A stretch of 64,000 bases of DNA from Moniliella sp. 'wahieum' (taxonomy: Eukaryota): NCBI GenBank assembly GCA_003971905.1, contig RSEE01000038.1, positions 310,001 to 374,000 on the forward strand. The letters run 5' to 3'. The number at the start of each line of letters is the position of its first letter. Position 1 is the stretch's first letter. The translations under genes were made by a program, and so were the position numbers. The notes under the pieces were generated by a model, which saw only the letters and a list, made by a program, of their open reading frames with translations, searched no databases and was not told where the DNA came from. Shown here one piece after another: positions 1-64,000 of this stretch.

Positions 1-976
1 AACGAGCGAGGCAGGACAAGCGATGATCACCTTGTCGATCGTAGGCTTGTTGGGAATCGGGCTTTGACGCAACAACGTCCAAAGCAGAGCAATGCACTGC
101 AACGTTTTTCCCAGCCCCATCTCATCGGCCATAATGCACCCATACGCATTCTCCACCATCAAGCCGGTGCAGCAACGGTAAAGGAATCGTACCCCTTCCA
201 CTTGATGGGGCCGCAGAACTTTGCCCAACCTAGGTCAATGACAACAGGCACTTTGACCACTTCCTTCTTGGATTCCCTCTTGATTCCTAGGATGTCGGCC
301 AGACTCTTGTGGGGTCCTCGTTTGATTGGAACTGGGGCTGGGGGCATATTTTCCTTACTTTCTTCGCCGGCCGCTTGGGCTCGCGCATCTGCCTCGAGCC
401 TCCGCTTGGCTTCAATCGACTCACGGTCATCGGTCGTAGGGTCAAACAGAACAATGGCATGGGCGCCCATGGGATCGTGCAAAGGACGAGGCGGGATCTC
501 AATCGCGCGCCGCGTGCCAAGTGCAGCATGCGACAATCGGTTCTCAATCACCTCACCTTTCTTGTTCTTCATCACGGGCATGTGAAAGGAACGGCGGAGC
601 GCATCAGGATTGGGCTGGTACACGGGCCACTTGCGTGTGTCGGCGTTGGTCGAACGGCCGGTGGCGTCGACACCTTTGTAGCCACTGCAATCGGCGTTCT
701 TGGGATGTTCTTCTTCAGCGTCTTGGTGCCTTTTCCATCTGCCTCATCCGTCTCAGCTTCTCCGTCGTCTTCCCCATCTCCCATATTGCGATAATCGACG
801 CGCTTGCGCTTGCGTTTGCCCGGTAGATTGGCACGGGCGAGCGAGGGGGGGCGGAAGGGCTTGACTTCGAACGACGCTTCGAACCCACCGCCGTTGGCGA
901 GTCCTGAGTGGCCAGGCGAGAGCGGCGCGCCCGCGTCATCTCCCTTCAAGACGGCGGAGATAAAGCTGCGGCGCAT
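1..976 (-). CDS. RAD54: DNA repair and recombination protein Rad54 (SNF2 family), 5' part; runs off the left end of the window
   Basis: Stitched translation: [12 protein letters not shown]...KRKRKRVDY...[28 protein letters not shown]...[11 protein letters not shown]...KVPVVID(P)[58 protein letters not shown]...[10 protein letters not shown]. This is the Rad54 N-terminal domain plus SNF2 motif I. It contains several 1-bp frameshifts. Confidence 0.95.
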
Positions 977-2387
977 GGGGCTGGAGGAGGAAGAACGAGG
1001 AGCAGGACGTAGTAATGGCGGTGGTGGTGGCAAGGGCCAACGTGCTGCGCCAACGCCCGAAAGCGGCTGTGAACGGCAGGCGAACAGTGATTGGCGATGC
1101 GTGATATCGGTCCTGAAAGCAATTTAAATTGGAGCGCCCGCTGCGCGCCCCGCGTGCCACGAGCCACTGGACACACCACGCGTCGTGTTTTCCTCGCCAC
1201 CAAAAGGAAACGCACAGCAATCGCTTTGCCTTCATTTTTTTCTCGGGCATTGTCGGGATAGCATGGCAGTGACGGCCTCCTACTATACTATGCGCACGCT
1301 TTTCCGTTCAAATGTGTAATGATTTGGAAAATTTGCGTAAAAGATGAGGTGGGGGGGCGTCACAAAACAGAGATCAAGAGCTGCTACTGCCAGTATATCT
1401 TCTTGTGTTGCTGCCTCGTGCGAAACACCTTTTTCCGTCCGGCGCCAAATACTATTCATCCCTCTTTCACGAATCCTTAACTGACCTTCCCATCTGTCCA
1501 CCGCTCCCGTGTAATGCGGCGGAATCGTTTGGATTGTTGACCCTTTGCGCTGGCTGAGAGTTACCCGGAATGTCTCCATTTCTTCCCAACAAGAATATGC
1601 GCCAGAAAAACAAGTAAGCTCAAGCTACTATGCTATTTTGCTGTTCCTTCACCTAAGGCCCCCTTTTGATCGCCTGTTTATATGGGGGGTATTGTCTGTA
1701 AAAGGTAGTGGCTTTTACCCATGATAAGTTATTTTCTGAGATCACAGTCCCCGCGTCGGAGGCGCGGCGTAATTCCACCCGGTTTTGACGGATCTCGTAG
1801 TTGAGAAGATGCGGCGAGGATGGGGGACGACCGATAAGAAGAGAAAGCGAGTAGTGTATTCACGCTGAGAGGTACAAGACTGAGTACCGAGGTGAGAGTC
1901 TGGAATAAAAGCGCGATAGGATCCTGTATATTCACGGTTATGTACATCTCTCCTCCTTCCTTTCGCCGACCCTCGATGTTGGGCTACTTGACATGATTCA
2001 GATCGCTATTGTAACGATCTAACTAGATGACCGTAATTGAGAACGTACAATACACACCACCACTACAGTAGAATTCAAGCAAGGTCTGAGTGGATAGTAT
2101 TCATAATGTCTCGAAATGGATGCCCACACAAGCTGCCTACACAGCAGCGCAGAGGCACATACAGAAAGATAGTAAGAAAGATAGTCGTGACTCCGTTGCA
2201 CGGGTTATCTAGTAGAGACGAGGGCTTGGGCAACGGGAGGCGGGGGGGCTTGCCCGAAGATTCGGTGGACAAGCACGCGCGCAACGTGCCTGATGGCCTC
2301 ACTGTTGAAAGGGGTACGACGGATGCTAGGGGACAAAGGCCTGGGTGGAAGGGTGGGAATGCGGATGCCAGCGACAAGTGGGTGATG

Positions 2388-3257
2388 TTAAGCCGATCCT
2401 TTCTTGAAAGTACCAACAATGTTGGCAAAGTAGGCACCTTGCTTCTCCGCCACCAGCTTCTCGTCCGCATTGACCTGGCGCGACCCATCGGACTTGGACA
2501 GTGTCGAGGCCCCCCACGGCGTGCCACCCTCGACAACGTCAGTGTTGGACAGTTCTTCAAACTGGTACCCGATCGGGACGTAGTTGATGCCGTGGTGCAC
2601 GAGCCAAGGCAGCGTCGTGACAAACGTCGTCTCCTGCCCGCCGTGTTGGCCAGCAGTGCAAGTAATCAAGCCTGCAAATTTGCCCAGCAAGGCGCCCGTG
2701 GCCCACAGCCCGCCAGTCTGGTCAAAGAACGTGTCGACCTGGGAAGGAAGACGGCCAAAGCGAGTGCCAGCAGCCAAAAGGTACCCATCAAACTCCTTCA
2801 GCGCGTCGGGCGTGATGGACGGTAGGGTTGCTGTGCGGTGCATCTTGGCAAGTACGTCGGAGGGCAGAGTCTCGCCAAAGCTAAAGATCTCAACCGTCGC
2901 ACCCGTCGACTTGACGCCCTCCGCGGCGGCCTTGACCAGCTCGTCAATGTGGCCCCACAGCTGTCCATTGGCCATTGGATCATGTCAGTTCACCTTCTCT
3001 CTTTGAGGGGCTGTTCGCGACACGTACCGAGTGGCCAATAATGGCAATCTTGCCGGTTTGGACTCAGTCTTGGCCGCAGAAGCAGACGTGGCAGTACCAG
3101 CACCGGCGCAGCAGCAGGGCTGCAGCAGACTTGCTCGCCGGAGCGGAGGAGGGGTAGCAGGCGTGCTGGCCGTGGTGGACGAGGCCTGGGAGGGAGCCGC
3201 GGAGCCGGAGGTGCTCTTGTCCTTCTTGCCAAACAGTTTCTTGAACAACTTGGACAT
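2388..3257 (-). CDS. Flavodoxin-like NAD(P)H:quinone oxidoreductase (WrbA/Pst2/Ycp4 family)
   Basis: IAIIGHS|LWGHIDELV (intron 2961-3027, GTACGT...CAG), then ETLPSDVLAKMH, GTRFG, FFDQTGGLWATGALLGKFAG, GQHGGQETT, HHGINYVPIGY, GGTPWGAST. A Ser/Thr/Ala-rich N-terminal extension starts MSKLFKKLFGKK. Confidence 0.93.
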
Positions 3258-4824
3258 GGTTGGTGTGTGTGTGTCTGGGGGGGAGGAGCGAAGGGAGAGC
3301 AAGGGGTGGTGGTGCCAGAAGAGGAAGGGCTTGGGCGGTGCCTTGGTCTAAAGGGGCGGGAGGGAGAGGAGGGGCCGGCGGTAGGATCAAAGAGCTCAGA
3401 ATGGCGAGAGTGTGACAGAGGTGATATATGGCGACCGGTGACCGAAGCAGCACGAACAGGCCCGTGTTGCCAAAAGGCGGCAGGTGAGCTGGATGCGCGA
3501 TGCATGCGACGCGGATGCATGATGATGATGCAGCAGGACGCTTCTCCTAACGCAGTGCCACCCGGGCTAGCCTCGCCGTCGCCTGCCTTCGCCTATCTAT
3601 ATCACGGCAGCAGTCGGCATATATCCGGCGCGTCGGAACGGTACAAGCAGAGGGCGCTTGCATGCATCCCTTGCATCCCCCCTTGCACACGTGATAAACA
3701 GATCATCCATCCTCCATCCATGCCATGCACCACGCGTCACCTGACTTGGCACGCACCACGCTCACCGCATCGGCCCGCCCACACTGCCCCTGCGCCTGCC
3801 CTGTCGATCCGACAAGGTGGGCCTCTGGCACCCGGTGAGGGGTCTCTGCTCGGTGCACAACACACGACTGTACGCCCTGAATCCAACGAGCACAGCGAGT
3901 ACCTACCTATATAGGACCTACTGAATCCATCGCTTTTGCGAAACTTGGGGGGGCCCAAGAATCCCTTCTTGGCTACCAGCCTCGCACATCCCATGGTTGC
4001 TGTCAGCGCATGTCGGTTCGCACACTCAAGCTTCAAACAGAGGAAGGCAAAAGGATGTCAATTGCCCGTCAAGCTTCAAGCTTTTCAAAAGCCGCAATAA
4101 CCACTGTTCTTGACAACCTCTCGAATCCATTTAGGTAACGTCGACCCATAGTAGAATGGACGAACCTGCGACCTGAAGCTGGAAGGAAATGTTGTGTGTG
4201 GTGGGAGGGCTTGGCGAAAAGAAAAGGCCCCCCACTGAGGACATAAAGACCGGGGGAGGTGGTATCGAGAGCAGCCTGCCCGTTTTGGTCTATTCCAAAA
4301 CATAGTTCCGAGCGTGAGGGTGTTGCCTACTTGGAATGGGGGAGGATTGGGGGAGTCGGACGCAAGTCGTCACAGAATGAAGAAAGGTCCTGTACGAAGA
4401 GAGCCCCCCACCCTCTCTGTCTGTCTGATTGGGCTACAGGTCTTCTATTTTATCGGGGCCAGTTGTTTCCCCTCGCTACCCAGCCGAAACCCGTGAAGTC
4501 AAGAGTCGAAAGCGGTCGTTGGGGAGGCGTACGCAAGAGCATTGGTTGGCAATAGGAAGATATCGGTCATTTTGGTCATGTGGGCAGTACAGATGAGATC
4601 GAGGCGCACCGTTTTTTCTTTTGGGAAGAGACGCGGCGGGGGAGGGGGGGTAAAGCGAGGGGGGAAATGATAGAGTTCGATCATACAAGACGAAAGGCGA
4701 AGGGGGCAAGAAGGGAAAAAACGCAAAGAAAAATGGACGAGGAAAACGAAGAGGGAAAGAAAGGATTAATGTGAAAAGCAACGGCTCGAGGGACGAGGGA
4801 AAGATGAGGATGTCGTCTTGAAGC

Positions 4825-6240
4825 TCAAGGGCAGGAGACCCAAGGGGTCCAGAAAAAGGTCAGACGACAAGGAGGACCAGTCTCCCCGGTTAAGCCGCCG
4901 ACTGGATCAAGGACGGGGATTGGATGCAGGTGCGTTTCGTCGTTTCCGTATCGCACGGATCGGCTTCGGAGCGTAGATGTTTGTGGAATGCATTCGTCTT
5001 GCGCGGGGTACAGAGAGGGATAGGAGGATTGGGAAGACACGGGAGTTCCTCGGGAGGATCGGGGAAGTCTGTAGGAGGCAAGGAACGAAGTGATTCAGGA
5101 TCCTGCTCCCATTCTTGCTCCCGCTCCCGCTCCTGCTCCCGCTCCTGTCCCTGTTCCCGCTCCTGCTCCTCCGAGCGAGGCAAGAGCACCGGTCTCCCTC
5201 CCCACTTCACTTCCTCTTCCGAGACGGAATCAAAGTCGAACAAGTCTTCACCAGCACAGGTACATACACTCCAAACCGACGATGCACCACATACGCCGCA
5301 CGTTCCCTTGTCCTCCCCTCCTGCTTGGGAGGGGGCTGTCCCTGGTTCTCCAGCTCCATGCCAGGGGACCCGGCGAATGGCATCTGTTCTCGCCCAATGC
5401 GGCAGAGGGGGGCCAGGGGAGAACGTACAAGGACGGAGCAAGGGAGAGCGAGGAGAGCGGGACGTGCATCGCCATAGTCCGGGCGGAGGGGGTGCGTGTC
5501 AGGGCCGTCGGAACTACCGCAGAAGATTCGCGTTGGATGCGCGAGGGCGATGAGGAAGCGTCCCGTTTGGTCCAAGAGAACGGTGCGAGGGAGGTAGGGG
5601 AAGGAAAGGCAGTGAGCGGCAGGGACAGACCTCGAGGGCCGAAAGCGGCATCGCTAGGAACGAGAGGCACATCGAGTCGGAATGGGTGGGAGGATGGTCG
5701 TGGTGGGTGCGGGCGGTGGGGTAGTAGTAGGGGTGGTTTGTCGGCATGGTTTTGGGACGCGTCGTGTGTGGGAGGGGGCGCAGGCGGGAGGGCAGCGGGC
5801 TGGTCCGAGGAGGCCGAGGAGCTCGAGGAAGGGGAGGCCGGGTGGGTTGTACAGAGTGCGCAGGGCGACATTGCCTGCTTCAACGTCCTTCTCGGCGAGC
5901 AGCGAGTCGACGTGTGCTTGAGGAGGGCAAATTGGGTCTCGTATGTCTTTACCTGGGTTTTCGAGCTGATGTAGATGGGCTTGCTGGCGTTCGCGATAGG
6001 GCGCGTTGGGAGGCACGATTTGGGCGGCGCGTTTGCTGGCCGGACATCTTCCACCGCTTGCGGCCGGGTTTGTTGCGCGCCTTGGGTTCGGCAGCGGGGG
6101 CAGAGGGCGGCGCAGCCAGCTGGGGAGGGTGCGGAGGGGTGCGGCTGGGGTGGCAGGGGGATGGGGCATGGGGTAGAGCGGGGGCTGGGCGTGGGCAGGA
6201 GAGGGGAGCATGGCGGCGGAGGAGAGGGAGAAGAGGGCAT
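4825..6240 (-). CDS. Yap/HapX-like bZIP transcription factor with a C-terminal Cys motif
   Basis: Fragments in three frames around 5850-6080 join as KPGRK..VEDVRPA.KRAAQNRASQRAYRERQQAHLHQLE.QVKTYETQFALLK.HVDSLLAEK, a Yap-type basic region plus zipper. CGVCGASSVWSVCTC lies near 5250-5300. The ends are approximate because of many frameshifts. Confidence 0.7.
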
Positions 6241-6593
6241 CTGTGACAGCGATATCGGGTGCTGCCGTGGGGGATGGATAATGTACTGGCGCGTGGGTCT
6301 GTGCGGACGAGGCAGCGGATCAGAGAGGCAGCAGGTGGCTCGAGCCCTCTCGGCTGCCGCCTGCTGCCTGCCCGTGTAACCTCGACGTTGTTCAACCTTG
6401 AGTTCAACCCTCGACACAGTTGCGCCGCCGAGGCGCCCGCGCTCCCACCCGCGTCCCATCTCCATTTCCAATCCCACCAGAACACAGCCGCCGGCTGCCG
6501 CCTGGGAAATGCGCCTAACACGCCTGATCTCAGGCCCCACCGGTCACCGGCCCCCGGCCTCACCCCGCCCCTTAAGGTAACCCAACGCGGAGC

Positions 6594-7170
6594 AGCGCTG
6601 AGCGCTTGGTGTCATTCTGATGGACGTGAGCCGCTGCCCAGCGTGCGCGCGCTGAGCTCAGTTCAGCCTGAGCGGTCTGAGCTGAGCCGCCGTACACCCA
6701 GTCATCTACCCATCGAATCCTCCCCTCCCATGCGTGGACACCCCGCGCCTGCCCGGCCCCGTCTCCCGCCCCAGCCGGTCCGTCTCAGCACAGGGGCAGC
6801 GAGGCGCACCCGCCTGTTCCGGGCGGACCCGAGCGAACTCCCACGTGGCGCAGGGCCAGGCGGCTCACGCGCTACGGCAGCAAGCGCCAGCACACCGCAC
6901 GCGGATGTGACGCGTGACGCGCGGATATGCTGGCGGTGGCTTGGCCTAGTGAGCTCAGCCTCAGCGTCCAGCGACACGCGCCGCTGCTCAGCGCCCAGAG
7001 CTCAGCCAGCGCTCAGCGCTCAGCCTCCGCGCTCAGCGCGCGCTCTCGACATCGCGCCACGCGTCACGCGTCAGTTCAACGTTCAACGTGTTCAACGTTC
7101 AACCCCAGTCCCACGGAATTCCATGGAACCGCCTCCCCCCCTTGAGATTGAAGCTTGAAGCTTCAAGCTC
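6594..7170. repeat. Cluster of 7-bp-period palindromic hexamer tandems upstream of the bZIP gene
   Basis: AGCGCT-G-AGCGCT (6594), AGCGCT-C-AGCGCT (7008), ACGCGT-C-ACGCGT (7059), AACGTT-C-AACG (7078, 7094), AAGCTT-G-AAGCTT-C-AAGCT (7151). Confidence 0.85.
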
Positions 7171-8972
7171 CAAGAGAGGCGGGTGGTGCTCATGCACATG
7201 CCAGTGTCAGCAGTCCCAAAACTTCTCCGGTTCGGTGCAATCCCAGTTCGTGCAACCCACGCGCTGGGTCCCAGTACACCCGGGGTATAATACTCTGTTT
7301 GATCTCTATATATCTTCCTTTTAGGAACACCACTTCAATCCGTCTTTCATCAACGTCCCAACGTCAACCATCCCAACCTGGCTGCCCGTCGAAACACGAT
7401 CCAGTGTTATGGATGCGGGACTTGGTAGGAAACACGTAAACACGCCTAGAGCTCGCCGCTGCCCCTGGCCACTCCCACACCCGCACCTCAAAAACGCAAT
7501 CAGACAGCCGACACCACCGCATGTAATATCAACGTTTTTTTTCTCCTTCCCCTCTCCGCCTGCACCTACATATTGGCCTTCCTGTCACCAGTCGATCCAG
7601 CAGGAGAGAAGGGCCACATCAGCTTTGCCTACATATGCGATGCGTGTACTGCATTCCATCCGGAAGGCATGGCAACACTCGTTTCCCCCCCGAGGTCACC
7701 CGCGGCGACAATGAGGGTAACGCGCACATGCTGTATAGCGCATACGCTATTACTTACCCTTCCCGCAGACTCTAGTACATATGCGCAGCATCTGGTCTCT
7801 GTTTTGGCTAACGGGTGAAGTGCAGGGTCTGCTACTGCTCTTTCCGCTTCATATTTGCTCTCTGCCCCCCTCCCCGCTCGTGCACTTTCCATCCTCTGTG
7901 GCGCTACCGTGCCCTGTGCCTCGGTTTCTGCTTTGGAATTTTGGCATCTTCTTCCATTTTGGCCTAAATTCATCATGTGTTTCTGGTACCAACTCTTTCC
8001 CAGTTCGTATCCCCAAAGATAGGGGTTGTCCTCCCTTTTCTTCCTGTTGTGGTTCTCACCACCCAAGCGAACCACCCCCTACAGCCGCGTTGACCCTACC
8101 AGCACGTGGAGCCTCTTGGCATCATCGGACCTCAGGGAACATCGTCCTATGAGGTGGACCATGATTGATACCACGCCTCCCCCTGTAGGGACGTGCCTTA
8201 AAGGACTCCTTTGGGTGGCCCTAAGTTCACATGGAACCCACAGGAGGATGGATCTGGGGACCATTGTGGAGGAGGCGTAACCACCGCTGTACCGACATGC
8301 TGTTACGCTGAGCGGCTGAACGCTGATCTCTTTGGCCCGATTGACCGTCAAGCCATGCACGTTGTGGTCTGGAGGATGGAACGGTGGGGGAGGGGGTGAG
8401 AGGCGACACTCTTCCCGCCCCAAGGGCATACCCGTTTTGTTGACAGGACGAATGTATCGGCCGCCGTCGGTCTTTTTCTTTCGTCGGGTTGAACACGTGT
8501 GGATCGAAGACACAACGGATGGGGGGCAGGATGAGAGGGGTGAGATGGAGATTTTTAGCGAGAGCTTCTGAGGCAAGCGGCCAAGAAGGTCACTGGTCAC
8601 TGCCACGCGTGCAGGATGAAATGTTCAGGCGGTGGAGCGGCCAGCTCTGCGATGCATCTCGCGCGCCTGGCATTGCCTCAGTGCCCGCGTCTGGGCTGGC
8701 GCTGTGCCTCCTCCCCGCTGCTCGGCCGCGGGGGGAGTGGCCGGGAGTGGCACGTCGTCCACGCGCGCCTAACCCTACGCGGCGCGCAGCCGTGCGTCTG
8801 CCAGGGCGCAGTGTTTCCCTCCAAGGCACGGCGAGGGGCCAGCGAGCGAGACGCTCGGCAGGCTCACAGCCCTGGTGCCCCTCGCCCCCTGCCCCCCTCG
8901 GCCGCGCTTCCTGCCACACAACCGACCCACCTTAGCGCCACCCACCACCACCTCCGGCAACGACTGTTCACC

Positions 8973-9759
<787 letters not shown>

Positions 9760-10701
9760 AATGGGATTGGATTCGGAGTGCGGCGTGCTTCCTGCTCCCC
9801 CCTCTGTTCTGTGGAGGGTAGTGTACCCCTTCCTACCCCCCCCCCCCCATGTACTGATAGCCCCTTCCCCCCTCTTCCTTCCAATGTTTGTTGCTATGGA
9901 TGATCATTGGCTGGAGGATTGATAGGCTGCCCTCGGGGGGCACCGGGCTTCCCCCTTACGCTTCTCCCAACCCTTGCACACACAATGATGCACCGCAGCA
10001 GCTATCTATCTGAGCGCACCCTCACGCGCTGGTTGACACAAGGGAGAGGTGGTGCCAAGTGGGAAAAACATAAATACTGCAAAAGTGTAGAAGTGTTGGC
10101 AGTAATCGCTAAACGTTCCCGGGGGTTAGTACTTAGTAGCTTCAACTCTGCGGCCCCGCATGCGCCACTGAAGGCTGGCTGAGCGCTCTCACCTGAGCCA
10201 GTTGGAGGGTGCCTATCTCTTTCTTGGTCCAGGGGTAGGTGTCCTCCAGGGGCTACCAATCCTCGGCCGAATGCGACATAGACCCTCAACCTCGGGGCCA
10301 TCTCAAAGGGGAGGGACCTGGGGGAGCACCCAGAAGGCTTGCGCGCGCGTCCAGTCTATCTACCAAACAGCAGCAGGTGAACGATTGAAACCGAGCCCAA
10401 CATGATCACATCTGGGCACAGCCCCTTGGCGAGGAACACTGTGATGTAGACTAGGTCGTGTGCGCATGCCAGGCAGTAGGGCAGTGTGGGTGATACCCGG
10501 CGGCCTGAGCGCCTGAGCGCCAGAGGGGGGGCTGGGGGGCTGGCTGGCGGTCCAAGCGGTTTCAACGTTCAACCCCTTCTCAGCAAAAGGCGCGACAGGA
10601 CGCCACGCCAATTTGTCAAGCTTTGTTGAACGCCAGGCGCTTGAAGCTTGCCCCACCACCGTCTTCTCCACCTCTGCCACCAGCCACCTTCGATCGTCGT
10701 T

Positions 10702-11366
10702 ATGGCTGTCAAGTACGTCCTTTCTCCCTTTGTCTCCCTGCACCCTCCCATCCCTGCCCTCTCACTCGCCTTCTCCCCAGACTCGATCCGCCCTCTCAAC
10801 TGGGCTTCCCGGCCCCTTGACCCGCCTGGGCACGCAACCGTTGACCATCACCAACCCACACTCTCACCCCATCGCTTTCAAAATCAAGACGACCGCGCCC
10901 AAGCAGTACTGCGTCAAGCCCAATACTGGCTTTGTGCCTGCCGGGGGTTCGGCCGAGGTACTGATTATGCTGCAGGCCATGGCGGAGGAACCGCTGCTCA
11001 GTGCCAAGTGCCGGGACAAGTTTCTGGTACAGAGCGCGCCTGCCAGTCCCACCGCTACCAGTCTCCCTCCTACGGAATTTTGGGCGTCGGTGAACAAATC
11101 CGAGATTAGCGAGCAAAAGTTGCGCGTGGCCTACTTGCCTCCTACCTCGGCAGTGGTGCCCGAGGAAGAAGCGGAGGAGCTCCCGACGTCCCCATCCATC
11201 CCGCAGCTGCAAGCGGAGAATGCCCAGCTGCGCGCAAGCCAAGGCGTCTACCTCGCGCATGCCTCAGGTGTCCCTGCCGTTGGTTGCCCTCCTTCTCGCC
11301 CTTGTCGCGGCAGCGGCAGCGGCAGGAACGTGGTATGTGATCACCAACGACCTGATCAACTTTTAG
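10702..11366 (+). CDS. VAMP-associated protein (VAP/Scs2-like): MSP domain plus C-terminal transmembrane anchor
   Basis: MAVK, intron 10713-10780, then LTITNPHSHPIAFKIKTTAPKQYCVKPNTG (the VAP FKxKTTxP..YCVxPN signature), KCRDKFLVQS, EQKLRVAY, and the hydrophobic tail LPLVALLLALVAAAAAAGTWYVITNDLINF*. Confidence 0.92.
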
Positions 11367-13387
11367 CGTCCACGCAGCATGCCGGCAGTTTCGCTCAGCA
11401 CGGTCTTGGACTCCTAGGCTCTCCCTTTTTCCCAACTGCTCCTTCTTTGCCTCTGGCTCATTTTCTCTCTCCTCCCGTGCCCCGCACACCCGCCTCTTCT
11501 TGCATCGGCATCCTCCTTGCACAGAACGCAGAAGAGTTCGTATGACCTCATGGAATGGACCGTCCTGCCAGATCCGTCTTCCCTACGACTGGAACCGAGC
11601 TAGGGCCTGGTTCTTTTGGTGTGGCGAACTGTGCTGGGCATGAATCATGTTGTTCCACTGATTCTTCGAGGGACTTTTGCAGGGGTTCACCAGAGCGCAG
11701 TCTCGGAGGGTACATCGACCGTGCCAGCTGGGTTGGCATTGCTTAGCAACGGATCACCGGCCGTGGCCCCGTAGGTTAGATCAGGAGAACAACGGAGCAA
11801 TCTGAGGCATCGTTGTTGCCTCTCAAGATGGACGGGACGGGGGGTGACCTGAAACGGTTCCACACCAACACCAGTGAGATATCCAGCCCTTTTCAACCGT
11901 TCCCTTGGTGGTCGACTGAAGCTTGGCTTGATCTATCGCCAGGCGAGAAGGCTTGGCCGGCACCGCTGGCTTGCCATGTAGGTGTGGAAGGTGTGGATCG
12001 GGCTGCGGCGATTGTTTTTTGGAGTGACGCGTGTGGAGCTGGAGCGATGCCCTGATCCACCCGCCTATGGAGACCGCAATGGATGCTGAAGTGTATAATA
12101 GGGCAGTAGTAGCGTAGGCGATCTCTTGCGGGCGCGAGATAGGCGTTGGTGATGGCAGCAGGATGAGAGCCACAGGAGCAGACTATTAGTCGCTGGGGCT
12201 TACGTGGCTGTGCGTGCATCACCAGTTTTTGGTGCCTGCGGAGCCTCGGGGCTAGTGAGGTCGGTTAGTAGTGCTCCACGTCCAAGGGAGCCAGCCACCG
12301 CCGCCACTGCAGAGAGCCGGGATGCACTTCCACGGCGTCGCCGCCACATTGCATTTTGTTTGGGCTATACTCTTGGTCGTAAAGAATAGCTGTGGACACC
12401 GGAATGGGTAACGTGGGGGTAGCCGTGCTGGCACTCGGTTGCGGGAATGCCTGCTAAGGGATCAAGTCTTGAGGAGCTTGAGGGGACGCCTCCGTCCTCA
12501 GCCCCTGTATTACACACAAGATGTTTGTCAATAGATAGCCTCCGAGAGGCGGAGCACCGTGGCGTAGCAGCTGTCAAATCTCATCGATCTCATCGTTGGC
12601 TGATCTCGCTCCCATTTCCAATTGCTTCGTCCTGAGCGAGGCGTATGGCAGCAGCGGCGTACCCGGAGTGGCGTAGCGTGTTGCGCGTCACTAGCATCAC
12701 TTGCAGCTGAACAAGCCCGCGTGACAGCGGCATGTGACATGCGACATCACACGGACGGCCCTGTGAGTTACAACTTACGTATCTATCATCGACTAGCAGC
12801 CGCCCTGCGGCTTGCGTGGCGGTTGTCACCATGTCATATCCCCTGAGGGCGTCGAGCACCGAGTGCCGGCCTGTGCTGCGTGGGCGCTGTCAGTGACTGG
12901 GTGCTGGGCGACGGATTTGTTTACGTTTCCGCCGTTTTGAAAAGCGCGGGGCGGAACGGGGCCAGGCAGGCGGACCGCCAGCGCGGACGCTGGGCAGCCG
13001 CCGGGCGCCTGGGGCTTTGAAACTTTGGGTTGTGAGCCCGCACACTGGGCTGGGTGCAGGCCAGCCACCGTGCTGGCATCCCCCGCCGGGTCAAGCTGTG
13101 GTGCGGGGAGCCGCGGCCGCGCACTGGCGCTGTCCCGAGCCGAACGCAGCGCGGGGGCACAGGGGCACACAGCAGCCGCGCCGGCGGCCCCCGATGGGGC
13201 GGCGGGTGACGGGTGATGCGCCTGCTTTCCCATGCCTGCGCACCGCATCTGAGGTCGCATGCATGATGCAGCTCCCAGCCCTCCCTGCTCGGCCCGGCGG
13301 GGTCCGGGACGATTAAAAATCGCCGCTCCAGCCGCCGTTCCCTCTTCTCCTCCACCTCCCCTCCAACCTCCACCTCTCCTTTCTACC

Positions 13388-13707
13388 ATGTCGGCCGGCC
13401 TGCGCGCGTTCAAAAGTACTGGTACGCCCCCGAGGCGTGCCCATCTACGTCATCACCGGCGGCGCGTTTGCCGGCGATGTGGTACCTCTACGCTTGTCGC
13501 AGGGTCCGACGATTGTGTGGAACCACAAGGACAACCCCGAGCCTTGGAACAAGATTGCCCGGCACCAACACCAAGCTGCTGACGGTCAACGTACGTGTCT
13601 TCTTCTTCTTCCCTCTCCTGGGCCTTTATCTTGCCTTGCTTGTTTGACTCGGGTGCTGACCCGAACCTTGCAGCAAGAGTTTACCAAGCCAGTACAAGCG
13701 CGAGTAA
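13388..13707 (+). CDS. NDUFA4/COXFA4 (MLRQ, B12D family) small mitochondrial respiratory subunit
   Basis: Stitched: MSAGLRAF..YWYAPE.VPIYVITGGAFAG..WYLYRLSQGPTIVWNHKDNPEPWNKIA..TNTKLLTVN, intron 13591-13673, QEFTK.YKRE*. The PxxVW...NPEPWN motif is typical of the family. Confidence 0.85.
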
Positions 13708-14691
13708 AGGAGGTCAAACCTGCAGTGATCCGCTAATTCCTTTTTTGGTGGCCCGTATCGATCCGTGCTCTTTAATGGAATCCATGCTTGCCTCATGCAT
13801 CATGCTCATGTTGGTCGGTAGTTGTCTTGCGCTCATCCAAACTAGCCCCCTCCCCCCCCCACCAACCATGCATGCCCCGGCTCCCGCCCCTGCTATCCCT
13901 ACCTCCTCTCCCCGCCACGATTTCCGCTATCCTCGCTCCTCAAATCCGCGGTACACTGCATGCCCACAGCTGTCGATAGTGAGACTGTAAAAACGGGGTA
14001 GGTGGCATCTACTGTTGAGTCTAAGAAACCAAATACATCGAATGGACACAGCGGATAGCCTCCTCCTTCTATCTTGAACCAAACCAGAAGAGACGGACGA
14101 GTGGACGAGAGGAGCCAAAAAACCGAGGAAGGAAAGTAACAAGGGCGAAATACGAAAGTTGGCGCGGGGCGATCGGCCTATTCAACGACTTGGCGGGCGC
14201 ACAGAAAGTGTCGAAGATGCAGAGCGCCGTTCCTACCTGTTCCGAAAGATGGCGGGATCCAGTGACTCTGGAGGATGGCCTCACGAGGACCAAAGTCTTG
14301 GGGACTATGGGGCAAGGGAAACAAAGTCGTCGCACCTGTAGCGGACCAACGGGAGGGTGGGGGGTGTGGTCGGAAAGGCGATGGAGGAGAAGCGGTCGTT
14401 CCCAAGCGAAACCAAGAAAGAGGAAAGAGGAAAGAGGAAGAAGAAAGAAGAAAGAAGAGGAAGGAAAGAAGAAAGAGGAAAGAAAGAAGAGGAAAAGTGG
14501 AGGGCGAAACAGGTCACTCGATGCGGCGTCGTTTGGTCTCGGTCCGCTCGGCGCATTCGCTCTACCCACGCGCGCCTGGCGCCAAGGGCGACGAGACGAA
14601 CGAGACGAACGAGACGAGGTAGCTTGGGCGGAAGAGCGGTGAGAGCGAGCTGGTCCGGCACGCTCGGCCGGCGCGGCGGACAGGCTCGTCT

Positions 14692-17600
14692 CTAGTAATG
14701 CGCATCGCCACACTCGTTGCAAATTGGGTCGGCGGGCATCCACAGCCGGTCCGACAGCCGCGGCGTTCCTCCGTGTCCGCAGGCGAGTCCCGGCGTTGGC
14801 CGATTGCAGCGAGACGCAAGGGGGGATGGGCACGTCGTGCGCCTCAGAACTGTGGCGGGAAGAAGGCCGCGGTGGCTCAGGCTCGTCCCCGACCGCTCGT
14901 CCCTAGCCCGCTGGCCCTCGCCCGCTCGTCCTCGCCGCTCGTACCGCTCCGCACTGTACCGCTCAGGACCATAGCGCTCACGATCGTAACCGCTCATTAG
15001 TCGTACCGTGACGATGTACCGCGCCACTCGCGGTCGTATCGTCCGGCCATACCTCTCGCGGTCCATTCGGTCAGACTCGTATCGGCCGTGGTCGTACCGG
15101 TCGTGATCGTACCGGTCGTGGTCATACCGCGAGTGGTCGTGCCGGCCGGGGCTGTCTGTGCCGCGCGAGAAAGAGCGAGAGGGAAGGTGCCTGTCCCACT
15201 CCATACGTGAGTGGGATGAGCGTTCGCCCCATCTGCTTCGGCGTGGGCGGAAGGGTGGGGGTGTTCCGAGTCCAAGGGTGGAGGGGAGAAGGAAGTGCGG
15301 GCTTTGGGAGGGGGGTAGTCGGACGACAGGGCCCTGTTGGGAGCAGGACTTCGGCGGGGGGCTCGATGAGATGGCGGCCTGGACGTAGAGCCATTGGGCT
15401 CCACGCTCGACCGTCTGCGGGATGGCGCGGGTGCTAGTTCAGGCGAAGCGGGTCGAGGAAATGGGGCAGAGTGGTGGATAGGCGAGGGGGGCGTGGTTTC
15501 GGGGAAGGAGAGCGAATGGGCCGGACGTGGGCCGTTGATCGACGGGGGCTAGCACTTGTTGTGCCCCTTGCGTATTGGAGGAAGGGGGATGGAGAGCCGA
15601 AGGGGATGGAGTGAGAGTTGGAGCTGTTGAAGCAGGAACTGAGGCCAAAGATTTAGAAGGTGCATCAGGGGGCAGGGTCCATCTGATGCCTTGGTCGTCA
15701 GAGAACCGATCGGTAAAGAGCTGGACAAACTCGGGCCAGCTCATTTCCGAGTCCTGCTCAAATGCCTGGGTAAGCTTGGAGTACCAATGGGACGCTGGCC
15801 CAGAGGCAAAGCCGCTGAGATTGTTTGTAGCAGTTGCGCGCCAGAGAGAGATGCATGGATCGCCTGCTGTGCTTCAAGCCATTGGCCAGCATCTTCGTCG
15901 TGCGTATCGGTGGAACGACCGGTGGCGGATCCTGAGCTGGGCGGACGACAGCGGCCTGGGAACGGGGCCCACCCTCGGCAGTTGACGGCGACGCAGACTT
16001 CGACGTGGGTGCGGATTGACGAGCAGAAGGGGGTGGGAGGATAAAAGGATGGGATGACATTGAAGAGCCCGTCGTCTCCGCCGCAGTCAAGCTAGAAGAG
16101 CGTTGTTGGGAGGCAAGAACTGCTCCATGACTGTCGAACTCAACTTGCGAGCTTTGCCGCGTCGTGATCGAAGGCTCGACCTGTTGAGCCAGCTTGCTTT
16201 GTTGAACTTGCTGAGCTCGCTGAGCTGATTTGATCTCTTCAGCCAGTTTGGCCCTTCTGCCCGTCTGGCCTCTTGTGCTAGCTTGGCCTCCTGTGCGAGC
16301 TTGGCCTCCTGTGCGAGCTTGGCCTCCTGTGCGAGCTTGGCCTCCTGTGCTAGCTTGGCCTCTTGTGCCAGCTTGGCCTCTTGTGCTAGCTTGGCCTCCT
16401 GTGCTAGCTTGGCCTCCTGTGTCAGCCTAGCTTCTGCCTGCCGAAGCTCTTTCGCCAACCTGGCTTGCATACGGGCAAGACTGTCCTCTAGTGTTTGTTT
16501 CCTGCTCAGCCACGGCGGCCTCTCGTGCCTGTTCGGCTTCTCGTGCCAGTTCGGCTTGTCGTGCCCGTTCGGCTTCTCGTTCCCGCGCTAGTTTGGCATC
16601 CCGTACCAACTTGGCCTCGTGCACCAGTCGGGCCTCAAGGCCCAACCTGTCTTCGTGCGCCAACATGGCCTCTTGAGCCTGCTGCGCCTGCCGTTCCTCC
16701 AGATCGCGTAGATCCTGTTGCGTTGGGTCAACCAGTGGTTTGACCTGTTCCGTTGGGGCCGGTTGGGCCTGCTGAGCTGGTGAAGAAACCTGGGGCAGCT
16801 CGCACTTGTTTGCCTGATTTGGGTCGACTTGAATCGTGCCAGTTCGTCCTGTACCATAGTCCGTACTTCATCTCGCAAGGACGGCCGTGCCCGCTCGAGG
16901 GAAGCCTGGGTAGCTTTCTGCGCTTCCTGTTGGGAGCAACGGCTGCACTTCCTTTTCCATCTCGGTTTGGACGAGCGGGCGGAGCTCGTTGGCGAGTGCG
17001 GTGCAAACATATGGACGAATGTTCTGTTCGAGCTCGGCACGGATCACCCGATGCATCTCCTTCTCCACCTCGGTGTGCACCAAGGGCTGCACTTGTTTCT
17101 CCATCGCTGTGCGCACTTGATTTTCCAAAGGGGCACAAGCTCGGCTTTCACCTCTCCCCGAATGCGGTCCATTTCTTGGGGTACCATATCCCGTACCCAC
17201 CGCATCGCGCTCACCTGGATGGCCTTGCTCCCTCCGCTGGTCCACCCCAGTTCCTCCAGCGCGGAGGACAAGGAGGCGCGGGAGAGCAAGGTGGCTTTGA
17301 CTTCGGCCAACGCACGCATCTTGATATCGCCCTGCACTGTATTCTGGACTTGCTCCAAGGCAGTCTGTTGTGCCTGCTCCATCGCCTCGATGCGCAAGCG
17401 CCAATCGTTTTCCAGCGCTTGGATCCGTTCCTCGGTATTGGCCGACCAGGCACGTTGGTTGCGCACCTCTCCTTGTTGGACTCGGCCAGCGCATTGGTAA
17501 CGCCCAACAAGAGTTTATTGTACAACTCTTCCTTCATCCCGCGCGATTCGTCCGCCACGCGCACCACTTCCTCCCCCAACGCCAACGCCACCTGTTCGAT

Positions 17601-18005
17601 CTGGCCAAAGGCCAAGGCGATCTGCTGTGCCCACTCGGGCCCGGTCGAACGCAACTTGTGCGCCACAATGTGGTAGGCCAACCGCTTGACCTGGACCGTA
17701 GCGCGCTGGGAAAGGCCCGGGCCGTCCGGAAGCGGTTGACGGGGGGGGAGGGATATTTTCTTGTAGCGGCGAATGGGTTTCGTCCGACCACTGCCGCACC
17801 AAGTCGTTCATCGTTTTCCTCCAGTCGGAGGCGGGCGCAGGGTCGGATGCAGGCGGGGGGCTAAGCACGTCGGCGGGGCTCGAGGTGTGGAAGGCAGAAC
17901 GCCGACTCTGCCCGGACGCACTGCGGCCCATGATTCTGACGCCCAAGTCTTCGTTGTGGAGCCGCCCCAGGAGGGGTTGTCGGTTGGCAAGCCCGAGTCG
18001 CTCAT
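14692..18005 (-). CDS. Large hypothetical coiled-coil protein with (AKLAQE)n repeat, retrotransposon-Gag-like segment and RD/Y-rich tail
   Basis: Consecutive minus-strand ORF fragments (17808-18170, 17211-17681, 17044-17466, 16868-17494, 16427-16666, 16087-16470, 15439-15744, 14692-15204) join across indels. The probable start is MSDSGLPTDNPSW at 18005. The 3' end is uncertain. Confidence 0.7.
16267..16428 (-). repeat. 18-bp coding tandem repeat, about 8-9 units, encoding (AKLAQE)n
   Basis: The plus-strand unit is GGCCTC(C/T)TGTGC(G/T/C)AGCTT. Variation among the core units falls at synonymous positions of the minus-strand frame. Confidence 0.95.
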
Positions 18006-19100
18006 GGTGCGAGGGGAGAGGGGGGAGGGGACGTGCCAGATGGCCGGGCGGGGGGGGGGGTGGCGGAGGGCGTGCTGGAGGGGCGTGCGCGTGCTCAGCC
18101 GAACGCCGGGGGGCGTGAGAAACGGTGGTGGGAGTAACCGGCACAAAGGCGCGGCCGGCTGAAGCAACACCTGGGCGAGCAGAGCGAGTGCGTGTGGCTA
18201 ACCTCCAGCCAGGCTGGGGACTTAGACTTGCGCCGGAGCTTCAGGCTCTGGCTCAAGGCGAACAGTTTTCAATTTTTCTGCGCGTGCTTTTTTCGTTTCT
18301 TTCTGTTCTTTCCGCCTGGGGTTTCTTCGGTTGGCTGATTGCCTGCTTTCTGGGCTCACCTAGTCAGCAGTCCCAGTCAGCGTTCCCACACTGAGATCCC
18401 ACTGCCGCTTTTGTTCTCGCCAAGTCAGCAGCCCAATCATTAATCAGCAAGCAGCAGTCAACGCTCCACCTCAACATCAACATCAACATCAAAACACCAC
18501 TTGCCGATTCCAGCGCACCCTCCAACAAACGCCTCACGACCTCCCCATAGCATGCCCGCCATAGAGCTATTATTAGTTTAAACCGAGAGGCAGCCGCATT
18601 GCCATGTCTGCGGGACCATATAAAATGCATCATGCATACAGCAAAGGACTGGCAACGCCCGGATCTCGTGTCGGCCCCTTGCGAGCTCCAATCCCAACCC
18701 ACCGAGAAACGGAGAGTGGTGCTACCAACCAAGCAAAGAGATCGAGCCCAACAGCGGGCACCTGGCAATTGGCAACATTCGCGACCTGACAGACCGAGCC
18801 ATATGTAAACCTAGGTGAGGGAACGCCAACGGCCCAGGAGACAGGGCAAAAAAGAGGGACAAGGAAAGATAGATGGGGCGAAACGGGGTAGTCGTAAGGA
18901 AAGTAAAAGGGTAAATGGGAAAAGGTAGAGGAAACAAAAGCAAAACGAAGAGGAACAGCCAAGCGAAGAAAAAAAGAGCAAAGCAAAGCAAAGCAAACCA
19001 GACCAGACCAGCGATCCAATTTGATGCCACGCCATGGACTGATGATTGACGCTCCAACGAATGGAATTTAATCTGTGGCAAAGGTGGGATTTACGCATTA

Positions 19101-21469
19101 TTACGCCTCCGCCGTAGGTGGGAGCGGTGTGGAAGTAGGCTGGGGCGAGTCGGACGTGGGCGTAGGAGCATCAGCGTCCGACGAGGGTTTGGCCAAAATC
19201 GCCTCCACGTCCGTCGCTTGCGTCTGATCTTCCTTCAACGCACCACAATCGCATCAATCATCTTGAAGCCCAGGGACCTTGGGGGAAACAGATGAAATTG
19301 GTCACCTCGTGCGACGCACCAAACTTGGTCCGGAACGAGCCCTTGGAAGCCAAGTGGAACGTTTTGCTCAGAGCATTGTAGGCGGCAGTCACGGTGGTAA
19401 ACCGCAGGCCCACGTGCATGTTCCGACCCGGTTTCAACTCCCCGCCCGAAATGCCAAAGGAGAGCGAAGTGCACACGGGACGTTTGCTTTCGTCCCAATG
19501 GCCGACGCCTTGTCCGCCCCCTGCAGAGGAAACAAGGCAGCCGAGGACGTGTCGACGCTCGATGCGGTCGACTTGACTTGCATCGGCGTCGGCTCTGGCA
19601 CCGCGAGCACCGTCGCTTGGGGCGTGTGTGAAGGCGTTGTGTCAGAAGCTGGCGTGGCCCCTTCGGACTGCCCTCTTGCTTCCCATTCTCAGTGGCCGAA
19701 GGTTCTTCGGCTTGCTTGGCTCTGTTAAGCGTGTTGACAGGGGCCTGAACTGCAATGATTTTGCCTGGGGCCGCACTCGTACCAGCTTCGGTCACCTGCG
19801 AAGTGGAAGGACCGTTCTGTGATGGAGCCTGGGCCTGAGTTTGAGTTTGAGTTTGAGCCTGAGCTTGAGCTTGGGCTGCCTCCTGCCGAGCCTTACGGGC
19901 CCGACGAGCCTTTTCACGGTTGGACAGAGGCTTATCCTCTTCCTTTGGTTTCTTGGACGGCGTCGGCCAATCGGGCGAGCCAGCATCGCGCAACCGTTCA
20001 AGCACATGAACAATCAAGCACTCGGACGTGCCCTTGACGTCCTGGTCAAACTCCAACAGCCACTTGACCACATACTTGCCCTCCGCAATCGGTGCCAAGA
20101 CACACATCCCCACCACCTTTTCATCTTCGTGGTAGTCCAGCAACACGTTGGGCACACTCAAGTTGGACTGGCTCGTCGCCGTGCTCTTCCCCCCGTAGTG
20201 AGGTTGCCTGCACTGGCAGCGGGCTTGCCGGGTGCCCTGGCCTCCTCTTCCTCCGGAGGTGTTCGGGGCGCAACAGCGTAAAAGTACTTGCGGTGGCTCA
20301 GGTCACGCCACGGTTCCGTATCGGACGCATGGATTTGAGCCCCTTTGGCCGCCTTGGATTCTTTCCAGGTCAAGATGCCTTCTTCCACTTGTGCGCGTGT
20401 GAGGGCCGAGGAGCCATCGACAATGGGGTCAGGGAAGCGGCCATGGGCCTCAACAATCCGCAGCCCCTTGCGATGCGCCTTGCGCAACTTGGTCCGGACA
20501 AACTTCTCCGTCTGGTCCACATGGAACTGCCGCGGGTCCACCGCGTCTTCATGGATGCAGGTCAACCCGGACCAATCCAAGCTGGCACCGGCACTGAGCT
20601 TGCTAGCGCCCACCAGAGGCTCGTCCCCAATGACGTGCGGATGTGCACGGGTAAGCACATCCATAAAGTCCTCCGAGCAGCAGGACCAGAGCGGCCGCTT
20701 GCCCTCCGATTCAACCTTGTGCACCCACCGCTGTGCCACATACGCGTAGTTGTCCGGGTGGCAAAGCGGGTTGCCCCATGCAATCGCATAGGTTTGCTTG
20801 CCGTCGGGGGAATTGAGAAGATAGCCCACGTAGGCACACTTCTCAACCGGGTCTGCAACCGCATCGGCAAGTCAGTGTCAGTTCGCAATAGCAACAAGGC
20901 GTGAGATGGGGCGGGGACGTACCGTGTCGCCGTGCTGGTGGCAGGGGCAGCTCGAATATAGTGTACATCGGCTCGGTCCAGGCAGTGTTGGTGGCGGTAC
21001 CGTACAAGGGCAACAGGGAGGGCAAGAGGGGATACGGAGCAATGTTGCCCGAGCCAGGCTCGTGAAGTCGGCCATTGTTGGAGAACAAGTCGCGGAACTG
21101 GGCAGGGATTTCGGCGCCACCGGCGAGGTTGGCAGCCGAGGAGGCTTGGTTCAATGTGTTCCGGCTTCCTTCTGGATTGGTTGCGCGGGTAACGGAACTG
21201 CCCTCGGCGTCAGCCTCAGGGACAGAAGACGAGTCGGGCTCGACACTGCTGCTGAGACGGGACTGGGACGAGTGGTTGCCCAGGGGACCCGAGTGGAGGA
21301 GGGGGTGGAGCTTGTGGCGGATGGAGCCCAAGTTGCGCGAAAGGCGACTGCCGCTGAACGAGTGGCGGGGGGACCGGGGGGGAGAAGCATCAGCAGAGGC
21401 AGAGGGGCGAGAGGCGGCAAAGGACGCGCGGGGGGAGGCGAAGGAGCGGCGGGGCTGGTGCTGACTCAT
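19101..21469 (-). CDS. Free-standing DUF2156 (LPG_synthase_C) aminoacyl-tRNA transferase of the ErdS type, without an AspRS domain
   Basis: LLPLYGTATNTAWTEPMYTIF, intron 20853-20922, VGYLL...YAIAWGNPLCHP...RPLW...WSGLTCIHED...WKESKAAKGAQIHASDTEPWRDLSHRKYFYA...VKWLLEF...GTSECLI...LSFG...YNALSKTFHLASKGSFRTKFGA...ICFP..LG. These follow the motif order recalled for the ErdS C-terminal domain. The N-terminus may extend to about 21693 through a frameshift. Confidence 0.85.
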
Positions 21470-21559
21470 GCGGCGGGCGACAGGCGACGCATTGCGGGTG
21501 GGACCCGTGCTGGGTTGCTGCTTGTCGGCGGTCTGGGCTTGTGGCGGGGATTGTTGCTG

Positions 21560-21645
21560 GGGCTGGGACTGGGGCTGGGCCGAAGACTTGGACTGGGGCT
21601 GGGGCGAAGACTTGGACTGGGTCTGGGACGAAGGCTTGGACTGGG
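21560..21645. repeat. 24-bp tandem repeat (about 3 units) at the 5' end of the DUF2156 gene
   Basis: CGAAGACTTGGACTGGGGCTGGGG-like units; on the minus strand they could encode PSPSLRPS. Confidence 0.8.
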
Positions 21646-23797
21646 AGGGAGTGTGGCTGTGGGGAGCGCGCGCGTACGAATGGCATCGAGCATGGCCGGG
21701 GGGCTGGCACGCGAGAGAGGCGGTGGTGGTGGTGGCAGCAAGCGCAGCAGAGAAGCGGCGGCTGAGGCTGAGCGCTGTGTAATTAATAGCTTGTGGAGGG
21801 GGCGGGGCACTGGGCTAGTGCGGCGCAGGCACTGGCTGGGCTGCTGCGGGGGAGCTCGGATGTTCAAATCATCAATCTCACATGCTGGTGTTCGTGCATG
21901 CGGCATGCATGCAGCCATGCTTAGCGCTTCTTCATGCCTAAGGCCTAAGGCTTAGGCCTAAGGCTTAGGCCGAATGCTAATGCCTGTCCAAGCTCCCAGC
22001 CGCCACCGCATGTGTCACATGTCACATGTCACATGTCACACCCATCCCACTGCCACAGCCGGCCGCGGGCAGCCCACGCATGCCTAGCATGACTCGACGC
22101 ATGACTCGACGCATGACTCGACCGCCTGCCTGCGCCTGCCGCAGCTGGCCACGCCGTCTCTCGGGAGCCTGGCAGGACGCCTCAGATGCTCTCGATCCTC
22201 AGGTCTCACGCCCAGCAGCCCCGCGCGTAGGGCAGACTGCGGCGCACCAGCACGCACCCATGCGCCTACGCCCCTTGGCGCTGCTGTTCGCAGCCGCCGC
22301 AGTCAGGCGCCCGTGATGCGCTCATAGCCCCGCACGGGGGCAGCCGTGCGCCACCCGGTGCGCTCCGCCCGCTTCCCGCTCCCGGCTTCCGACTGCCTCG
22401 GAGACGCGCGCACGCCTCCGAAACACGCACCAGCACCAATTCTATCCGCAGGCAGCACTACGCTGCAGAATCTCAGACGCATTACGTACATTGTCATGCC
22501 CAGCTGCTGCAGGCTGCTGCCCCCGTGCGGCCCGCCAGACCCTGGCTCGGGCCAGTCGACCGGCTAACTCCGCGCAGGCCCGAGCAATTTGCAAGCTGGA
22601 TCACCGGTTAGTGCCCCGCCACGCCAGCCACCGAAAGGCCATCATGCATCATGCAGCATGCATCAGCGTCGTGCATAGCCTCTGCCCCTGTGCCGGAGCA
22701 GGCGAGAGCAGCTCGAGTGCACTGATCGGGCGGGGCGAGGCACAAGTGGAGGCCGCAGCGCCCAGCAGCGCCACCACCAGCCGGCATTGCCTCGCCGAAG
22801 ATGCGAGTAGCTGGTGACCGGCCCAATAGCCACGTCCATACGTCCAGATTCCATGCATCATGTATCACCCACCACCGGTCACCGTCACCGGTGGTCCGCG
22901 GCGTCCAGCCGACGAGTGCCAGCCAGTTTCCTTCCAGCACCCAGCCCTGGCTCGATTGGAATGTGGATCCAGCTTGCTTTTAACCTGGGCAACGGGCACT
23001 TCTTGCCGCTGCCGCCGCCAGCCTTGAAGCACACCGACCTCAGTGACTCCGTGGGGTCGACACTCCAGCGTCTAGTGGCGAATCGACTGTAAGATCTAAG
23101 ACCCGAGGAACCCAAGCAACGGTGGAAAAACTCTGGAAGAGATGCAGATCAGTGCAATCGCGCTGGCGGTTGCTTAGGTGGTTAGGTCTAAGCCTTCTGC
23201 CACACCTGGAAGAAACAGGGGTTCGAACAAGCCAGTGGAGTATACACGTTGAGACCTCGGAGAGGCCAAATAAGGGGCAATGGGTGAAGGCCCAATAAGG
23301 CGCCTACTCGGGTCCCACCATCGACAGATCAATTTAGTTGGATCGTACTCCCCATTCCCGTACATATTCTTTTTGGGCGCCGCGGATCAGCACACGAAAC
23401 TAACACTTTGCCAGAACGTCCAGCAGGATCGCAGCCGCCGCTGTGCCCATTTCCCTAAACCGGCCATGTTGGTCTAAGATACTAGCAGGACACCTTGCCG
23501 GCCTCCAAAGACGGAATCCAAGGCCCCATAATACATCACCAGCACGAAGCGATACTAACAACACTGGCAGCTTGGCCGGACCCGACCACACGATGTTCTG
23601 TCGCGTCCGGTTGACCCAAATCGGGGAACCTGTGAAACGCCTCCATGCTTCACCTTTCACCTTTCACGTTCACCCTTCACGCCTTCTTATGTACTCCCCG
23701 CCGCAAGTTCGCCAAGCGCCACTTGCCCCACTGTGCTCTCCGAGTCACATTTCCGCAGCGTAATCCATTCATACATGACCGCTGGGCCCAAGGACAG

Positions 23798-25654
23798 CTA
23801 GGCGGGAGGCGACGAGACAGACCCCGGTGTTGGCGGGCCCGGGAAGGAGGAGGAAGAGCGTGCGCGGGCCTGGTCGGCGGCCAAGACGGCCTCGGCGTAC
23901 ATCATCTTGTACTTGGCCAGTTCGTCTGCCATCTCATCCCGGGCCAGGTTGGCAACAACAATCTGTTTGGTAAGTTCGACGTGTTCGGCACTTTGGGCGG
24001 TAGCGGCCTCTTCCAATTCGCGTACGCGCGGTCAAGTTCTTGTGGACCAGCTTGAGCGCTTCGGTCTCCCTCCGATGGGCGGCGGCCGCACGCACTTTTT
24101 CATCAAACTCGGACGCATACGTATCGAGATCGAACGTGTCGAGACGCAAAGCGAAGGCTTGGCGAGCAATTCGATCTACATCCACCTCTTCCGTTCCCGC
24201 TTCCTCGGGGTTGAGCGCATCGGCCGCCCAAGGCGCCAGGACCGTGTCGCGCAACAGCGCCAACGCTTCCTCCTGCCCAAGCGCCAACAACCGCGTCTCA
24301 TTCTCCAGCAGCAGCACCAACGCGAATCGGAACAGCACCTCCAGCCCTTCCGCAAACACGGCATCCAACACGCGCCGCGCCAAGGGAGGTGGGAAGCGGT
24401 AGGTAAATGCGGTCATCAGCCATGGCGCCGCATAGTCCGCCACCTTGACTTTGTTCCGAGTCAGGTGGGCATGGAGCAGAGGCGCTTGGTCCTCCACCAG
24501 TCTTGCCAGCTGGTACAGCCTCAACTGGAGCGAGGGCAAGCCGGGCGCATAGTGACCCCTTAGGTCGTACACCCGCATCAGCCGCACCAACGCTCCAAAC
24601 GCTTCTTCGTCCGGCATGGTGCCCACCAAGGCGGCCACGACGTACTGCACTCCGGGGCAAGCGCCACACGCTGGGTCGTCGTAGAGCGAGTAGGCAGCCA
24701 CAATGTTGCCCACCGCCGTAGGCGAGGGGGGCGACGGCGCCTGCATCCACCCCCGAGCGGCGGGGGAGGCAAGCGAACGCAGCACGTCGCGCCGTACCGC
24801 CTGCGCCGCAGGATCGTTCTGTTGTTCTTTGAGATAATACGCATAGATCATCTCAAGCTCTTCGTTCTTGCTTCCCGACATGAGTTGCCACACCATACCG
24901 CGCAACGTATCTGGTACGCCGGCCTGGACCGCAGCCGAAAGTTCGTCGGGATGGTTCCGTGCCACCTCTTGGTAATCGTTCATGACCCGGCCCCAGAACG
25001 TCCAATCAATCCCATCCTCCTCCACTTCCGGCTGGGGTTCGAGCGAGCGCGACGCGCGCCGCGCGCGCTCAAACTCGTTCCGCAGCTCGTCTTGCGCCGC
25101 ACCCTCAGAGGGCACCAACGCGCTCTCTCGCCCCGCCCGCCCGGCCCGACTGGCCTGCTGTGCATTCCATTCGGTCCCAGACGGCGTCGTCGGCGTCGTC
25201 CTCTCCCTGGCCAAGAGAGATGTTGGAGAAGCGGGCCGACTCCCGCTCCTCCTCCAACGAAGCAAACGGGTTGGCCAGCATCGTCCCATCCAGCTCGGTC
25301 ATCATCAGCGTGGGCTCGGCCGACGCTTCGGGGGACTTGGGCGGCGCCCCCTCCGTCTCGGGAGCAGGAGCGTCGAGCGCCTCTTCGGCGGCGCGGCGTT
25401 GGGCTGCCATCAAGGCGCCCGTGCCGGGGGGCGCAACGACATCGTGCAGGTGGACAAGGCGGGCAGGGAGGGGGGAGCGGGCGGCGGCGGGGTCGGCGTT
25501 GGGGTCGGGGTCGAGGTCGGGGAGGGGCTGGTGCGTGCTGCGCCGGTGGGGAGCGGCAGCAGTTTGCGCCCGTGGGGATGGGCGGTTTGGGAGGGTCGGC
25601 GCGCGCGGCGCTGGGGCTCTCGAAGCGGCTGCGGAGGTCGGCGATGCGCGACAT
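23798..25654 (-). CDS. TBC-domain Rab GTPase-activating protein (Gyp5/EVI5-like)
   Basis: IDWTFWGRVMNDYQEVA...GVPDTLRGMVWQLMSGSK...AYSLYDDP...MPDEEAFGALVRLM...YAAPWLMTAF...RVLDAVFAEGLEVLFRFALVLL, followed by a C-terminal coiled coil (LSAEHVELTKQIVVANLARDEMADELAKYKMMYAE). The start is MSRIADLRSRFE. Confidence 0.92.
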
Positions 25655-25991
25655 GGGGCCGGGGCGAGCGGGCGGCAGCGGGCGGTGGTGGGCAGGAGGT
25701 GGGCAGAAGCGCGGTGGCGGCGCCACACTGCTCTGGCGCAGCGCCCGCGTAACCGGGCGGGGGCTTGTCACCGCCGCATCCCAGCGGCGTCGGGCGCTGG
25801 CCAGTGCCACGTAGGGTCACGTGATGCCCCGCCTGCGCCCGCCGCACTGGCCGCGTCTGCGCGCAGGGGCGCCACTTCACACGGGCGCTGTGCCCTGTCG
25901 GCGGGTCTACTAGGAATGGCCGGGACTGCGGCCACGGGATTGGATATGGGACGAGGACGCGTCGGCTATGTGTGGGTCGGCGGCGGCGGGG

Positions 25992-27934
25992 CTACGCAGG
26001 CGGCGGCACAAACACCAGCAGAGCGTCGCCGCCACTGACGCCGAGCTGGGCCAGCGGCCGAGCCTCGTCCAGCGCCAACGGCAGCAGCGGATGGTGCTCG
26101 CCCACGCCGCCCAGCGCCGCAACCACCTGCATCGCCGCGCCCGCGCTGCGGGGCAGACCCAGCGCTCGCGCCAGCTTGGGTCGCAGCAGGCGCGGCGTAA
26201 TCGACGGCAGCACCTTGGCTTCTACCCCGCGCTTCTTTTCGCTCGCCTGCACCGCCCACGCGCCCCCCTGCTCCGGCTCGCCGGCACCGCCTCGTCCACC
26301 TGCACCACCGTCAAGCTCATCAGAGAGGCAGCAAGCGTAGGTGCCGCGGTCGGGATCGGTGGTGCCTGGGGGGTGGCACGAGGGCGACGCCATACTGGGT
26401 AGCCAGCTGCGCCAGGCGCGGAACCTCCAGAACGCGGCACGCCCATGCCTCGTCCCGTTCTCCCTGGCAAGGCAGGGTGGGCAAGATCCGTTGGCAGCTA
26501 AGAGCAAGGCTTGTTCTGCCGCACGCCGCTCATCGGGCGTCACGTCGGTATGGTTGATCCGTACCAACGATGGGAACCGGGCCACCAGTCCAGCCCGCCC
26601 CACCAGCGGCGAGACCGAGGACCAAGAGCGCGAGCGCAGCATCCCTTCCACCTCTTCGTCCGGTGGCGCAAGCAGACCAAACTGTCCCCCCTCGGAGGAG
26701 AGGAAGGTGACTTGGAGGGTTTGGATCCTGCTGCCGGCGAAGAGAAGAGACCGCCTCGAGCGACCCAGTTGTCCAGTCGCTCCAGATCGTCCAACCCAAC
26801 GATACCTTGCAGGACCAGGCCTATCAACGTTGCCCCGCCACCGGCCGTAGTAGGTCAGGCGAGAGTGGGGGCCAGAGTCGCGGTAGGGGTGGGGGTGTGG
26901 ACGCGTGCCTCGCTGCCGCCCGAGGGAACAGGCAAGTCAAGTGGGACAGGTGGTAAAGGGTTGTTGGAAAGATCCAGCTGGACCAACGCGGGAAATGCAG
27001 TTAGGGTATCGGAAATCCACTTCCAGTCCGACAGCTGGTTGCCGGCCAGGACGAGGGAGGCAAGGCAGGGTGCGCAGGGAGAGGAGTCGAAGGGGTAAGG
27101 ACAAGTTGGCTGTCCCTCATGTCCAAGTGGGTAAGTTGCGGCAGGTACCGTGCTGCTACAACCAAAGTATCTGAAAGGGACATCCACGTTCCGCCCAGTT
27201 GAAGGAGTTGAGGTGAGAGGTGAATGTTGAGTCCGAGTCTGGCGGAAAGAGCGCACGCCCCTCGTCCCTATCCAGTGGAGCCAGACGATTGCCCATCAGA
27301 CTCAGCTCCTGCAGCCCGGGGTTTCGTTCAGCAAGTCCAAAACCCCATTCCAGGAGGCAAATAGGTTGTAGGACAAGTTGAGCATCACCAGATCTGTGCC
27401 GGGGTCAGCCAAGCCAGATAAAAACAGAGGGCTACATACCTGGTGCGGCGGCTGCAGGTCCCCGCGTCTTTCCCCCCGCGCCGGATCAAGGACAGAAGAG
27501 ACCAACCTGTCCACCTGTCCATCCACCAAGGAAGTCGACAGGTTGGCTGATTTTTGTGCGGCCAGGGTACGTGCTTTGGCACGGGCACGAGCACGGCGGA
27601 CCTCGGGTTCAGGTAGGCCTTGGTCCAGTGCTGCTTGTTCGGCCTGGGCGGGTGCGTCGGGGGGGGAGGGATAGAGATCTTTCAATACCGATAGGAGCGA
27701 GCAACCAAAATTACAAGCACTGGAACGCACAAACGACGCACACGTCTCCCCCATGTTGACAGGGGTAAAGTAACGCCGGCCCTGATGGACTCCATTGTGC
27801 TTCCCACGCGTCGGGTCGTCCCACTCCACCCCGAGCCACGTGCCGCGTGTGCCGTCTACGGGCCCATCATAGCGCACCGTTCCAGGCAACCCCTTCCAGA
27901 CAATGCGTGCACCCAACAGGGGGGTGTTCGACAT
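25992..27934 (-). CDS. Tubulin-specific chaperone E (CAP-Gly, LRR and ubiquitin-like domains; Pac2/Alp21-like)
   Basis: GTVRYDGPVDGTRGTWLGVEWDDPTRGKHNGVHQGRRYF (CAP-Gly), LRRs (LNLSYNLF, LVLAGNQL, LDLSNNPL), LVARFPSLVRINHTDVTPDERRAAE, and a Ubl-like C-terminus (LDEARPLAQLGVSGGDALLV). Confidence 0.92.
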
Positions 27935-28553
27935 CGGAACGGGACAAGGTGGTGGTGGTGGTTGGTGGTGGCTGTCAGATCATGCACATGCACATGCATC
28001 ATGCGTTGCAGGGGTCATTTTCTGCCAGGCCTATGGGGTACATCACATCCACGTCACATGTCACAGGCTCCAATGTGGATTTCAAAATGAGGAGGCGATT
28101 CTAGGTCCGGGAACGTAAGAAAAAAGTCCTTCTGAGCGTATGAGCTGTAAGCTGTGAGCCTCATTCGACAACGAGCGATGAGGAGCGAGAGAGTAAAAGT
28201 GAGACTCAAGGTAGGAAGCGGGGAGGGGCGAAGCAAGGCGAGGCAAAGCAAGGCAAGGCGAGGCGATTCCTTGCTCAAATGAGGTAGGATGGGTGGCACC
28301 GGTTTTGTTGGCATATGTATGTGCTCTACAAAATGAGTTGAGGCGACAACCAAAAAGGATGTGGTTATGCCGAAGGGTAGGGGGGAGATGGTCGATGAGG
28401 AAGGCATATAGAACGTCGTGTATGATGGAACCGAACGCATAGGGGCAGCGCACGTACCCACCAATGCGACCTTCCAACCCGAAAAGGATGAGATGATGAA
28501 AATGAACAATATAGACTGTTGTGCATATTTATGGCGCCTAGACCTGTGCCACG

Positions 28554-29907
28554 TCAAAGGACAAAAGTGGGTAAGGTCTGGCTGATGAGATCACGCTGTT
28601 CCTCCGTCAAGTTCTCACGAGCAAGGTGGCACTTGAGGTGACGGTGGCAATCGTGTTTGCGGCTAAAGCGATCGTTGCACAGAGGGCACTTGAACGGACG
28701 TCGGCGGTTGTGCACATCCAAATGTTGACGAAGATTCGACTTGCGCTCAAACGCTCTTGCGCACGTCGGACATTCCCAGGGTCGCTTCCCTTCCCCTCGC
28801 GAAATCAGAACAGGAAAAGGGCTTGACTTCGCCCGCGACCGCCGCCGACGAGGGGGGGCAGGCTCATTTTGCTCTTGAGTCTCTCCCTCTTCTGGTGACA
28901 AAGGTTCCTGGTGATCGACACTGACACCATGTGGAGAAGGAGTATTTCCGCTGCTCAAACTGGGTGCCTCGACCGTCGAACAATCCAGAACAGGCATCAA
29001 CGCCAACAAGTTGGCATCCTTATCTGGGACGATGGGTGCCATGTCACTCTCGGCAGGGGCAAGCGAACAAGAGGGATTCTGTTGGGGTGGTGACAATGCG
29101 CTGTATGTTCCAGTTGTAATGAGCATTTTGCGGTACACGTCTCGCATTGCCTTGACCGCTTCTCCGACCAAAGGAGCTGTAGATGGATGTTGTCCGGCCG
29201 ATAGAGTTGGCCCCGGCGCAATCGGGTCGCGGAGGGGGACCGGAATTGGAAGTGCCTTGGGTATCCTGGGTTCCTCCACATCAGCCACAGACGAGGGGAT
29301 GACCAGGCCACTGGGCAGGGGGGAAGACTGATGGTCCAAAGGCGGATCCAACTCCATCGTATCCTCTTCATTCCAAGTGGATGCAGCGCTTGGGGTTTGA
29401 ACATAGGGGGGAAAGCAGTCGAGGTGCCAGTAAAATAATCGCCTTGGCTCTGTGGAACCGAGGTTGACGGAAAACTCTGGCTGTCAGAGGTAATCGTCTG
29501 GTTTGACAAGTGCGAGGGGGCCAATGATGCCAAGCCTGTCCCTTGAGAGAGCGAGTAGAGAGACTTGAAATTCAAGTTGTCGCCCAGGAGATCGTTGGTG
29601 GAATGACAGGCATCCGGGTGGGCTACGGAGAGCAAGCTCGGCTCGAAAGTGGCATCAAACGCAAACGGACCAAGGAGTACAGGCTCGATACCGATGGAGG
29701 AGGTGGCGGCATGTGTTCCTGCCATCTCACATGCGGGAGATGATGCGAAAAGAGCGGCGAGGGTGGAGGGCCAGAGATCCGGATATACCAAATTATGGCC
29801 ATCGAAGAGGAAGGAAGGCTCAGTGAGGGCAGTGGAGCCAGGGGTGGTAGCCCGGGCGGGGTGGGGGAAGGGCGAGGAGGTGAGAGGGCAACAGCAGATG
29901 TGGCCAT
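28554..29907 (-). CDS. C2H2 zinc-finger transcription factor (two C-terminal fingers)
   Basis: RPWECPTCARAFERKSNLRQHLDVHNRRRPFKCPLCNDRFSRKHDCHRHLKCH. The S/P-rich N-terminal region is joined across frameshifts and the start codon is uncertain. Confidence 0.88.
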
Positions 29908-30446
29908 GTTGAGCTGCGGTATCGACGTTGCGGGAGGGTTGGCGGGAAGGAACATAAAAAAAGCGAATGCGGCCCGGCAAGCTGTGAAATATGCACACAC
30001 GATAGTCCAGGCACAGAACAAGGCTGCGCTGCGGTCTGTAGAAGCCAAGTGCATCACACCAGTGGTGTAGCCTTCTGCGGTGGTGGCCTGCTGCGAGCAG
30101 TCATATGCGAGCGAGCGAACAGGGTCATCGATTGAATTGGGAGGGGGAGAGTAGTGTGGAATGCGTGTCCTCCTAAACTCACCGCCTGAGTCATTGCAGT
30201 GGAGGACGTACGTATACAGGGAAGAAAGAGCATCGGCTCGCGCTGCTTCGACCGAAACAGAGCTCGTCAGGCCCTCAGCCTTCAGGACGTCAGGCATCAG
30301 GTCGCACGCCCGGGCCCCGTCCTTCCACCCAAGCCTCGGATACCCTACTGGCGGCGTCTTGGAGCTTGGACAAATCGATTAGTGGAGGCCGAGGACTGAC
30401 GGGTGATTAATGGAGGCCGAGTTTGATGGATATTGAATGGGTAGTC

Positions 30447-33000
30447 AGTACTTAGTACTTACTTGGGGCAGCAATAGAGCTTTCGTCACCAACGCCTTCC
30501 AGCACTCCATGTGGCAAGCAAGCTTTGAAGGGGCCACGCATTCCCGACAACACGCAGTACTCAGTTACTCACGCAGCAAGGGACGAGCAAGACGGTGAGG
30601 CACTGTATGCTGTTCAGTACGTGTTCAGTGGACATATGTCGAAGAGTGCTGGCATTATGAACGTGTGATATGGGACAACTCTCGGATCGATCTCTGGTCG
30701 ATGCTCCCTCATCCTGTGGTCTCAGTCGTTGTGGCTCTGCGCTCGTTTTGTTGCGATCGCAGATCTCTTCGAACAAGGCAACACCACGTGACAACTGTGG
30801 GTAGTGAGTATTGAGTACGTGTGTTGAATGTTGGACGTCGAACGCAATGCGAATACTGTGAGGTACATGAGTCTGAACCAGAGTGAAGCTAGTGAGTACC
30901 TGAGTGCTTGACTAGACTGAGTACCGGGTACCGATGAGGATATCTACTCAGACTGAGTACTGAGTAACGTACTGAACGTACTGAACGTTGAACGTTGAAC
31001 GTTGTTGATTAACGATTAAATTTTAAAGATTGTGTTCTCGGCGTTCGGAAGCATGCAGCACATGCGCACGTCACATGCGCACGTACGGTCAAAATCGGTC
31101 TTCTGTCTTCCCCACAGGGGTCTGCTACATGTTATAGGCCACAACACCTAATCGACCTAATCCCTGGTGTGGATGAACATTTAACATCTTAACTCCCCAG
31201 GCCGGCCCCAGGTCTCATCGATCTCAGGCCCCTCAGGCCCCCAGGACCTCAGTCAGGCTCAGGCACTCGGCTTTATCGGTTCTTGACCGGTGACCCCCTC
31301 TGGTCCATTCCTTGTCGTTGAAAGAGCCCCCCAGACGAACCACGGATTGATCTTGTTTCCACACCTGCACACCTGGTATTTTTATCTCGGGGAGGGGGAT
31401 ACTTCACTTTGACGTCACCGGTCACCGACTCCCTACGATGTCGAAAGCAAAATCCTGGGGGATGTGTGATACGGGTGGCATGTGTCAAGCGACGATGTGT
31501 GATGAATGATGCAAGTGATACATAGTGCCTTGTGGTGCCCACTCGCGAAGCCCGAACCCCCCAGGATGGCATGGACAGGAAGCGACACTGTCCGATTGGC
31601 TCCATCAACTCGGCTCCAATGTCCGATACGTATAGTTGAAGCTTGAAGCTTGAATCCCGAAGCTGAAACTTAAAGCTGTAAAACGGGATGTGTACGTAAA
31701 GACGCCGATAGGCGCTGTAGCAGTCTGCACTAGGCTTTGTGGTAATGGCCTTCTGTTCCTAGCGCCTAGCTCGCAGCAGACGCTGTCTACGGCGTTGCCT
31801 GCGACGGTGCCTACTACGCGAACCGCCGTAGCTCCACCGCCCCCACGCCCTGCGGCCTCCAGCGGCATGGTGGCATGGTGCCAGTGAGCGCTCACGGTGA
31901 GCACTGACATGCATGACATGGACAGCTGGCATGCGGCAGGCGCCGCTATCGAGCTATCTACGACCCTTGCAGGTGACATGGCATGTGTGATGCGTGGTGC
32001 CTGATGTGTGACAGGCTGTGACATGTGCCATGTGGCGTCGCTGCCCCGCTTCGTTGTGCTTTGGCACCAGCAGCAACCAGCCTGCATCCTCCTGCACCAC
32101 CTCGCCTAAAGCCTGTCAACGTGTCAACGTATCATCGATCTTCGATCTGTCAGCAAGTCACTTGTCTTCGATCACCTCGATCACCATTGCATCATTCAGC
32201 AGCACGTGTTCATGCATGTGTCTGGGTCTGAGATTGACAGGCAGGGGATGTGGGCAGTATACGAGAAAAGCTTTGGAAGCTGAAGCTGGGGAATAAGGGA
32301 ACCTGGGGTCGAGTATAGAGGCCGTTTGATGTTCTCTCATCGATCGCATCACGCCCACGCCACATACTTTTGATGCCATTCGATGCGCAAAATGCCGCTC
32401 CGAGGCTATTACACAACCTCAACACAGCCAAGCGGTGGGACGCCTCAAAGGGACCATAAAGGGGCAGTGCAAATGTATTACTTGGTCGCCGATGTAATAG
32501 ACCTTCGCGCGCTCGCCCGGAGAGCTGGCCGATGCGACTACCTTTTGGGGAGCTTGGGGATCTGCGTTTCCTTGTCTCTACGATCAGATCGATCAGACCG
32601 TCGTCGGACGACGGACGACGGACGACGGACCGTACTGAGTATCCAGAAGAGTCGTACTTGGCGCGCCAACGCGCTGATCTGAGATCTGAGAGGTTGCTAG
32701 GATTGGGAGCAATGATTAGTCACTAGCGTCCCTTGTCGGGACAACGGCTTTCACAGAGGATTAGTGACTCAGTACTGAGCAATTGCCAGTAATACTACTA
32801 CCTGCCACCCTCGCCCTTCTCAGATCTTGTGGCCTGTCCGACGCGACAATGGGAACGAGAGGTACCTAGGCGCCCTGTATACGCTCCGGAGTTCAATGGC
32901 GGCCTGGGAAGAGGCCGATGAGGGGGCTCGAGATGCCGCGGGAAAAAAATGCCCCGAGCCAGAGATATCAGAAGCTTCAAGCTTCAAGCTTTCAAGCCCC
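30447..33000. repeat. Intergenic region rich in 7-bp-period palindromic hexamer tandems
   Basis: AGTACT-T-AGTACT (30447), (AACGTT-G)x3 (30984), AAGCTT-G-AAGCTT (31639), (AAGCTT-C)x3 (32972). Confidence 0.85.
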
Positions 33001-35146
33001 TCCGTTGTTACGTGTTTCTAACAATATACGCGTTAATAATACTACGCCGCGTAATACGCAGCGTAATTGGGCGAGGCAGTGCGCCCCTCGACGGAGCAAT
33101 AGGGGCACGACAGAGCGAGATGAAACAATACGCATCATGCATCATGAGAGTGACGGGACCTTGTGAGTGCGTGGGTCCCGTTGAGAGGATTGAAGAGCAT
33201 CCTGATGCAGATGGACCTCCAGAGGGTGATGCAACCGTCCAAGGCAGTGGTGGTGCTGCTCTACGCCAACATACCTACAGAGAGGGGCATGGAGCTTTAC
33301 ACAGCCCGTCGCCCCCAGAACACAGAGGCTGCGGAATAGGATGCGGAAAAGGGGTACCAGGAAAACAGAAGCGAGGAAAAAACAACGGGACTCCTATATT
33401 CCTGAGGCCTTGAGGAGGGACTGGAGGAGAGCTGAAGGGGCCTTTTGCCCAAACCCAAACAAACCCCCGACCCACCCGGTCGCTCAGGGCTCAGCGCCAC
33501 AGATCGAGGTCGGAGCAAATCGGAAAGGGTGATGTGGCTCTTGCGCATTCTGAGAACTGCATACGTGGGAAATGCGAGGCGGTAATATATACGGCGGACG
33601 ATAAGAAGAAGAACCAGGGGTGTGGTCTCTTGACTGGTCAATACATATGAACAGTGTACGAGTATGGCGAACGCTTACCGCATCGCTTCTTCTCAACGCT
33701 TTCCGAGACCATGTGCTTCCCTTACATGTGTGTCCTCTTTTCCCATCATGCATCGTGTCATATATCGGCGGTGTGTCACTAAGGTACAATACCACCTGTC
33801 ACCATGTCACCTGTCATTCTCGGGAAAAACATGACGAGACAGAGTTAGACTACACCGGTAACGCGTAATCCATCCTTCCCCCACAGCGCCACAGCGTGAA
33901 CTCAGGTACAGATCGAGAGCCCCCAGTCCGCACCGCCCCAGCACAAAAAAAGGGTTGTCAAGGGTTGCATATTGCTTGGATAGTACGCTCCACGAATTTA
34001 GCACAGTACCATATCGCTATCGCATCCGATCGGGTTATGTACCAGTTCTTGCTGCGACGACAACCACGGTTGTGGGAGCCAAAAGGCGTTGGAGCCGCCT
34101 TTCTCCGTCGCACGTCACACGACGTCTTCGCGTCTTCGGAGCGTTTGTGTATGAAAAACGTTTAACGTATAACGCTTAAGTTTAAAGAGATGATAACAAG
34201 GAGGTCCACATGTTCACACACGTAGTACACATTCTGCATAGCGGATGCTGGTGCTATTATACGTGCTCAAGGATCAAGTTGATCAAGCTCTGGCTGAGAA
34301 CCAAGAGCGCCGAAGGCCAATCTCGTTTGTACCTAACCTCTACCCTGTCACAATCCCTTCCGCAGTTGCGGCCCTATAGAGCCTCCATGTCTCTGTTGGT
34401 CTAGGGAGCCGGAGGGGCAGAAACCCCATAATCGAGAAAAGATGGTGGATTGGAGGCAGAGTTGAGTCTGAGAGTGCAGAGCCATTACTATATAGGAGGC
34501 CGGACTAAGTAGTAGGCTCAAGTCTCCAGAGTGAGATCTGAATGGCATCCAGGTGAGAATGCAGGGCATAAAGGGGCAGTGCTATGAGACAAGAATGCGC
34601 GCAGCGTGGAAAAACCGATGAACCGAGGTGAACCTGATCTCCTAGCGTATAGGAACTGGAGAACCACAATCAACATAGCCGAAGCAGCCCTGTCTGAGGC
34701 TTACTCGCTCTGGTCTCTTCAAGTTAGCTTCAAGCTTCATCGACCACGATTATCGGTCATCCTGTTTCCTATCGACCAGGGTGTTTCCCACCGACCATCT
34801 GCCATCCTTCAACAGCGAGACAGAGTGTGGTGCCAACAACAAAACGAAAACACAACCGCAGGCCGTTCCTAGATCACTCTCTGTTCCTACAATGAGACGG
34901 ATTAATAATAGGCGCTAAAAATGTTGACGTGTGTATGTTTAACCATTACCCGACCCTCGTGGTTTTCTCTTGTTCTCTTTCTCATCAAACTCGTTAACTT
35001 CATCGTTTCTTGTTCAAGCGCATGCAGGAGTAGATCAATAAACCTTAGGATCTATGCTTCCCGCCCTTGCACTCTGGCAAACGTCGTAACAGGCTCCCAC
35101 AGACACATCCACCATCGCAGTTTAGTATAGTATCTCTATACTGCAT

Positions 35147-36880
35147 CCATATCATTGACAGAGCTTAAGGCAGTGGGACAGGGAAACGCTACGTCTAAAC
35201 CGAACCATTCATCTTGCGGGAGTTACTTGGTAGCGCCACCAGCGTTAAGGAACCAGGGGGGTCGCCAGGATATCAGGACCCTCTGGTGCTCGCCATCCGG
35301 TCCCGTACCCAAGGTAGCGCGTGTGGACACGGATGAACGTGGTAGACATCCGAGCGAGTAACCATTTCCATTGAGACTCAGTAGCCAAATCCTTCCAATG
35401 CGCAAACATCTTGCCCGCTGTCTTGGTGCCGTCGTATCCTCGCGTCATCAAAACCAGGGGGGGAAACGGCTCTTGAGTGCGTCCCTGGTACTTGGCGTTC
35501 TTGTCGCATAAGCACCTCCTTCTCCCGGCATTCCAAGGCGTTGCGGTGCTCTCATCAACCACTCTCTCCGGTACGCGCTCTGCTCCTGCGATTTCGTGTC
35601 GCGCAGCGTGTGGTCCACCTCTATCCCTGATCCTCCGATTGCTCCAGGCCCCATCACACGGTAGTCGGTGGGCAGCGCCTTCCGCCCGCGCCTCGGCCCA
35701 TCCTCTTCCTCCACAGCCGGTTCGTTGTGGACGTGGGTGTCGGGATGGAGCGCCACGAGCTGGAGAATGGGCTCCCGTACTACCTCGTGCAACTCGATAA
35801 ACTTGGGCCTGGGTGCGGGTGCAGGCAATGATGTGCTCCAGTGAGGACATGACGCCCCACTTGCACATGCTGCGCTTGGAGCGGCACAGCGTGCGGAGCT
35901 GGATACCAACCTGTACCTGTTTGTCAGAGAACCGTAGGCACGAGGTGGATGGAATGGAGGAGAGCCAATTGCGGCTCAGCGGGTTGCTGTGCTCGACCAC
36001 ATGGCGACCATCGGCATCGTCCAGCTTTTCTGGAGCAGCTCCTGTCGACTCTGCTCCCACATCGCCAGTGCTGGCGTGTCTTCGTAAATGCGTTTGTCGT
36101 CTCTGTTTGCGGTCCCGATCGGTCAACATAAGTAGTAATAAGAAAGTCGTTGACCTCGTTGGCCGCGGCACGGGCGTGGGGCGCAATATACGAGTAAAGC
36201 GGGCTGCCGCATCCTCCCATCCGGAGAGGCAGGCTCATGAGCATGTCGAAGTGGTGGTCCTTGACACCTTGGGGGCCCTCGTCGCCCCGGATGGGTCTGA
36301 ACTCGCACGATGAGGGCAGTTTGGTCTGAATACTGAGCCGCCATAGTAAGAGGCGTCCCTGGCGGGTGATGCCATCAAACTTGGGCATGGTCTCTCTCAG
36401 GCTGGCCAGTTGGTCCCGGAGCCACGATCGACGACAGCCTATATCCCTCCCACACAAGTGCCCAGCACCTGCAGCCCATCCCGATGAATGTGGTCGCGGT
36501 CCCGCTCGACGCACTTTTGCGCAGGTTTTGAGGGTGAGGCCTGATGACGCGTCGTCTGCCAAAATTTCCGCAGCTAGGCCGGTAATGCCTGGCTCTGGCC
36601 CGAAAATCGTAATGTCGTCCAGGTACGCTATCACCAGTAGGTGTCCCGGCGGCCGATCCTTTTCAACTCTCTTCCAGGGTGGGCCTCACTGCGATGGAGA
36701 AGAAAAGGGGGCGAGGAGGTCGCCCTGCCGAACGCCCTCTGCCGACAGAATGCTTGTCTATACTATAAGATTAAAGGAAAAAGCGCTAATGTACCACTTC
36801 TGTCCAAAGGTGGCGACCAAGCACCGAGCACCAAGCTGGGGCGAAGCCCCAGCTGACCGCGCCGTAGGTCCCGTAGTCTT
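35147..36880 (-). mobile_element. Decayed, 5'-truncated non-LTR retrotransposon, CRE clade (Cnl1/MoTeR-like; RT plus restriction-like endonuclease)
   Basis: RT motifs ILSAEGVRQGDLLAPF and IAYLDDITI, thumb-region LPLRMGGCG, WLSSIP...RFSDKQVQVGIQLRTLC, a decayed Zn-knuckle, (R)HEVVR, and the RLE-like EP...PTDYRV...IEVD...KYQG...FPPLV. Many indels are present. Confidence 0.85.
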
Positions 36881-38919
36881 CTAGTATAACATATCGTCTT
36901 CTGTACAATATACCCATTAATACACACTCGATGGGGAAACCCAGTGCAGGTCTGTTTTGCGCGTCAGAGTCTGAGAACGTGCGACGGATCTTTGTCCATG
37001 TATGGCGCTTCGTCACGTTCAAATCCAGCCATATCATGGAAACGTCTGACGAGGCATGCGAATTCTCTGGAGTATAATATCCCTGGAGAATATAAGCCAA
37101 TGGCGTCGAGATTAGTAGAACCCAGGCCGGGGACTGGAGACTAACATTATAATCATAGTCACTTGGAGATCGCTGTCCCTCTTCCTACCTAAAGTTTCCC
37201 CCAAATAGGCACATGTATATGGCGACAGAGGAACTAACACGGGTGTGGAAGAAGGAAAGACGGTGTACAAACCGTTTCGCCTGTCTCCAACAATGAATAT
37301 CTTATTAGGACGGAATGCTGGTCTTCATACAGACAGCAAGACTCGTGGACAATGCAGGAGTTAACACGCACGAGAAGAACAGCTGTGGCCTGTTGAGAGA
37401 CACAAAAGTTTAAGTGAAGGCGAACACTGTAGTGGGGGACGTTGGGATGATATAATACCATAACAACTGAAGATACTAAGAATAATACAAACGGGGTACT
37501 AAGAATGAAAATCCGAGAGCGTATGTACTTTGTTGCGGCCGGATTGGAGTTGCCTGACGGTCTGAGCATATAATGCCCCTGTGACAGAAAAGAAAGGAAG
37601 AGGAAGAGGAAGAGGAATCGTGAAATTCGTCGCATTGTCCGACTAAAGGGACTGTGTGTGTGCCTTGCATATGTGTATAGCACCATTATTATAGTGTAAC
37701 GAGGAAGTGCTATCGGATGATATTCTTAGTCCCTTCGCAGCCTCCGCTTGTATCTGTTGGGGTGGTAGTGTTAGGCCTCCCCTGCAACCCTCAATGAATC
37801 GGTGACGCTCTCGATTAGCCGGTCGAAAGATTTCTGCAGGCAGGGCGCGCGCGCCCTGCTCGCTTCATCTCCCTTCTCTCTCTGTTTCCGTCCCTTCAAT
37901 TCAGATGTTGCTTAAACTTTTTGCCTTCACACCTTGTCTGAAGGCTGCTTTGCAGCTGAACCATTCTAGCACTTCGTCTCTGCTTCGTTCTGTCAACATC
38001 TATACGCCAGTGCGGTGGGGCTTAGACAGGAGGGGTTACCAAAACAGAGTCAGCCAACAGTCAGCATCCTCGATCAGTGGGGCTCCTTTATCCCACCTTC
38101 CATTCCCGTCCCTTCCCACCTTTCTTGTCCAACTCCTGACGGTTTCCGGCCAACTGATTGAGTAATGCAGGCAACCTCTCGTCTCCACTTAGCTGTCTCA
38201 TCTTCACCATCCAACCTCGTCCGCCAGCTTTCCATCCGCCCAGTCATGCGAGCCTTCCTTCAGCGGCGTCGATTCGCCCTACCTCAGCGTATATCGCGTG
38301 GGTTCCTTGCACAGCTATACGTCCACAGCCGCCCCCGCCCGCTTCAGCCCTGGCAGTCTTTGTCCTCCACAGCATCTACCCGTCCCTAAGCTCCGAGGCT
38401 TCATACACGTTACTACCCCAAGTAAACACAGGCTTCACGCCCAAAGGCTTCTCCTCGCTCGGATCCATCAAATAGCCCAAACCCGAAACTACCGCAGTCG
38501 GCAGCCTTGTGGCCGGGCGACGGCAGTGGCGGCACAACCGTGGCTGTAGATTAAGGGGCACCGTGAGGCAGTGTGGGCGTTGGTGCCGCAATGGGGGCAC
38601 CGGCGGTGAGTACGGGTAGGGGGCATTTTAAGTGGGTGGAGGACGCGTCGACGCGACTCTGTCATATGCCCGATCGGGTTTGGCGCAGCCCCACCCACCC
38701 GTCACGTGGTCGGCGGCAGTAGGGTTGCACATTTCTTTTGCCTGCTCGAACATGGAACTAAGAGACAAAGGAGAGGATGCTACGCAACTCAGCAAAGCCA
38801 CTCCCAACGGTCCACAGGGACCTCGCTCCTGCGGCAGCACACTCTTCAACAACGGACGAGGCTTATCGAACGTCATGGTTGCAAGAACGGCACTCCAAGG
38901 AGATACTATACATGTGGAT

Positions 38920-39317
38920 GTCATAATTAGTCGGCTGATCTCGCTCCCATTTCCAATTTCTCTGTCCCCCCGAGCGTCTCGCTCCTTCCCTGTTTTTCCC
39001 TACGCACCATGTCCTCTGCTCTCATACTTCATCCCGAACGGTTGCTACATCCCTTGGCCAGTCCCGACTCTGGTCTCCCCTCGCCTTGGCTCCGACTGTG
39101 GCAATATAATACCAACTGGAACAGTCCGGGCGCTAGACGAGGGAGACCAAGGTCATGTCCGAGATGGGAAATGGGAAGGTCATTAGTGGGAATAAACACA
39201 GACATTAGTAGGGAGGGAACTGAAAAAAATGGAAGGGAAGAGCGAGATACACAACGCGGACTAGGGATGCAGAATTGGAAATTGTGGGAGCGAGCGCGTG
39301 TAGTCAATTGATGACAC
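38920..39317. mobile_element. Degenerate MITE-like element with imperfect terminal inverted repeats
   Basis: The left end TGTCATAATT...CTCGCTCCCATTTCCAATT...CTCGCTCCTTCCCT matches the reverse complement of the right end TGTCATCAATT...CTCGCTCCCACAATTTCCAATT...CTCGCTCTTCCCT. There is no coding capacity and no clear TSD. Confidence 0.55.
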
Positions 39318-39875
39318 TAACATTGAGGAGATGCGCGAAACGGAACAGCTATTGCTCTCCCCCCTCCATTTCCCTCAAATAACACATTGGACAAAGTAAA
39401 CAATACTGTTTATACCGGACAACAGAGTAAAGTAACACCTCGTCGACCATGTATGAGGAAACGATGAGATGAAGCCGATAAAGGTATTTCCGTTACAATA
39501 TCCGTTTCATTGGAAGAATGCTAATTGTGTGTGAGGGGAGAGGAGACAGCGGCGTATAGTCATAAGCACACGTATCCCACAAAAAGACAGTGAAGAACGT
39601 ATATCTTTGCCGCCCTAGAGCCAAGAGGGAAGGCAGACTCATACACAGAAATGGAAGACGGGTGAGGGCTGGGCTCTGTGCGAACGACGGTTCATCGGAT
39701 CATCGATCATCCCATGCACATATATTGTACGTCCGTGCGATATGCCCTAAAAGACGTTATCGTGATATAAAAAGTGTGGAGTGGGGTTGCGCAGGGGGAG
39801 TAGGGGCAAAGGTGGGCCCTCGAAAAGACATCATCGCGCGTAAGAGCGGTGAGAGGGGGGGGGGGGTGAAGGAAG

Positions 39876-42250
39876 TTAGGCCCAAAGGAAGGTGACCCAC
39901 TTCTTCCACGCCCGTTGTGGCGGTTCGGGGGGTTCTGGGTTGTCCACATATTGGATAAGCCAAGGCCGGATGGGCACCTCTGCCAAGGGAGTCCAGTCCC
40001 ATCCGCTCCAAATGACCTGGTATCCAACTAACAGAACCAAATCGAAAAGCGGGCAAGCATAGGCCGAAACCAACGTTTCCGCATTGAAATGGTGCGGGAT
40101 GAAGATGGAGTAGCCACCAGTTACAAGGAAGAGAGGCAGCCCCCCAGGCCAAACCAGGCAGCGTAGGGTTGTCCCCACGTGGCCCAGGGCAGCTCGGAAC
40201 GGGGGATGCCTTGGGCACGCATGCCATAGTACACTTGCAAGCAATTGATGTTGATCACGCCCCATGTCCAGAGGATGCCAGACGAGCTAAACGATACGGC
40301 CCACTGGAACACTTTTTCGGCGTCTCGGTAACAGACATGTAGGACAACGCGATCCACATACAGACAAACAGCACCGCCACGTACGGCACCCCCCCACCGG
40401 TGTACCCGAAGGAAAATCTCAGGCGCGTTTCCATCTTGAGCGAGGCAGATGAGGCTGCGCGAGCCATTGAGAATCAACGAATCGGCGGCAGACCAGGCCG
40501 AGATGAGGATACCAGCGTTGATAACCGATTCCAATCCTTTCCACCGGCCCGATGGGCGGCCACCACAAAGGGAGAACGCGAAGTGATGTAAGGATCGTTG
40601 GATGCAACCACCAGGCCGACCATAAAACAGATACTGAGATAACAGCAGAAAATCCGTACAAACACCCGTTTGGTTGCCTTCATCATGCCCCGCCTCGGTG
40701 TGGCTGTCTCGGCCACGAGCAAGGAAATGGCTTCGCAATTTGCATACGAGTAAAACTGGCGATCGTAGCGCTCCAGTAGCCGGTAAACCGACCTGCGGCT
40801 CCACGTACAAGATATTCAGCTGTGGGGCCTGGGTCGTGCCAAAAGTGAAAGCCGAGGCGGGCCGGAACCCGCACCGAGGTCAATACGAGACAGACGATGA
40901 TAATGCCAACGACCATGATGAGTTTGAGGAGGGCAAAGTAGAACTCGGTTTCGGCCCAGGCACGTACGACTAGACAGAGTTAAGACAGAGTTAGCACGAC
41001 ACATTCCCGCGTGCCAATGGGGGAAAGTTTGCATACCGATAATGTTGGTCGCCACAATGGCTACACCGAGGATGGTGACAAAGATAGCAGGGCTAAGGTT
41101 GGTCCAATACTGGATGAGAACGGCACAGCTCGTCACCTCGCCCGCACAAGCAATCGCATTGTAGATCACCAGGTTCCAGCCCGTAGCGAATCCCAAACTT
41201 GCAGAGCTAAACACGGAAGAGTGGCGGGCGTAAGCGCCTGTAACCGGGGCCAAGGTGGTGACCTCACCCAAGGAGAGCATGGTGGCTGCCACAACGGTGC
41301 CCGAGGTGAGATATGCGAGTATGAGTAAAAGGGGGCCACACCAGGATAATGTCCTTCCCAGGTTCAGCCACACCCAACCCCGATCGTCCCAGTCAAGGCG
41401 ATCATTTGGACACTTAACGAACAAATCAAGGGTCAGGTCATTTGCTAGGGGATATCATCATGGGAGATGGGGGGTAATCGGCAAGGAGAGTAAGGGGGGA
41501 TACAGGACGGGAAAGGAGAGACGTACTGTCGTTGCCGGATGCCGGCCCGGAGACCATCGTCCCGGAAGAATTTGGTGCGTGTAGGCGAATCAACACGGGT
41601 AAGGTCACCATAATCTTTCTTTGGCCCGGCATAGCGGTCCACACTATCTTCCCAAGCATCGCCAAGAGGAGGGGCAGAGGAGGAGGAAGGTTCAGCTTCA
41701 GGTTGGTCTCGCTCGGGATCCAAAGGGGGCGACATGGCGCTGTGCAGCTTGGCTGGGGTGAGCCACGCAGCACCTTCGCCATTGACGGAGGGCTTGTCGG
41801 ACTCGGTGTAATTTGGGGGCTCGATGATCATGGACAACGACTTGCCCCGGGAGGCATTGGTTGGACTGCGCCACATGTTGGGCATATCAAACTCCTGGTG
41901 CTCTGGGATGTCGTCAAATCCGGTAGGACTCTTTCGTAGTCATGGGGGGATAGACCGGGGTGGGGGCTTTGGCCGGGCACACCGGACGCGGGAGATGCAT
42001 CCACATATCGTTCCGTTGTGACGGTCACGGGCGAGAGGATGGCGGTGGAGGGGTCAGGATGGGCGGGTTGGGCACCAAGCTGGAGATATTCGGAATCTTC
42101 AAGGTTCTCTTCGGAGGGCCCGAGGGTTGGATCGTGGAGCGGGCCTTGGAGCACAGCGAGTGGGAAGGCGCCCTGGAACGGGGCGGGCGGGGTGCTAAAG
42201 TCGGCCGCCGCATCCCGGCTGCGGCGGCGGAAACGGGGAAGCGAGGGCAT
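39876..42250 (-). CDS. Amino-acid permease (APC superfamily, yeast amino-acid transporter type) with a long disordered N-terminus
   Basis: GPLLLILAY...MLSLGEVTTLAPVTGAYARH...LGFATGWN...LIQYW, intron about 40970-41035, ETEFYFALLKLI, GFHFWHDPGP, LVAETATPRR...KATKRVFVRIF, SPFVVAA, SRSLICLAQDGNAP, YYGMRAQGIPRSELPW..WGQPYAAW. Confidence 0.92.
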
Positions 42251-44209
42251 GGTGCTGGGAGGAGGGCAGGAGGGAGGAGGAGGGAGGGGAGTGGAGTGGA
42301 AAGGAGGACGTGCCGCCGAGGTGGTTGGGGGCGGGAGGGGCTGCGAGGGCGGGGCGAATGCTGGCGGGCCGACCGATCATAAGCCTGGGCTGCTCTGCAT
42401 GGCGTGAGTGCTCGGCAACGCTTTGCGCTTATAGAAGGGGTGATTGGTGACTAGGTGGCTAGTGACTGTCAGGAGTGATATAGCGATAGCGACTAGTGGC
42501 TGGTGGCATCCTGGCGTCTAGTGCTACATTGATCTAATCGGCCATGGGGTCAGTTGCCGGCTACGCGAGATTGCGGCTGTGCCTGGATGCGGCCCAGTGC
42601 ATGGGGCCGCCCTGGAGCAGGCACGGGGAGCTGCATGCGCCCGGCCAGCCGGCGGCCGGGTATGCATGCTTGTGCATGTGCCGTCTTGTACGTATATAGT
42701 GTACGTATATAGCAGGTGAATTAACCCTCGCATGTGCCTGGCGTCATTCTGCAAGCCATACCTCTGCCACTCCTGCCCGTCTTCGTGCCGCACCGACTGC
42801 CCCGCACCAGGCCGCCCAGGCAACCCCGGACATTTAATCGTTAGCGCTAATAGCGTTGGGTTCAAGCGGCCTGTAAATGTAAGCTGCATCGAATAACGCC
42901 TAGTCTAAGATCTAACGCACATCGATCATCGATCACTGCCTTCATTCACCACGCAGCACTGCTGGTGTGCGTGGGCGCTTGCGCTCAGTTGGGGGAGGAC
43001 ATGGACACCACAGGACACTACAGGACACTGCTCCTGCGTGTTGCCACCGCAAACGGTGATCTGCACACACTGGCAGGGAGGGCGCTGGTGGTGCGATGCT
43101 TATCGGACCGATTACAGATTGTTTCCCGTTTAGGCTCAGCGGCTGGAGCTTGAAATTTCCATCGTATCTCAGTCCCTAGTCCACGCGTCACACGTCACGT
43201 TCACCACTCTCAGACCAGCGGCTTCACATGCCGATTCAAATTTCATGTGCCAGGTCTCCATCCCCGCCAAGTCTGCCAAGCTCCAAGGTGGATGCTGGGT
43301 GCTAGCAACACGATTATCCGTTGTCATTTACGCCAACGCTCCCCCCCCAGCGTGTGGCGCGAGGGTGTGCACATCGGCCACCCACAACAGGCATCTGCTT
43401 CGTCACACTGTGTCACAGACGTCACTCGCGCTATCAGTCAGATAGTCACTAGTCACTGCATCACCCATCACGCGTCACTATACCCCGACCCACACTCTAT
43501 ATTAGCCACAGTAGCCACAGTGATAGTGACTAGTTGAAAAGCTTTTGAAGCTTATAGCGCGTTTAACGTTTAGCGGTTTAGCGCTTAGCAGGATAGCTGC
43601 TATAGCTTGAAACGCCTGAGGCCCTGAGGTCTGGATCTGAAGTGCTTGAAGCTTGAAGATAGTCACTAGTCACCGCAGGTCACCGGTCACCGGTTACCGG
43701 CCGCTTCAAGCTTCAAAAGATTGCCTAGATGCGTTATTTGTGTGCAATTTAAAGCGACGCATCGTTGTGGATTGGTGCCGCACATGTGCCGCTTCCCAGA
43801 CATTCCACACATTTTTCCCGTGTAAGCTCAGTGCTGCTCGCTGCTCACAATGACGATCAACGTATGAACGACCAAAGTCAACATCCGTGCTAGTAGTACG
43901 ACGCATTTTTGCGTCAACAACACTACACTAGCGAAGAAAATTACAGCTTTTTGAGCCACTACGGGGGTTACTAGTTACTATATTCAGGGGCCTCAGGCCC
44001 CCTCAGCGCGCGCCTATAGGGCCTATAACCATCCGAAGTCTCTTCGCCCCTCTTTTCTCTTTTGCACAACGCAGCCACCCCCGGCGGCGGCGTTTGGCGC
44101 ATCGGTGCCAGTGTAATAAGTATCGTTGCGGTTGAAATAGACCACCACCGTCACCGCGTCACCACCATAAAGTGCAATTGGATCGCTCTCAAGAGGGCCA
44201 CACCGAAGG

Positions 44210-45175
44210 ACTCCAAGCCTCATCACAACGGCTATCCATACTATAATGCGCTAGAGCGCATCTTACCCCTGGCATACTGTAACCACATATCATTTTTCTC
44301 TTTTTCCTCCCCCGCCGCCTCGTCCTATCCTCGTCCGCCACAGTCGGCTCGGAGTGGATGTAGGTGTGTCGGGGATGGAGCGCACGAGCTGTGGAGAGAA
44401 TGGACTCCCGCACTATTCGTGCAATGCATCAAACTTGGACTGGGGGCAGGGGAAAGCCAGATGTGCTCAAGCGAAGATATGACGCCCCAGTCTTTCACAT
44501 GCTGAGAGCTTTTGGAACGGTACAAAATTCGGAACAGGACCAACCTGAACCTACTTGTCGGCGAACAGGAGGTACGCGGCTGACGGGTTTGAGGAGAGCC
44601 AAGTGTGGTTGAGCGCATTCCTGTGCTCGACCACATTATTGCGACCATCGGCGTCGTCAAAAGCTTCTTGAGCAGTTCCTGTGTCGCTCTTCTCCCATGT
44701 TTCCGGTAGCGATTCCGCTGCGCCGTAGATGCGTTGGTCCCGCGTACTTCCAAGGGGGCAACGTAAGTGGTAATAAGATATGGTGGTCAACGTCGTTGGC
44801 CAGAGCATGTGTGGGGGCAATATATTTACGAGTAAAACCGGCTGCCGCATCCTCCCATCCGGAGAGGCAGGCAGATGAGAGCACATATGTCAAAGTGATC
44901 GTCCTTCGTAACTTGTTGGGAGTTCTCATGGCCCCACATCTGTCTGAACTCGGTGCAGATGAAAATGCATTATCAATCTCGGCCAGCACTCGCCCTGGCT
45001 CTATCTGCATGGTGCGGAGCAGGACTCACAGCTTGGTGGGAGTGTATTGTACCGCCAAAAAGTAAAAAGAGGCGTCCCTGACGGGTGACGTCATCAATCT
45101 TGGACATGCCCTGCCTCTTCAGGCCAACCAGTTGTGGTCTCGGAGCCACAATCGGTGACAATCCTTCCCTCCCAC
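44210..45175 (-). mobile_element. Second, more decayed copy of the CRE-clade non-LTR retrotransposon
   Basis: Collinear nucleotide similarity to about 35640-36460, for example GGCTGCCGCATCCTCCCATCCGGAGAGGCAG and AAGAGGCGTCCCTG(G/A)CGGGTGA in both copies. It translates to WLSSNP, DWGVISSLEHI and TRQGRL. Confidence 0.85.
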
Positions 45176-45327
45176 GCAAGTACCCAGGATCTACTTGGTC
45201 CATCATCTGCATCATGATGGGCCCCTAAAAACAAATTGGGAGTTAGGCACACAGCCCTTTTGGTCTATACTAAGGTGTGCCAAGAAACCACGGTGGGACG
45301 GTGTTGATAATGTGGGGTATATTACGT

Positions 45328-45435
45328 CTGGTTCCTTGACCTTAGTGGCGCCTCCAAGTAACCCCCGCAAGATGAACGGTTCGGTTTAGACGTAGCGTTC
45401 CCCCTGTCCCAGCCTTAAGCTCTGTCAATGATATG
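45328..45435 (+). repeat. About 105-bp inverted copy of 35147-35256 (3' end region of the CRE element)
   Basis: CTGGTTCCTT...CCAAGTAAC.CCCGCAAGATGAA.GGTTCGGTTTAGACGTAGCGTT.CCCTGTCCCA..GCCTTAAGCTCTGTCAATGATATG aligns with the reverse complement of 35147-35256. Confidence 0.9.
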
Positions 45436-45856
45436 AATTCAAGATGAGTTAATGGGGGAATCTCATCCCAACACAACAATGCCGGTGGCATCGCTCAATG
45501 TGGTGTCGTATATCAGATCTCTATATGCATCCACCCAAAAGCAATGGGTGTGGGTGGGGTAACCAGTAACCGGTTACCGGGCGGTTAAGAGAGCCGATAT
45601 AATGTGTTTAGACTCGCCCGCTTCTCATCTATTTTTCATCGATCATCCCCACCGTGTGGGGCCCCACGGCAGCCGCCGGCCCGCGGGACAACGCTGTTTT
45701 GACAAAATAAGCCCTGGCCAAGTGGCTTTAATATATATCGGTGTACCCTAGTGCTGTAACAGGAGAAACCCCTCACGACCACCATCACTTCTCCTGTCTT
45801 CTCTATCAAACTGCATAAACCACCCGCACGAATTCACCATTTTCTGCCTTGGGCAT

Positions 45857-47168
45857 ATGAGTTCATCAAATGTCAAACTCACCGTCCTTCAAACGGCTGT
45901 GGCCGATGCATTGAGCGGTGTGCTGGCCAGTGCCGCCGTCTTCCCCCTCGACACGATCAAGACTCGGATTCAGGCTGATCCGAGCAAGACGCATTACGAT
46001 CACGGAGACCTGTATGCAGCCGATGGCACCCCTCGCAAGCGCCGACTTTCGTTCGGTGACGGCCAGGTGGCTGGATGGATGCGTGGGCGGATACCTTTGT
46101 TCCATGGGCTGCTGATTCACCTTTCCCATGGCCAGATCCTGGGTTTGTACAAGGGGTTCTCAGCTACAATGGTTAGCACTTTCTTTATGCGTATGTATTT
46201 TCCCCACCCCACACTCACCTCCGTTTTCTGCGCTGACCACAACTTGTTGAATTGGAACACGGGCAACAGAGCTGTGTTACTTTTACTGGTACACGCTCTT
46301 GCGCACCCAGTATGTGCGGCGGCTCCTCCGCCGTTCTCCTTCCGGTGCCCATCTGTCGACCTTAACGGAACTGGGGATTGGCACGGTGGCGGGGCAATGG
46401 CGCAACTTATCATTCTGCATGCACGCCATGCACCTTATTGCCACCAACAGCAATTGGCCTCAACTCGCTCGGCCCCATCCACGACGGCACCTCCGGAGGA
46501 GAAACCCAGAATGAGCGTTGATAATGGAACCGATCCGCTTACAACCGACAAGACCGAGCAATCGCCCACGCCCTCTCCGACTTTACCTTCTCCTGCTCCT
46601 GACCATAGCGTTATCGGGATTGCCAAACAGATTTACCAAGACCATGGCCTGACCGGTTTTTTACTCTGGCCTCAAGCCGACGATGCTCCTATGTCTCAAC
46701 CCGGGCCTGACATATGGGCTGTTCAACCGTGCGTCTTTCCCACATAACCTTCTTTTAACACTTCCTTCTCCGTATACTAACCTCCATCTCACACCAGGAA
46801 TGAAGGAAGCCCTTCTGAAAGTAACAGGGAAAAGGGCACCACGCCTCTCCAAACATTTGGATTAGGCGCAGCTTCCAAAACCGTGGCAACGGTGGTGACC
46901 TTCCCACTGATCCTCGCAAAGCTGCGCTTGCAGGCGCGGGAAGCATCCTCATCCGGGGTCGTACGAGCATGTGGGCATCCTACGGAAGTGGTTAGCGGGC
47001 CAAGGGGTGCGAGGTGCCTACCATGGCTTGGACTCGCACATCATCAAGACCGTGTTGAGTCAGGCTTTGCTTTTTGTTGCTAAGGATACGTTCGAGGCGG
47101 TGGCCTTGATGATCATTCTCTTTGGGCGCAGGGGTTGGCGGCTTGATGCAACGTCCTGCTCGCAGTAG
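45857..47168 (+). CDS. Mitochondrial carrier family protein, most similar in pattern to the peroxisomal adenine nucleotide transporter (Ant1-like)
   Basis: Carrier signature FPLDTIKTRIQA in repeat 1, GLYKGFSATMVSTF, LCLNPGLTYGLF, ATVVTFPLILAKLRLQA, GAYHGLDSHIIKTVLSQALLFVAKD. Introns lie at about 46191-46269 and about 46729-46797. Confidence 0.85.
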
Positions 47169-50009
47169 CTCTCACCAAAACGATATTCTCTTTTTTGTTT
47201 ATTTTCTCCCCGTGGGCAAAAGCGATCGATACCAAACCTCAACCACAATTGATTGGGGAACTCTTGCCCCTCAGGTCTGTGGACTCACATTGTGGCCCCC
47301 TTTCCCAACTTCTGGGGCAGAGGTCTGGTCAGGACCTTGCCTATATATTTTCTTGACGTTAAAATGTGATGACCGTGACGTGAACGAAGACTGACCCTCG
47401 TACAAAAGATAATAGGAACGATCGAGAAGAGGGGTGTTTGTGCCACAGGTACAAAAAAAAACGGCAGACGACCGAGATAAAGAAAACGAATAACTGGTCA
47501 TTGCAAACCCCCAAGGTGCACAGGCACAGTGATGGGATCTCAATGACACACAGGCTCCAACTAGAGCATGACTCTCACTAGGAAAAAAAGGAAAATCCCG
47601 GCCACAATATAGGCATTTTAGACGCGAGATCTGAGATCTGAGAGGGAGGCCAACAGCATGACTCGTTGAATGGCTGCGCGGGCCGATTGATCAACGCTGC
47701 TGGGCCACAGACAAGTCGACAAGCACGACCAAAGACCCGAATTACACGCAGCTTCTTGTCCGCCTCAAGGCTCGCAAGGAGAAGTTCGTATGCTTTTGGT
47801 CCTGAAACTGTGGAACCTGCCGAAGTTCCAAGTGGTGCATATTTCCCGCCACACCCTCGATGATGTTTTCGGACGCGGATATTGAGAAAGAGCCTGTGGC
47901 ACCTATGAAGACGAATTTGGGCCAGTGTTTTCCAACTAAGCATGTGGCTTCCCGCACTCAGCCTCAGGCTTCTGGCTGCGATTGTGTCGTTGATCGCACG
48001 GACGATGTGATGGACGACGAGCATCTCGAGGGGGAGGATGCTATTATAATCTCCCACCTCCCATACCAGGACAAATTTCCGTTGCGGAGACGATACATGT
48101 CGAGCCTCGGCATATGCAAGTCATTCAAAAGTCAGACGAGGATCTTCCCCCGCATCCCTTGCCTGGCAGACAAGTAGCAGCTACGCAGGCGATGGGGTCA
48201 AAGGTGTTGTTCCAGGCATCATCCGTCGTCAAATCGCGCCTGCGTTATTGTTTTTTTTCCACTGCCCGTGTTGCCTCAAGTGCAGCGCTAACGGTGGGCG
48301 ACCCAATCGCTCTTTCGCTCTACTCCTTAATCGTTCCGCCGGAAAGAGTCCGAAAGTGTACTCTGTCATCCAAATGCACTCGTCCCTCATTTCATCAGGG
48401 ACGACCACTGCACGGTGCTGCTACTGCCCCTTGAATAGGCAAGCCCTCTTACGCGTTGAAGAGCGAACTTTGACAGAATGTCGGATTCTACAATGCATTG
48501 GGCGTGGATTGAAGGTTGAATTACGATTGGATAGCTGACATATGTCTCCTCTTTTGTAGTGATAGCGTCCCTGTACATCACTTTCTTCCTCGCCATACAC
48601 ACAAGGGCATGAGCAAGGCCCCGAAGGTGACCTGGTGGATCCCCCAGTTGGGCCTTGAGCGCGGCCTTCGCTCTTGGTGGTGCAGCTACTTTCGGAAGAG
48701 CAGTGCCAACCAATTTTGCTGCTGTGGTGATGGTTGACACGGTGGCGGATGACGATTGCTCGCGGCGTATTGTTGCGGCGCCGGAGTAACTCTTTCTCGG
48801 TCCATAAGTATACCAGTAAATCCAGCTTGTGTATAGTATGTTCACCGCTGCAACAGTCTGTGATCGACCCTTCTTTTATCCTCTTGTGATCCTCCCGATC
48901 CTCCTGATCCTCCTATAGTCCTCCTGATCCTATTCTGTCGGACCCTTGAGGAATCACTTACCACATCACAGTTTGAAGCATGGCCCTAGCGCCTTTATTA
49001 CCAAACACTTATATCTTGGAGTAGTAGAAGACACGTTTGCTCAGATGGGCCCAACTCGCTCTGTTCTGCAATTTTTTCGGTGTTCTCGCATTTGTGACCT
49101 TTTCCGAAGACCTAAGCCTCACCCTCATCATGTGGGCCTACTGTGGCTCTCGTGATGCTATCTATGATCCCCGGGTGATGGCCACCTTACTGTGTTTTAC
49201 CATCAGCGAAAAAGTATGGCCGGTATTGTTCTTATACCCCGGTGTTCGGTAGGTGAACGCGCCAACAGTCTTTCTTTGTGCTTGTACACGGTGGAATATC
49301 GATGTAGCCAATCCCGTCTCCACCCCCTTACCATGCGGTGCGAGAAGGCCACAAGTAACCTTTTTGTTGTGGTGAGACGCCAGCCGCTTATAGACGAGAG
49401 AATGATGCCCTACAATATCGACGACGACCGTCCGACCCTGGCTTGTTGGCATAGTACTTGACCAGTGACTACTGCTCCCCTCGTAGTATTGATAAGCATT
49501 GACAAGTGTTCCTGTAGTATAGGGAGGGTACCTGCCTTGAAGCTTGATGAGCGCTGAGCATTTGAGTACACTGAGTACTGTGGGCCCCGACGGAGCGCAC
49601 GCGATTTCTGTTGTGATGTTGATAAGGTTCACGATGTGCCCTGAATAGACCGAAGACAATAGTACCACTATGTGTTGTGCCGAAACCATGTGGGCAGCTC
49701 GATGCTTTGCAACCGAAAGCTAAGTGCCACACCAGGCACTACGGGACCACTGAGGTATTGAAGAACTCATCTTCCACAAGATGTTAAACCCAGAATAACT
49801 ATAAGGCCCAACGTCTGCAGCACCACACCGTCCAATACTTTGCTCAAGCGTCAAGCTTCAAGGCTCCTGTGGAGCACATGACATATTCACACACAAGACA
49901 CAGACCAGACATACCTGGGTGGGTCCTTGGTCCTCTCGAACAGGGGGACCGATAAAATCCCAAATCTGGATTACTGGCCATAAGCTCATGAATCGTCAAA
50001 CATCGATCA

Positions 50010-51056
50010 TCAATCAGCGCTCAGCCCTTGAGCTGGGCCAACAAGCTCGATGCATCCATTTTCTGGCACCCCTTGAGTGACATGAGCTCCAGTGCCTTGC
50101 CAGTCGTATTCGGATCGACACCAGCCACGCATCCTCAACCAAAAGGGTGACAAAGCCAATTTGCGAGCATCAACAACTGTTGACTTGACGCAGTAGTCTG
50201 TCGCAAGCCCAATTACCACGAGCTGCTCGATCCCCGCCTGGGCCAAGATGCGGACAAGGGGGTGAAGGCCGTGTACCCCACACTGGCAAACGCCGAGTAA
50301 AAGTCTTCATTAGCCAATTGCCCTTTGGGGGGTCAACCACCGTGGGACCCTTGTTGCGCGCCATGAGCTCCTCCATCGCAGCTTGCACACCCCACCAGAG
50401 CAGCCCCATGCGTCCCGTGGACACAGTGGTCCGGCCATAAAACCTGATGAATCACCTCGAGCCCGGACTGGCCATCTGGGATGCGGTGGCCCTGTGCGTC
50501 GACAGTGATCGTCTCAAAGGGGGGAGGGAATGTGTGCTTGCGAACGAAACGTGCCCTTTGGATGGTCGTCCTGGCATCAGCATCAGCGGTCAGTCAATAA
50601 GAGCCACTTCAACGCGCTACTTTTGAGGATCAACAGTGCAACAATGAACGTTCCAGGTTCAGTTCGCTTTGGGTTAGGAGCCAGAGAGACAGCAGCAGGG
50701 GGGGGATGAGACTGTTGGGCTGGATGTTGGATGGCCTCCGACAGAATCGGATCTCCAGTGCCAGCAGGAACACCGCCACTCAGCCGCCCTGGTCCCCACG
50801 ATGTCTCTCTGACCAGATTTCCCGCAGAAAAGGGAACGGATAAGGGCAGGATGCATGAGAGCGGAACGTACGTGTAATATAACCATGTCCCATGGACTTG
50901 CTGCGCCGCCTGCGCCGTGGGCTCGGATCAATGATTCGATACATGGAAGGACTTTGTCTGCCCCAGGTACCCGAGGGACCCTCACACAAGTCGTGCTGCA
51001 CATCCACCACCACCAGCGCCGTCTTCAGTCGTGGAGAGAAAGTCGAGGGAGGTCAT
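50010..51056 (-). CDS. PNC1: Nicotinamidase/pyrazinamidase (isochorismatase family)
   Basis: KTALVVVDVQHDLCEG, intron about 50571-50871, DDHPKGHVSFASTH, LWPDHCVHGTHGA, FYSAF, AGIEQLVVIGLATDYCVKSTVVDA (catalytic Cys motif). Confidence 0.88.
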
Positions 51057-51204
51057 GGAGGGACAGGTCGTTTCAAAGAAGAATAAGACAGCGTGAAAAA
51101 GGGAGGTGATCTTGCGTCAAACGAAGTTTGTTGCAAGGGGAAGATCGAACGTGACAAAGCGTAGCTGAGGCCGTAGGAAGCAAACAAATTGAGACAGCGC
51201 CTCT

Positions 51205-54200
51205 AGATCTGAGATCTGAAGGAGGTGTAGGTAGAACGGGGGAGCTCGGGGTTGCACGTTGACCGAGTTGAACCTCAGTGCTCAGAATGGTACGGGTTGC
51301 ACTGGGGAGGGAGCAAGCTAGTCAAGGACCTTGATTGTGGAGCCAAAGTTTGAACGCCCTAGAGCCTTCTAAGCGATGCTAAGCTGCGCAGATTCAATCA
51401 GCAACCGTGGGGATCTTCGATAAAGTACTACGTGTCGAGGTCCTGCACAGAAAGACAGCCAAAGCCAAAGCCAGGCAAGACTGTCACCATGTCAACGGAG
51501 CAGATCATACGTACCGAAGATACTCGCGCGACAGAGGCGACCGGCAGATGGACGGCAAAGAGGAACACCCGGTGACCTGGTGATGAGGGTGGGGGGGCGC
51601 GCACACCGATTGGATTCGGTGCCTTGTGAGCTGAGGTGAACGGTGGACGCAGAGCGGCGCACTGGACGTTCGTTGAACGTGGTTGAGCGCGTACGTTGAG
51701 CGCTGAGCGACGGGACGAGGCAGTAGCACTCGGTGGGGCAAGGGTAGATCGGGGAGCTGTCACAAGGCTGGAACCGGCTGGAACTGGTGCGAGGCGGAGG
51801 GCAGGGGGACGGGGGGAGTGGAGGCGAGAGGGAGGTGATGTGAATGCAGACGACGACGATGGATCGATGATGGTGTCTGGACTGGCCGACGTGCACCGCA
51901 GCGACGCAGGAGGCCGTGCGAGGATGGCTGTCGGCCCTGAACGTCTGAACGATCTGAACGTTGAACGTTGAACGTTTAAAATGCGCTGGCTGCGGGCGGT
52001 GGCGTGTCGCCGGTGTCCGGTGGTCGGTAGGGTTACCCAGGTCGCGTGGCGCGTGGCAGGGCTGTACGTTTTATGAGGCGTCAATCAATTGATTCACAGA
52101 AACGGAGGTCAAAGGCCGGTCACCTGTCACGCGTCATCGGTCACTAGGTCACTGAGTCGCTTGCCACTTCTTGTCACATGTCACACCTGTCCCGTAGCAT
52201 CTGATCAGTTTTTTTTAGCTTCACTACATCACATGCAACCACTGGGACAAGCGTCCCGTGTCCGTCGTCTGGACAGCCTGGCAGCTGGACTCGCGATGCT
52301 ATAGTGAACTTTCGTTGAACTCAGAGACTCACCTATCGCTTGGGCCCCCTCAGATCTCAGTGAGATCTGAGGCTCAGACCTCATGCATTGCCCATGTGCG
52401 CATTCTCATTCACGCGTCATTAATTCGTCATCCATCGATCCTCCAAGAACGTTCGCGGTTATCGAAGAGCCGTCCTATAGTCATTTTTTCCTTTTGGCCT
52501 GCTTCTGCTTTCTTGCATCTCTGGTATCCCCTCAGCGCTGAGGCTTAGCGCTCAGCACCCTCAGGCCTCAGCTCTTATACAAGGACAAGGAAACGTTTCT
52601 TGCATGCATGTCCATCCAGAAGCCAAGTTGTGTCAGGCCAAAAGAGTGTCCTCTTCTCCATAGACTCCATCTCCTATTATCGATTATCTCTCGCATCTCA
52701 GATCTCAAATCTCATCGTTCTCGAGCTCTCGATCTCAAGCTTCAAGACTTTGGATAATCCGCATTGCAATGGATTTCAGCTTAAGTGTCAAGGCCAAAGG
52801 GGGCTCGCGGGCCGGGAGCGCGGCACAACTACTATACGACGGCCCGGTATACGTAACCTTTTGGTGTCCTGTCTTTAGCGCATGTTAGACGTTAGCGAGA
52901 CACCCGGTAACATCCCGAACACGTCGCCTCAGGTCACCGGTGTCACTAGCTTCACCAAGCAAACAACCAGTAGAGCTGCTGTCATTCACCGTGTGTGACT
53001 GCAAATAGGCCAACCGTTTCACGGAATTAATGTGCGCGGCGTCACATGCTTACCTCCGGGGGTGTGCAACGCTGTGGTGACTACAGTAAGTATTAGCGAA
53101 AATAGATACATGGAGGGAGTCATGAGTACCATGGATGCATGAGTACTGAGTACCTGAGTACTTAGCGTACTTAGCACTGAGTTTCACTTTGCCAAGCTGC
53201 CAAGCTCTCTTGAATTAAGTATTGGCGCACCGACTGACACATATGCGAGTGACATTGATGCATATATTGATGGGCGAGTCCGGACAGTGAGGCCGAAGGT
53301 TATGCGCGCGTGCCCATACTGGCAGTGTGAGGTGTATCCTATCCAGAGGCTGTTGTTTCGGGTCAGTACTCAGTCTGAGTACTCAGTAAAGCACAGGTGC
53401 ATCCTGCAAAAGAAGAAACGGCTATAGTACATTTCCTGAACCCATGAGGTATCTCACTCTTTTTGAGGTATTCGCCCTCACGCATTTGGCGCACACACCA
53501 CACCGTCCGTCACATATTCACATGTCACACTGGTAAACCACAGCTCAGCACCGTCGTCCAATCAGACAAGACATCCATGGCTCGAGGCCTTGTCGAAGAA
53601 GGGAAGACATGTCATGATGACATGCCACCCCCACCGCCAAAAAGCGGCGTATGGGAGCGTGCGCGAGCATGCGACTCAGCATTGGCTCCTATACGTGCGT
53701 TCTCTTACAATATACCAAGAAGCAAAAGTCTTTATATCGGCGCAGCCAGCCCCGTCACGTGCAGGTGGGGAGCATAGGGTTGCAACTTTTTGGTGGGTCC
53801 TGCCATATGGTAATAGAAGATCTGTTTTCTTTTCGCACCGTGTAGCATTCTCACAACTCACAGTAGATCTTAGAACTGGACGATATCTGCGTTCTAGTAT
53901 GGATTGTGCTCAGAAAACTTAGCTACCACAATTGTCGTCAACAGAAGCTTCCAATGTAATTACGATTCCCTATATACACGTGTAGACCCGCCCTCCACAC
54001 GATACTGGCCTTACAGTGCTACTGTCGCTAGCAGATTCAGACGGGTATTACAGATGATGAGCAATGACGCGGACGTCTCTGTATAAGCGCCGCTAATGAG
54101 GACTAATGATGTGTACTAATGTGTAATGGCGCTAGTGACAGGTGACGATTCCATTATGCACGCGCATGATGGACCCGCGACCCTCCTCTCCCCGTACGTA

Positions 54201-55958
54201 GGCCAACAGGCGTCTTATCACCTTTTGCCTCCCCTTATTTGTCCTCGGAAGCCACCACATATATACTCTTCGGCTTGATCGAACCCTTGTCTCTTCCAAC
54301 AGAAGTAATATATGGCAAAAGGATTAGATCTCAGGCTGAGACATCACAGTTGAATCAACAGTAAGACTGGTAAGACTCGATCTGTTATATAAACGAAGGT
54401 GGTTCAGCGTGTTTCTCTCGGGGGTGGGGCATGGTGCATATATATGGTCGTCGTTAGCACCAAAATTACCCAGCGCAGCTCCAAGTGCCAAGGTTTGTGT
54501 GTGGGAGAAGATCAGACAATCCGCGGCACTCACCCGTGCTCATATTCTGAACCGTGAATAATAAGAGAGACACTTACGGGCTCGGCGGTCCTACACTAAG
54601 AAGCCCCTCGTGCATCACTAAGAATGACATCAACGTTTGTCTGTGTCTATATACATACACTCTGTGGCGCACTGATGGATTGCTGCGTACTGAGTGATTG
54701 CGGCCACAATAGGTCCTTGAAGCTTGATTATTCGGGACAGGGCGTGAGCGTCTTCAGCAAAGGCGCTGCAAGAGAAAAGTAGTAGTGGCCGAGTGCATTG
54801 TTAAGGCTAACCGCTTCTACCAGTTGTGGTTCTCACTAATAGTGAGGAGGTTGTTCAATGATTAATGACCACTGTGCGGGTCTCTTTTCTTTTGGCGCTT
54901 GCTTAATTGGTGCAAACACTTGGTCACCTATACGAATTTCCTCTTCCATCGACAGCTTGATCGCTCTGTCTTCGTCTTCACGCCCAAGGCGGTGAACTGT
55001 GACGGTCCTAATTCTCAGCTCTGAGAAGCTCTGAGAGAGCTCAGTGAGCGCTCAGTAGTATTGAATCCCCATTATACTATCGCAACCATGCATGTACGAC
55101 TATTCGGTGGTATGTTTGCATATCCAACTTGATTAATGCTTCCAAGATGGCGAGGGAGCTGCAGAATGAGCAAGTATATAATGCACGATGCCTCTCTCAT
55201 GATGCATGCACATTACTGATGATCGAGATGTCTATGATCGATGGCCAAAGTGCACAGCGCAGAGATCCAAACCAGCATCGTGTGGTCAAATGATTAATGC
55301 TTGCATATGTCATTTGCAGTACGGCTTAAGGCTGAGACAAACAACGCTGCGCCCCATCGGGATCGCTCATCTTCCGGCGTGTGCGGCTTGCTGGTGCCAG
55401 CCCACTTTTGATGTAGGAGACCAGTGGAGACTTGACTCCCATCACTTTTGCTTCCAATCGGATGTAGCGCAGACGAATATGAGCGCGGCAGACGTGGGAG
55501 CGATGTCGATGAACCAAGAGATGTATGGTGCATGGTACACGATTATGGTCTCGATCGATCGCGCGAGCATAGGAGACACGCTGGCATTATCACGGTCAAC
55601 GGCTTTTATTGGTACAACAAGCATCATGCATCATGTATCAGCACATCGGAAGCATGCATCTTTGCAACTCAAAACTCTCCGATCCAGCAATCTCAGGATC
55701 TCAGGGCATATTGATCGAGATCATGACAATCGATGACGATGACTAGTACACCAGTGACTTCACTTGTAACTTGGTGACTTTGTGACTTCAAAGCTTCTAG
55801 GCGTCTAGCTTCAGGCCCTGGAGCTTGGCCCTGGTCCGAGTCCGGGGGATTCACAGACACCTTGAGTTTTGGCTCTGTCAACATAGGGCCCTCCGAGAAA
55901 TAGCGAATAGGAACCGTCACAAAGGCTTTGGTCTCTTACGATGCCATGCATGATGCAT
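51205..55958. repeat. Long divergent intergenic region (PNC1 to bZIP) rich in 7-bp-period palindromic hexamer tandems
   Basis: AGATCT-G-AGATCT (51205), (AACGTT-G)x3 (51957), ATGCAT-G-AGTACT-G-AGTACC (53135), ATGCAT-G-ATGCAT (55946). Confidence 0.8.
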
Positions 55959-56263
55959 AATATATGGCCATCTCGATGACCAGTCGATGGCCCTCCAAAG
56001 AGGGTTTTGTTTCACTCAGGGATAAGGGATGCGCAGCTCCATGGGTCTTGACAGCCGAGTGTGACGGATCTTTCAGGCGGGGTGGCGTAACGCTAGCAAA
56101 CGCACCCGTTCGCAGCAGTATAGAAATATATATAAACCCCCCACCCACGAACCCTGATGGCAGAAACAAACACTTTCCTCCCCCCCTCCCCCACCAGCTC
56201 CCACCACGAACAGCCTGTGAGAGAGTTGAAACTCACCGACTATATACTCTCGGCCGGTTCATC

Positions 56264-57180
56264 ATGGCTACCACTGCCTTCACTGGGTCTTACCACCCCC
56301 CTGTCCCTACGCAAGAATGGTTGGATTCACCTGCATTTTCTTACTCGATCTACTCATTCCTTTCGACCGACGACGGAACCTCCACCCTCAGCCAGCAGGG
56401 AAAAGCGTTTGTCTCTAACGATTCCCGGCCAATACCACTTTCCTCGAACTCGACTTTCTCTCGACCAACGTATCATAAGACCATTAAGGCTCTCCCGCGT
56501 TGCAACACCAATGCGACAGCGACATCCTGGCGTAGAGGCCAGAGACGATCGGACGGCTCGATTTCCCTTCGTAGACGGGAACAGAACCGTCGGGCGCAAT
56601 CCAGATTCAGGGCTAAGCGCAGAGCGAGTCGTGGACAAGCAACTGGCAAGAAATACAAAGTGGAGGAAGGAAGCATCGATGAGCCCCATCCTGTTGCGGT
56701 CGAAGTTCCTTCTTTTCCGTGGAGCCTGCCTCTCCTTCATCAGCCTCGCTTCGATCCTCGCATTGTATCTCCTTAGAGCCTTCACCTCCGCCCTGCCAGC
56801 AAGTCTCATCCCTCCTTACTACCCCTCCAATGATTCCCCTAAGCTCATGGCCGTCTCTCAGTCCACCCACGCAGACGACTGCGCCTGTCCCCTCGTTCAT
56901 CGCACCTCCTACCTGTCCACCATTGCCTCAGCAAGGTCCTAACTCTCTGGTCGACCCGGGCCCGATGCTGTCAGCTCCAACGCCCTACTACGCATCTCAC
57001 GAAACTATGTTTACTCCTGCAATGCCCGCCTTGCCAGAAGCATTCTCTAGCTCAACACCAACGTCCAGCTGTGGACTCACTGTGCCTGCCATGTCTATTC
57101 CACCTTCTGGGTCACACACTTCCCTCAAGATGGACTATATGGCCGACATGCTGTACAGATGGCCTAATACGACACATTAG
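56264..57180 (+). CDS. bZIP-basic-region protein lacking an obvious leucine zipper
   Basis: MATTAFTGSYHPP...SLRRREQNRRAQSRFRAKRR, then a Pro/Ser-rich C-terminus through a frameshift into ORF 56719-57180. A TATATAAA element lies at about 56128-56137. Confidence 0.7.
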
Positions 57181-58003
57181 CGCTGTCGACTTGTTCTTCT
57201 TACGCGTTTGTTGGCCTCACTCCTCAGTACCTCAAGACTCTTTCGTCATTAATCATGTTGCAACAAGTATAAATTTAGTGCTTTGATCTTTCTTGTCATT
57301 GCATGGTCGGATCCTTTTTCGTTAGCAGCTTCTTTTCTAGTACTAGTGACTCCGTTAGTGGGCTTCCGGGCCTTTTGTTGCTATGTAATCACTAATACGC
57401 ACCTTTTGTATACTTAGGATCGGGTGTATGTTGGAACACGTTCAGCAGGGGGAAGGAACCGTCAAAGGCTAGCTCCACGGTATATTCTGGAGCATGATAG
57501 GAGAGTGGCGTGCAAGGGAGGAAATCAAGGGCAGTGAGAGTTTCAGCCCCATCCGACCTCCTGGACGCGTGATGGCAGGCAACGAGGCGATGAAGAGCAA
57601 ACATGGTCCAGGGCCTCTTGTCGCTGCTGCATGGGCGGTTTGGGCCCGGCCAAAATACCACCCCCCCACCATCTCAACCAGTGTGATCCAAAGGGAAACC
57701 ACGGGTGCCGGAGGCCGGGCTGGGGTGATGATGACCACAATTGTTACCCCCGGGGGAGAGGGTAGGATTACCGTGAATTGTATTGGCTGAGTTGGACAGA
57801 CCCAGGAGGCGAGAACGAGGGTCTAAGGGGCTTGCGCTGTTATGGAGTTTGGTAGTATCACACCGATTCCCGTGGCGCGTTTTGACGATCTAAATCTCGT
57901 CATCATCCTCCGACAACAGACAAACAGTTGCTGCTCCGACATCCCCACACTTTGGCATTCCCGTGCCCCATCCTCGCTCAGATGAAGGGGGGGTTGGTGG
58001 TGG

Positions 58004-58610
58004 TCAGGATAATCCAAAGATATCAGTTTTGATTGTAGCCGTGTAAGCCACGGCGCCCTCCTCAGTTGCGGTATCCAACCGGTCGGAGAAGGCTAAGAGG
58101 GCGAGGACTTCACATTCGCTCGGGGTCAAAGCCCCCCAAGGTGTACTAGGCGGAAGAAGACGGGGGCGATGAGAGCAACGATCGTCCAGATGAGGACATG
58201 AGCGACCGTTCTGGCTGCTGCACACGGTGTGGGCCGGATAGCTGTCTCAGCGATAGTACTATAGATGAGATCAAATTGGCCATCAATCGCAACGGTTGCC
58301 ACATGTTGATGGTCGAGGAGGGCCCGCTGTTCCGGAGACAGAGCCAGGGAAATGCTGGTCTCAGCAACCACTCCACCGGGAATGGTACCCGGAATCCTCA
58401 TGACAGGGTCCAATTCCAACTCGTATGAGTCAGTAGGGCTGTCGGTGTACCAGGCGGGAAGGTGGGCTGTCCTTTTGGCTACAGGCCAGATTCAAAGCCG
58501 ACCACATCGTCCCAGGACATCTCGTCCCAGGCCAACGATGAATCTGTTGTTGTACCGTGGAGGCCGACATCTCCCGATAGCGTGTGCATGTGGCATGCTC
58601 CATCCGCCAT
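58004..58610 (-). CDS. Possible small orphan protein with one hydrophobic segment
   Basis: ORF fragments 58479-58691, 58126-58419 and 58004-58225 join into a protein-like sequence including VAHVLIWTIVALIAPVFFRLV. No family was recognised. Confidence 0.3.
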
Positions 58611-58959
58611 CGCAGGGGGCAGGGACGCAGAAGAGGAGGGGAAGTGGGGGCTGGAGGGTCTGGTCGATGGAAGAGCTTCCGGCACAGTCAATATTCAATC
58701 CACAGGACAGCCACAGCCCTCCGTTGGAGTGCAGTGGATCAAGTTGATCCACTTTGAAATTTGAATGTTGAACGTTGATGCATTATGACGATCTTCACTT
58801 CACCTCCCTCTCGCCAGATGATACCACCGACTTCTGGTTGGATGGTTCTCCTTGTGCATGAGAGTAGCCAACGTTGAGTCTCCCCTCTGTCGACTCTCCC
58901 CCTTCTTCAGAGGTCAAGTTACCTTAAATTATCGAATGAAGTCGTCGCTATCTCGTCCT

Positions 58960-61900
58960 TTATCGATCCTTTATATTATAGCTCAGAGGGCCCACCAAAG
59001 TGCATGGGGCACGGAGGTGCGGGTGGGTTAGAGAGTATATGATTGATGCATCTCTATGGATCCGAACATGTACGACCGAGTGCAACAAGTCACCAGCGTC
59101 AGCGTTGCTGGTGACCAGGCCTGTGCGGATCCGATGGGCCCAGAGTATCCTCACTGTTGCCCACGTCCATGGCTGAAACCCAATCATCATCCGGGTCGGG
59201 GGCAGAGGTCGAGGCCGAGCCGGTGAGTGAGGCGCGGGGTTATCATGCGGCGAGGCCTCGTCGTCGTCGTCGTCATCGTCATCGTCATTGTGGGCGGTAT
59301 CTTGGGTTTGCCACATCTGGTATGCCGAAGAAGAAAGGCCGGGTCCATCTTGGAGCGGAACGTGCACCGTGTCGCCATCATGAGCAGAATCAGCGTCCAA
59401 CGCCGTCAGGCCGTAGAGATGTTCAGCCGAAAGTTGGCCAAAGTTGGACAATCCCATCTCGTGAGAGTGGTCCTCATCGCTCTCGTGGGGTGATGGCGGG
59501 CGGTGCGGACCCCCATCAGCAGGGCCCAAGACAAGCGCCCGACGCGGCGGTTCATCCTCTTTCGCATCCGCCTCCTGACGTGAACACATCGGCGCAGTTC
59601 CCACCAAATGAGGTAAGGCAAGCGCCACCACCTGCCGTACTTGTTGACTCTTGTCCTGCGCCAACGATTGACACAGCATCGTCAGTTCTTCAGGCCTGCC
59701 TTCGGGAGCAGGGTAGTAGAACGAGTCCACTCCGCACAGCTGGGCCATCACACGAGCGAGGCTGATCCGCACATCCACCACTTTGTCTTCCCTGCCCATT
59801 CGCAAGAGACGAGGCAAGAAAATGGAGGTGACCAGGGAGGCAGGCAAATGAGCTTCCAGCAAGGCTTGCAACGCAGAGAGGAACGAAAGACGATGCCGGT
59901 ATCGCTCTGAGTCAGCCATATCGCTGACCATGCCCAAAAAGCCATCGGCCAAAACGGGATCGCTCTCGTTGAACGTATTGTAAAGCACCGGTACCGCACG
60001 AGCGCCAACTGTGCGCACCGAGGCTACCGAATCTGATAGAGCCAGTTGGGTAAGGGCAACCAAGTTGCCCTCCTCGTCGGATAGAAGGAACTTGGGGGCC
60101 AAAGCGGGCACCAGCTCCGCCAATCGTTCCCTCACCCGCCAGTCGCGAGCGAAGACACCCGTCCAAGCTTCCTTGAGGAGACGGAGTTTGGCCTCGGCGT
60201 CTGCCGAAGGGGCGTGGATCAAGAGTTGGTCCACGTGTTCGATCGCGGCCGAGCGTACCTCAGCATCGTCCCACAGTACAAACATGTCGAATAAGGGTAA
60301 TAGGTCCTTCCCGGTATTCTCCGAGCCAATGATCTTGGCCAGCTCGTGGAGTGATGCGGCCAAAGAGCGACGGGCCTTGATGTTGGCATCTTGGGCCAGC
60401 TCGGCATGCATACGGCACAAATCGGGCCAGGCAGCCTTGCCCAGTGTGAGAACGACGGCAGGGAAGTTAAAAGCGCAGACCAAAGGCCGTTCCAGGCTGA
60501 GTGCAGCCGCATTCAGGTCCCATCCCTCGTCCATGGTGAACGCATTGGCCATCGTGCCCGCATCCATGGGTTCATCATCGCCCGGACTACCAATGGGGGG
60601 CGCCGGATCAGGGGTCTCGAGATCAAAGGGTTCCCCCTTGAAGTACCGAACCAGCTCAGGCGGCGGTCCATCAGGCGTGTCATGGAAAAGGTAGATGAGC
60701 TCGCCCATAACCTCCAGGACGGTGGAACGAACTTGGCGCGAGACGTCTTGAGACAGAGAACGAAGCGATGCGACGACCTTGGTTCTTCTTACCTCCAGGT
60801 CCCTCACCTGAGCAAACAGAGTAGGTATGGCGAGACATGCGCCTTGGCGGACATGCCAAATACCGTCGTGCTGGAGGAGATCAAAGGTCTCCAGCAAGAC
60901 CTGCTCAATGTGGGACCGGCAACGTTCCGCTTCGGACCCCGAAACTTGCTCCTGCGTCGTGGAGCTAGGCTTGGGCACGACAGGTTCGCCCAGAGCCTTG
61001 GCTACTGCCGAAACGAGCAGGGCAACCTCCTTGCGGACAAAATACGCTGGGTCGGTCCTCAATCGGACAATCTCAGGAACGATGAGTGTCTCAAGCGAGT
61101 GGAGGCTGAAAATTTTGGCGCTTACCAGCGCGCTCAACAGACTCACGGACGACATGCGCCCCACCGTCGCTTCAGTGTTGGTGTCAATCACAACCTCGGA
61201 CATGTGGTCCGAATCGGCCTCATCCATCACTTGATCATGGAGGGATGAAACACCGCCAAGTGAGATGGGGGCACTCGCCTCGCCCTCTTCCAGTTGGGAA
61301 TCCACCTTGTCCGCCTCGTCCTGCTGCCCATCTTGGAGGGGAGACTCAATGTCCATTGCATCTTCCTCAGCCTCCGCATCGGCGTGAGGAGACATATCCA
61401 CATCCTCCTGGGCACCCACGTCCGATTCCAAGTTCGATCCTTGGAGTGGAGTACGTGCAGGCAAAGCCGGGGCCGCCCTCTCTTGCTGGTGCGTTGCACC
61501 TTGCTGCTCCGCCGTGACAGGCAAGTCAACGTACCTTGGCATCTCCCAAGACCCAGGCAAGGGTCCTTCGGGCCCATCGAATCCACTTGACGCATCCGCG
61601 TCTGCATGAAGACGGCCAATCGCAAATACCACGTTCTCCATCAACTCGTCCTCAATCGCTTGACGGGCAGTGCGGCCAAACTCGTACGTCTCTGCTTGGA
61701 TTGGGTCCCCTTCGCGGTCCAAAAGCGAGGTAACCAAATCGGCATCGTCTGTCACAGCGCAGGAGGCCATGTCAAGCGCATCTAGGTGGGGAGGGTGTCC
61801 TGTCCGAGGCGGGACCGCCAGGCTTGTATGCGGGCAGGAGGGGCTCCTCTTCGGCCCCTTCTTCCCCCGATGCGGAGCGCAGCGGGGAAAGTGCCGAGCC

Positions 61901-64000
61901 AGGAGGACCGACGTGCAGACGGGCCATAAACTGCTTGAGCGCATACTGCGCTGCATCAGCGACAATCGAGTGCTGGCTCAGCAGCAAGGCGCAGAGAAGA
62001 GGGGTGAACGCTGCCACATGGATGCGTGGGCGGTTCGCCGTCTCAGGGAGGCCTTCCGACGGAGGGGCAGACGAAGGGCGCTTGAGCATCGGAACAGCCC
62101 CCTCTTCGTCCTTGGAGGCCCTTCTGCGCCAACGTTGCCATGAGACAAGTCTTCTGTCTCCAGCTCGACAAGAGGGCAGTTGCGGAAAAAGTACCACATG
62201 ATCAAATGGAGATTAGGCACAAATGCCGTAGACACCTCAAGTTCTGAAAGAGGCAAGGAAGAGGTTAGCAGGCACAGCGCCAAGAAAGGGAAAACGTACC
62301 ATCGGTGCCAAGACTGTTGACCAGGGGGAAAATGCATTCGACAGCAAGGGGGAGTTCAATGTCAAACAGCCACTCGTACAGACACCGGGCCGCCAGAACG
62401 CGGTGGTAGGTCATGTCCGACTTGGCATACATGAAGATGCGCTCGAGCGGGCTTAAGTTGCCATCGTCAAACTGGCCACCATCTTCATGGATCTCCTGGT
62501 CGTCATCTCCTTCGTCAAGTGCGTCAGGCGGGGAAGGCATATCCCCGTCGCCATGGAAATCTTCCTCCTCGGGCGTGCTCTCGGCATCGGCTTGGTTCAC
62601 ATTATCGTCCCCGTTAAAGAGAAGGGCAGGGTTGAACTGTAAAAAGGCACGCGAACCACGCTTGGACCGACGTTGGTACGCTCGTTCCAGGTCTTCGTAA
62701 TCTTGCTCGGCCGTGGCCGGGTCATCGGCTAGAACATCCGTCTCGTTGGAGGGGGGTTCGTCGGCATTGGAGTACTGGTGGCGCGACATGCGAAGATGCT
62801 GGGTCAAACGGGTCGTGTCGGGGTCATCGTCGTCCTCCATCACAGCCCGCACACGCGGGCAAGAGCGTGGCGCTGCCGCCGCTCTTGATCGGGAAGCTGA
62901 TCAAACCCATCGTCTTCCCCGCCACTTTCTCCATCTGCATCCGACACCTCTTGCTCGTCATCCGTGTTGCCACCGACGCTGCCTCGGCCTGAGCCAACAG
63001 AGGCGGAGTCGTCCGACTCGGACCCCACGTCGTCCGGATCGTCACTCAATTCATACCCCGAACGCGGGGGCATCCCGATAAAGCTGCGCTTCTTGGGAGG
63101 AGACTGGGACATTTCCCCCGGACTCGTCCCTGTTGCATTCGGAAAAGTGGACGCAACGGACGAAGGGGATCCAGGGTGAGCGCTGGAATCGACAACTCCA
63201 GGAGGAAAGGCAACAGGGGAGCTATTTCCGGCAAACACCCCAAGTGCTGCATCCGTCGTCACGCGCATCCCAGCCAATCGAGGGGAGGACAGGGTTGCTG
63301 GTGCGCCACCGCTAGCAGCATAGATCCGAGCGGCACTCAGTCCAGGGCTGGCAGGAGAGCGGAGAAGGACAGGAGAGCTAGAGAGCCGGGCATCGGGGTT
63401 GGGCGTCAAAGCCGAAGGGGAGAGGGAGGGTGTGAGGCCAACCGAACCGGGGCTGAAAGCAGAATGAGGGAGACCATGTGCTTGCCCTGCCCGCTCATGA
63501 TGAGGAATGAAAATGGGAGCAGCGGGATGGGATTGCTGACGCGGGGAAGAGCCGTACGCATCGCTAGCATCGTAGCTCGACCGAGGGGGGACCCTCCAAA
63601 TTGGCAAAGGCGGTGGCTTGGGCTGGAGGAAGCCGGCCTGGTCCGTCGAGGGAGGACCCACTGGAAGCAGAGGTACTACTATTGGCGGAACTTCCTGAGC
63701 CAGACCGGGGCCGACGCGCGGAAGTGCGTCGGACCAACGCTCCAATGGCGGAAAGCTCACTTGAGTCTTGACCGACGCGAAGGGGAGAGCCAGAGATGGC
63801 AACTGGCTGCTGCCGAGGCGAGCGACGAGAGCAGCGGACGGCCATATCGGGAGAACGGCTAGCCCGACGAGCCAAGGGAACTGCAGAGGGTGATAACCTA
63901 ACGGGAGGCGTACTGGGCCGCCCTTGGCGGCCAGAGCTAGTGGTGTGGTCACTAGAGGAAGAGCGGCGACTGGAAGTGGGAGAGTGGACGGCGTTCTCCG
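58960..64000 (-). CDS. Serine/threonine-protein phosphatase 4 regulatory subunit 1-like HEAT-repeat protein; 5' end lies beyond the window
   Basis: LSPLERIFMYAKSDMTYHRV...IFPLVNSLGTD, intron 62244-62299, AFVPNLHLIMWYFF, FTPLLCALLL, DPAYFVRKEVA, DGIWHVRQGAC, VCAFNFPAVVLTLGKAAW, KARRSLAASLHELAKIIG, DWRVRERLA, DSVASVR, DKVVDVRISLAR. Confidence 0.88.

Follow-up and report, generated by a model that had tools for sequence, protein, structure and literature searches.

Short palindromic repeats with a 7 bp period recur through the window, by which the whole 64 kb stretch of DNA analysed is meant, and this pattern is real and far above chance. The first-pass annotation described palindromic tandems, which stand, but its unit of a hexamer palindrome and one further base is not the primary one; this is instead a templated insertion at nnTNAnn, in which mnTNAxy becomes mnTNAxy + y'x' + TNAxy, with five bases copied directly and two in reverse. 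The repeats are probably footprints left by the hairpin-mediated excision of a cut-and-paste transposon with a 7 bp target duplication, an element that is itself absent from the window (Table 1).

All 19 of the positions listed in the annotation carry the sequences that it gave. When same-core tandems of the form P6-N{d}-P6 were counted by first letter and spacer, there were 21 A-initial tandems with a spacer of 1, where 30 simulations per Markov order gave means of 0.07 (order 1), 0.00 (order 3), and 0.23 (order 5), and all remaining first letters and spacers from 0 to 5 gave 0–2 each. Both comparisons, which the annotation had itself suggested, therefore place the pattern far beyond chance. 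Perfect tandem dimers of period 7 number 50, against 4.2 expected from an order-3 Markov model, with 14 of period 8, 11 of period 9, and no excess comparable to that of period 7 anywhere from period 8 to period 13 in the window. There is a 6 bp palindrome within the unit in 35 of the 50, 33 of these 35 read A....T, and the seventh base is C or G in 30 of those 33. Similarly, TSA-N4-TSA is seen 142 times against 53.6 expected, with a palindromic spacer in 72 against 4.1 expected. Approximately 80 additional period-7 direct repeats of 5–6 bp, also above expectation, do not obey the rule.

Structures that do obey it number 109, compared to a mean of 0.53 and a maximum of 4 in 40 simulations. Pairs of TNAxy are most frequent at a 2 nt gap (61 on the forward strand, 54 on the reverse), and in 48/61 and 39/54 of them, respectively, the two gap bases are xy in reverse complement. 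With the centre left free, 87 of 120 structures with five direct and two inverted bases have a T.A centre (TCA 39, TGA 37, TTA 7, TAA 4), the remaining 15 centre classes having no more than 6 each. Among the 63 founders, the structures with non-palindromic arms, C and G are each the central base in 26, which indicates strand symmetry. The core tetramer is set by the two bases adjoining a pre-existing TNA, and there are at least 13 different cores, each derivable from its flank. The appearance of A-[4 bp palindrome]-T-N arises because A + xy + y'x' + T + N produces such a string automatically. The absence of AT-only cores noted previously holds for the perfect hexamer tandems, where there are none, but not for the rule-obeying 12-mers, where they occur at five positions (TTAA at 18437 and 54859, AATT at 31016 and 58755, ATAT at 58688).

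Rarer variants retain one or both of the mn bases, giving gains of 8 or 9 bp. Among gaps of 3 nt that begin y'x', the remaining base is n in 10/14, where 1/4 would be the arithmetic chance, and among gaps of 4 nt that begin y'x', the remaining bases are mn in 12/19, where it would be 1/16. That the 8 and 9 bp gains keep these bases means that a 7 bp target was duplicated and 1–2 palindromic (P) nucleotides were added; the target duplication is thus 7 bp, not 5 or 3. Founders with two P nucleotides were seen 45 times with loss of 2 bases (0.30 expected), 7 times with loss of 1 (0.05 expected), and 11 times with loss of 0 (0.00 expected), at 45, 7, and 8 distinct loci. Three further loci can be read as having a single P nucleotide, two of which are also readable as two with loss of 1, and a plain 7 bp duplication is present at one locus only. 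The palindromes are even: five variants of the odd, Ac-type scar, in which the border base is swapped for its complement, were found 0 times each in the window, compared to 45, 11, and 9 for the even classes. Two expected by-products are not enriched in the window: a 3 bp gain, seen as two TSA with nothing between them, numbers 73 against 64 expected, and the gain of 11, with two palindromes, was found 0 times.

Ordinary microsatellite slippage, promoted by hairpin-forming palindromic units, may lengthen the arrays of three to four units (22013, 30982, 51955), and (AAGCTTC)n arrays are present in over 120 metagenome contigs; among the 120 that were examined, 99 contain no other rule event. As an origin for the pattern it is very unlikely, since slippage copies directly and could not take two inverted bases from an unrepeated TNAxy, as at the 45 founder loci with their non-palindromic arms, and it explains neither the 8 and 9 bp variants nor the strict T.A centre, nor the lack of a comparable excess at periods 8 to 13.

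Table 1. Proposed scar loci in the window; the strand is unassigned throughout.
Position	Feature
4067..4083	Founder scar CG-TCA-AG + CT + TCAAG (AAGCTTC dimer)
6906..7169	In-register scar cluster, cores CGCG, GCGC, ACGT, AGCT (6906-6921, 7007-7024, 7058-7103, 7148-7169)
8588..8602	Plain 7 bp duplication GGTCACT x2, no inverted bases; sole locus of its class
10504..10518	8 bp gain CCTGAGC + GC + CTGAGC, or, on the other strand, P1 + full copy
12468..12594	Two 9 bp gains (12468-12483, 12579-12594): full 7 bp copy + 2 inverted + full 7 bp copy
21936..22040	AGGCCTA/TAA-TTA array and ACATGTC x4 array
22640..22655	ATGCATC dimer
30445..31027	Cluster: AGTACT scars, ACTGAGT dimer, 9 bp gain (30971-30986), AACGTTG x3.3, AATT-core scar
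31282..31655	Founder scars with CCGG cores (31282, 31413); AAGCTTG array
32114..32997	8 bp gain (32114), 9 bp gains (32170, 32582), AGATCTG dimer (32676), AAGCTTC x2.9 (32972)
33132..34741	ATGCATC dimer (33132), 8 bp gain (33797-33811), AAGCTTC scar (34726)
39698..39711	ATCGATC dimer
42904..42937	Scars with GATC and TCGA cores
43443..43979	Dense cluster, cores CTAG, ACGT, GCGC, AGCT, CCGG, some mixed in register
44149..44163	8 bp gain CGTCACC + G + CGTCACC (P1 + full copy), or, on the other strand, (2,1) event
45634..47643	TCGA-core scar (45634), AGATCTG x2.6 (47626)
49536..49862	Scars with AGCT and GCGC cores (49536-49559, 49849-49862)
51205..51976	AGATCTG dimer (51205), GCGC scar (51695), nested 8, 9, and 7 bp gains ending in AACGTTG x3 (51936-51976)
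52127..52746	nnTCAnn 7 bp lattice, cores partly decayed, including 8 bp gain GGTCACT+AG+GTCACT (52139)
53138..53387	Mixed-core TGCA/GTAC array (in the first-pass annotation); 7, 8, and 9 bp gains within 40 bp; GTAC scars (53361)
54716..55960	AGCT scar (54716), TTAA scar (54857), ATGCATC dimer (55621), 8 bp gain (55691), TGCA scar (55946)
58686..58780	Scars with ATAT, AATT, ACGT cores; end of the range given in the first-pass annotation

Only 3/78 rule-obeying sites lie inside ORFs with Pfam matches, which make up 18.9% of the window, and all three are at the edge of the ORF or in a likely intron, in agreement with the earlier observation that the tandems avoid coding sequence. Scars would persist only in non-coding DNA because most of the gains would shift the reading frame. 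They cluster in intergenic DNA beside genes, as at 30445-31655 upstream of a zinc-finger gene and at 42904-43979 upstream of a permease gene. This placement, and the TGA(C/G)TCA-like half-sites, which resemble bZIP sites, would suit a regulatory lattice, in which TNA half-sites spaced 7 bp from each other around a palindrome are recognized by a protein and the promoter arrays are maintained by selection. Such a lattice is highly improbable, given that each of the many cores is explained by its flank. Of the 96 TNA-P4-TNA sites, 54 are complete on one side only, 24 on both, and 18 are incomplete on both, and these 18 without a flank match are at chance level (approximately 15 expected by an arithmetic estimate). 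Sites with 0, 1, and 2 mismatches number 76, 69, and 127, against 0.2, 4.8, and 42.9 expected, falling off as in neutral decay, and this spectrum fits scars of all ages. Neither direct repeats of 5–7 bp nor the 8 and 9 bp variants are predicted by selection on a binding site, and the suggestion in the annotation of a protein reading TNA-N4-TNA or DNA shape is likewise not supported, as it predicts neither a 5–7 bp direct repeat with every palindrome nor those variants.

A Lactarius-like metagenome contig contains 14 rule structures (10 excluding the seed array) against 0.15 expected, with the cores AGCT, GATC, and CCGG and one 9 bp gain. Russulales is the order of this Lactarius-like contig. 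A sequencing or assembly artefact has next to no probability, because the rule is context-dependent, coding DNA is avoided, there is an age spectrum, and the signature recurs in this independent contig from another fungal subphylum.

The flank-dictated cores, the dominance of one-sided structures, and the 8 and 9 bp variants favour the other suggestion in the annotation, that some recurring process left scars, with the opening and repair of hairpins or the excision of transposons from TNA targets as examples. Judging from the scars, an element would insert at nnTNAnn, N being mostly C or G, with 7 bp staggered cuts that duplicate mnTNAxy. Excision by its transposase would leave a perfect DNA hairpin on each flank, as the even palindromes suggest. 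A host nuclease would then open a hairpin 2 nt, or sometimes 1 nt, off the tip, turning xy into xy + y'x'. End joining would preserve one flank with its P nucleotides and trim the other by 2, 1, or 0 bases. The products would be mnTNAxy-y'x' joined to TNAxy, nTNAxy, or mnTNAxy, for a net gain of 7, 8, or 9 bp. Each scar would present two new nnTNAnn targets, and re-insertion, possibly with slippage, may lengthen scars into arrays, with different in-register cores coming from use of the left or the right flank of one TNA.

Several points do not sit easily with a transposon. Nothing credible was found in the window by way of inverted termini beside 7, 5, 3, or 8 bp duplications; none of 1134 pairs of nnTNAnn 7-mers 15–7000 bp apart has inverted termini matching at 8 of 10 positions; and there is no transposase domain in the 294 ORFs scanned of the 313 of at least 90 aa in the window. 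At 59 distinct perfect stretches over the 64 kb, the density would require very many cycles of insertion and excision. The outcome is also more uniform than that of experimental hairpin scars, which in Candida comprise 28 footprint types among 128 excisions (PMC5873905), and the by-products to be expected, gains of 3 and 11, are not enriched here. The lack of any element, this uniformity, and the very high density would suit cut-and-repair at TNA sites, independent of a transposon, that writes the 7 bp gain with no element ever present, whether by a host (perhaps domesticated) hairpin-forming nuclease or by a staggered break with snap-back synthesis. This is unlikely, however, as a single break with hairpinned ends would give inverted bases but no direct 7 bp duplication, while a filled-in 7 bp staggered break would give the plain duplication, which is present at 1 locus against 45 + 7 + 8 with P nucleotides. 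The presence of duplication and inverted bases together means that an integration-like step and then a hairpin step are needed, as a transposase performs.

The usual hAT target is nTnnnnAn, and its mismatch with nnTNAnn counts against an Ac-type hAT, such as hAT7, acting with classical hAT hairpin geometry, as the source. hAT7 gives 7 bp duplications in rust fungi and groups with fungal and plant Ac/Tam3-like hATs (PMC12730594), and hAT transposases make flank hairpins (PMC5499845). The centre of Ac/Ds scars is, however, the complement of the element-adjacent base, palindromes in Candida being centred in this way (PMC5873905), which is the class missing here. An Ac-type source is therefore improbable.

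RAG and Transib form perfect coding-end hairpins, which Artemis preferentially opens 2 nt off the tip. In RAG/Transib (the CMCT clade) and the MULE Muta1, a flank hairpin opened off its tip yields the even palindrome xy + y'x', as here, and the hairpin chemistry of the RAG/Transib/CACTA (CMCT) clade or of a Mutator-like enzyme fits better than that of an Ac-type hAT. Duplications are 5 bp for Transib and about 9 bp for MULEs, compared to 7 bp here. We know of no measurement of the hairpin chemistry of Kyakuja, hAT7, or CACTA-type enzymes. PIF/Harbinger and Tourist-like elements share the T-N-A target preference, and their excision is usually precise. The canonical Sleeping Beauty/Tc1 footprint, TA-C(A/T)G-TA, is likewise a 7 bp scar, pseudo-palindromic and ambiguous at its central base, but its central three bases are constant and derived from the element ends. 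A Sleeping Beauty-like origin, with TSA donated by the element at a 4 bp palindromic target, was rejected, as the one-sided 12-mers lack a second full palindrome.

Hairpins on flanking DNA are made by hAT, Transib, RAG, and Muta1, with a 43+43 nt product for Muta1, although excision by Muta1 is more than 90% precise, unlike the scars here (PMC5499845). Duplications are 2–3 bp for CACTA/Plavaka and 3 bp (TNA) for PIF/Harbinger and Tourist-like elements, as opposed to 7 bp at nnTNAnn (PMC12730594). Ac/Ds footprints, described from plants, S. cerevisiae, and Candida albicans, are alike in that the duplication is kept on both sides, short palindromes are inserted, a few bases may be deleted, and the opened hairpins are resolved by end joining, but differ in their odd palindromes, 8 bp duplication, and variety of types, where here the palindromes are even and one type dominates (PMC5873905). 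Two fungal groups, Kyakuja (KDZ) and hAT7 of basidiomycetes, are reported with 7 bp duplications, and Russulales are among the fungi with Kyakuja (PMC12730594). The likeness is in duplication length, target consensus and excision chemistry not being given in the part of that text available, where "Ustilag" appears 0 times and there is thus no report from the Ustilaginomycotina (PMC12730594). Neither element is in this window.

The literature search, in keeping with the annotation, found no description of such scars, or of them as a genome-wide repeat class. Not found described in print, they would represent a rule-bound route for the writing of new repeats.

The palindromic hexamer tandems listed in the first-pass annotation are present at 19 of 19 coordinates. 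There are 21 pairs of palindromic hexamers in the window that begin with A, share the same core, and are separated by one base, against simulated means of 0.07, 0.00, and 0.23 for Markov backgrounds of orders 1, 3, and 5, respectively; any other first letter or spacer (0–5) gives 0–2 pairs each. Both the proposed enrichment and the proposed restriction to an initial A and a 1 bp spacer are thus upheld. Period 7 has 50 perfect tandem dimers (4.2 expected from an order-3 Markov model), compared with 14 for period 8 and 11 for period 9. A 6 bp palindrome lies inside the unit in 35 of the 50 period-7 dimers, 33 of these having the form A....T. TSA-N4-TSA, where S is C or G, occurs 142 times in the window, when 53.6 would be expected, and has a palindromic spacer in 72 cases, when 4.1 would be expected. 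The tandem pattern is genuine, with specificity for A..T ends, a spacer length of 1 bp, and a junction base of C or G.

All 96 TNA-[4 bp palindrome]-TNA decamers of the window were scored for completion of the palindrome by the two bases outside each TNA. It is completed on the right side only in 32, on the left side only in 22, on both sides in 24, and on neither side in 18. The last of these is close to the chance level for a bare decamer (approximately 15, by our own arithmetic), which would mean that almost all non-chance decamers hold a 5 bp direct repeat, TNAxy, around y'x', the reverse complement of xy. With the centre left free, 120 structures of five direct and two inverted bases are found; the centre is T.A in 87 (39 TCA, 37 TGA, 7 TTA, and 4 TAA), and no other centre class has more than 6. 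Those centred on TNA, following the rule mnTNAxy + y'x' + TNAxy, total 109; 40 simulations gave 0.53 on average. The earlier statement that there are no AT-only cores is not quite right, there being TTAA, AATT, and ATAT among five sites that obey the rule.

The length of the duplicated target was sought by allowing gaps of different lengths between paired TNAxy copies. At a gap of 2 nt there are 115 pairs, and in 87 of these the gap is y'x', the reverse complement of the adjoining flank end. At 3 nt the gap starts with y'x' in 14 of 37 pairs, and the next base is n, the base preceding the first TNA, in 10 of the 14 (1/4 by chance); at 4 nt it does so in 19 of 39, and the next bases are mn in 12 of the 19 (1/16 by chance). 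By these continuations the scars form a single family, mnTNAxy + y'x' followed by TNAxy, nTNAxy, or mnTNAxy, with gains of 7, 8, or 9 bp.

Founders, that is, rule events whose arms were not already palindromic, carry two inverted bases in 45 cases with the loss of two bases from the second copy (0.30 expected), in 7 with the loss of one (0.05 expected), and in 11 with no loss (0.00 expected), representing 45, 7, and 8 distinct loci, respectively. Nine have one inverted base and no loss (0.00 expected), although 6 of the 9 also fit two inverted bases with the loss of one; the reading with one inverted base is possible at 3 distinct loci and unambiguous at 1 of them. Plain duplication without inverted bases is seen at one locus. 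Strand bias is absent, C and G each being the central base in 26 of the 63 founders, and at non-coding sites the founder frequency is 3.4% for TSA as against 1.7% for TWA (W being A or T), a difference of about twofold.

The target is duplicated on the two sides of the scar as 7+7 bp at 8 loci, 6+7 bp at 7, and 5+7 bp at 45. Without exception the left copy extends as far as y; the symmetrical limit for the right copy is m, which defines the target as a 7-mer, nnTNAnn, with N at its centre of symmetry. The 8 and 9 bp variants are the proof of a 7 bp duplication. A 5 bp duplication is ruled out by the extra gap bases, which match n or mn, and a 3 bp duplication with P nucleotides would yield TNA then TN', unlike the scars observed. 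Duplication of a 7-mer that was already palindromic is ruled out by the 54 of 96 sites that complete on a single side. A 4 bp palindromic target to which the element ends contribute TSA is ruled out as well, since the second palindrome is missing from one-sided 12-mers. Fold-back copying is contradicted by the identity of most neighbouring TNA, because it predicts pairs of the form TGA...TCA.

Microsatellite slippage of palindromic units is a very unlikely source of these structures, as it cannot make the inverted bases of the founders, which come from TNAxy that is not repeated, and 87 of the 120 structures keep to a T.A centre. There is even less to be said for a regulatory lattice, in which a protein reads spaced TNA half-sites and the arrays are kept by selection. 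The suggestion of a protein reading TNA-N4-TNA half-sites predicts neither direct repeats, nor cores determined by the flanks, nor 8 and 9 bp variants. The recurrent process offered beside it, by hairpin opening or transposon excision at TNA, is favoured by the 7 bp duplication and the even palindromes.

The repeats are likely to be the excision footprints of a hairpin-making, cut-and-paste transposon with a 7 bp target duplication. Such an element would integrate at nnTNAnn through cuts staggered by 7 bp, and its excision would turn both flanks into perfect hairpins, opened 2 nt, or rarely 1 nt, from the tip. One flank would keep its 4 nt overhang, while that of the other would be wholly or partly removed before ligation. 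If at least one of the incompatible 3' overhangs has to go before they can be joined, and joining is immediate, exactly one palindrome would be retained. Consistent with this step, the +3 product, in which one TSA directly adjoins another, is not enriched (73, with 64 expected), and the +11 product, which has two palindromes, is absent from the window. A host nuclease, or a cut-and-repair process at TNA sites without any transposon, is unlikely, since it would need an integration-like 7 bp stagger as well as hairpins.

Each footprint of the favoured transposon would hold two nnTNAnn sites, so that re-insertion could lengthen the arrays. Use of the left or the right flank of one TNA would give different tetramers, which would explain the in-register mixed cores at 53135. 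Near-identical arrays arising from a common seed, TGAAC, are predicted by a rule determined by sequence.

The palindromes of the scars are even, xy being followed by y'x' at 45+7+8 founder loci, as in the joint palindrome of a perfect flank hairpin of RAG/Transib/CMCT or Muta1 type; the hairpins of RAG and Transib are likewise perfect. Artemis-type nucleases nick preferentially 2 nt from the hairpin tip, and such a nick in a perfect hairpin would give precisely the 4 nt overhang xyy'x'. Hairpins are formed on flanking DNA by hAT, Transib, RAG, and the MULE Muta1, the Muta1 product being 43+43 nt, with equal arms (PMC5499845). In PIF/Harbinger the target duplication is 3 bp, TNA or TWA, whereas that in the window reaches 2 bp beyond TNA on each side.

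The Ac-type scar palindrome has at its centre the complement of the base that adjoins the element (PMC5873905), and none in which that base is replaced by its complement was found in the window in any of the five variants tested. Ac-type hAT elements also have an 8 bp target duplication and an odd palindrome, whereas the window scars have 7 bp and an even one. Duplications of 7 bp are reported for hAT7 in rust fungi and for Kyakuja in the Agaricomycotina, including Russulales, while those of Plavaka and EnSpm are 2–3 bp (PMC12730594). The existence of hAT7 favours an Ac-type hAT source, which is nevertheless quite improbable. EnSpm, Plavaka, Transib, and RAG1 are placed in one clade (PMC12730594); the supplementary data consulted list consensus sequences, without target sequences for Kyakuja.

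No resident element was found in the window, and this is a point against the transposon reading. Inverted termini beside matching duplications occur there in chance-level pairs only, none of 1134 nnTNAnn pairs in the window has matching termini, and a Pfam scan of 294 of the 313 ORFs of at least 90 aa found host genes only and no transposase domain. The products are also unusually uniform, which counts against it, as do approximately 80 further short period-7 repeats that are off the rule and not enriched for TSA. Decayed rule events are ruled out as the source of the latter by that lack of TSA enrichment.

Sites with 0, 1, and 2 mismatches to the seven determined positions number 76, 69, and 127 (0.2, 4.8, and 42.9 expected), a continuous spectrum, as would be left by a process active over a long period whose products then decay neutrally. 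That the decay looks neutral argues against an array of transcription factor sites, as does the lack of a shared recognition sequence, the cores differing and following their flanks. There are 59 separate perfect stretches in the 64 kb, densest at 28–34, 40–44, and 48–56 kb. Only 3 of 78 rule sites are within Pfam-supported ORFs, which make up 18.9% of the window.

Features with coordinates in the window and in the Lactarius-like metagenome locus L038
Position	Feature	Remarks
14414–14495 and 32605–32630	Period-7 arrays off the rule	Purine-rich GAAAGAG and CGGACGA (3.7 copies); without TNA or palindrome
16266–16672	18 bp period arrays	8.7 copies (94% matches), then 3.9 and 3.8 copies; no relation to the 7 bp rule; probably a coding peptide repeat
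30966–31003 and 51940–51976	38 bp arrays at unlinked loci	92% identical, common seed TGAAC; similarity seems convergent, produced by the insertion rule and not by duplication
35142–36465 and 44311–45441	Two paralogous copies of one gene	72–88% DNA identity; approximately 9 kb apart
35620–36520 and 44250–45250	Regions compared	Coding duplicate; informative 7 bp indels not found
52127–52160	nnTCAnn every 7 bp	Spacers CCTG, CGCG, TCGG, CTAG; could be one old CCGG array changed at CpG, hinting at cytosine methylation and deamination
53135	Array with mixed cores	7, 8, and 9 bp gains within 40 bp
L038: 2827–3342 and 8264–8779	Tandem MOV10/SDE3-like RNA helicase paralogues	Several named matches to this family in some Lactarius species

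The window has a G+C content of 57%, and its genes, from the Pfam scan of ORFs, are ordinary eukaryotic ones, part of them intron-bearing. The Pfam matches include a Rad54 N-terminus, FMN reductase, Arf, an MSP-domain protein, B12D, RabGAP-TBC, and CAP-Gly, together with a C2H2 zinc-finger protein, a multi-exon amino-acid permease, a mitochondrial carrier, and isochorismatase; there is also a HEAT-repeat protein of 998 aa. The nearest named relatives of the RabGAP are from Violaceomyces (49%), Acaromyces (49%), and Malassezia (44%), and that of the HEAT protein is from Malassezia (36%), which would place the host lineage near the Ustilaginomycotina.

Metagenome contigs were scanned with an idealised (TCAAGCT)x3.4 array, giving 120 loci totalling 528 kb. 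Arrays of AAGCTTC of at least 3.4 units are present in more than 120 metagenome contigs with G+C contents of 29–65%. Other rule events are absent from 99 of the 120 loci examined; the AAGCTTC array is thus a widespread type and by itself is not diagnostic. L038, a locus of 12 kb with 52% G+C, has 7 perfect 7 bp dimers, 5 of them A..T palindromic with cores AGCT, GATC, and CCGG, and one 9 bp gain, TATCATC+GA+TATCATC. It carries 14 rule structures, or 10 without the seed array, when 0.15 would be expected, and a helicase fragment with 85% identity to a Lactarius deliciosus protein, which puts the scar signature in a Russulales-like fungus of another subphylum. A sequencing or assembly artefact, which would not spare coding DNA, show ageing, or recur in an unrelated contig, has a negligible likelihood.

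Scars of hairpin-type transposon excision are textbook knowledge. Genome-wide excision footprints in rice are the topic of PMC4423477. Full-text literature searches found no description of such scars as a pervasive, rule-governed, array-forming class of repeat, nor of the scars of elements with 7 bp duplications.

It is possible, though doubtful, that basidiomycetes of two subphyla, the Ustilaginomycotina lineage and Lactarius-like Russulales, carry a self-propagating mutational process, in which transposons with 7 bp duplications write 7–9 bp insertions determined by rule at nnTNAnn, approximately one per kb. Each scar would then yield two new targets, and transposon scars, not slippage, would be the chief source of heptanucleotide repeats and of new promoter palindromes. 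To our knowledge, the transposase class behind the scars has never been studied biochemically; under this reading its target, duplication length, and hairpin chemistry would be revealed by the scars alone. A bolder form would have the enzyme now kept by the host and working without a mobile element.

If the repeats are excision footprints, then counting mnTNAxy-y'x'-TNAxy would be a simple test of past element activity in any genome, and the target site, duplication length, and hairpin geometry of an uncharacterised fungal transposase would be readable from its scars. Palindromic promoter "motifs" that motif-finding programs would mistake for binding sites would also be accounted for, and a mobile element would be seeding and lengthening short tandem repeats by rule. 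One stereotyped transposon scar, represented in 64 kb by 59 perfect stretches and, in similar excess, by relics with one or two mismatches, would be a major indel process in the Moniliella genome.

Follow-up and report, generated by a model that had tools for sequence, protein, structure and literature searches.

Host genes derived from retroelement capsids have been studied intensively for the new functions they bring to animal cells; Arc, PEG10, PNMA, RTL8, and SCAN are examples. SCAN is a C-terminal capsid lobe that dimerises by domain swap, and it is said to have been recognized as a CA-CTD homologue by Ivanov et al. in 2005. Arc and dArc1 combine a coiled-coil N-terminal domain with a two-lobed capsid. 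One account (PMC10516033) describes the SCAN domain of vertebrate zinc-finger proteins as a lone capsid lobe that serves as an interaction domain in a larger host protein. It also describes LDOC1 and RTL8, the mammalian half-capsid genes of the RTL/SIRH group, as having a Ty3/gypsy-type capsid N-lobe only, whose neighbors are single helices and disorder. RTL8 by itself does not assemble into particles, and its binding partner is the N-lobe of PEG10 (PMC11684626). Among fungi, the survey of Wang and Han 2021 (PMC8321522), as far as its accessible text extends, has only three co-opted gag genes, none of them Ty3/gypsy-derived. These are Crtg12-14, single-copy host genes from LTR-retrotransposon gag, two of Ty1/Copia and one of Bel-Pao origin; the nine Ty3/gypsy-derived genes in the same text are confined to animals and plants.

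We analyzed a 64-kb window (the whole stretch of DNA under study, 64,000 nucleotides) from a GC-rich and probably fungal genome. One gene in it encodes a segment for which descent from Gag is likely, if short of proven. Like LDOC1 and RTL8 as described in the sources above, the window protein would have one lobe, with neither C-lobe nor knuckle, amid helices and disorder. However, those proteins are small (RTL8 has 113 aa), mammalian, and clearly homologous to Gag, whereas the homology of the window protein is sub-threshold. Its lobe is also internal, some 650 to 700 residues into a probably fungal protein of ~1,100 aa, and a co-option here would be independent of the mammalian event. Unlike Arc and dArc1, the window protein has no C-lobe, and Arc-like capsid assembly is therefore not expected. 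Of the Arc-like layout that the initial annotation had proposed, the long upstream helices are present, but the helical region is much longer than in Arc and dArc1, the lobe is single, and more than 200 low-complexity or disordered residues separate the two. PDB sequence searches detected no relation to Arc. Compared with the CA-NTD of Ty3/gypsy Gag itself (PF03732, PF19259; PDB 6r22), the window sequence scores under the cut-offs and covers only profile positions 6-43 of 97, and the gene is without the rest of Gag, pol, and LTRs. SCAN differs in the lobe retained, the window domain being a putative N-lobe. Crtg12-14 and the window gene would both be gag-derived host genes if the ancestry is true; they differ in the parent elements described for the former.

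A gag-like segment in two frames and its intact relative

The initial annotation had joined two minus-strand frames across one indel to read a gag-like segment (DTHDED...RFSD; Table 1), all of which falls inside the interval 15690-15920 first assigned to it. Frame 1 (window:15804-15926:-) translates as ATGRSTDTHDEDAGQWLEAQQAIHASLSGAQLLQTISAALP and frame 2 (window:15664-15801:-) as GPASHWYSKLTQAFEQDSEMSWPEFVQLFTDRFSDDQGIRWTLPPD; the frames are separated by just two bases, 15803-15802. A single base seems to have been lost here, in the context ctctgggcc, and with it the gap would amount to exactly one codon. In a relative, P0004, the whole segment runs uninterrupted in a single frame (...DDAREWLHLQEKALTIFPPAVRLKAVVQALPHVTASQWAAKLYQAFEQEDSELTWDDFTQLFLERFAEETSVKWPL), and the spacing over the break is identical in both genes, with ALP followed by three residues and AS[QH]W (ALP-HVT-ASQW in P0004). 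Because P0004 carries the segment in one frame with equal spacing, joining the two frames is valid, as had been claimed.

Table 1. Features of the window gene; positions are those of the window.
Feature	Position	Strand	Basis or remark
Whole gene, ~1,100 codons	14562..18004	-	ORF list, GC3 frame plot, collinearity with P0004
Conserved N-terminal region, three frame pieces	17134..17946	-	tblastn, AlphaFold of P0004 60-420
18-nt tandem repeat, 8.7 copies, encodes (EAKLAQ)n	16266..16421	-	in helical region
Full conserved small domain, putative capsid N-lobe	15673..15926	-	tblastn, AlphaFold, VIA-align
Gag-like segment	15697..15908	-	two-frame reading; matches P0004 646-713
Frame break within domain	15802..15803	-	P of ALP at 15806-15804, then G of GPASHW at 15801-15799
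Low-complexity tail, at least three frames	14880..15660	-	P/S-rich stretch, then R/D/Y/H-rich repeats

P0004, an intact protein of 1148 aa in one open frame, was found with HMMER among 1.84 billion proteins (E 8.7e-5, 52% identity over query 8-49). Four of the five HMMER matches (P0001, P0002, P0003, and P0005) are internally repetitive, with 6-12 stretches each, and were judged spurious by eye. The HMMER search of protein representatives returned no retrotransposon Gag at E ≤ 0.001, which is expected given a query of 52 aa. Further protein searches and metagenome scans gave no relative beyond P0004: word-index searches with the gag piece and the N-terminal piece found nothing at E ≤ 0.01, and one with P0004 60-740 recovered P0004 itself only. 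A metagenome locus (L001) matching W-D-D-F-x-Q-L-F is a phage integrase and hence a chance match. The lobe family consists of two known sequences, the window protein and P0004.

The window gene and P0004 are collinear in five tblastn blocks. Within the domain these lie at 15896-15804 (32% identity) and 15795-15673 (52%), and those of the N-terminal region show 30%, 33%, and 36% identity to P0004 23-305 (joint E 2.8e-25). The gag-like block is the best conserved between the two proteins, at 52% over 42 aa compared with 30-36% in the N-terminal blocks, and their linkers and tails gave no tblastn alignment. Both proteins share one architecture, with the lobe at about residue 700 in the window protein and at 646 in P0004, which is the one relative found to have it. 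The G of the L-x-G-x-A-x-x-W motif is absent from P0004.

The conserved region has its first ATG at 18004, and the 3' end of the gene falls somewhere between 14562 and ~14900. Its N-terminal frame pieces (LGVRIMGRS..., VQVKRL...PEW..., and AWSANTEERIQALENDW...) matched no Pfam family at E ≤ 1 except weak coiled-coil-type noise. For the corresponding part of P0004 (60-420), AlphaFold predicts long helices at H152-206 and H211-339 (mean pLDDT 62, pTM 0.26). The (EAKLAQ)n repeat has no counterpart in P0004 by tblastn. Downstream of the lobe, the translations give the R/D/Y/H-rich repeats RYDHDRYDHDRYDHGRY... and SGYDRERYGPERYSAERYERRGR, with a 15-nt repeat at 15077-15148 and a 14-nt repeat at 14881-14942; the P0004 tail is likewise disordered and charged and cannot be aligned with that of the window protein. 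The context first described for the segment, with long predicted helices before it and a P/S-rich and then R/D/Y/H-rich tail after it, is thus borne out.

Resemblance to retroelement capsids

The Gag resemblance seen in the initial annotation was recovered below formal thresholds. When 10 frame pieces were scanned against Pfam, a single match, to Retrotrans_gag, reached E ≤ 0.01 (E 0.0017; 19.0 bits, cut-off 24.1; profile positions 6-43 of 97); taken alone, this window-piece match is suggestive and not significant. When P0004 636-725 was searched at E ≤ 10, only Ty3_capsid (E 0.035; 14.0 bits, cut-off 29.1; profile 59-92 of 198) and Retrotrans_gag (E 0.078; 13.7 bits, cut-off 24.1; profile 10-43 of 97) were named. 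Every match in both proteins misses the curated Pfam gathering cut-off (PF03732, PF19259), and whole P0004 matched no gag family at E ≤ 1. The Pfam check names the proposed families, yet all scores fall short. In the ESM Atlas, the Retrotrans_gag set accounts for 24 of the 30 clusters nearest to the window piece, with leading scores of 0.92, 0.91, and 0.89, and the neighbors of the P0004 segment include "Retrotransposon gag" clusters together with DUF7041, Retrotrans_gag or DUF4939 clusters (0.89-0.92). Note that the shared-feature counts are 159-160 of 256, where same-family matches typically reach 170. PDB sequence searches, by phmmer with the piece and by a three-row profile, returned no capsid protein, only one unrelated weak match each (E 0.93 and 0.84).

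The conserved small domain is predicted to form four helices, followed by a conserved [IV][RK]W[TP]L. In the model of P0004 636-725, folded from the intact relative on a three-row alignment, they lie at H10-24, H29-39, H43-58, and H65-78 (pLDDT 67.4, pTM 0.58). The AlphaFold and Foldseek check proposed at the outset was divided. With Foldseek, neither the PDB (best E 2.1) nor BFVD (best E 1.4) gave a match at E ≤ 0.001, but capsid lobes lead in VIA-align, where the top matches are the Arc N-lobe, PNMA2, dArc1, and the Ty3 CA-NTD. Retroelement capsid lobes make up 16 of the 50 best rows and 7 of the first 10. Both VIA-align runs are headed by N-lobe chains, with 19-22% identity compared with 4-15% for most other rows. 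Some unrelated helical domains tie with capsid lobes in Z, and generic four-helix bundles fall clearly below the N-lobe chains.

The lobe appears to be single, as a half-capsid would be. The model spans the entire Arc N-lobe in the alignment, and no C-lobe-like sequence lies 3' of it, judging from composition and from Pfam coverage that ends at profile position 43 of 97. After [IV][RK]W[TP]L, both proteins are P/S-rich with few hydrophobic residues.

Absence of retroelement context

The claim that the segment sits in a host-like gene, with no CCHC knuckle, pol, or LTR, agrees with its collinearity with the diverged P0004 and with our scans. Between 9000 and 23000, the only direct repeats of 40 nt or more are those of the internal 18-nt array, and we found no LTR-like repeats that would flank a retroelement. 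A B12D/MLRQ gene is a neighbor, at 13317-13733. Pfam scans detected no RVT, rve, or gag domain in 150 ORFs of at least 100 aa (a subset of 257, in 1-48 kb) or in 46 of the 71 listed ORFs of at least 180 aa. The pattern C-x2-C-x3-5-H-x3-5-C has no match in P0004 and, across the three minus-strand frames of 14400-18100, a single one that crosses a stop codon. When both pieces were searched against the window with tblastn, they matched the locus itself only (next best E 0.09). Neither a complete Gag, a complete capsid, nor an autonomous or relic LTR retrotransposon was found at the locus.

Alternative explanations

The target gene has at least 11 frame changes in ~3.1 kb, with no in-frame stop within any piece. 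The same break type occurs in the window genes for Arf, Rad54, a mitochondrial carrier, and an amino-acid permease, where one Pfam stretch passes into the next in another frame without intervening DNA (Arf 9450/9447; Rad54_N 698/695; AA_permease 40749/40752 and 40537/40543; Mito_carr 46957/46968). As these genes are broken alike, the breaks look like assembly errors, and they are most likely those of an unpolished assembly, not gene decay. Were the breaks instead real mutations, the family could have a true capsid lobe of which the window copy is dead. Break density would fit this, at ~1 per 270 bp or roughly double that of the four neighboring genes examined (~1 per 450-650 bp), as would the 3-kb ORF at 58960-61977 with zero breaks. 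However, every disruption is a single frame change after which coding sense resumes in the new frame, no piece holds a nonsense codon, conserved genes nearby are broken likewise, and the locus is rich in G/C runs; we consider a dead copy quite improbable. The many breaks, and the survival of an N-lobe alone, could also point to an ordinary retroelement relic, a decaying and functionless gag fragment that lies in or beside the gene by accident. This we regard as highly improbable, because conservation between two proteins otherwise 30-36% identical or unalignable is highest in this segment, which holds an equal position in their shared architecture. Moreover, P0004 is a single open frame, neighboring genes show like breaks, and our scans revealed neither LTR-like repeats between 9000 and 23000, nor pol domains in the ORFs covered, nor another copy in the window.

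The more serious alternative, possible though in our view unlikely, is a lineage-specific small helical domain without Gag ancestry, in which W..L / W..F..LF..RF and the four-helix packing arose by convergence or chance. All family scores are sub-threshold and whole P0004 gives none, PDB sequence searches lack a capsid match, Foldseek is blank, unrelated helical domains equal capsid lobes in Z, and the N-terminal domain of a phage integrase has a like motif. Furthermore, chance look-alikes are to be expected, since the segment was chosen for its resemblance in a very large scan. The Pfam, Atlas, and AlphaFold signals are not independent, because all may key on one short motif, nor are the matches of the window protein and P0004, which are relatives. 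Against this, three kinds of method, with 24,736 Pfam models, 7.7 million Atlas clusters, and 48,161 chains to choose from, all named one family; N-lobe chains top both VIA-align runs with the highest identity, and generic four-helix bundles score clearly lower.

Proposed role and significance

On balance, we favor a cellular gene that keeps a captured Ty3/gypsy-type capsid N-lobe as a folded island. Both the origin in Gag and the way the protein acts are inferences. The gene, present once in the window, would encode a protein of ~1,100 aa with an N-terminal region of coiled-coil-type long helices, linkers that are long and disordered, and a tail of charged, low-complexity sequence. One folded island of ~80 aa would be set among the disordered parts, most likely a Ty3/gypsy-type capsid N-terminal lobe that folds like the Arc N-lobe and Ty3 CA-NTD. 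Its capture would predate the divergence of the two known carriers, after which it would have been held under constraint, with the C-terminal capsid lobe, nucleocapsid knuckle, pol, and LTRs presumably all absent. Being a lone lobe, it would be unable to build a shell. It would most likely be a protein-protein contact module, through either short-peptide binding like that of the Arc N-lobe or N-lobe pairing. The long helices would multimerise the protein, and the disordered arms would give reach to partners.

A bolder reading, which we judge improbable, is that of a host decoy against Ty3/gypsy elements. Here, the lone N-lobe would co-assemble with the N-lobes of incoming Gag and poison or sequester growing particles, in the way RTL8 acts on PEG10, with several lobes held together by the long helices and disordered arms. 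If true, a probably fungal lineage would have a restriction factor that is derived from a capsid and new in architecture, and its domain would be the first Ty3/gypsy-derived host domain reported in such a lineage.

If the Gag ancestry is false, the locus encodes an orphan protein with a short conserved domain, a finding of modest interest. The favored reading makes it a possibly rare case of a host gene retaining a piece of a mobile element. If the ancestry is true, a large scaffold protein can acquire a lone N-lobe as a fixed internal module, and such fixation occurred outside animals and plants. Half-capsid genes would then be a recurrent outcome, not a mammalian peculiarity, and the window protein offers a concrete subject in which to study the role of a lone lobe, be it peptide binding or capsid interference.

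Frame structure of the gene and its relative

The gag-like segment of the initial annotation is present on the minus strand at 15697-15908, where it is read in two frames. ATGRSTDTHDEDAGQWLEAQQAIHASLSGAQLLQTISAALP is the reading of 15804-15926, and GPASHWYSKLTQAFEQDSEMSWPEFVQLFTDRFSDDQGIRWTLPPD, one frame over, is that of 15664-15801. Only two bases (15803-15802) lie between these abutting frames; with one lost base put back, they make up a codon. To find relatives, we searched 1.84 billion representative proteins with HMMER, using the 52-amino acid second piece as the query (E ≤ 0.001). One of the five matches, P0004, an intact 1148-amino acid protein, was judged genuine (E 8.7e-5; 52% identity over 42 amino acids). 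The other four, internally repetitive proteins with 6 to 12 matched stretches each, proved spurious upon reading. P0004 carries the whole segment inside one open frame, with the same spacing across the break as the window (ALP, three residues, AS[QH]W), which independently confirms the proposed join of two frames across one indel.

P0004 is a singleton, and the assembled contig it comes from has 7,258 bases; word-index protein searches and metagenome scans returned no further relatives. A metagenome contig retrieved with the pattern W[DP][DE]F[TV]QLF (L001, 158-907, plus strand) encodes a phage-type integrase (Phage_integrase E 1.6e-12; SAM-like N-domain E 4.5e-7), and its motif is a chance match.

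With tblastn, P0004 aligned to the window in five collinear blocks (residues 23-83, 92-187, 215-305, 646-676, and 680-721, with 30, 33, 36, 32, and 52% identity, respectively) and nowhere outside them. The first three have a joint E of 2.8e-25, and NTEERIQALENDW is identical in both proteins; the best conserved part is the island, a small domain that contains the gag-like segment. Residues 306-645 and 722-1148 of P0004 are P/S/T/A-rich with few hydrophobic residues. A disordered linker thus joins a long-helix region to a folded island of ~80 amino acids, which is followed by a long disordered charged tail. The annotation had placed a coiled coil before the segment and a low-complexity R/D/Y/H tail after it. 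The tail can be read directly, as R/D/Y/H-rich repeats (RYDHDRYDHDRYDHGRY..., SGYDRERYGPERYSAERYERRGR) spread over several frames; that of P0004 is likewise charged (KKPNKEPN repeats) yet cannot be aligned with it. The long helices are an AlphaFold prediction for P0004 60-420, with window pieces as extra rows (H152-206 and H211-339; pLDDT 62, pTM 0.26), and the modeled N-terminal region fits a coiled-coil type. Within the helical region of the window gene, (EAKLAQ)n is encoded by a nearly perfect tandem array of an 18-nt unit (8.7 copies, 94% matches); P0004 has no counterpart, so the array either expanded recently or is variable in length.

The gene starts with the ATG at 18004 and ends between 14562 and about 14900. 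At 14560-14610 on the minus strand, a short ...RRPWRQARVGRA reading, not reported by tblastn, loosely resembles the P0004 C terminus (...LRPWWGKRRRVA), with a stop at 14562-14564 in a neighboring frame; together these may mark the true 3′ end. A purine-rich microsatellite lies just downstream of the likely gene end.

Features of the window and their positions
Feature	Position	Strand	Remarks
Rad54	1-862	-	Rad54_N frame junction 698/695
Arf GTPase	9271-9656	+	frame junction 9450/9447, profile 16-75 then 75-144
B12D/MLRQ (complex I subunit-like) gene	13317-13733	+	Pfam E 2.3e-8; adjoins 3′ end of the gag-like gene
Purine-rich microsatellite	14414-14495		GAAAGAG/14-nt unit, about 6-12 copies
Charged tail	14880-15150	-	R/D/Y/H-rich repeats
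Island	15673-15926	-	putative lobe
18-nt tandem array	16266-16421		(EAKLAQ)n
Amino-acid permease	40133-41370	-	frame junctions 40749/40752 and 40537/40543
Mitochondrial carrier	46841-47099	+	frame junction 46957/46968
Uninterrupted ORF	58960-61977		3 kb

Probable assembly errors and genomic context

The gene has at least 11 frame changes, sense continues in each new frame, and no frame piece contains an in-frame stop. We located frame junctions in neighboring genes by converting their Pfam-matched stretches to DNA coordinates. In the conserved Arf, permease, Mito_carr, and Rad54_N genes, adjoining profile segments fall in different frames with zero DNA between them, which points to an assembly with frequent single-base errors. 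A further permease junction, at 40967-41023 (minus strand), differs from these in its 55-nt gap (profile 135 then 132) and probably represents a short intron. Because single-base indels seem frequent in the assembly, care is needed with any ORF-based reading of this genome. The alternative, that the breaks record real decay of this copy, draws on their density (about 1 per 270 bp, ~2 times that of the broken neighbors) and on the 3-kb ORF with zero breaks; we give it a slim chance. Homopolymer runs of C and G reach 12-13 bases in the window, and length errors are likely to concentrate there; one such run (~18040-18060, minus strand) lies just upstream of the start codon.

An ordinary retroelement is very unlikely from the ranges searched. 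The only direct repeats of ≥40 nt within 9000-23000 are those of the internal array, and the 64-kb window has no second copy of the segment. RVT, rve, RNase H, and gag families were absent from 150 scanned ORFs of ≥100 amino acids (a subset of 257; 1-48 kb) and from 46 scanned ORFs of ≥180 amino acids, of 71 listed. No CCHC knuckle was found at the gene locus or in P0004. These empty searches agree with the annotation, which had seen no knuckle, pol, or LTR and had placed the segment among housekeeping genes. Pfam neighbors indeed include Rad54, FMN reductase, Arf, a VAP-like MSP protein, B12D/MLRQ, RabGAP, a CAP-Gly protein, a C2H2 finger protein, the permease, the mitochondrial carrier, and a HEAT-repeat protein. 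This gene set and the intron-sized 55-nt gap fit a fungal genome. In relatives, the B12D/MLRQ gene could be used to anchor synteny.

Resemblance to a Gag capsid lobe

Among the 10 window frame pieces, the sole Pfam match at E ≤ 0.01 was Retrotrans_gag on the second piece (E 0.0017, 19.0 bits, profile 6-43 of 97). Residues 636-725 of P0004, its version of the island, matched only two families at E ≤ 10, Ty3_capsid (E 0.035, profile 59-92 of 198) and Retrotrans_gag (E 0.078, profile 10-43). In the ESM Atlas, the Retrotrans_gag set accounted for 24 of the 30 clusters nearest the window piece (0.92, 0.91, 0.89); neighbors of the P0004 segment at 0.89-0.92 included "Retrotransposon gag" clusters and carriers of DUF7041/Retrotrans_gag/DUF4939, some of these clusters being mainly basidiomycete. 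AlphaFold, run on a three-row alignment, modeled the P0004 segment as four helices (10-24, 29-39, 43-58, and 65-78; pLDDT 67.4, pTM 0.58). When this model was compared with 48,161 PDB representatives using VIA-align, the top row was the Arc N-lobe 4x3h_A (6.5; rmsd 3.1, 67 residues aligned, 79-residue chain, 19% identity). PNMA2 capsid (row 2, 6.4), human Arc 212-280 (row 4, 6.3), Copia capsid (row 6, 5.8), PNMA2 (row 8, 5.7), dArc1 (row 9, 5.7), and Ty3 CA-NTD 6r22 (row 10, 5.6; 20% identity) followed, and retroelement capsid lobes made up 16 of the 50 matches listed. Since the model aligns over the whole Arc N-lobe, the island would be one complete lobe, not a fragment.

The claimed capsid N-terminal resemblance stands as a direction shared by Pfam, Atlas, and VIA-align, and falls short of formal assignment. 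Every Pfam score of the island, in the window and P0004, lies under the curated cut-off, and the whole of P0004 gave zero gag families at E ≤ 1. PDB sequence searches with the island returned unrelated weak matches, no capsid protein among them. At E ≤ 0.001, Foldseek found nothing in PDB (best 2.1) or BFVD (best 1.4). Non-capsid helical domains ranked level with capsid rows in VIA-align (clamp-loader 1iqp, 6.4; Dus 1vhn, 6.0), and Atlas shared-feature counts were 159-160 of 256, where same-family matches typically reach 170. All three signals may hinge on one W..L / W..F..LF..RF motif. Being relatives, the two proteins do not give independent signals, and the chance W-D-D-F-x-Q-L-F match in the phage integrase indicates that such motifs recur among helical domains. 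The island is below formal Pfam family membership, and the protein does not formally qualify as Arc-like. On balance, we lean toward Gag ancestry of the island.

Possible function and evolutionary significance

Capsid shells require N-lobe rings joined through C-lobe contacts (PMC11684626). A lone N-lobe cannot build one. The Arc N-lobe was crystallized with a stargazin peptide (4x3h, entry title), and RTL8 is described as binding the PEG10 N-lobe and reducing particle release (PMC11684626, available text). By analogy with these binding modules, the island may act as a protein-contact module; the long helices would display multiple copies of it, with the disordered arms as tethers. Its partner could be a host peptide or, in the boldest reading that the data permit, the Gag of a retrotransposon; this latter role, as a decoy against Ty3/gypsy elements, seems unlikely. 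The conserved [IV][RK]W[TP]L that directly follows helix 4 may belong to the domain or may be a ligand that folds back, in a stretch where the model is uncertain (pLDDT 48 for its last block).

The closest known kind comprises the mammalian "half-capsid" genes LDOC1 and RTL8, described in the available text of PMC10516033 as a metaviral N-lobe only, beside helices and disorder. Unlike in these genes, the lobe here is an internal island of a ~1,100-amino acid protein, lies outside animals, and would represent an independent capture. The available text of a eukaryote-wide survey of co-opted gag genes (PMC8321522) gives three fungal cases, derived from Copia and Bel-Pao, and nine Ty3/gypsy-derived genes, in animals and plants only. 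We found no report in the literature of a fungal Ty3/gypsy-derived host domain, which does not disprove that one exists. If Gag ancestry is true, the lobe would be a new form of the known half-capsid type of gene.

Follow-up and report, generated by a model that had tools for sequence, protein, structure and literature searches.

To our knowledge, the transfer of an aminoacyl group from tRNA to a sterol has been described for just two fungal enzymes, namely ErdS, which uses aspartate and is fused to an AspRS, and ErgS, which uses glycine; we know of no such enzyme in the yeast S. cerevisiae. For ErdS, functions have been assigned to H795, R914, the CCA pocket, and Q836, and the S644A and Q836R variants lowered or abolished activity in yeast (PMC13219428). 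According to PMC7334510, the DUF2156 domain of ErdS, when standing alone, is able to scavenge Asp-tRNA in yeast, but it is poorly active. ErgS functions with GlyRS in trans, shares approximately 20% identity with the ErdS transferase domain (PSI-BLAST E-value of 6e-10), and is known from Ascomycota and from one basidiomycete, Trichosporon oleaginosus (PMC8913301); the 2026 structure paper still gave its occurrence as confined to Ascomycota (PMC13219428). According to PMC8913301, substrates are not readable from DUF2156 sequences.

The gene analysed in the present work, judging from its sequence, probably encodes (with a probability of about 0.7) a functional, free-standing DUF2156/double-GNAT alpha(+) aminoacyl-tRNA transferase, belonging to a paralogous clade of Ustilaginomycotina that is placed outside the ErdS transferase domain, although related to it; the 3-beta-OH of ergosterol would be its likeliest acceptor, and the breaks in its reading frame would represent assembly errors.

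Structure of the Gene

The gene occupies positions 19101..21469 of the window (the whole stretch of DNA analysed, 64 kb in length) and lies on the minus strand, as do all of its features described below. It runs from an ATG at 21469 to a TAA at 19103-19101, contains one intron, and encodes 768 aa, with an X at each of five frame breaks; the coordinates and the strand given in the earlier note were correct. Exon 1 (20923..21469) codes for an S/P/R-rich low-complexity N-terminus followed by the start of GNAT I, including the LYGTATNTAW loop, and aligns (tblastn) with residues 211-249 of the Tilletiaria protein P0003. The intron (20853..20922; 70 nt, phase 1) reads GTACGT...CAG, with GT..AG borders and two CTGAC branch-site matches; the joining of the exons across it yields ...ARRH-D-PVEKCAYVGY, which is colinear with P0003. 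Exon 2 (19101..20852) codes for the rest of GNAT I, the alpha(+) helix, GNAT II with an insertion of about 170 aa, and the C-terminal tail up to the stop codon, and it embeds the five one-base frame breaks.

The N-terminus of the product is uncertain. The main frame remains open up to 21814, and the GC3 value (0.76-0.80) suggests that a candidate N-terminal extension (21470..21692) may be coding. The sole ATG upstream of 21469 is found at 21692, in a neighbouring frame, and its use would require a sixth one-base gap.

Sequence Similarity and Predicted Fold

A phmmer search against 1.84 billion representatives retrieved 92 matches at E ≤ 1e-3, and the similarity greatly exceeds what chance would produce. 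When exon 2 was used to probe the PDB sequences, the only chains retrieved were those of A. fumigatus ErdS (9w9e, 9w9f, and 9w9g; E-value of 1.8e-17), which were also matched by the C-terminal piece (2.2e-06) and by the orthologue P0003 (1.2e-20); the pieces 19940-20188 and 20924-21100, searched singly, did not retrieve ErdS from the PDB. The reading of this gene as a free-standing DUF2156 protein thus stands, with the ErdS transferase domain as its closest characterised and solved relative. The proteins of the window clade are 27-39% identical to ErdS domains, with a BLASTP E-value of about 1e-32 for the window protein itself. As regards Pfam, the cut-off of PF09924 is 27.5 bits; the exon-2 piece scored 19.7, and the remaining three pieces had no Pfam match. 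Among the homologues, P0003 passes the cut-off (39.7 bits), while P0001 (25.1) and P0002 (25.6) fall just under it.

The structure was modelled for the orthologue P0002, which is 77% identical to the window protein over exon 2. The AlphaFold model (pTM 0.61; pLDDT of at least 70 in 330 out of 621 residues) fits a pair of GNAT folds connected through a positively charged helix, and this helix, EKFVRTKLRKAHRKGLR, is present in the window protein itself (20458..20508), where it corresponds to R749-R753 of ErdS and to helix 137-148 of the model. Foldseek placed bacterial DUF2156 domains (5vrv, 7f47, and 4v36) at the top of its results, with E-values of about 3e-9, a probability of 1.00, and a target-normalised TM-score of about 0.51.

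Active-Site and Pocket Residues

All the motifs that had been listed in the earlier note were found, that is, LYGTATNTAW, GNPLC, QIHASDTEPWRDLSHRKY, KWLLEF, GTSECLI, SFGIS, KGSFRTKFG, and ICFPQGP(x)LG. Residues were compared in a table built on 65 aligned DUF2156 domains, 35 of which are AspRS-fused ErdS rows. The GNAT I loop LYGTATNTAW (20978..21007) corresponds to Y637-W645 of Afm ErdS, part of the predicted sterol pocket (PMC13219428); Y637, T641, T643, and W645 are retained, and S644 is replaced by A. The WGNPLC motif (20761..20778) contains the N677 equivalent. The CCA-pocket and catalytic segment, W..K..KGAQIH...PWRD..HRKYFY (20278..20367), which was located by alignment to ErdS and from PMC13219428, retains the equivalents of W785, K790, G791, Q793, H795, and W802, with R789 changed to K and E798 to D. 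In the GNAT II strand YVVKWLLEF (20048..20074), K838 is retained and Q836 is replaced by V, and KGSFRTKFGA (19315..19344) supplies the equivalents of F913, R914 (the proposed oxyanion stabiliser), and K916 (PMC13219428).

According to these data, the transferase active site aligns at every position (W, K, K, G, Q, H, F, R, K), R789K being the sole change. As for the sterol pocket, Y637, T641, T643, W645, N677, C728, E731, W802, and K838 are retained together with H795, and four near-invariant positions are altered: S644A, D647E, R649M, and Q836V. In the fused ErdS rows, these positions are conserved in 32 (S644), 33 (D647), 28 (R649), and 35 (Q836) of the 35 sequences. These changes imply that the enzyme may use another amino acid than ErdS does, and possibly another acceptor, so that the proposal of a different amino acid or acceptor made in the earlier note is plausible. 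The A at 644 and the V at 836 could also mean a lower activity instead of a new specificity.

Moreover, the GNAT II loop harbors the insertion of about 170 aa (19483..19978), which is common to P0001 and P0002, is found neither in Tilletiaria nor in ErdS, and is mostly predicted to be disordered. At its start lies a basic stretch, DKPLSNREKARRARKARQEAAQAQ (19865..19936), whose equivalent in P0002 is a predicted helix of about 30 residues (335-365), with ten-residue block means in the model of 87, 95, 94, and 71 over residues 331-370.

Phylogenetic Position and Free-Standing Relatives

A tree was constructed with the 35 AspRS-fused rows and the free-standing proteins; it was midpoint-rooted, with no bacterial outgroup, and a free-standing DUF2156 protein of 330 aa on a very long branch (P0133) acted as the de facto outlier. 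The window protein clusters with P0002, P0001, and Tilletiaria anomala (100/100), and this group is joined by the Microstromatales (100/99). A single clade (96/93) unites all 35 AspRS-fused rows and leaves out the window protein, and the AU test rejected the joining of the window clade to basidiomycete ErdS (p 0.003); the placement of the window (Ustilaginomycotina) clade as sister to all ErdS was not rejected (p 0.30). These data therefore indicate that the gene is an old paralogue, rather than the outcome of a recent split from ErdS. The earlier note had described it as split or duplicated from ErdS: the split does not agree with the fused clade and the AU test, and the gene is instead an old paralogue having free-standing relatives. 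The monophyly of all the free-standing basidiomycete proteins received 89/91 and is not claimed here, since an AU p of 0.30 permits the Ustilaginomycotina clade to group with ErdS.

Free-standing relatives are found in Tilletiaria (665 aa), Jaminaea (394 aa), Microstroma (389 aa), and Parajaminaea (393 aa), where their annotation goes no further than "hypothetical protein" or [quoted passage not shown]. Related free-standing proteins possibly occur also in Agaricomycetes and Microbotryomycetes, and in that clade the His795 equivalent is lost in eight out of nine rows. Furthermore, an ESM Atlas cluster of 213 members, mostly basidiomycete, suggests that the free-standing ErdS-like clade is common in basidiomycetes. 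In the ErdS/ErgS papers searched (PMC7334510, PMC8913301, and PMC13219428), no description of these relatives as a class was found. No ErdS from Ustilaginomycotina was named among the matches listed (120 of 232) in the ErdS-domain search, in which the word index favours relatives of the Laetiporus query; Ustilago maydis is stated to have ErdS in PMC7334510.

Possible Function and Acceptor

The following scenario can be depicted for the reaction. An ordinary cytosolic aminoacyl-tRNA synthetase would charge the tRNA in trans; the acceptor end of the tRNA would then be bound by the basic alpha(+) helix and by the CCA pocket (the equivalents of W785, K790, G791, Q793, F913, and K916). Lastly, the His795 equivalent would deprotonate a lipid hydroxyl and the Arg914 equivalent would stabilise the oxyanion, so that the aminoacyl group would end up esterified to the lipid. 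Ergosterol, through its 3-beta-OH, is the most likely acceptor, since the protein retains the greater part of the ErdS sterol-pocket signature.

A different possibility, which we consider unlikely without dismissing it, is that the protein draws on aminoacyl-tRNA to modify something other than a sterol, for example a glycerolipid, a peptide, or a small molecule, or that it is a catalytically weakened protein with some other role. The four altered pocket positions, including Q836, which is invariant in the fused rows, agree with this possibility, as does the composition of the fold family, to which FemX and the aminoacyl-tRNA-dependent peptide synthases Sbb17 and Sba18 belong; the loss of the His795 equivalent in the Agaricomycetes/Microbotryomycetes rows, in turn, would imply that the function has drifted within the superclade. 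However, the window protein keeps the nine other pocket residues listed above as well as the general-base His, and its sequence is nearer to ErdS than to any bacterial aminoacyl-phosphatidylglycerol synthase (aaPGS), none of which was retrieved by the PDB sequence search of exon 2 at E ≤ 1.

We tentatively suggest, as a possible but rather doubtful extension, that free-standing paralogues of the ErdS domain might constitute a third, undescribed basidiomycete class of tRNA-dependent lipid aminoacyl-transferases. In the Ustilaginomycotina branch considered here, such a class would have kept the ErdS catalytic machinery, with a pocket for the acceptor and the aminoacyl group that has been remodelled and made less polar (S644A, R649M, and Q836V), and its product might be a steryl-amino acid other than Erg-Asp and Erg-Gly or another aminoacylated hydroxyl lipid; in the subgroup of the window protein, the GNAT II basic helix might serve as a built-in tRNA clamp, replacing the help provided by the fused AspRS and the N-terminal helix of ErdS. 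The Ustilaginomycotina branch, having retained the catalytic residues and altered pocket residues that are invariant in ErdS, is a candidate for a new aminoacyl-lipid, and its altered pocket represents a natural experiment on the residues that set amino-acid or acceptor specificity.

It is improbable that the gene is the basidiomycete orthologue of ErgS, producing ergosteryl-glycine from Gly-tRNA. The architecture is alike (a free-standing DUF2156 domain with a variable N-terminal extension), and one basidiomycete, T. oleaginosus, does possess ErgS according to PMC8913301. Nevertheless, the published identity of ErgS with the ErdS domain (about 20%; PMC8913301) is lower than that of the window clade (27-39%), the authors of PMC8913301 reported that their searches did not find ErgS in other Basidiomycota, and among the matches for which a name was obtained there was no ascomycete free-standing protein. 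No ErgS sequence was present among the matches of the word-index search (3), of phmmer (92), of the profile search (34), or of the ErdS-domain search (120 listed of 232).

Frame Breaks in Exon 2

The indels suspected in the earlier note are real in the assembly, in that exon 2 contains five frame changes relative to P0001 and P0002. The first one falls in a G6 run (20189..20194), where one added base gives ...TTG(G)KSTATSQSNLSVPNVLL as in P0002; an intron was considered as its cause and rejected, since it would delete the conserved YFYAVAP, which is read through in P0001-P0003. The second falls in a G4 run of the low-complexity insertion (19658..19661, the exact site within 19640-19690 not being fixed), and the third in a G5 run (19517..19521), somewhere between FPLQG and WDESKRP. 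The fourth coincides with the CCC that follows ICFPQGP (19273..19275), where one added base gives ...QGP(L)GFKMIDAIV, and the fifth (19242..19245) lies between GFKMIDAIV and ALKEDQ, a region reading AIVGALKEDQ in P0002. All five correspond to one missing base, and four of them fall in G/C runs of at least three.

Frame changes that leave no room for an intron also occur elsewhere in the window, in Arf, AA_permease (two sites), Mito_carr, and Rad54_N; four of these five sites correspond to one missing base, and in Arf, TGG is read as TG within the conserved WRHYY motif. Because similar breaks strike the Arf, Rad54, amino-acid permease, and mitochondrial carrier genes of the same window, those of the DUF2156 gene are most likely assembly errors and not signs of decay.

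Among real frameshift mutations, homopolymer deletions are the commonest; a total of five breaks in 2.4 kb represents a high density, and the error density is uneven, since ORFs of 1005 aa (58963-61977) and 454 aa (23937-25298) in the window are intact. A recent pseudogene, in which the five one-base deletions would be true mutations of a gene no longer functional in this organism, would account for these observations. Yet the segments past each break, read in the shifted frame, contain zero in-frame stops and keep 53-84% identity to P0002, and the pattern of breaks, which extends to essential genes of the same window, suits an assembly-wide error better than five independent hits in a single gene. 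Thus, the pseudogene, which the earlier note had kept as an alternative, is very improbable. The assembly in this region has many one-base gaps, and its gene calls need read-level correction.

Lack of a Fused Synthetase and of a Neighbouring Hydrolase

Five full-length ErdS sequences were used as tblastn queries, and they matched the window by their DUF2156 parts alone (from 19276 to 21001); their AspRS parts gave no match at E ≤ 1e-3 in the 64 kb, including the 42 kb upstream of the gene. Neither synthetase nor hydrolase Pfam families were detected in 136 of the 160 ORFs of at least 130 aa over the whole window or, from 11.5 to 30.5 kb, in 95 shorter ORFs (70-129 aa), and the N-terminal region of the protein matched no Pfam family. 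The next gene upstream on the minus strand is a RabGAP-TBC gene. Both searches agree with the earlier description of the N-terminus as S/P/R-rich low complexity lacking a synthetase domain, and of the surroundings as devoid of synthetases and hydrolases. In the absence of a synthetase domain or of a nearby synthetase, aminoacyl-tRNA would therefore have to be taken in trans, as had been proposed.

That the gene is a canonical ErdS, with its AspRS exons situated upstream or missing through misassembly, has a near-negligible probability: the N-terminus is uncertain, with a frame that continues open and coding-like to about 21800 and lacks an in-frame ATG, and truncated ErdS accounts for many of the "standalone" DUF2156 entries in databases (PMC7334510), but the AspRS parts of the queries are unmatched, tRNA-synt_2 was not found in the 136 and 95 ORFs, the upstream same-strand neighbour is RabGAP-TBC, the Tilletiaria orthologue and the sister proteins of three Microstromatales genomes are free-standing, and the window protein falls outside the AspRS-fused clade.

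Comparison with Known Systems

A. fumigatus ErdS (9w9e, 9w9f, and 9w9g) and the window protein both have the double-GNAT fold with its basic alpha(+) helix, and they share the CCA pocket (W785, K790, G791, Q793, F913, and K916), the proposed base H795, R914, and the greater part of the sterol-pocket signature. They differ in that ErdS carries an N-terminal AspRS fused to DUF2156, which the window protein lacks, and in that the ErdS gene adjoins the divergently oriented erdH hydrolase gene, whereas the window gene has no neighbouring hydrolase Pfam domain. S644A, D647E, R649M, Q836V, R789K, and E798D are the residue changes between the two; in addition, the window protein has an N-terminal low-complexity region and the GNAT II insertion of about 170 aa with its basic helix.

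Several free-standing basidiomycete DUF2156 proteins, all of them uncharacterised, group with the window protein. The orthologue of Tilletiaria anomala (K437DRAFT_264063; 52% identity over exon 2, clade 100/100) lacks the GNAT II insertion, and the proteins of the Microstromatales (Jaminaea rosea BDZ90DRAFT_258977, Microstroma glucosiphilum BCV69DRAFT_270560, and Parajaminaea phylloscopi) form the sister group (34% identity, 100/99). These proteins share His795, Q836V, and D647E with the window protein; those of the Microstromatales are compact (389-394 aa), being devoid of both the long N-terminal region and the insertion.

As to the bacterial aaPGS (MprF C-terminal domain, PF09924), they belong to the same fold and Pfam family as the window protein, and the P0002 model matches 5vrv, 7f47, 4v36, 6lv0, 7duw, and 4v34 with Foldseek E-values from 3e-9 to 2e-7 at 11-15% identity. 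They acylate glycerolipids, and the window protein lacks a membrane flippase domain. ErgS resembles the window protein in being a free-standing DUF2156 protein with no synthetase or flippase domain, with a variable, unannotated N-terminal extension and with aminoacyl-tRNA made in trans (PMC8913301); going by identity to the ErdS domain, about 20% as published for ErgS versus 27-39% for the window clade, the two would be set apart.

Structure of the Gene and of Its Product

The DUF2156 gene lies on the minus strand, and the span that the earlier note assigned to it is reproduced exactly: coding sequence starting at the first ATG of the frame, at 21469, ends with the TAA at 19103-19101. Exon 1 (21469-20923) is followed by a phase 1 intron of 70 nt (20922-20853; GTACGT...CAG, with two CTGAC branch-site matches), after which coding resumes in exon 2 up to the TAA. 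All the motifs of the ErdS C-terminal series listed in that note were found in the translations. Reading through the gene with an X at each of five frame breaks, we computed a protein of 768 aa, composed of an N-terminal region rich in S, P and R (about 140 aa), a DUF2156 domain (approximately residues 138-731) split by a GNAT II loop insertion of about 170 aa, and a low-complexity tail. The nearest homologues are two ORFs from short contigs, P0001 (595 aa) and P0002 (621 aa), which are 74% and 77% identical to the window protein over exon 2, and P0003, the annotated 665-aa K437DRAFT_264063 of Tilletiaria anomala, with 52% identity. The latter departs from the family alignment after HLGSKSSF (about residue 581), and no FR.KFG motif follows; the gene model as published probably overlooks an intron or a frame at the 3' end.

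The true start of the gene could be located upstream of 21469. The main frame stays open to 21814, and between about 21775 and 21475 its GC3 is 0.76-0.80. This stretch is likewise of low complexity, and its single ATG (21692) lies in the adjacent frame, so that one missing base separates it from the main one. The possible N-terminal extension contains a 24-nt tandem repeat (21566-21645; 3.3 copies) encoding QSK(S/P)S.Q. units, and three short perfect arrays with units of 13, 7 and 12 nt lie in the upstream intergenic region (21936-21971, 22013-22040 and 22087-22122, respectively).

Origin of the Frame Breaks

Compared with P0001, P0002 and P0003, the gene shows five reading-frame changes, located at runs of six G, four G, five G and three C and at a GG. 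All of them shift the codon phase the same way, each corresponding to one missing base. We read them as probable assembly errors, since the segments beyond each break are 53-84% identical to P0002 with no stops, and since similar breaks affect other genes of the window. The latter were recognised where a Pfam profile runs across frames leaving no room for an intron; this occurs at five sites in four genes, i.e., an Arf-family GTPase (about 9447-9450), an amino-acid permease (40749/40752 and 40537/40543), a mitochondrial carrier (about 46957-46968) and a Rad54_N gene (about 695-700). Four of the five sites correspond to one missing base, the exception being that of the mitochondrial carrier. 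The Arf DNA, for instance, reads ...CCATTGTGCGGCAC..., in which the Trp codon of RPLWRHYY, a conserved stretch of Arf proteins, is one G short (TG for TGG). The opposite reading, in which the breaks are real mutations of a recent pseudogene, might invoke the ORFs of 1005 and 454 aa that run without a break in the same window, which speak against a general assembly error; these imply an uneven density of errors across the window, and, given the stop-free segments and the breaks in other genes, we consider recent decay very improbable. With assembly error as the preferred reading, many one-base gaps appear to be present in this assembly, which would make ORF-based gene calls unreliable in the window. 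Between 14072 and 18240 on the minus strand, overlapping ORFs with no Pfam family are chained through changing frames, probably representing a single long low-complexity or coiled-coil gene split by gaps of the same kind.

Free-Standing Architecture

The enzyme had been proposed to be a stand-alone DUF2156 protein with a low-complexity N-terminus and with neither a synthetase nor a hydrolase nearby, and each of these points held. Five full-length ErdS queries (P0010, P0041, P0074, P0063 and P0076) match the window only from about their residue 634 onwards (at 19276-21001), their AspRS parts giving no match anywhere in it at E ≤ 1e-3. The N-terminal 140 aa or so belong to no Pfam family. Of the 160 stop-to-stop ORFs of at least 130 aa, 136 were scanned with Pfam (12 of the other 24 lie within the gene region and 12 are the shortest), which retrieved Rad54_N, FMN_red, Arf, MSP, B12D, RabGAP-TBC, CAP-Gly, zinc finger, AA_permease, Mito_carr and HEAT families and no synthetase or hydrolase; another 95 ORFs, each of 70-129 aa and located between 11.5 and 30.5 kb, yielded no Pfam result. 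The nearest upstream gene on the same strand encodes a RabGAP-TBC protein (23937-25298). The annotated relatives are likewise free-standing (Tilletiaria, 665 aa; Jaminaea rosea, 394 aa; Microstroma glucosiphilum, 389 aa; Parajaminaea phylloscopi, 393 aa).

Family Assignment and Phylogenetic Placement

The window piece scores 19.7 bits with PF09924, below the cut-off of 27.5, which P0003 passes. A phmmer search of 1.84 billion representatives retrieved 92 matches at E ≤ 1e-3 (21 at ≤ 1e-10 and two at ≤ 1e-30). Pfam analysis of 39 of them revealed tRNA-synt_2 in 17, which are thus ErdS-type fusions or their fragments, PF09924 only in 19 and nothing in three. Among solved structures, the sequence search matched only A. 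fumigatus ErdS (9w9e/f/g), with E-values of 1.8e-17 for exon 2, 2.2e-06 for the C-terminal piece and 1.2e-20 for P0003; two short window pieces searched separately had no match. The AlphaFold model of P0002 (mean pLDDT 68, pTM 0.61; core blocks 84-95) shows disorder in the insertion, in the tail and in three loops. It best matched the bacterial DUF2156 domains 5vrv, 7f47, 4v36, 6lv0, 7duw and 4v34 (E from 3e-9 to 2e-7), and ErdS entries were absent from these fold-search results.

In blastp, orthologues aside, the read-through protein is matched best by the free-standing protein from Jaminaea (34% identity, 1e-45); the ErdS proteins from Naganishia (6e-33) and from Laetiporus (1e-32) come lower. 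A tree of 62 domains, rooted only at the midpoint (IQ-TREE, 328 columns; matches spanning fewer than 270 of the 328 profile positions omitted), groups the window protein with P0002, P0001 and Tilletiaria (support 100/100). The Microstromatales proteins join this group (100/99), and the resulting Ustilaginomycotina clade is joined, at 89/91, by free-standing proteins from Microbotryomycetes, Tulasnella, Agaricales and Hericium. The 35 AspRS-fused domains all group in one clade (96/93). The AU test rejected the union of the Ustilaginomycotina clade with basidiomycete ErdS (p 0.003); its union with all ErdS, excluding the other free-standing proteins, was not rejected (p 0.30), so that one free-standing superclade is not established. 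Of the earlier interpretation, the free-standing ErdS-related transferase stands, and the split ErdS does not. As far as sequence comparison goes, the gene can safely be described as an old paralogue of the ErdS transferase domain, and not as the product of a recent split of a basidiomycete ErdS.

Looking up P0003 in the ESM Atlas gave a mostly basidiomycete cluster with 213 free-standing PF09924 proteins and a second, separate one of 191, mostly ascomycete; both are regarded as leads only. Among the matches listed, the named Agaricomycetes ErdS fusions belong for the most part to Polyporales, Gloeophyllales, Phallomycetidae, Cantharellales and Atheliales; the named free-standing proteins are from Agaricales, Russulales, Hymenochaetales and Tulasnella. 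The two forms may be complementary in distribution. P0133, a K/N/E-rich free-standing DUF2156 protein of 330 aa on a 14-kb contig (25-29% identity to ErdS domains), retains His795, carries W where ErdS has Arg914 and is placed on a very long branch. The fungal cluster of P0106 includes a 57-aa member deposited under an Oscillibacter metagenome-assembled genome, probably fungal contamination of that bin.

Active Site and Proposed Mechanism

Residues from the ErdS structure paper (PMC13219428) were mapped onto an alignment of 65 domains (A. fumigatus numbering). The window protein keeps the basic alpha(+) helix, the CCA pocket (W785, K790, G791, Q793, F913 and K916), H795 as the proposed general base and R914 as the oxyanion-stabilising residue; on these grounds, the machinery for tRNA-end binding and transesterification is predicted to be intact. 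Y637, T641, T643, W645, N677, C728, E731, W802 and K838 of the pocket are also kept. Six positions differ: S644 is A (S in 32 of the 35 fused domains), D647 is E (D in 33/35), R649 is M (R in 28/35), Q836 is V and R789 is K (Q and R, respectively, in 35/35), and E798 is D (E in 17/35). Where GNAT I and GNAT II meet, the pocket thus appears remodelled and less polar. Q836R is reported to abolish ErdS activity, and S644A to have the strongest effect of the remaining pocket mutants (PMC13219428).

Nine free-standing proteins of Microbotryomycetes, Tulasnella, Agaricales and Hericium (P0011, P0026, P0049, P0036, P0012, P0030, P0048, P0080 and P0081) have His795 replaced, by Ala in eight and Asp in one, with the CCA pocket and Arg914 kept; they may use another base or another acceptor, or be inactive. 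The GNAT II insertion of the window protein starts with DKPLSNREKARRARKARQEAAQAQ, whose P0002 equivalent is predicted to form a helix some 30 residues long (mean pLDDT by block 87, 95, 94 and 71 over residues 331-370); speculatively, this modelled helix could aid tRNA or membrane binding.

In the mechanism that we propose, a canonical synthetase would charge the tRNA in trans, as shown for ErgS with GlyRS (PMC8913301) and for the ErdS domain in isolation, where efficiency is low (PMC7334510). The acceptor end would be held by the alpha(+) helix together with the CCA pocket, His would deprotonate the lipid hydroxyl while Arg stabilises the oxyanion, and the lipid would end up with an esterified aminoacyl group. 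Ergosterol is the most likely acceptor. Asp as the amino acid is less than certain, given the changed pocket, and the sequence does not reveal which amino acid is used.

Comparison with Known Systems

In the full-text literature searched, fungal enzymes of this kind are covered only by the ErdS (2020), ErgS (2022) and ErdS-structure (2026) papers, and no description of a basidiomycete free-standing clade was found there, though figures and some supplements lay beyond its reach and may bear on this point. According to these papers, standalone DUF2156 entries made up 23% of the hits of the first and were often truncated ErdS (PMC7334510); ErgS was apparently missing from Basidiomycota, Trichosporon oleaginosus excepted, and more cryptic transferases were anticipated (PMC8913301); and the most recent still counts two enzymes, with ErgS confined to Ascomycota (PMC13219428). 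By its sequence, the gene described here would be a variant within this known kind of DUF2156 aminoacyl-tRNA transferases, related to ErdS and sharing both Q836V and D647E with its Microstromatales sister proteins.
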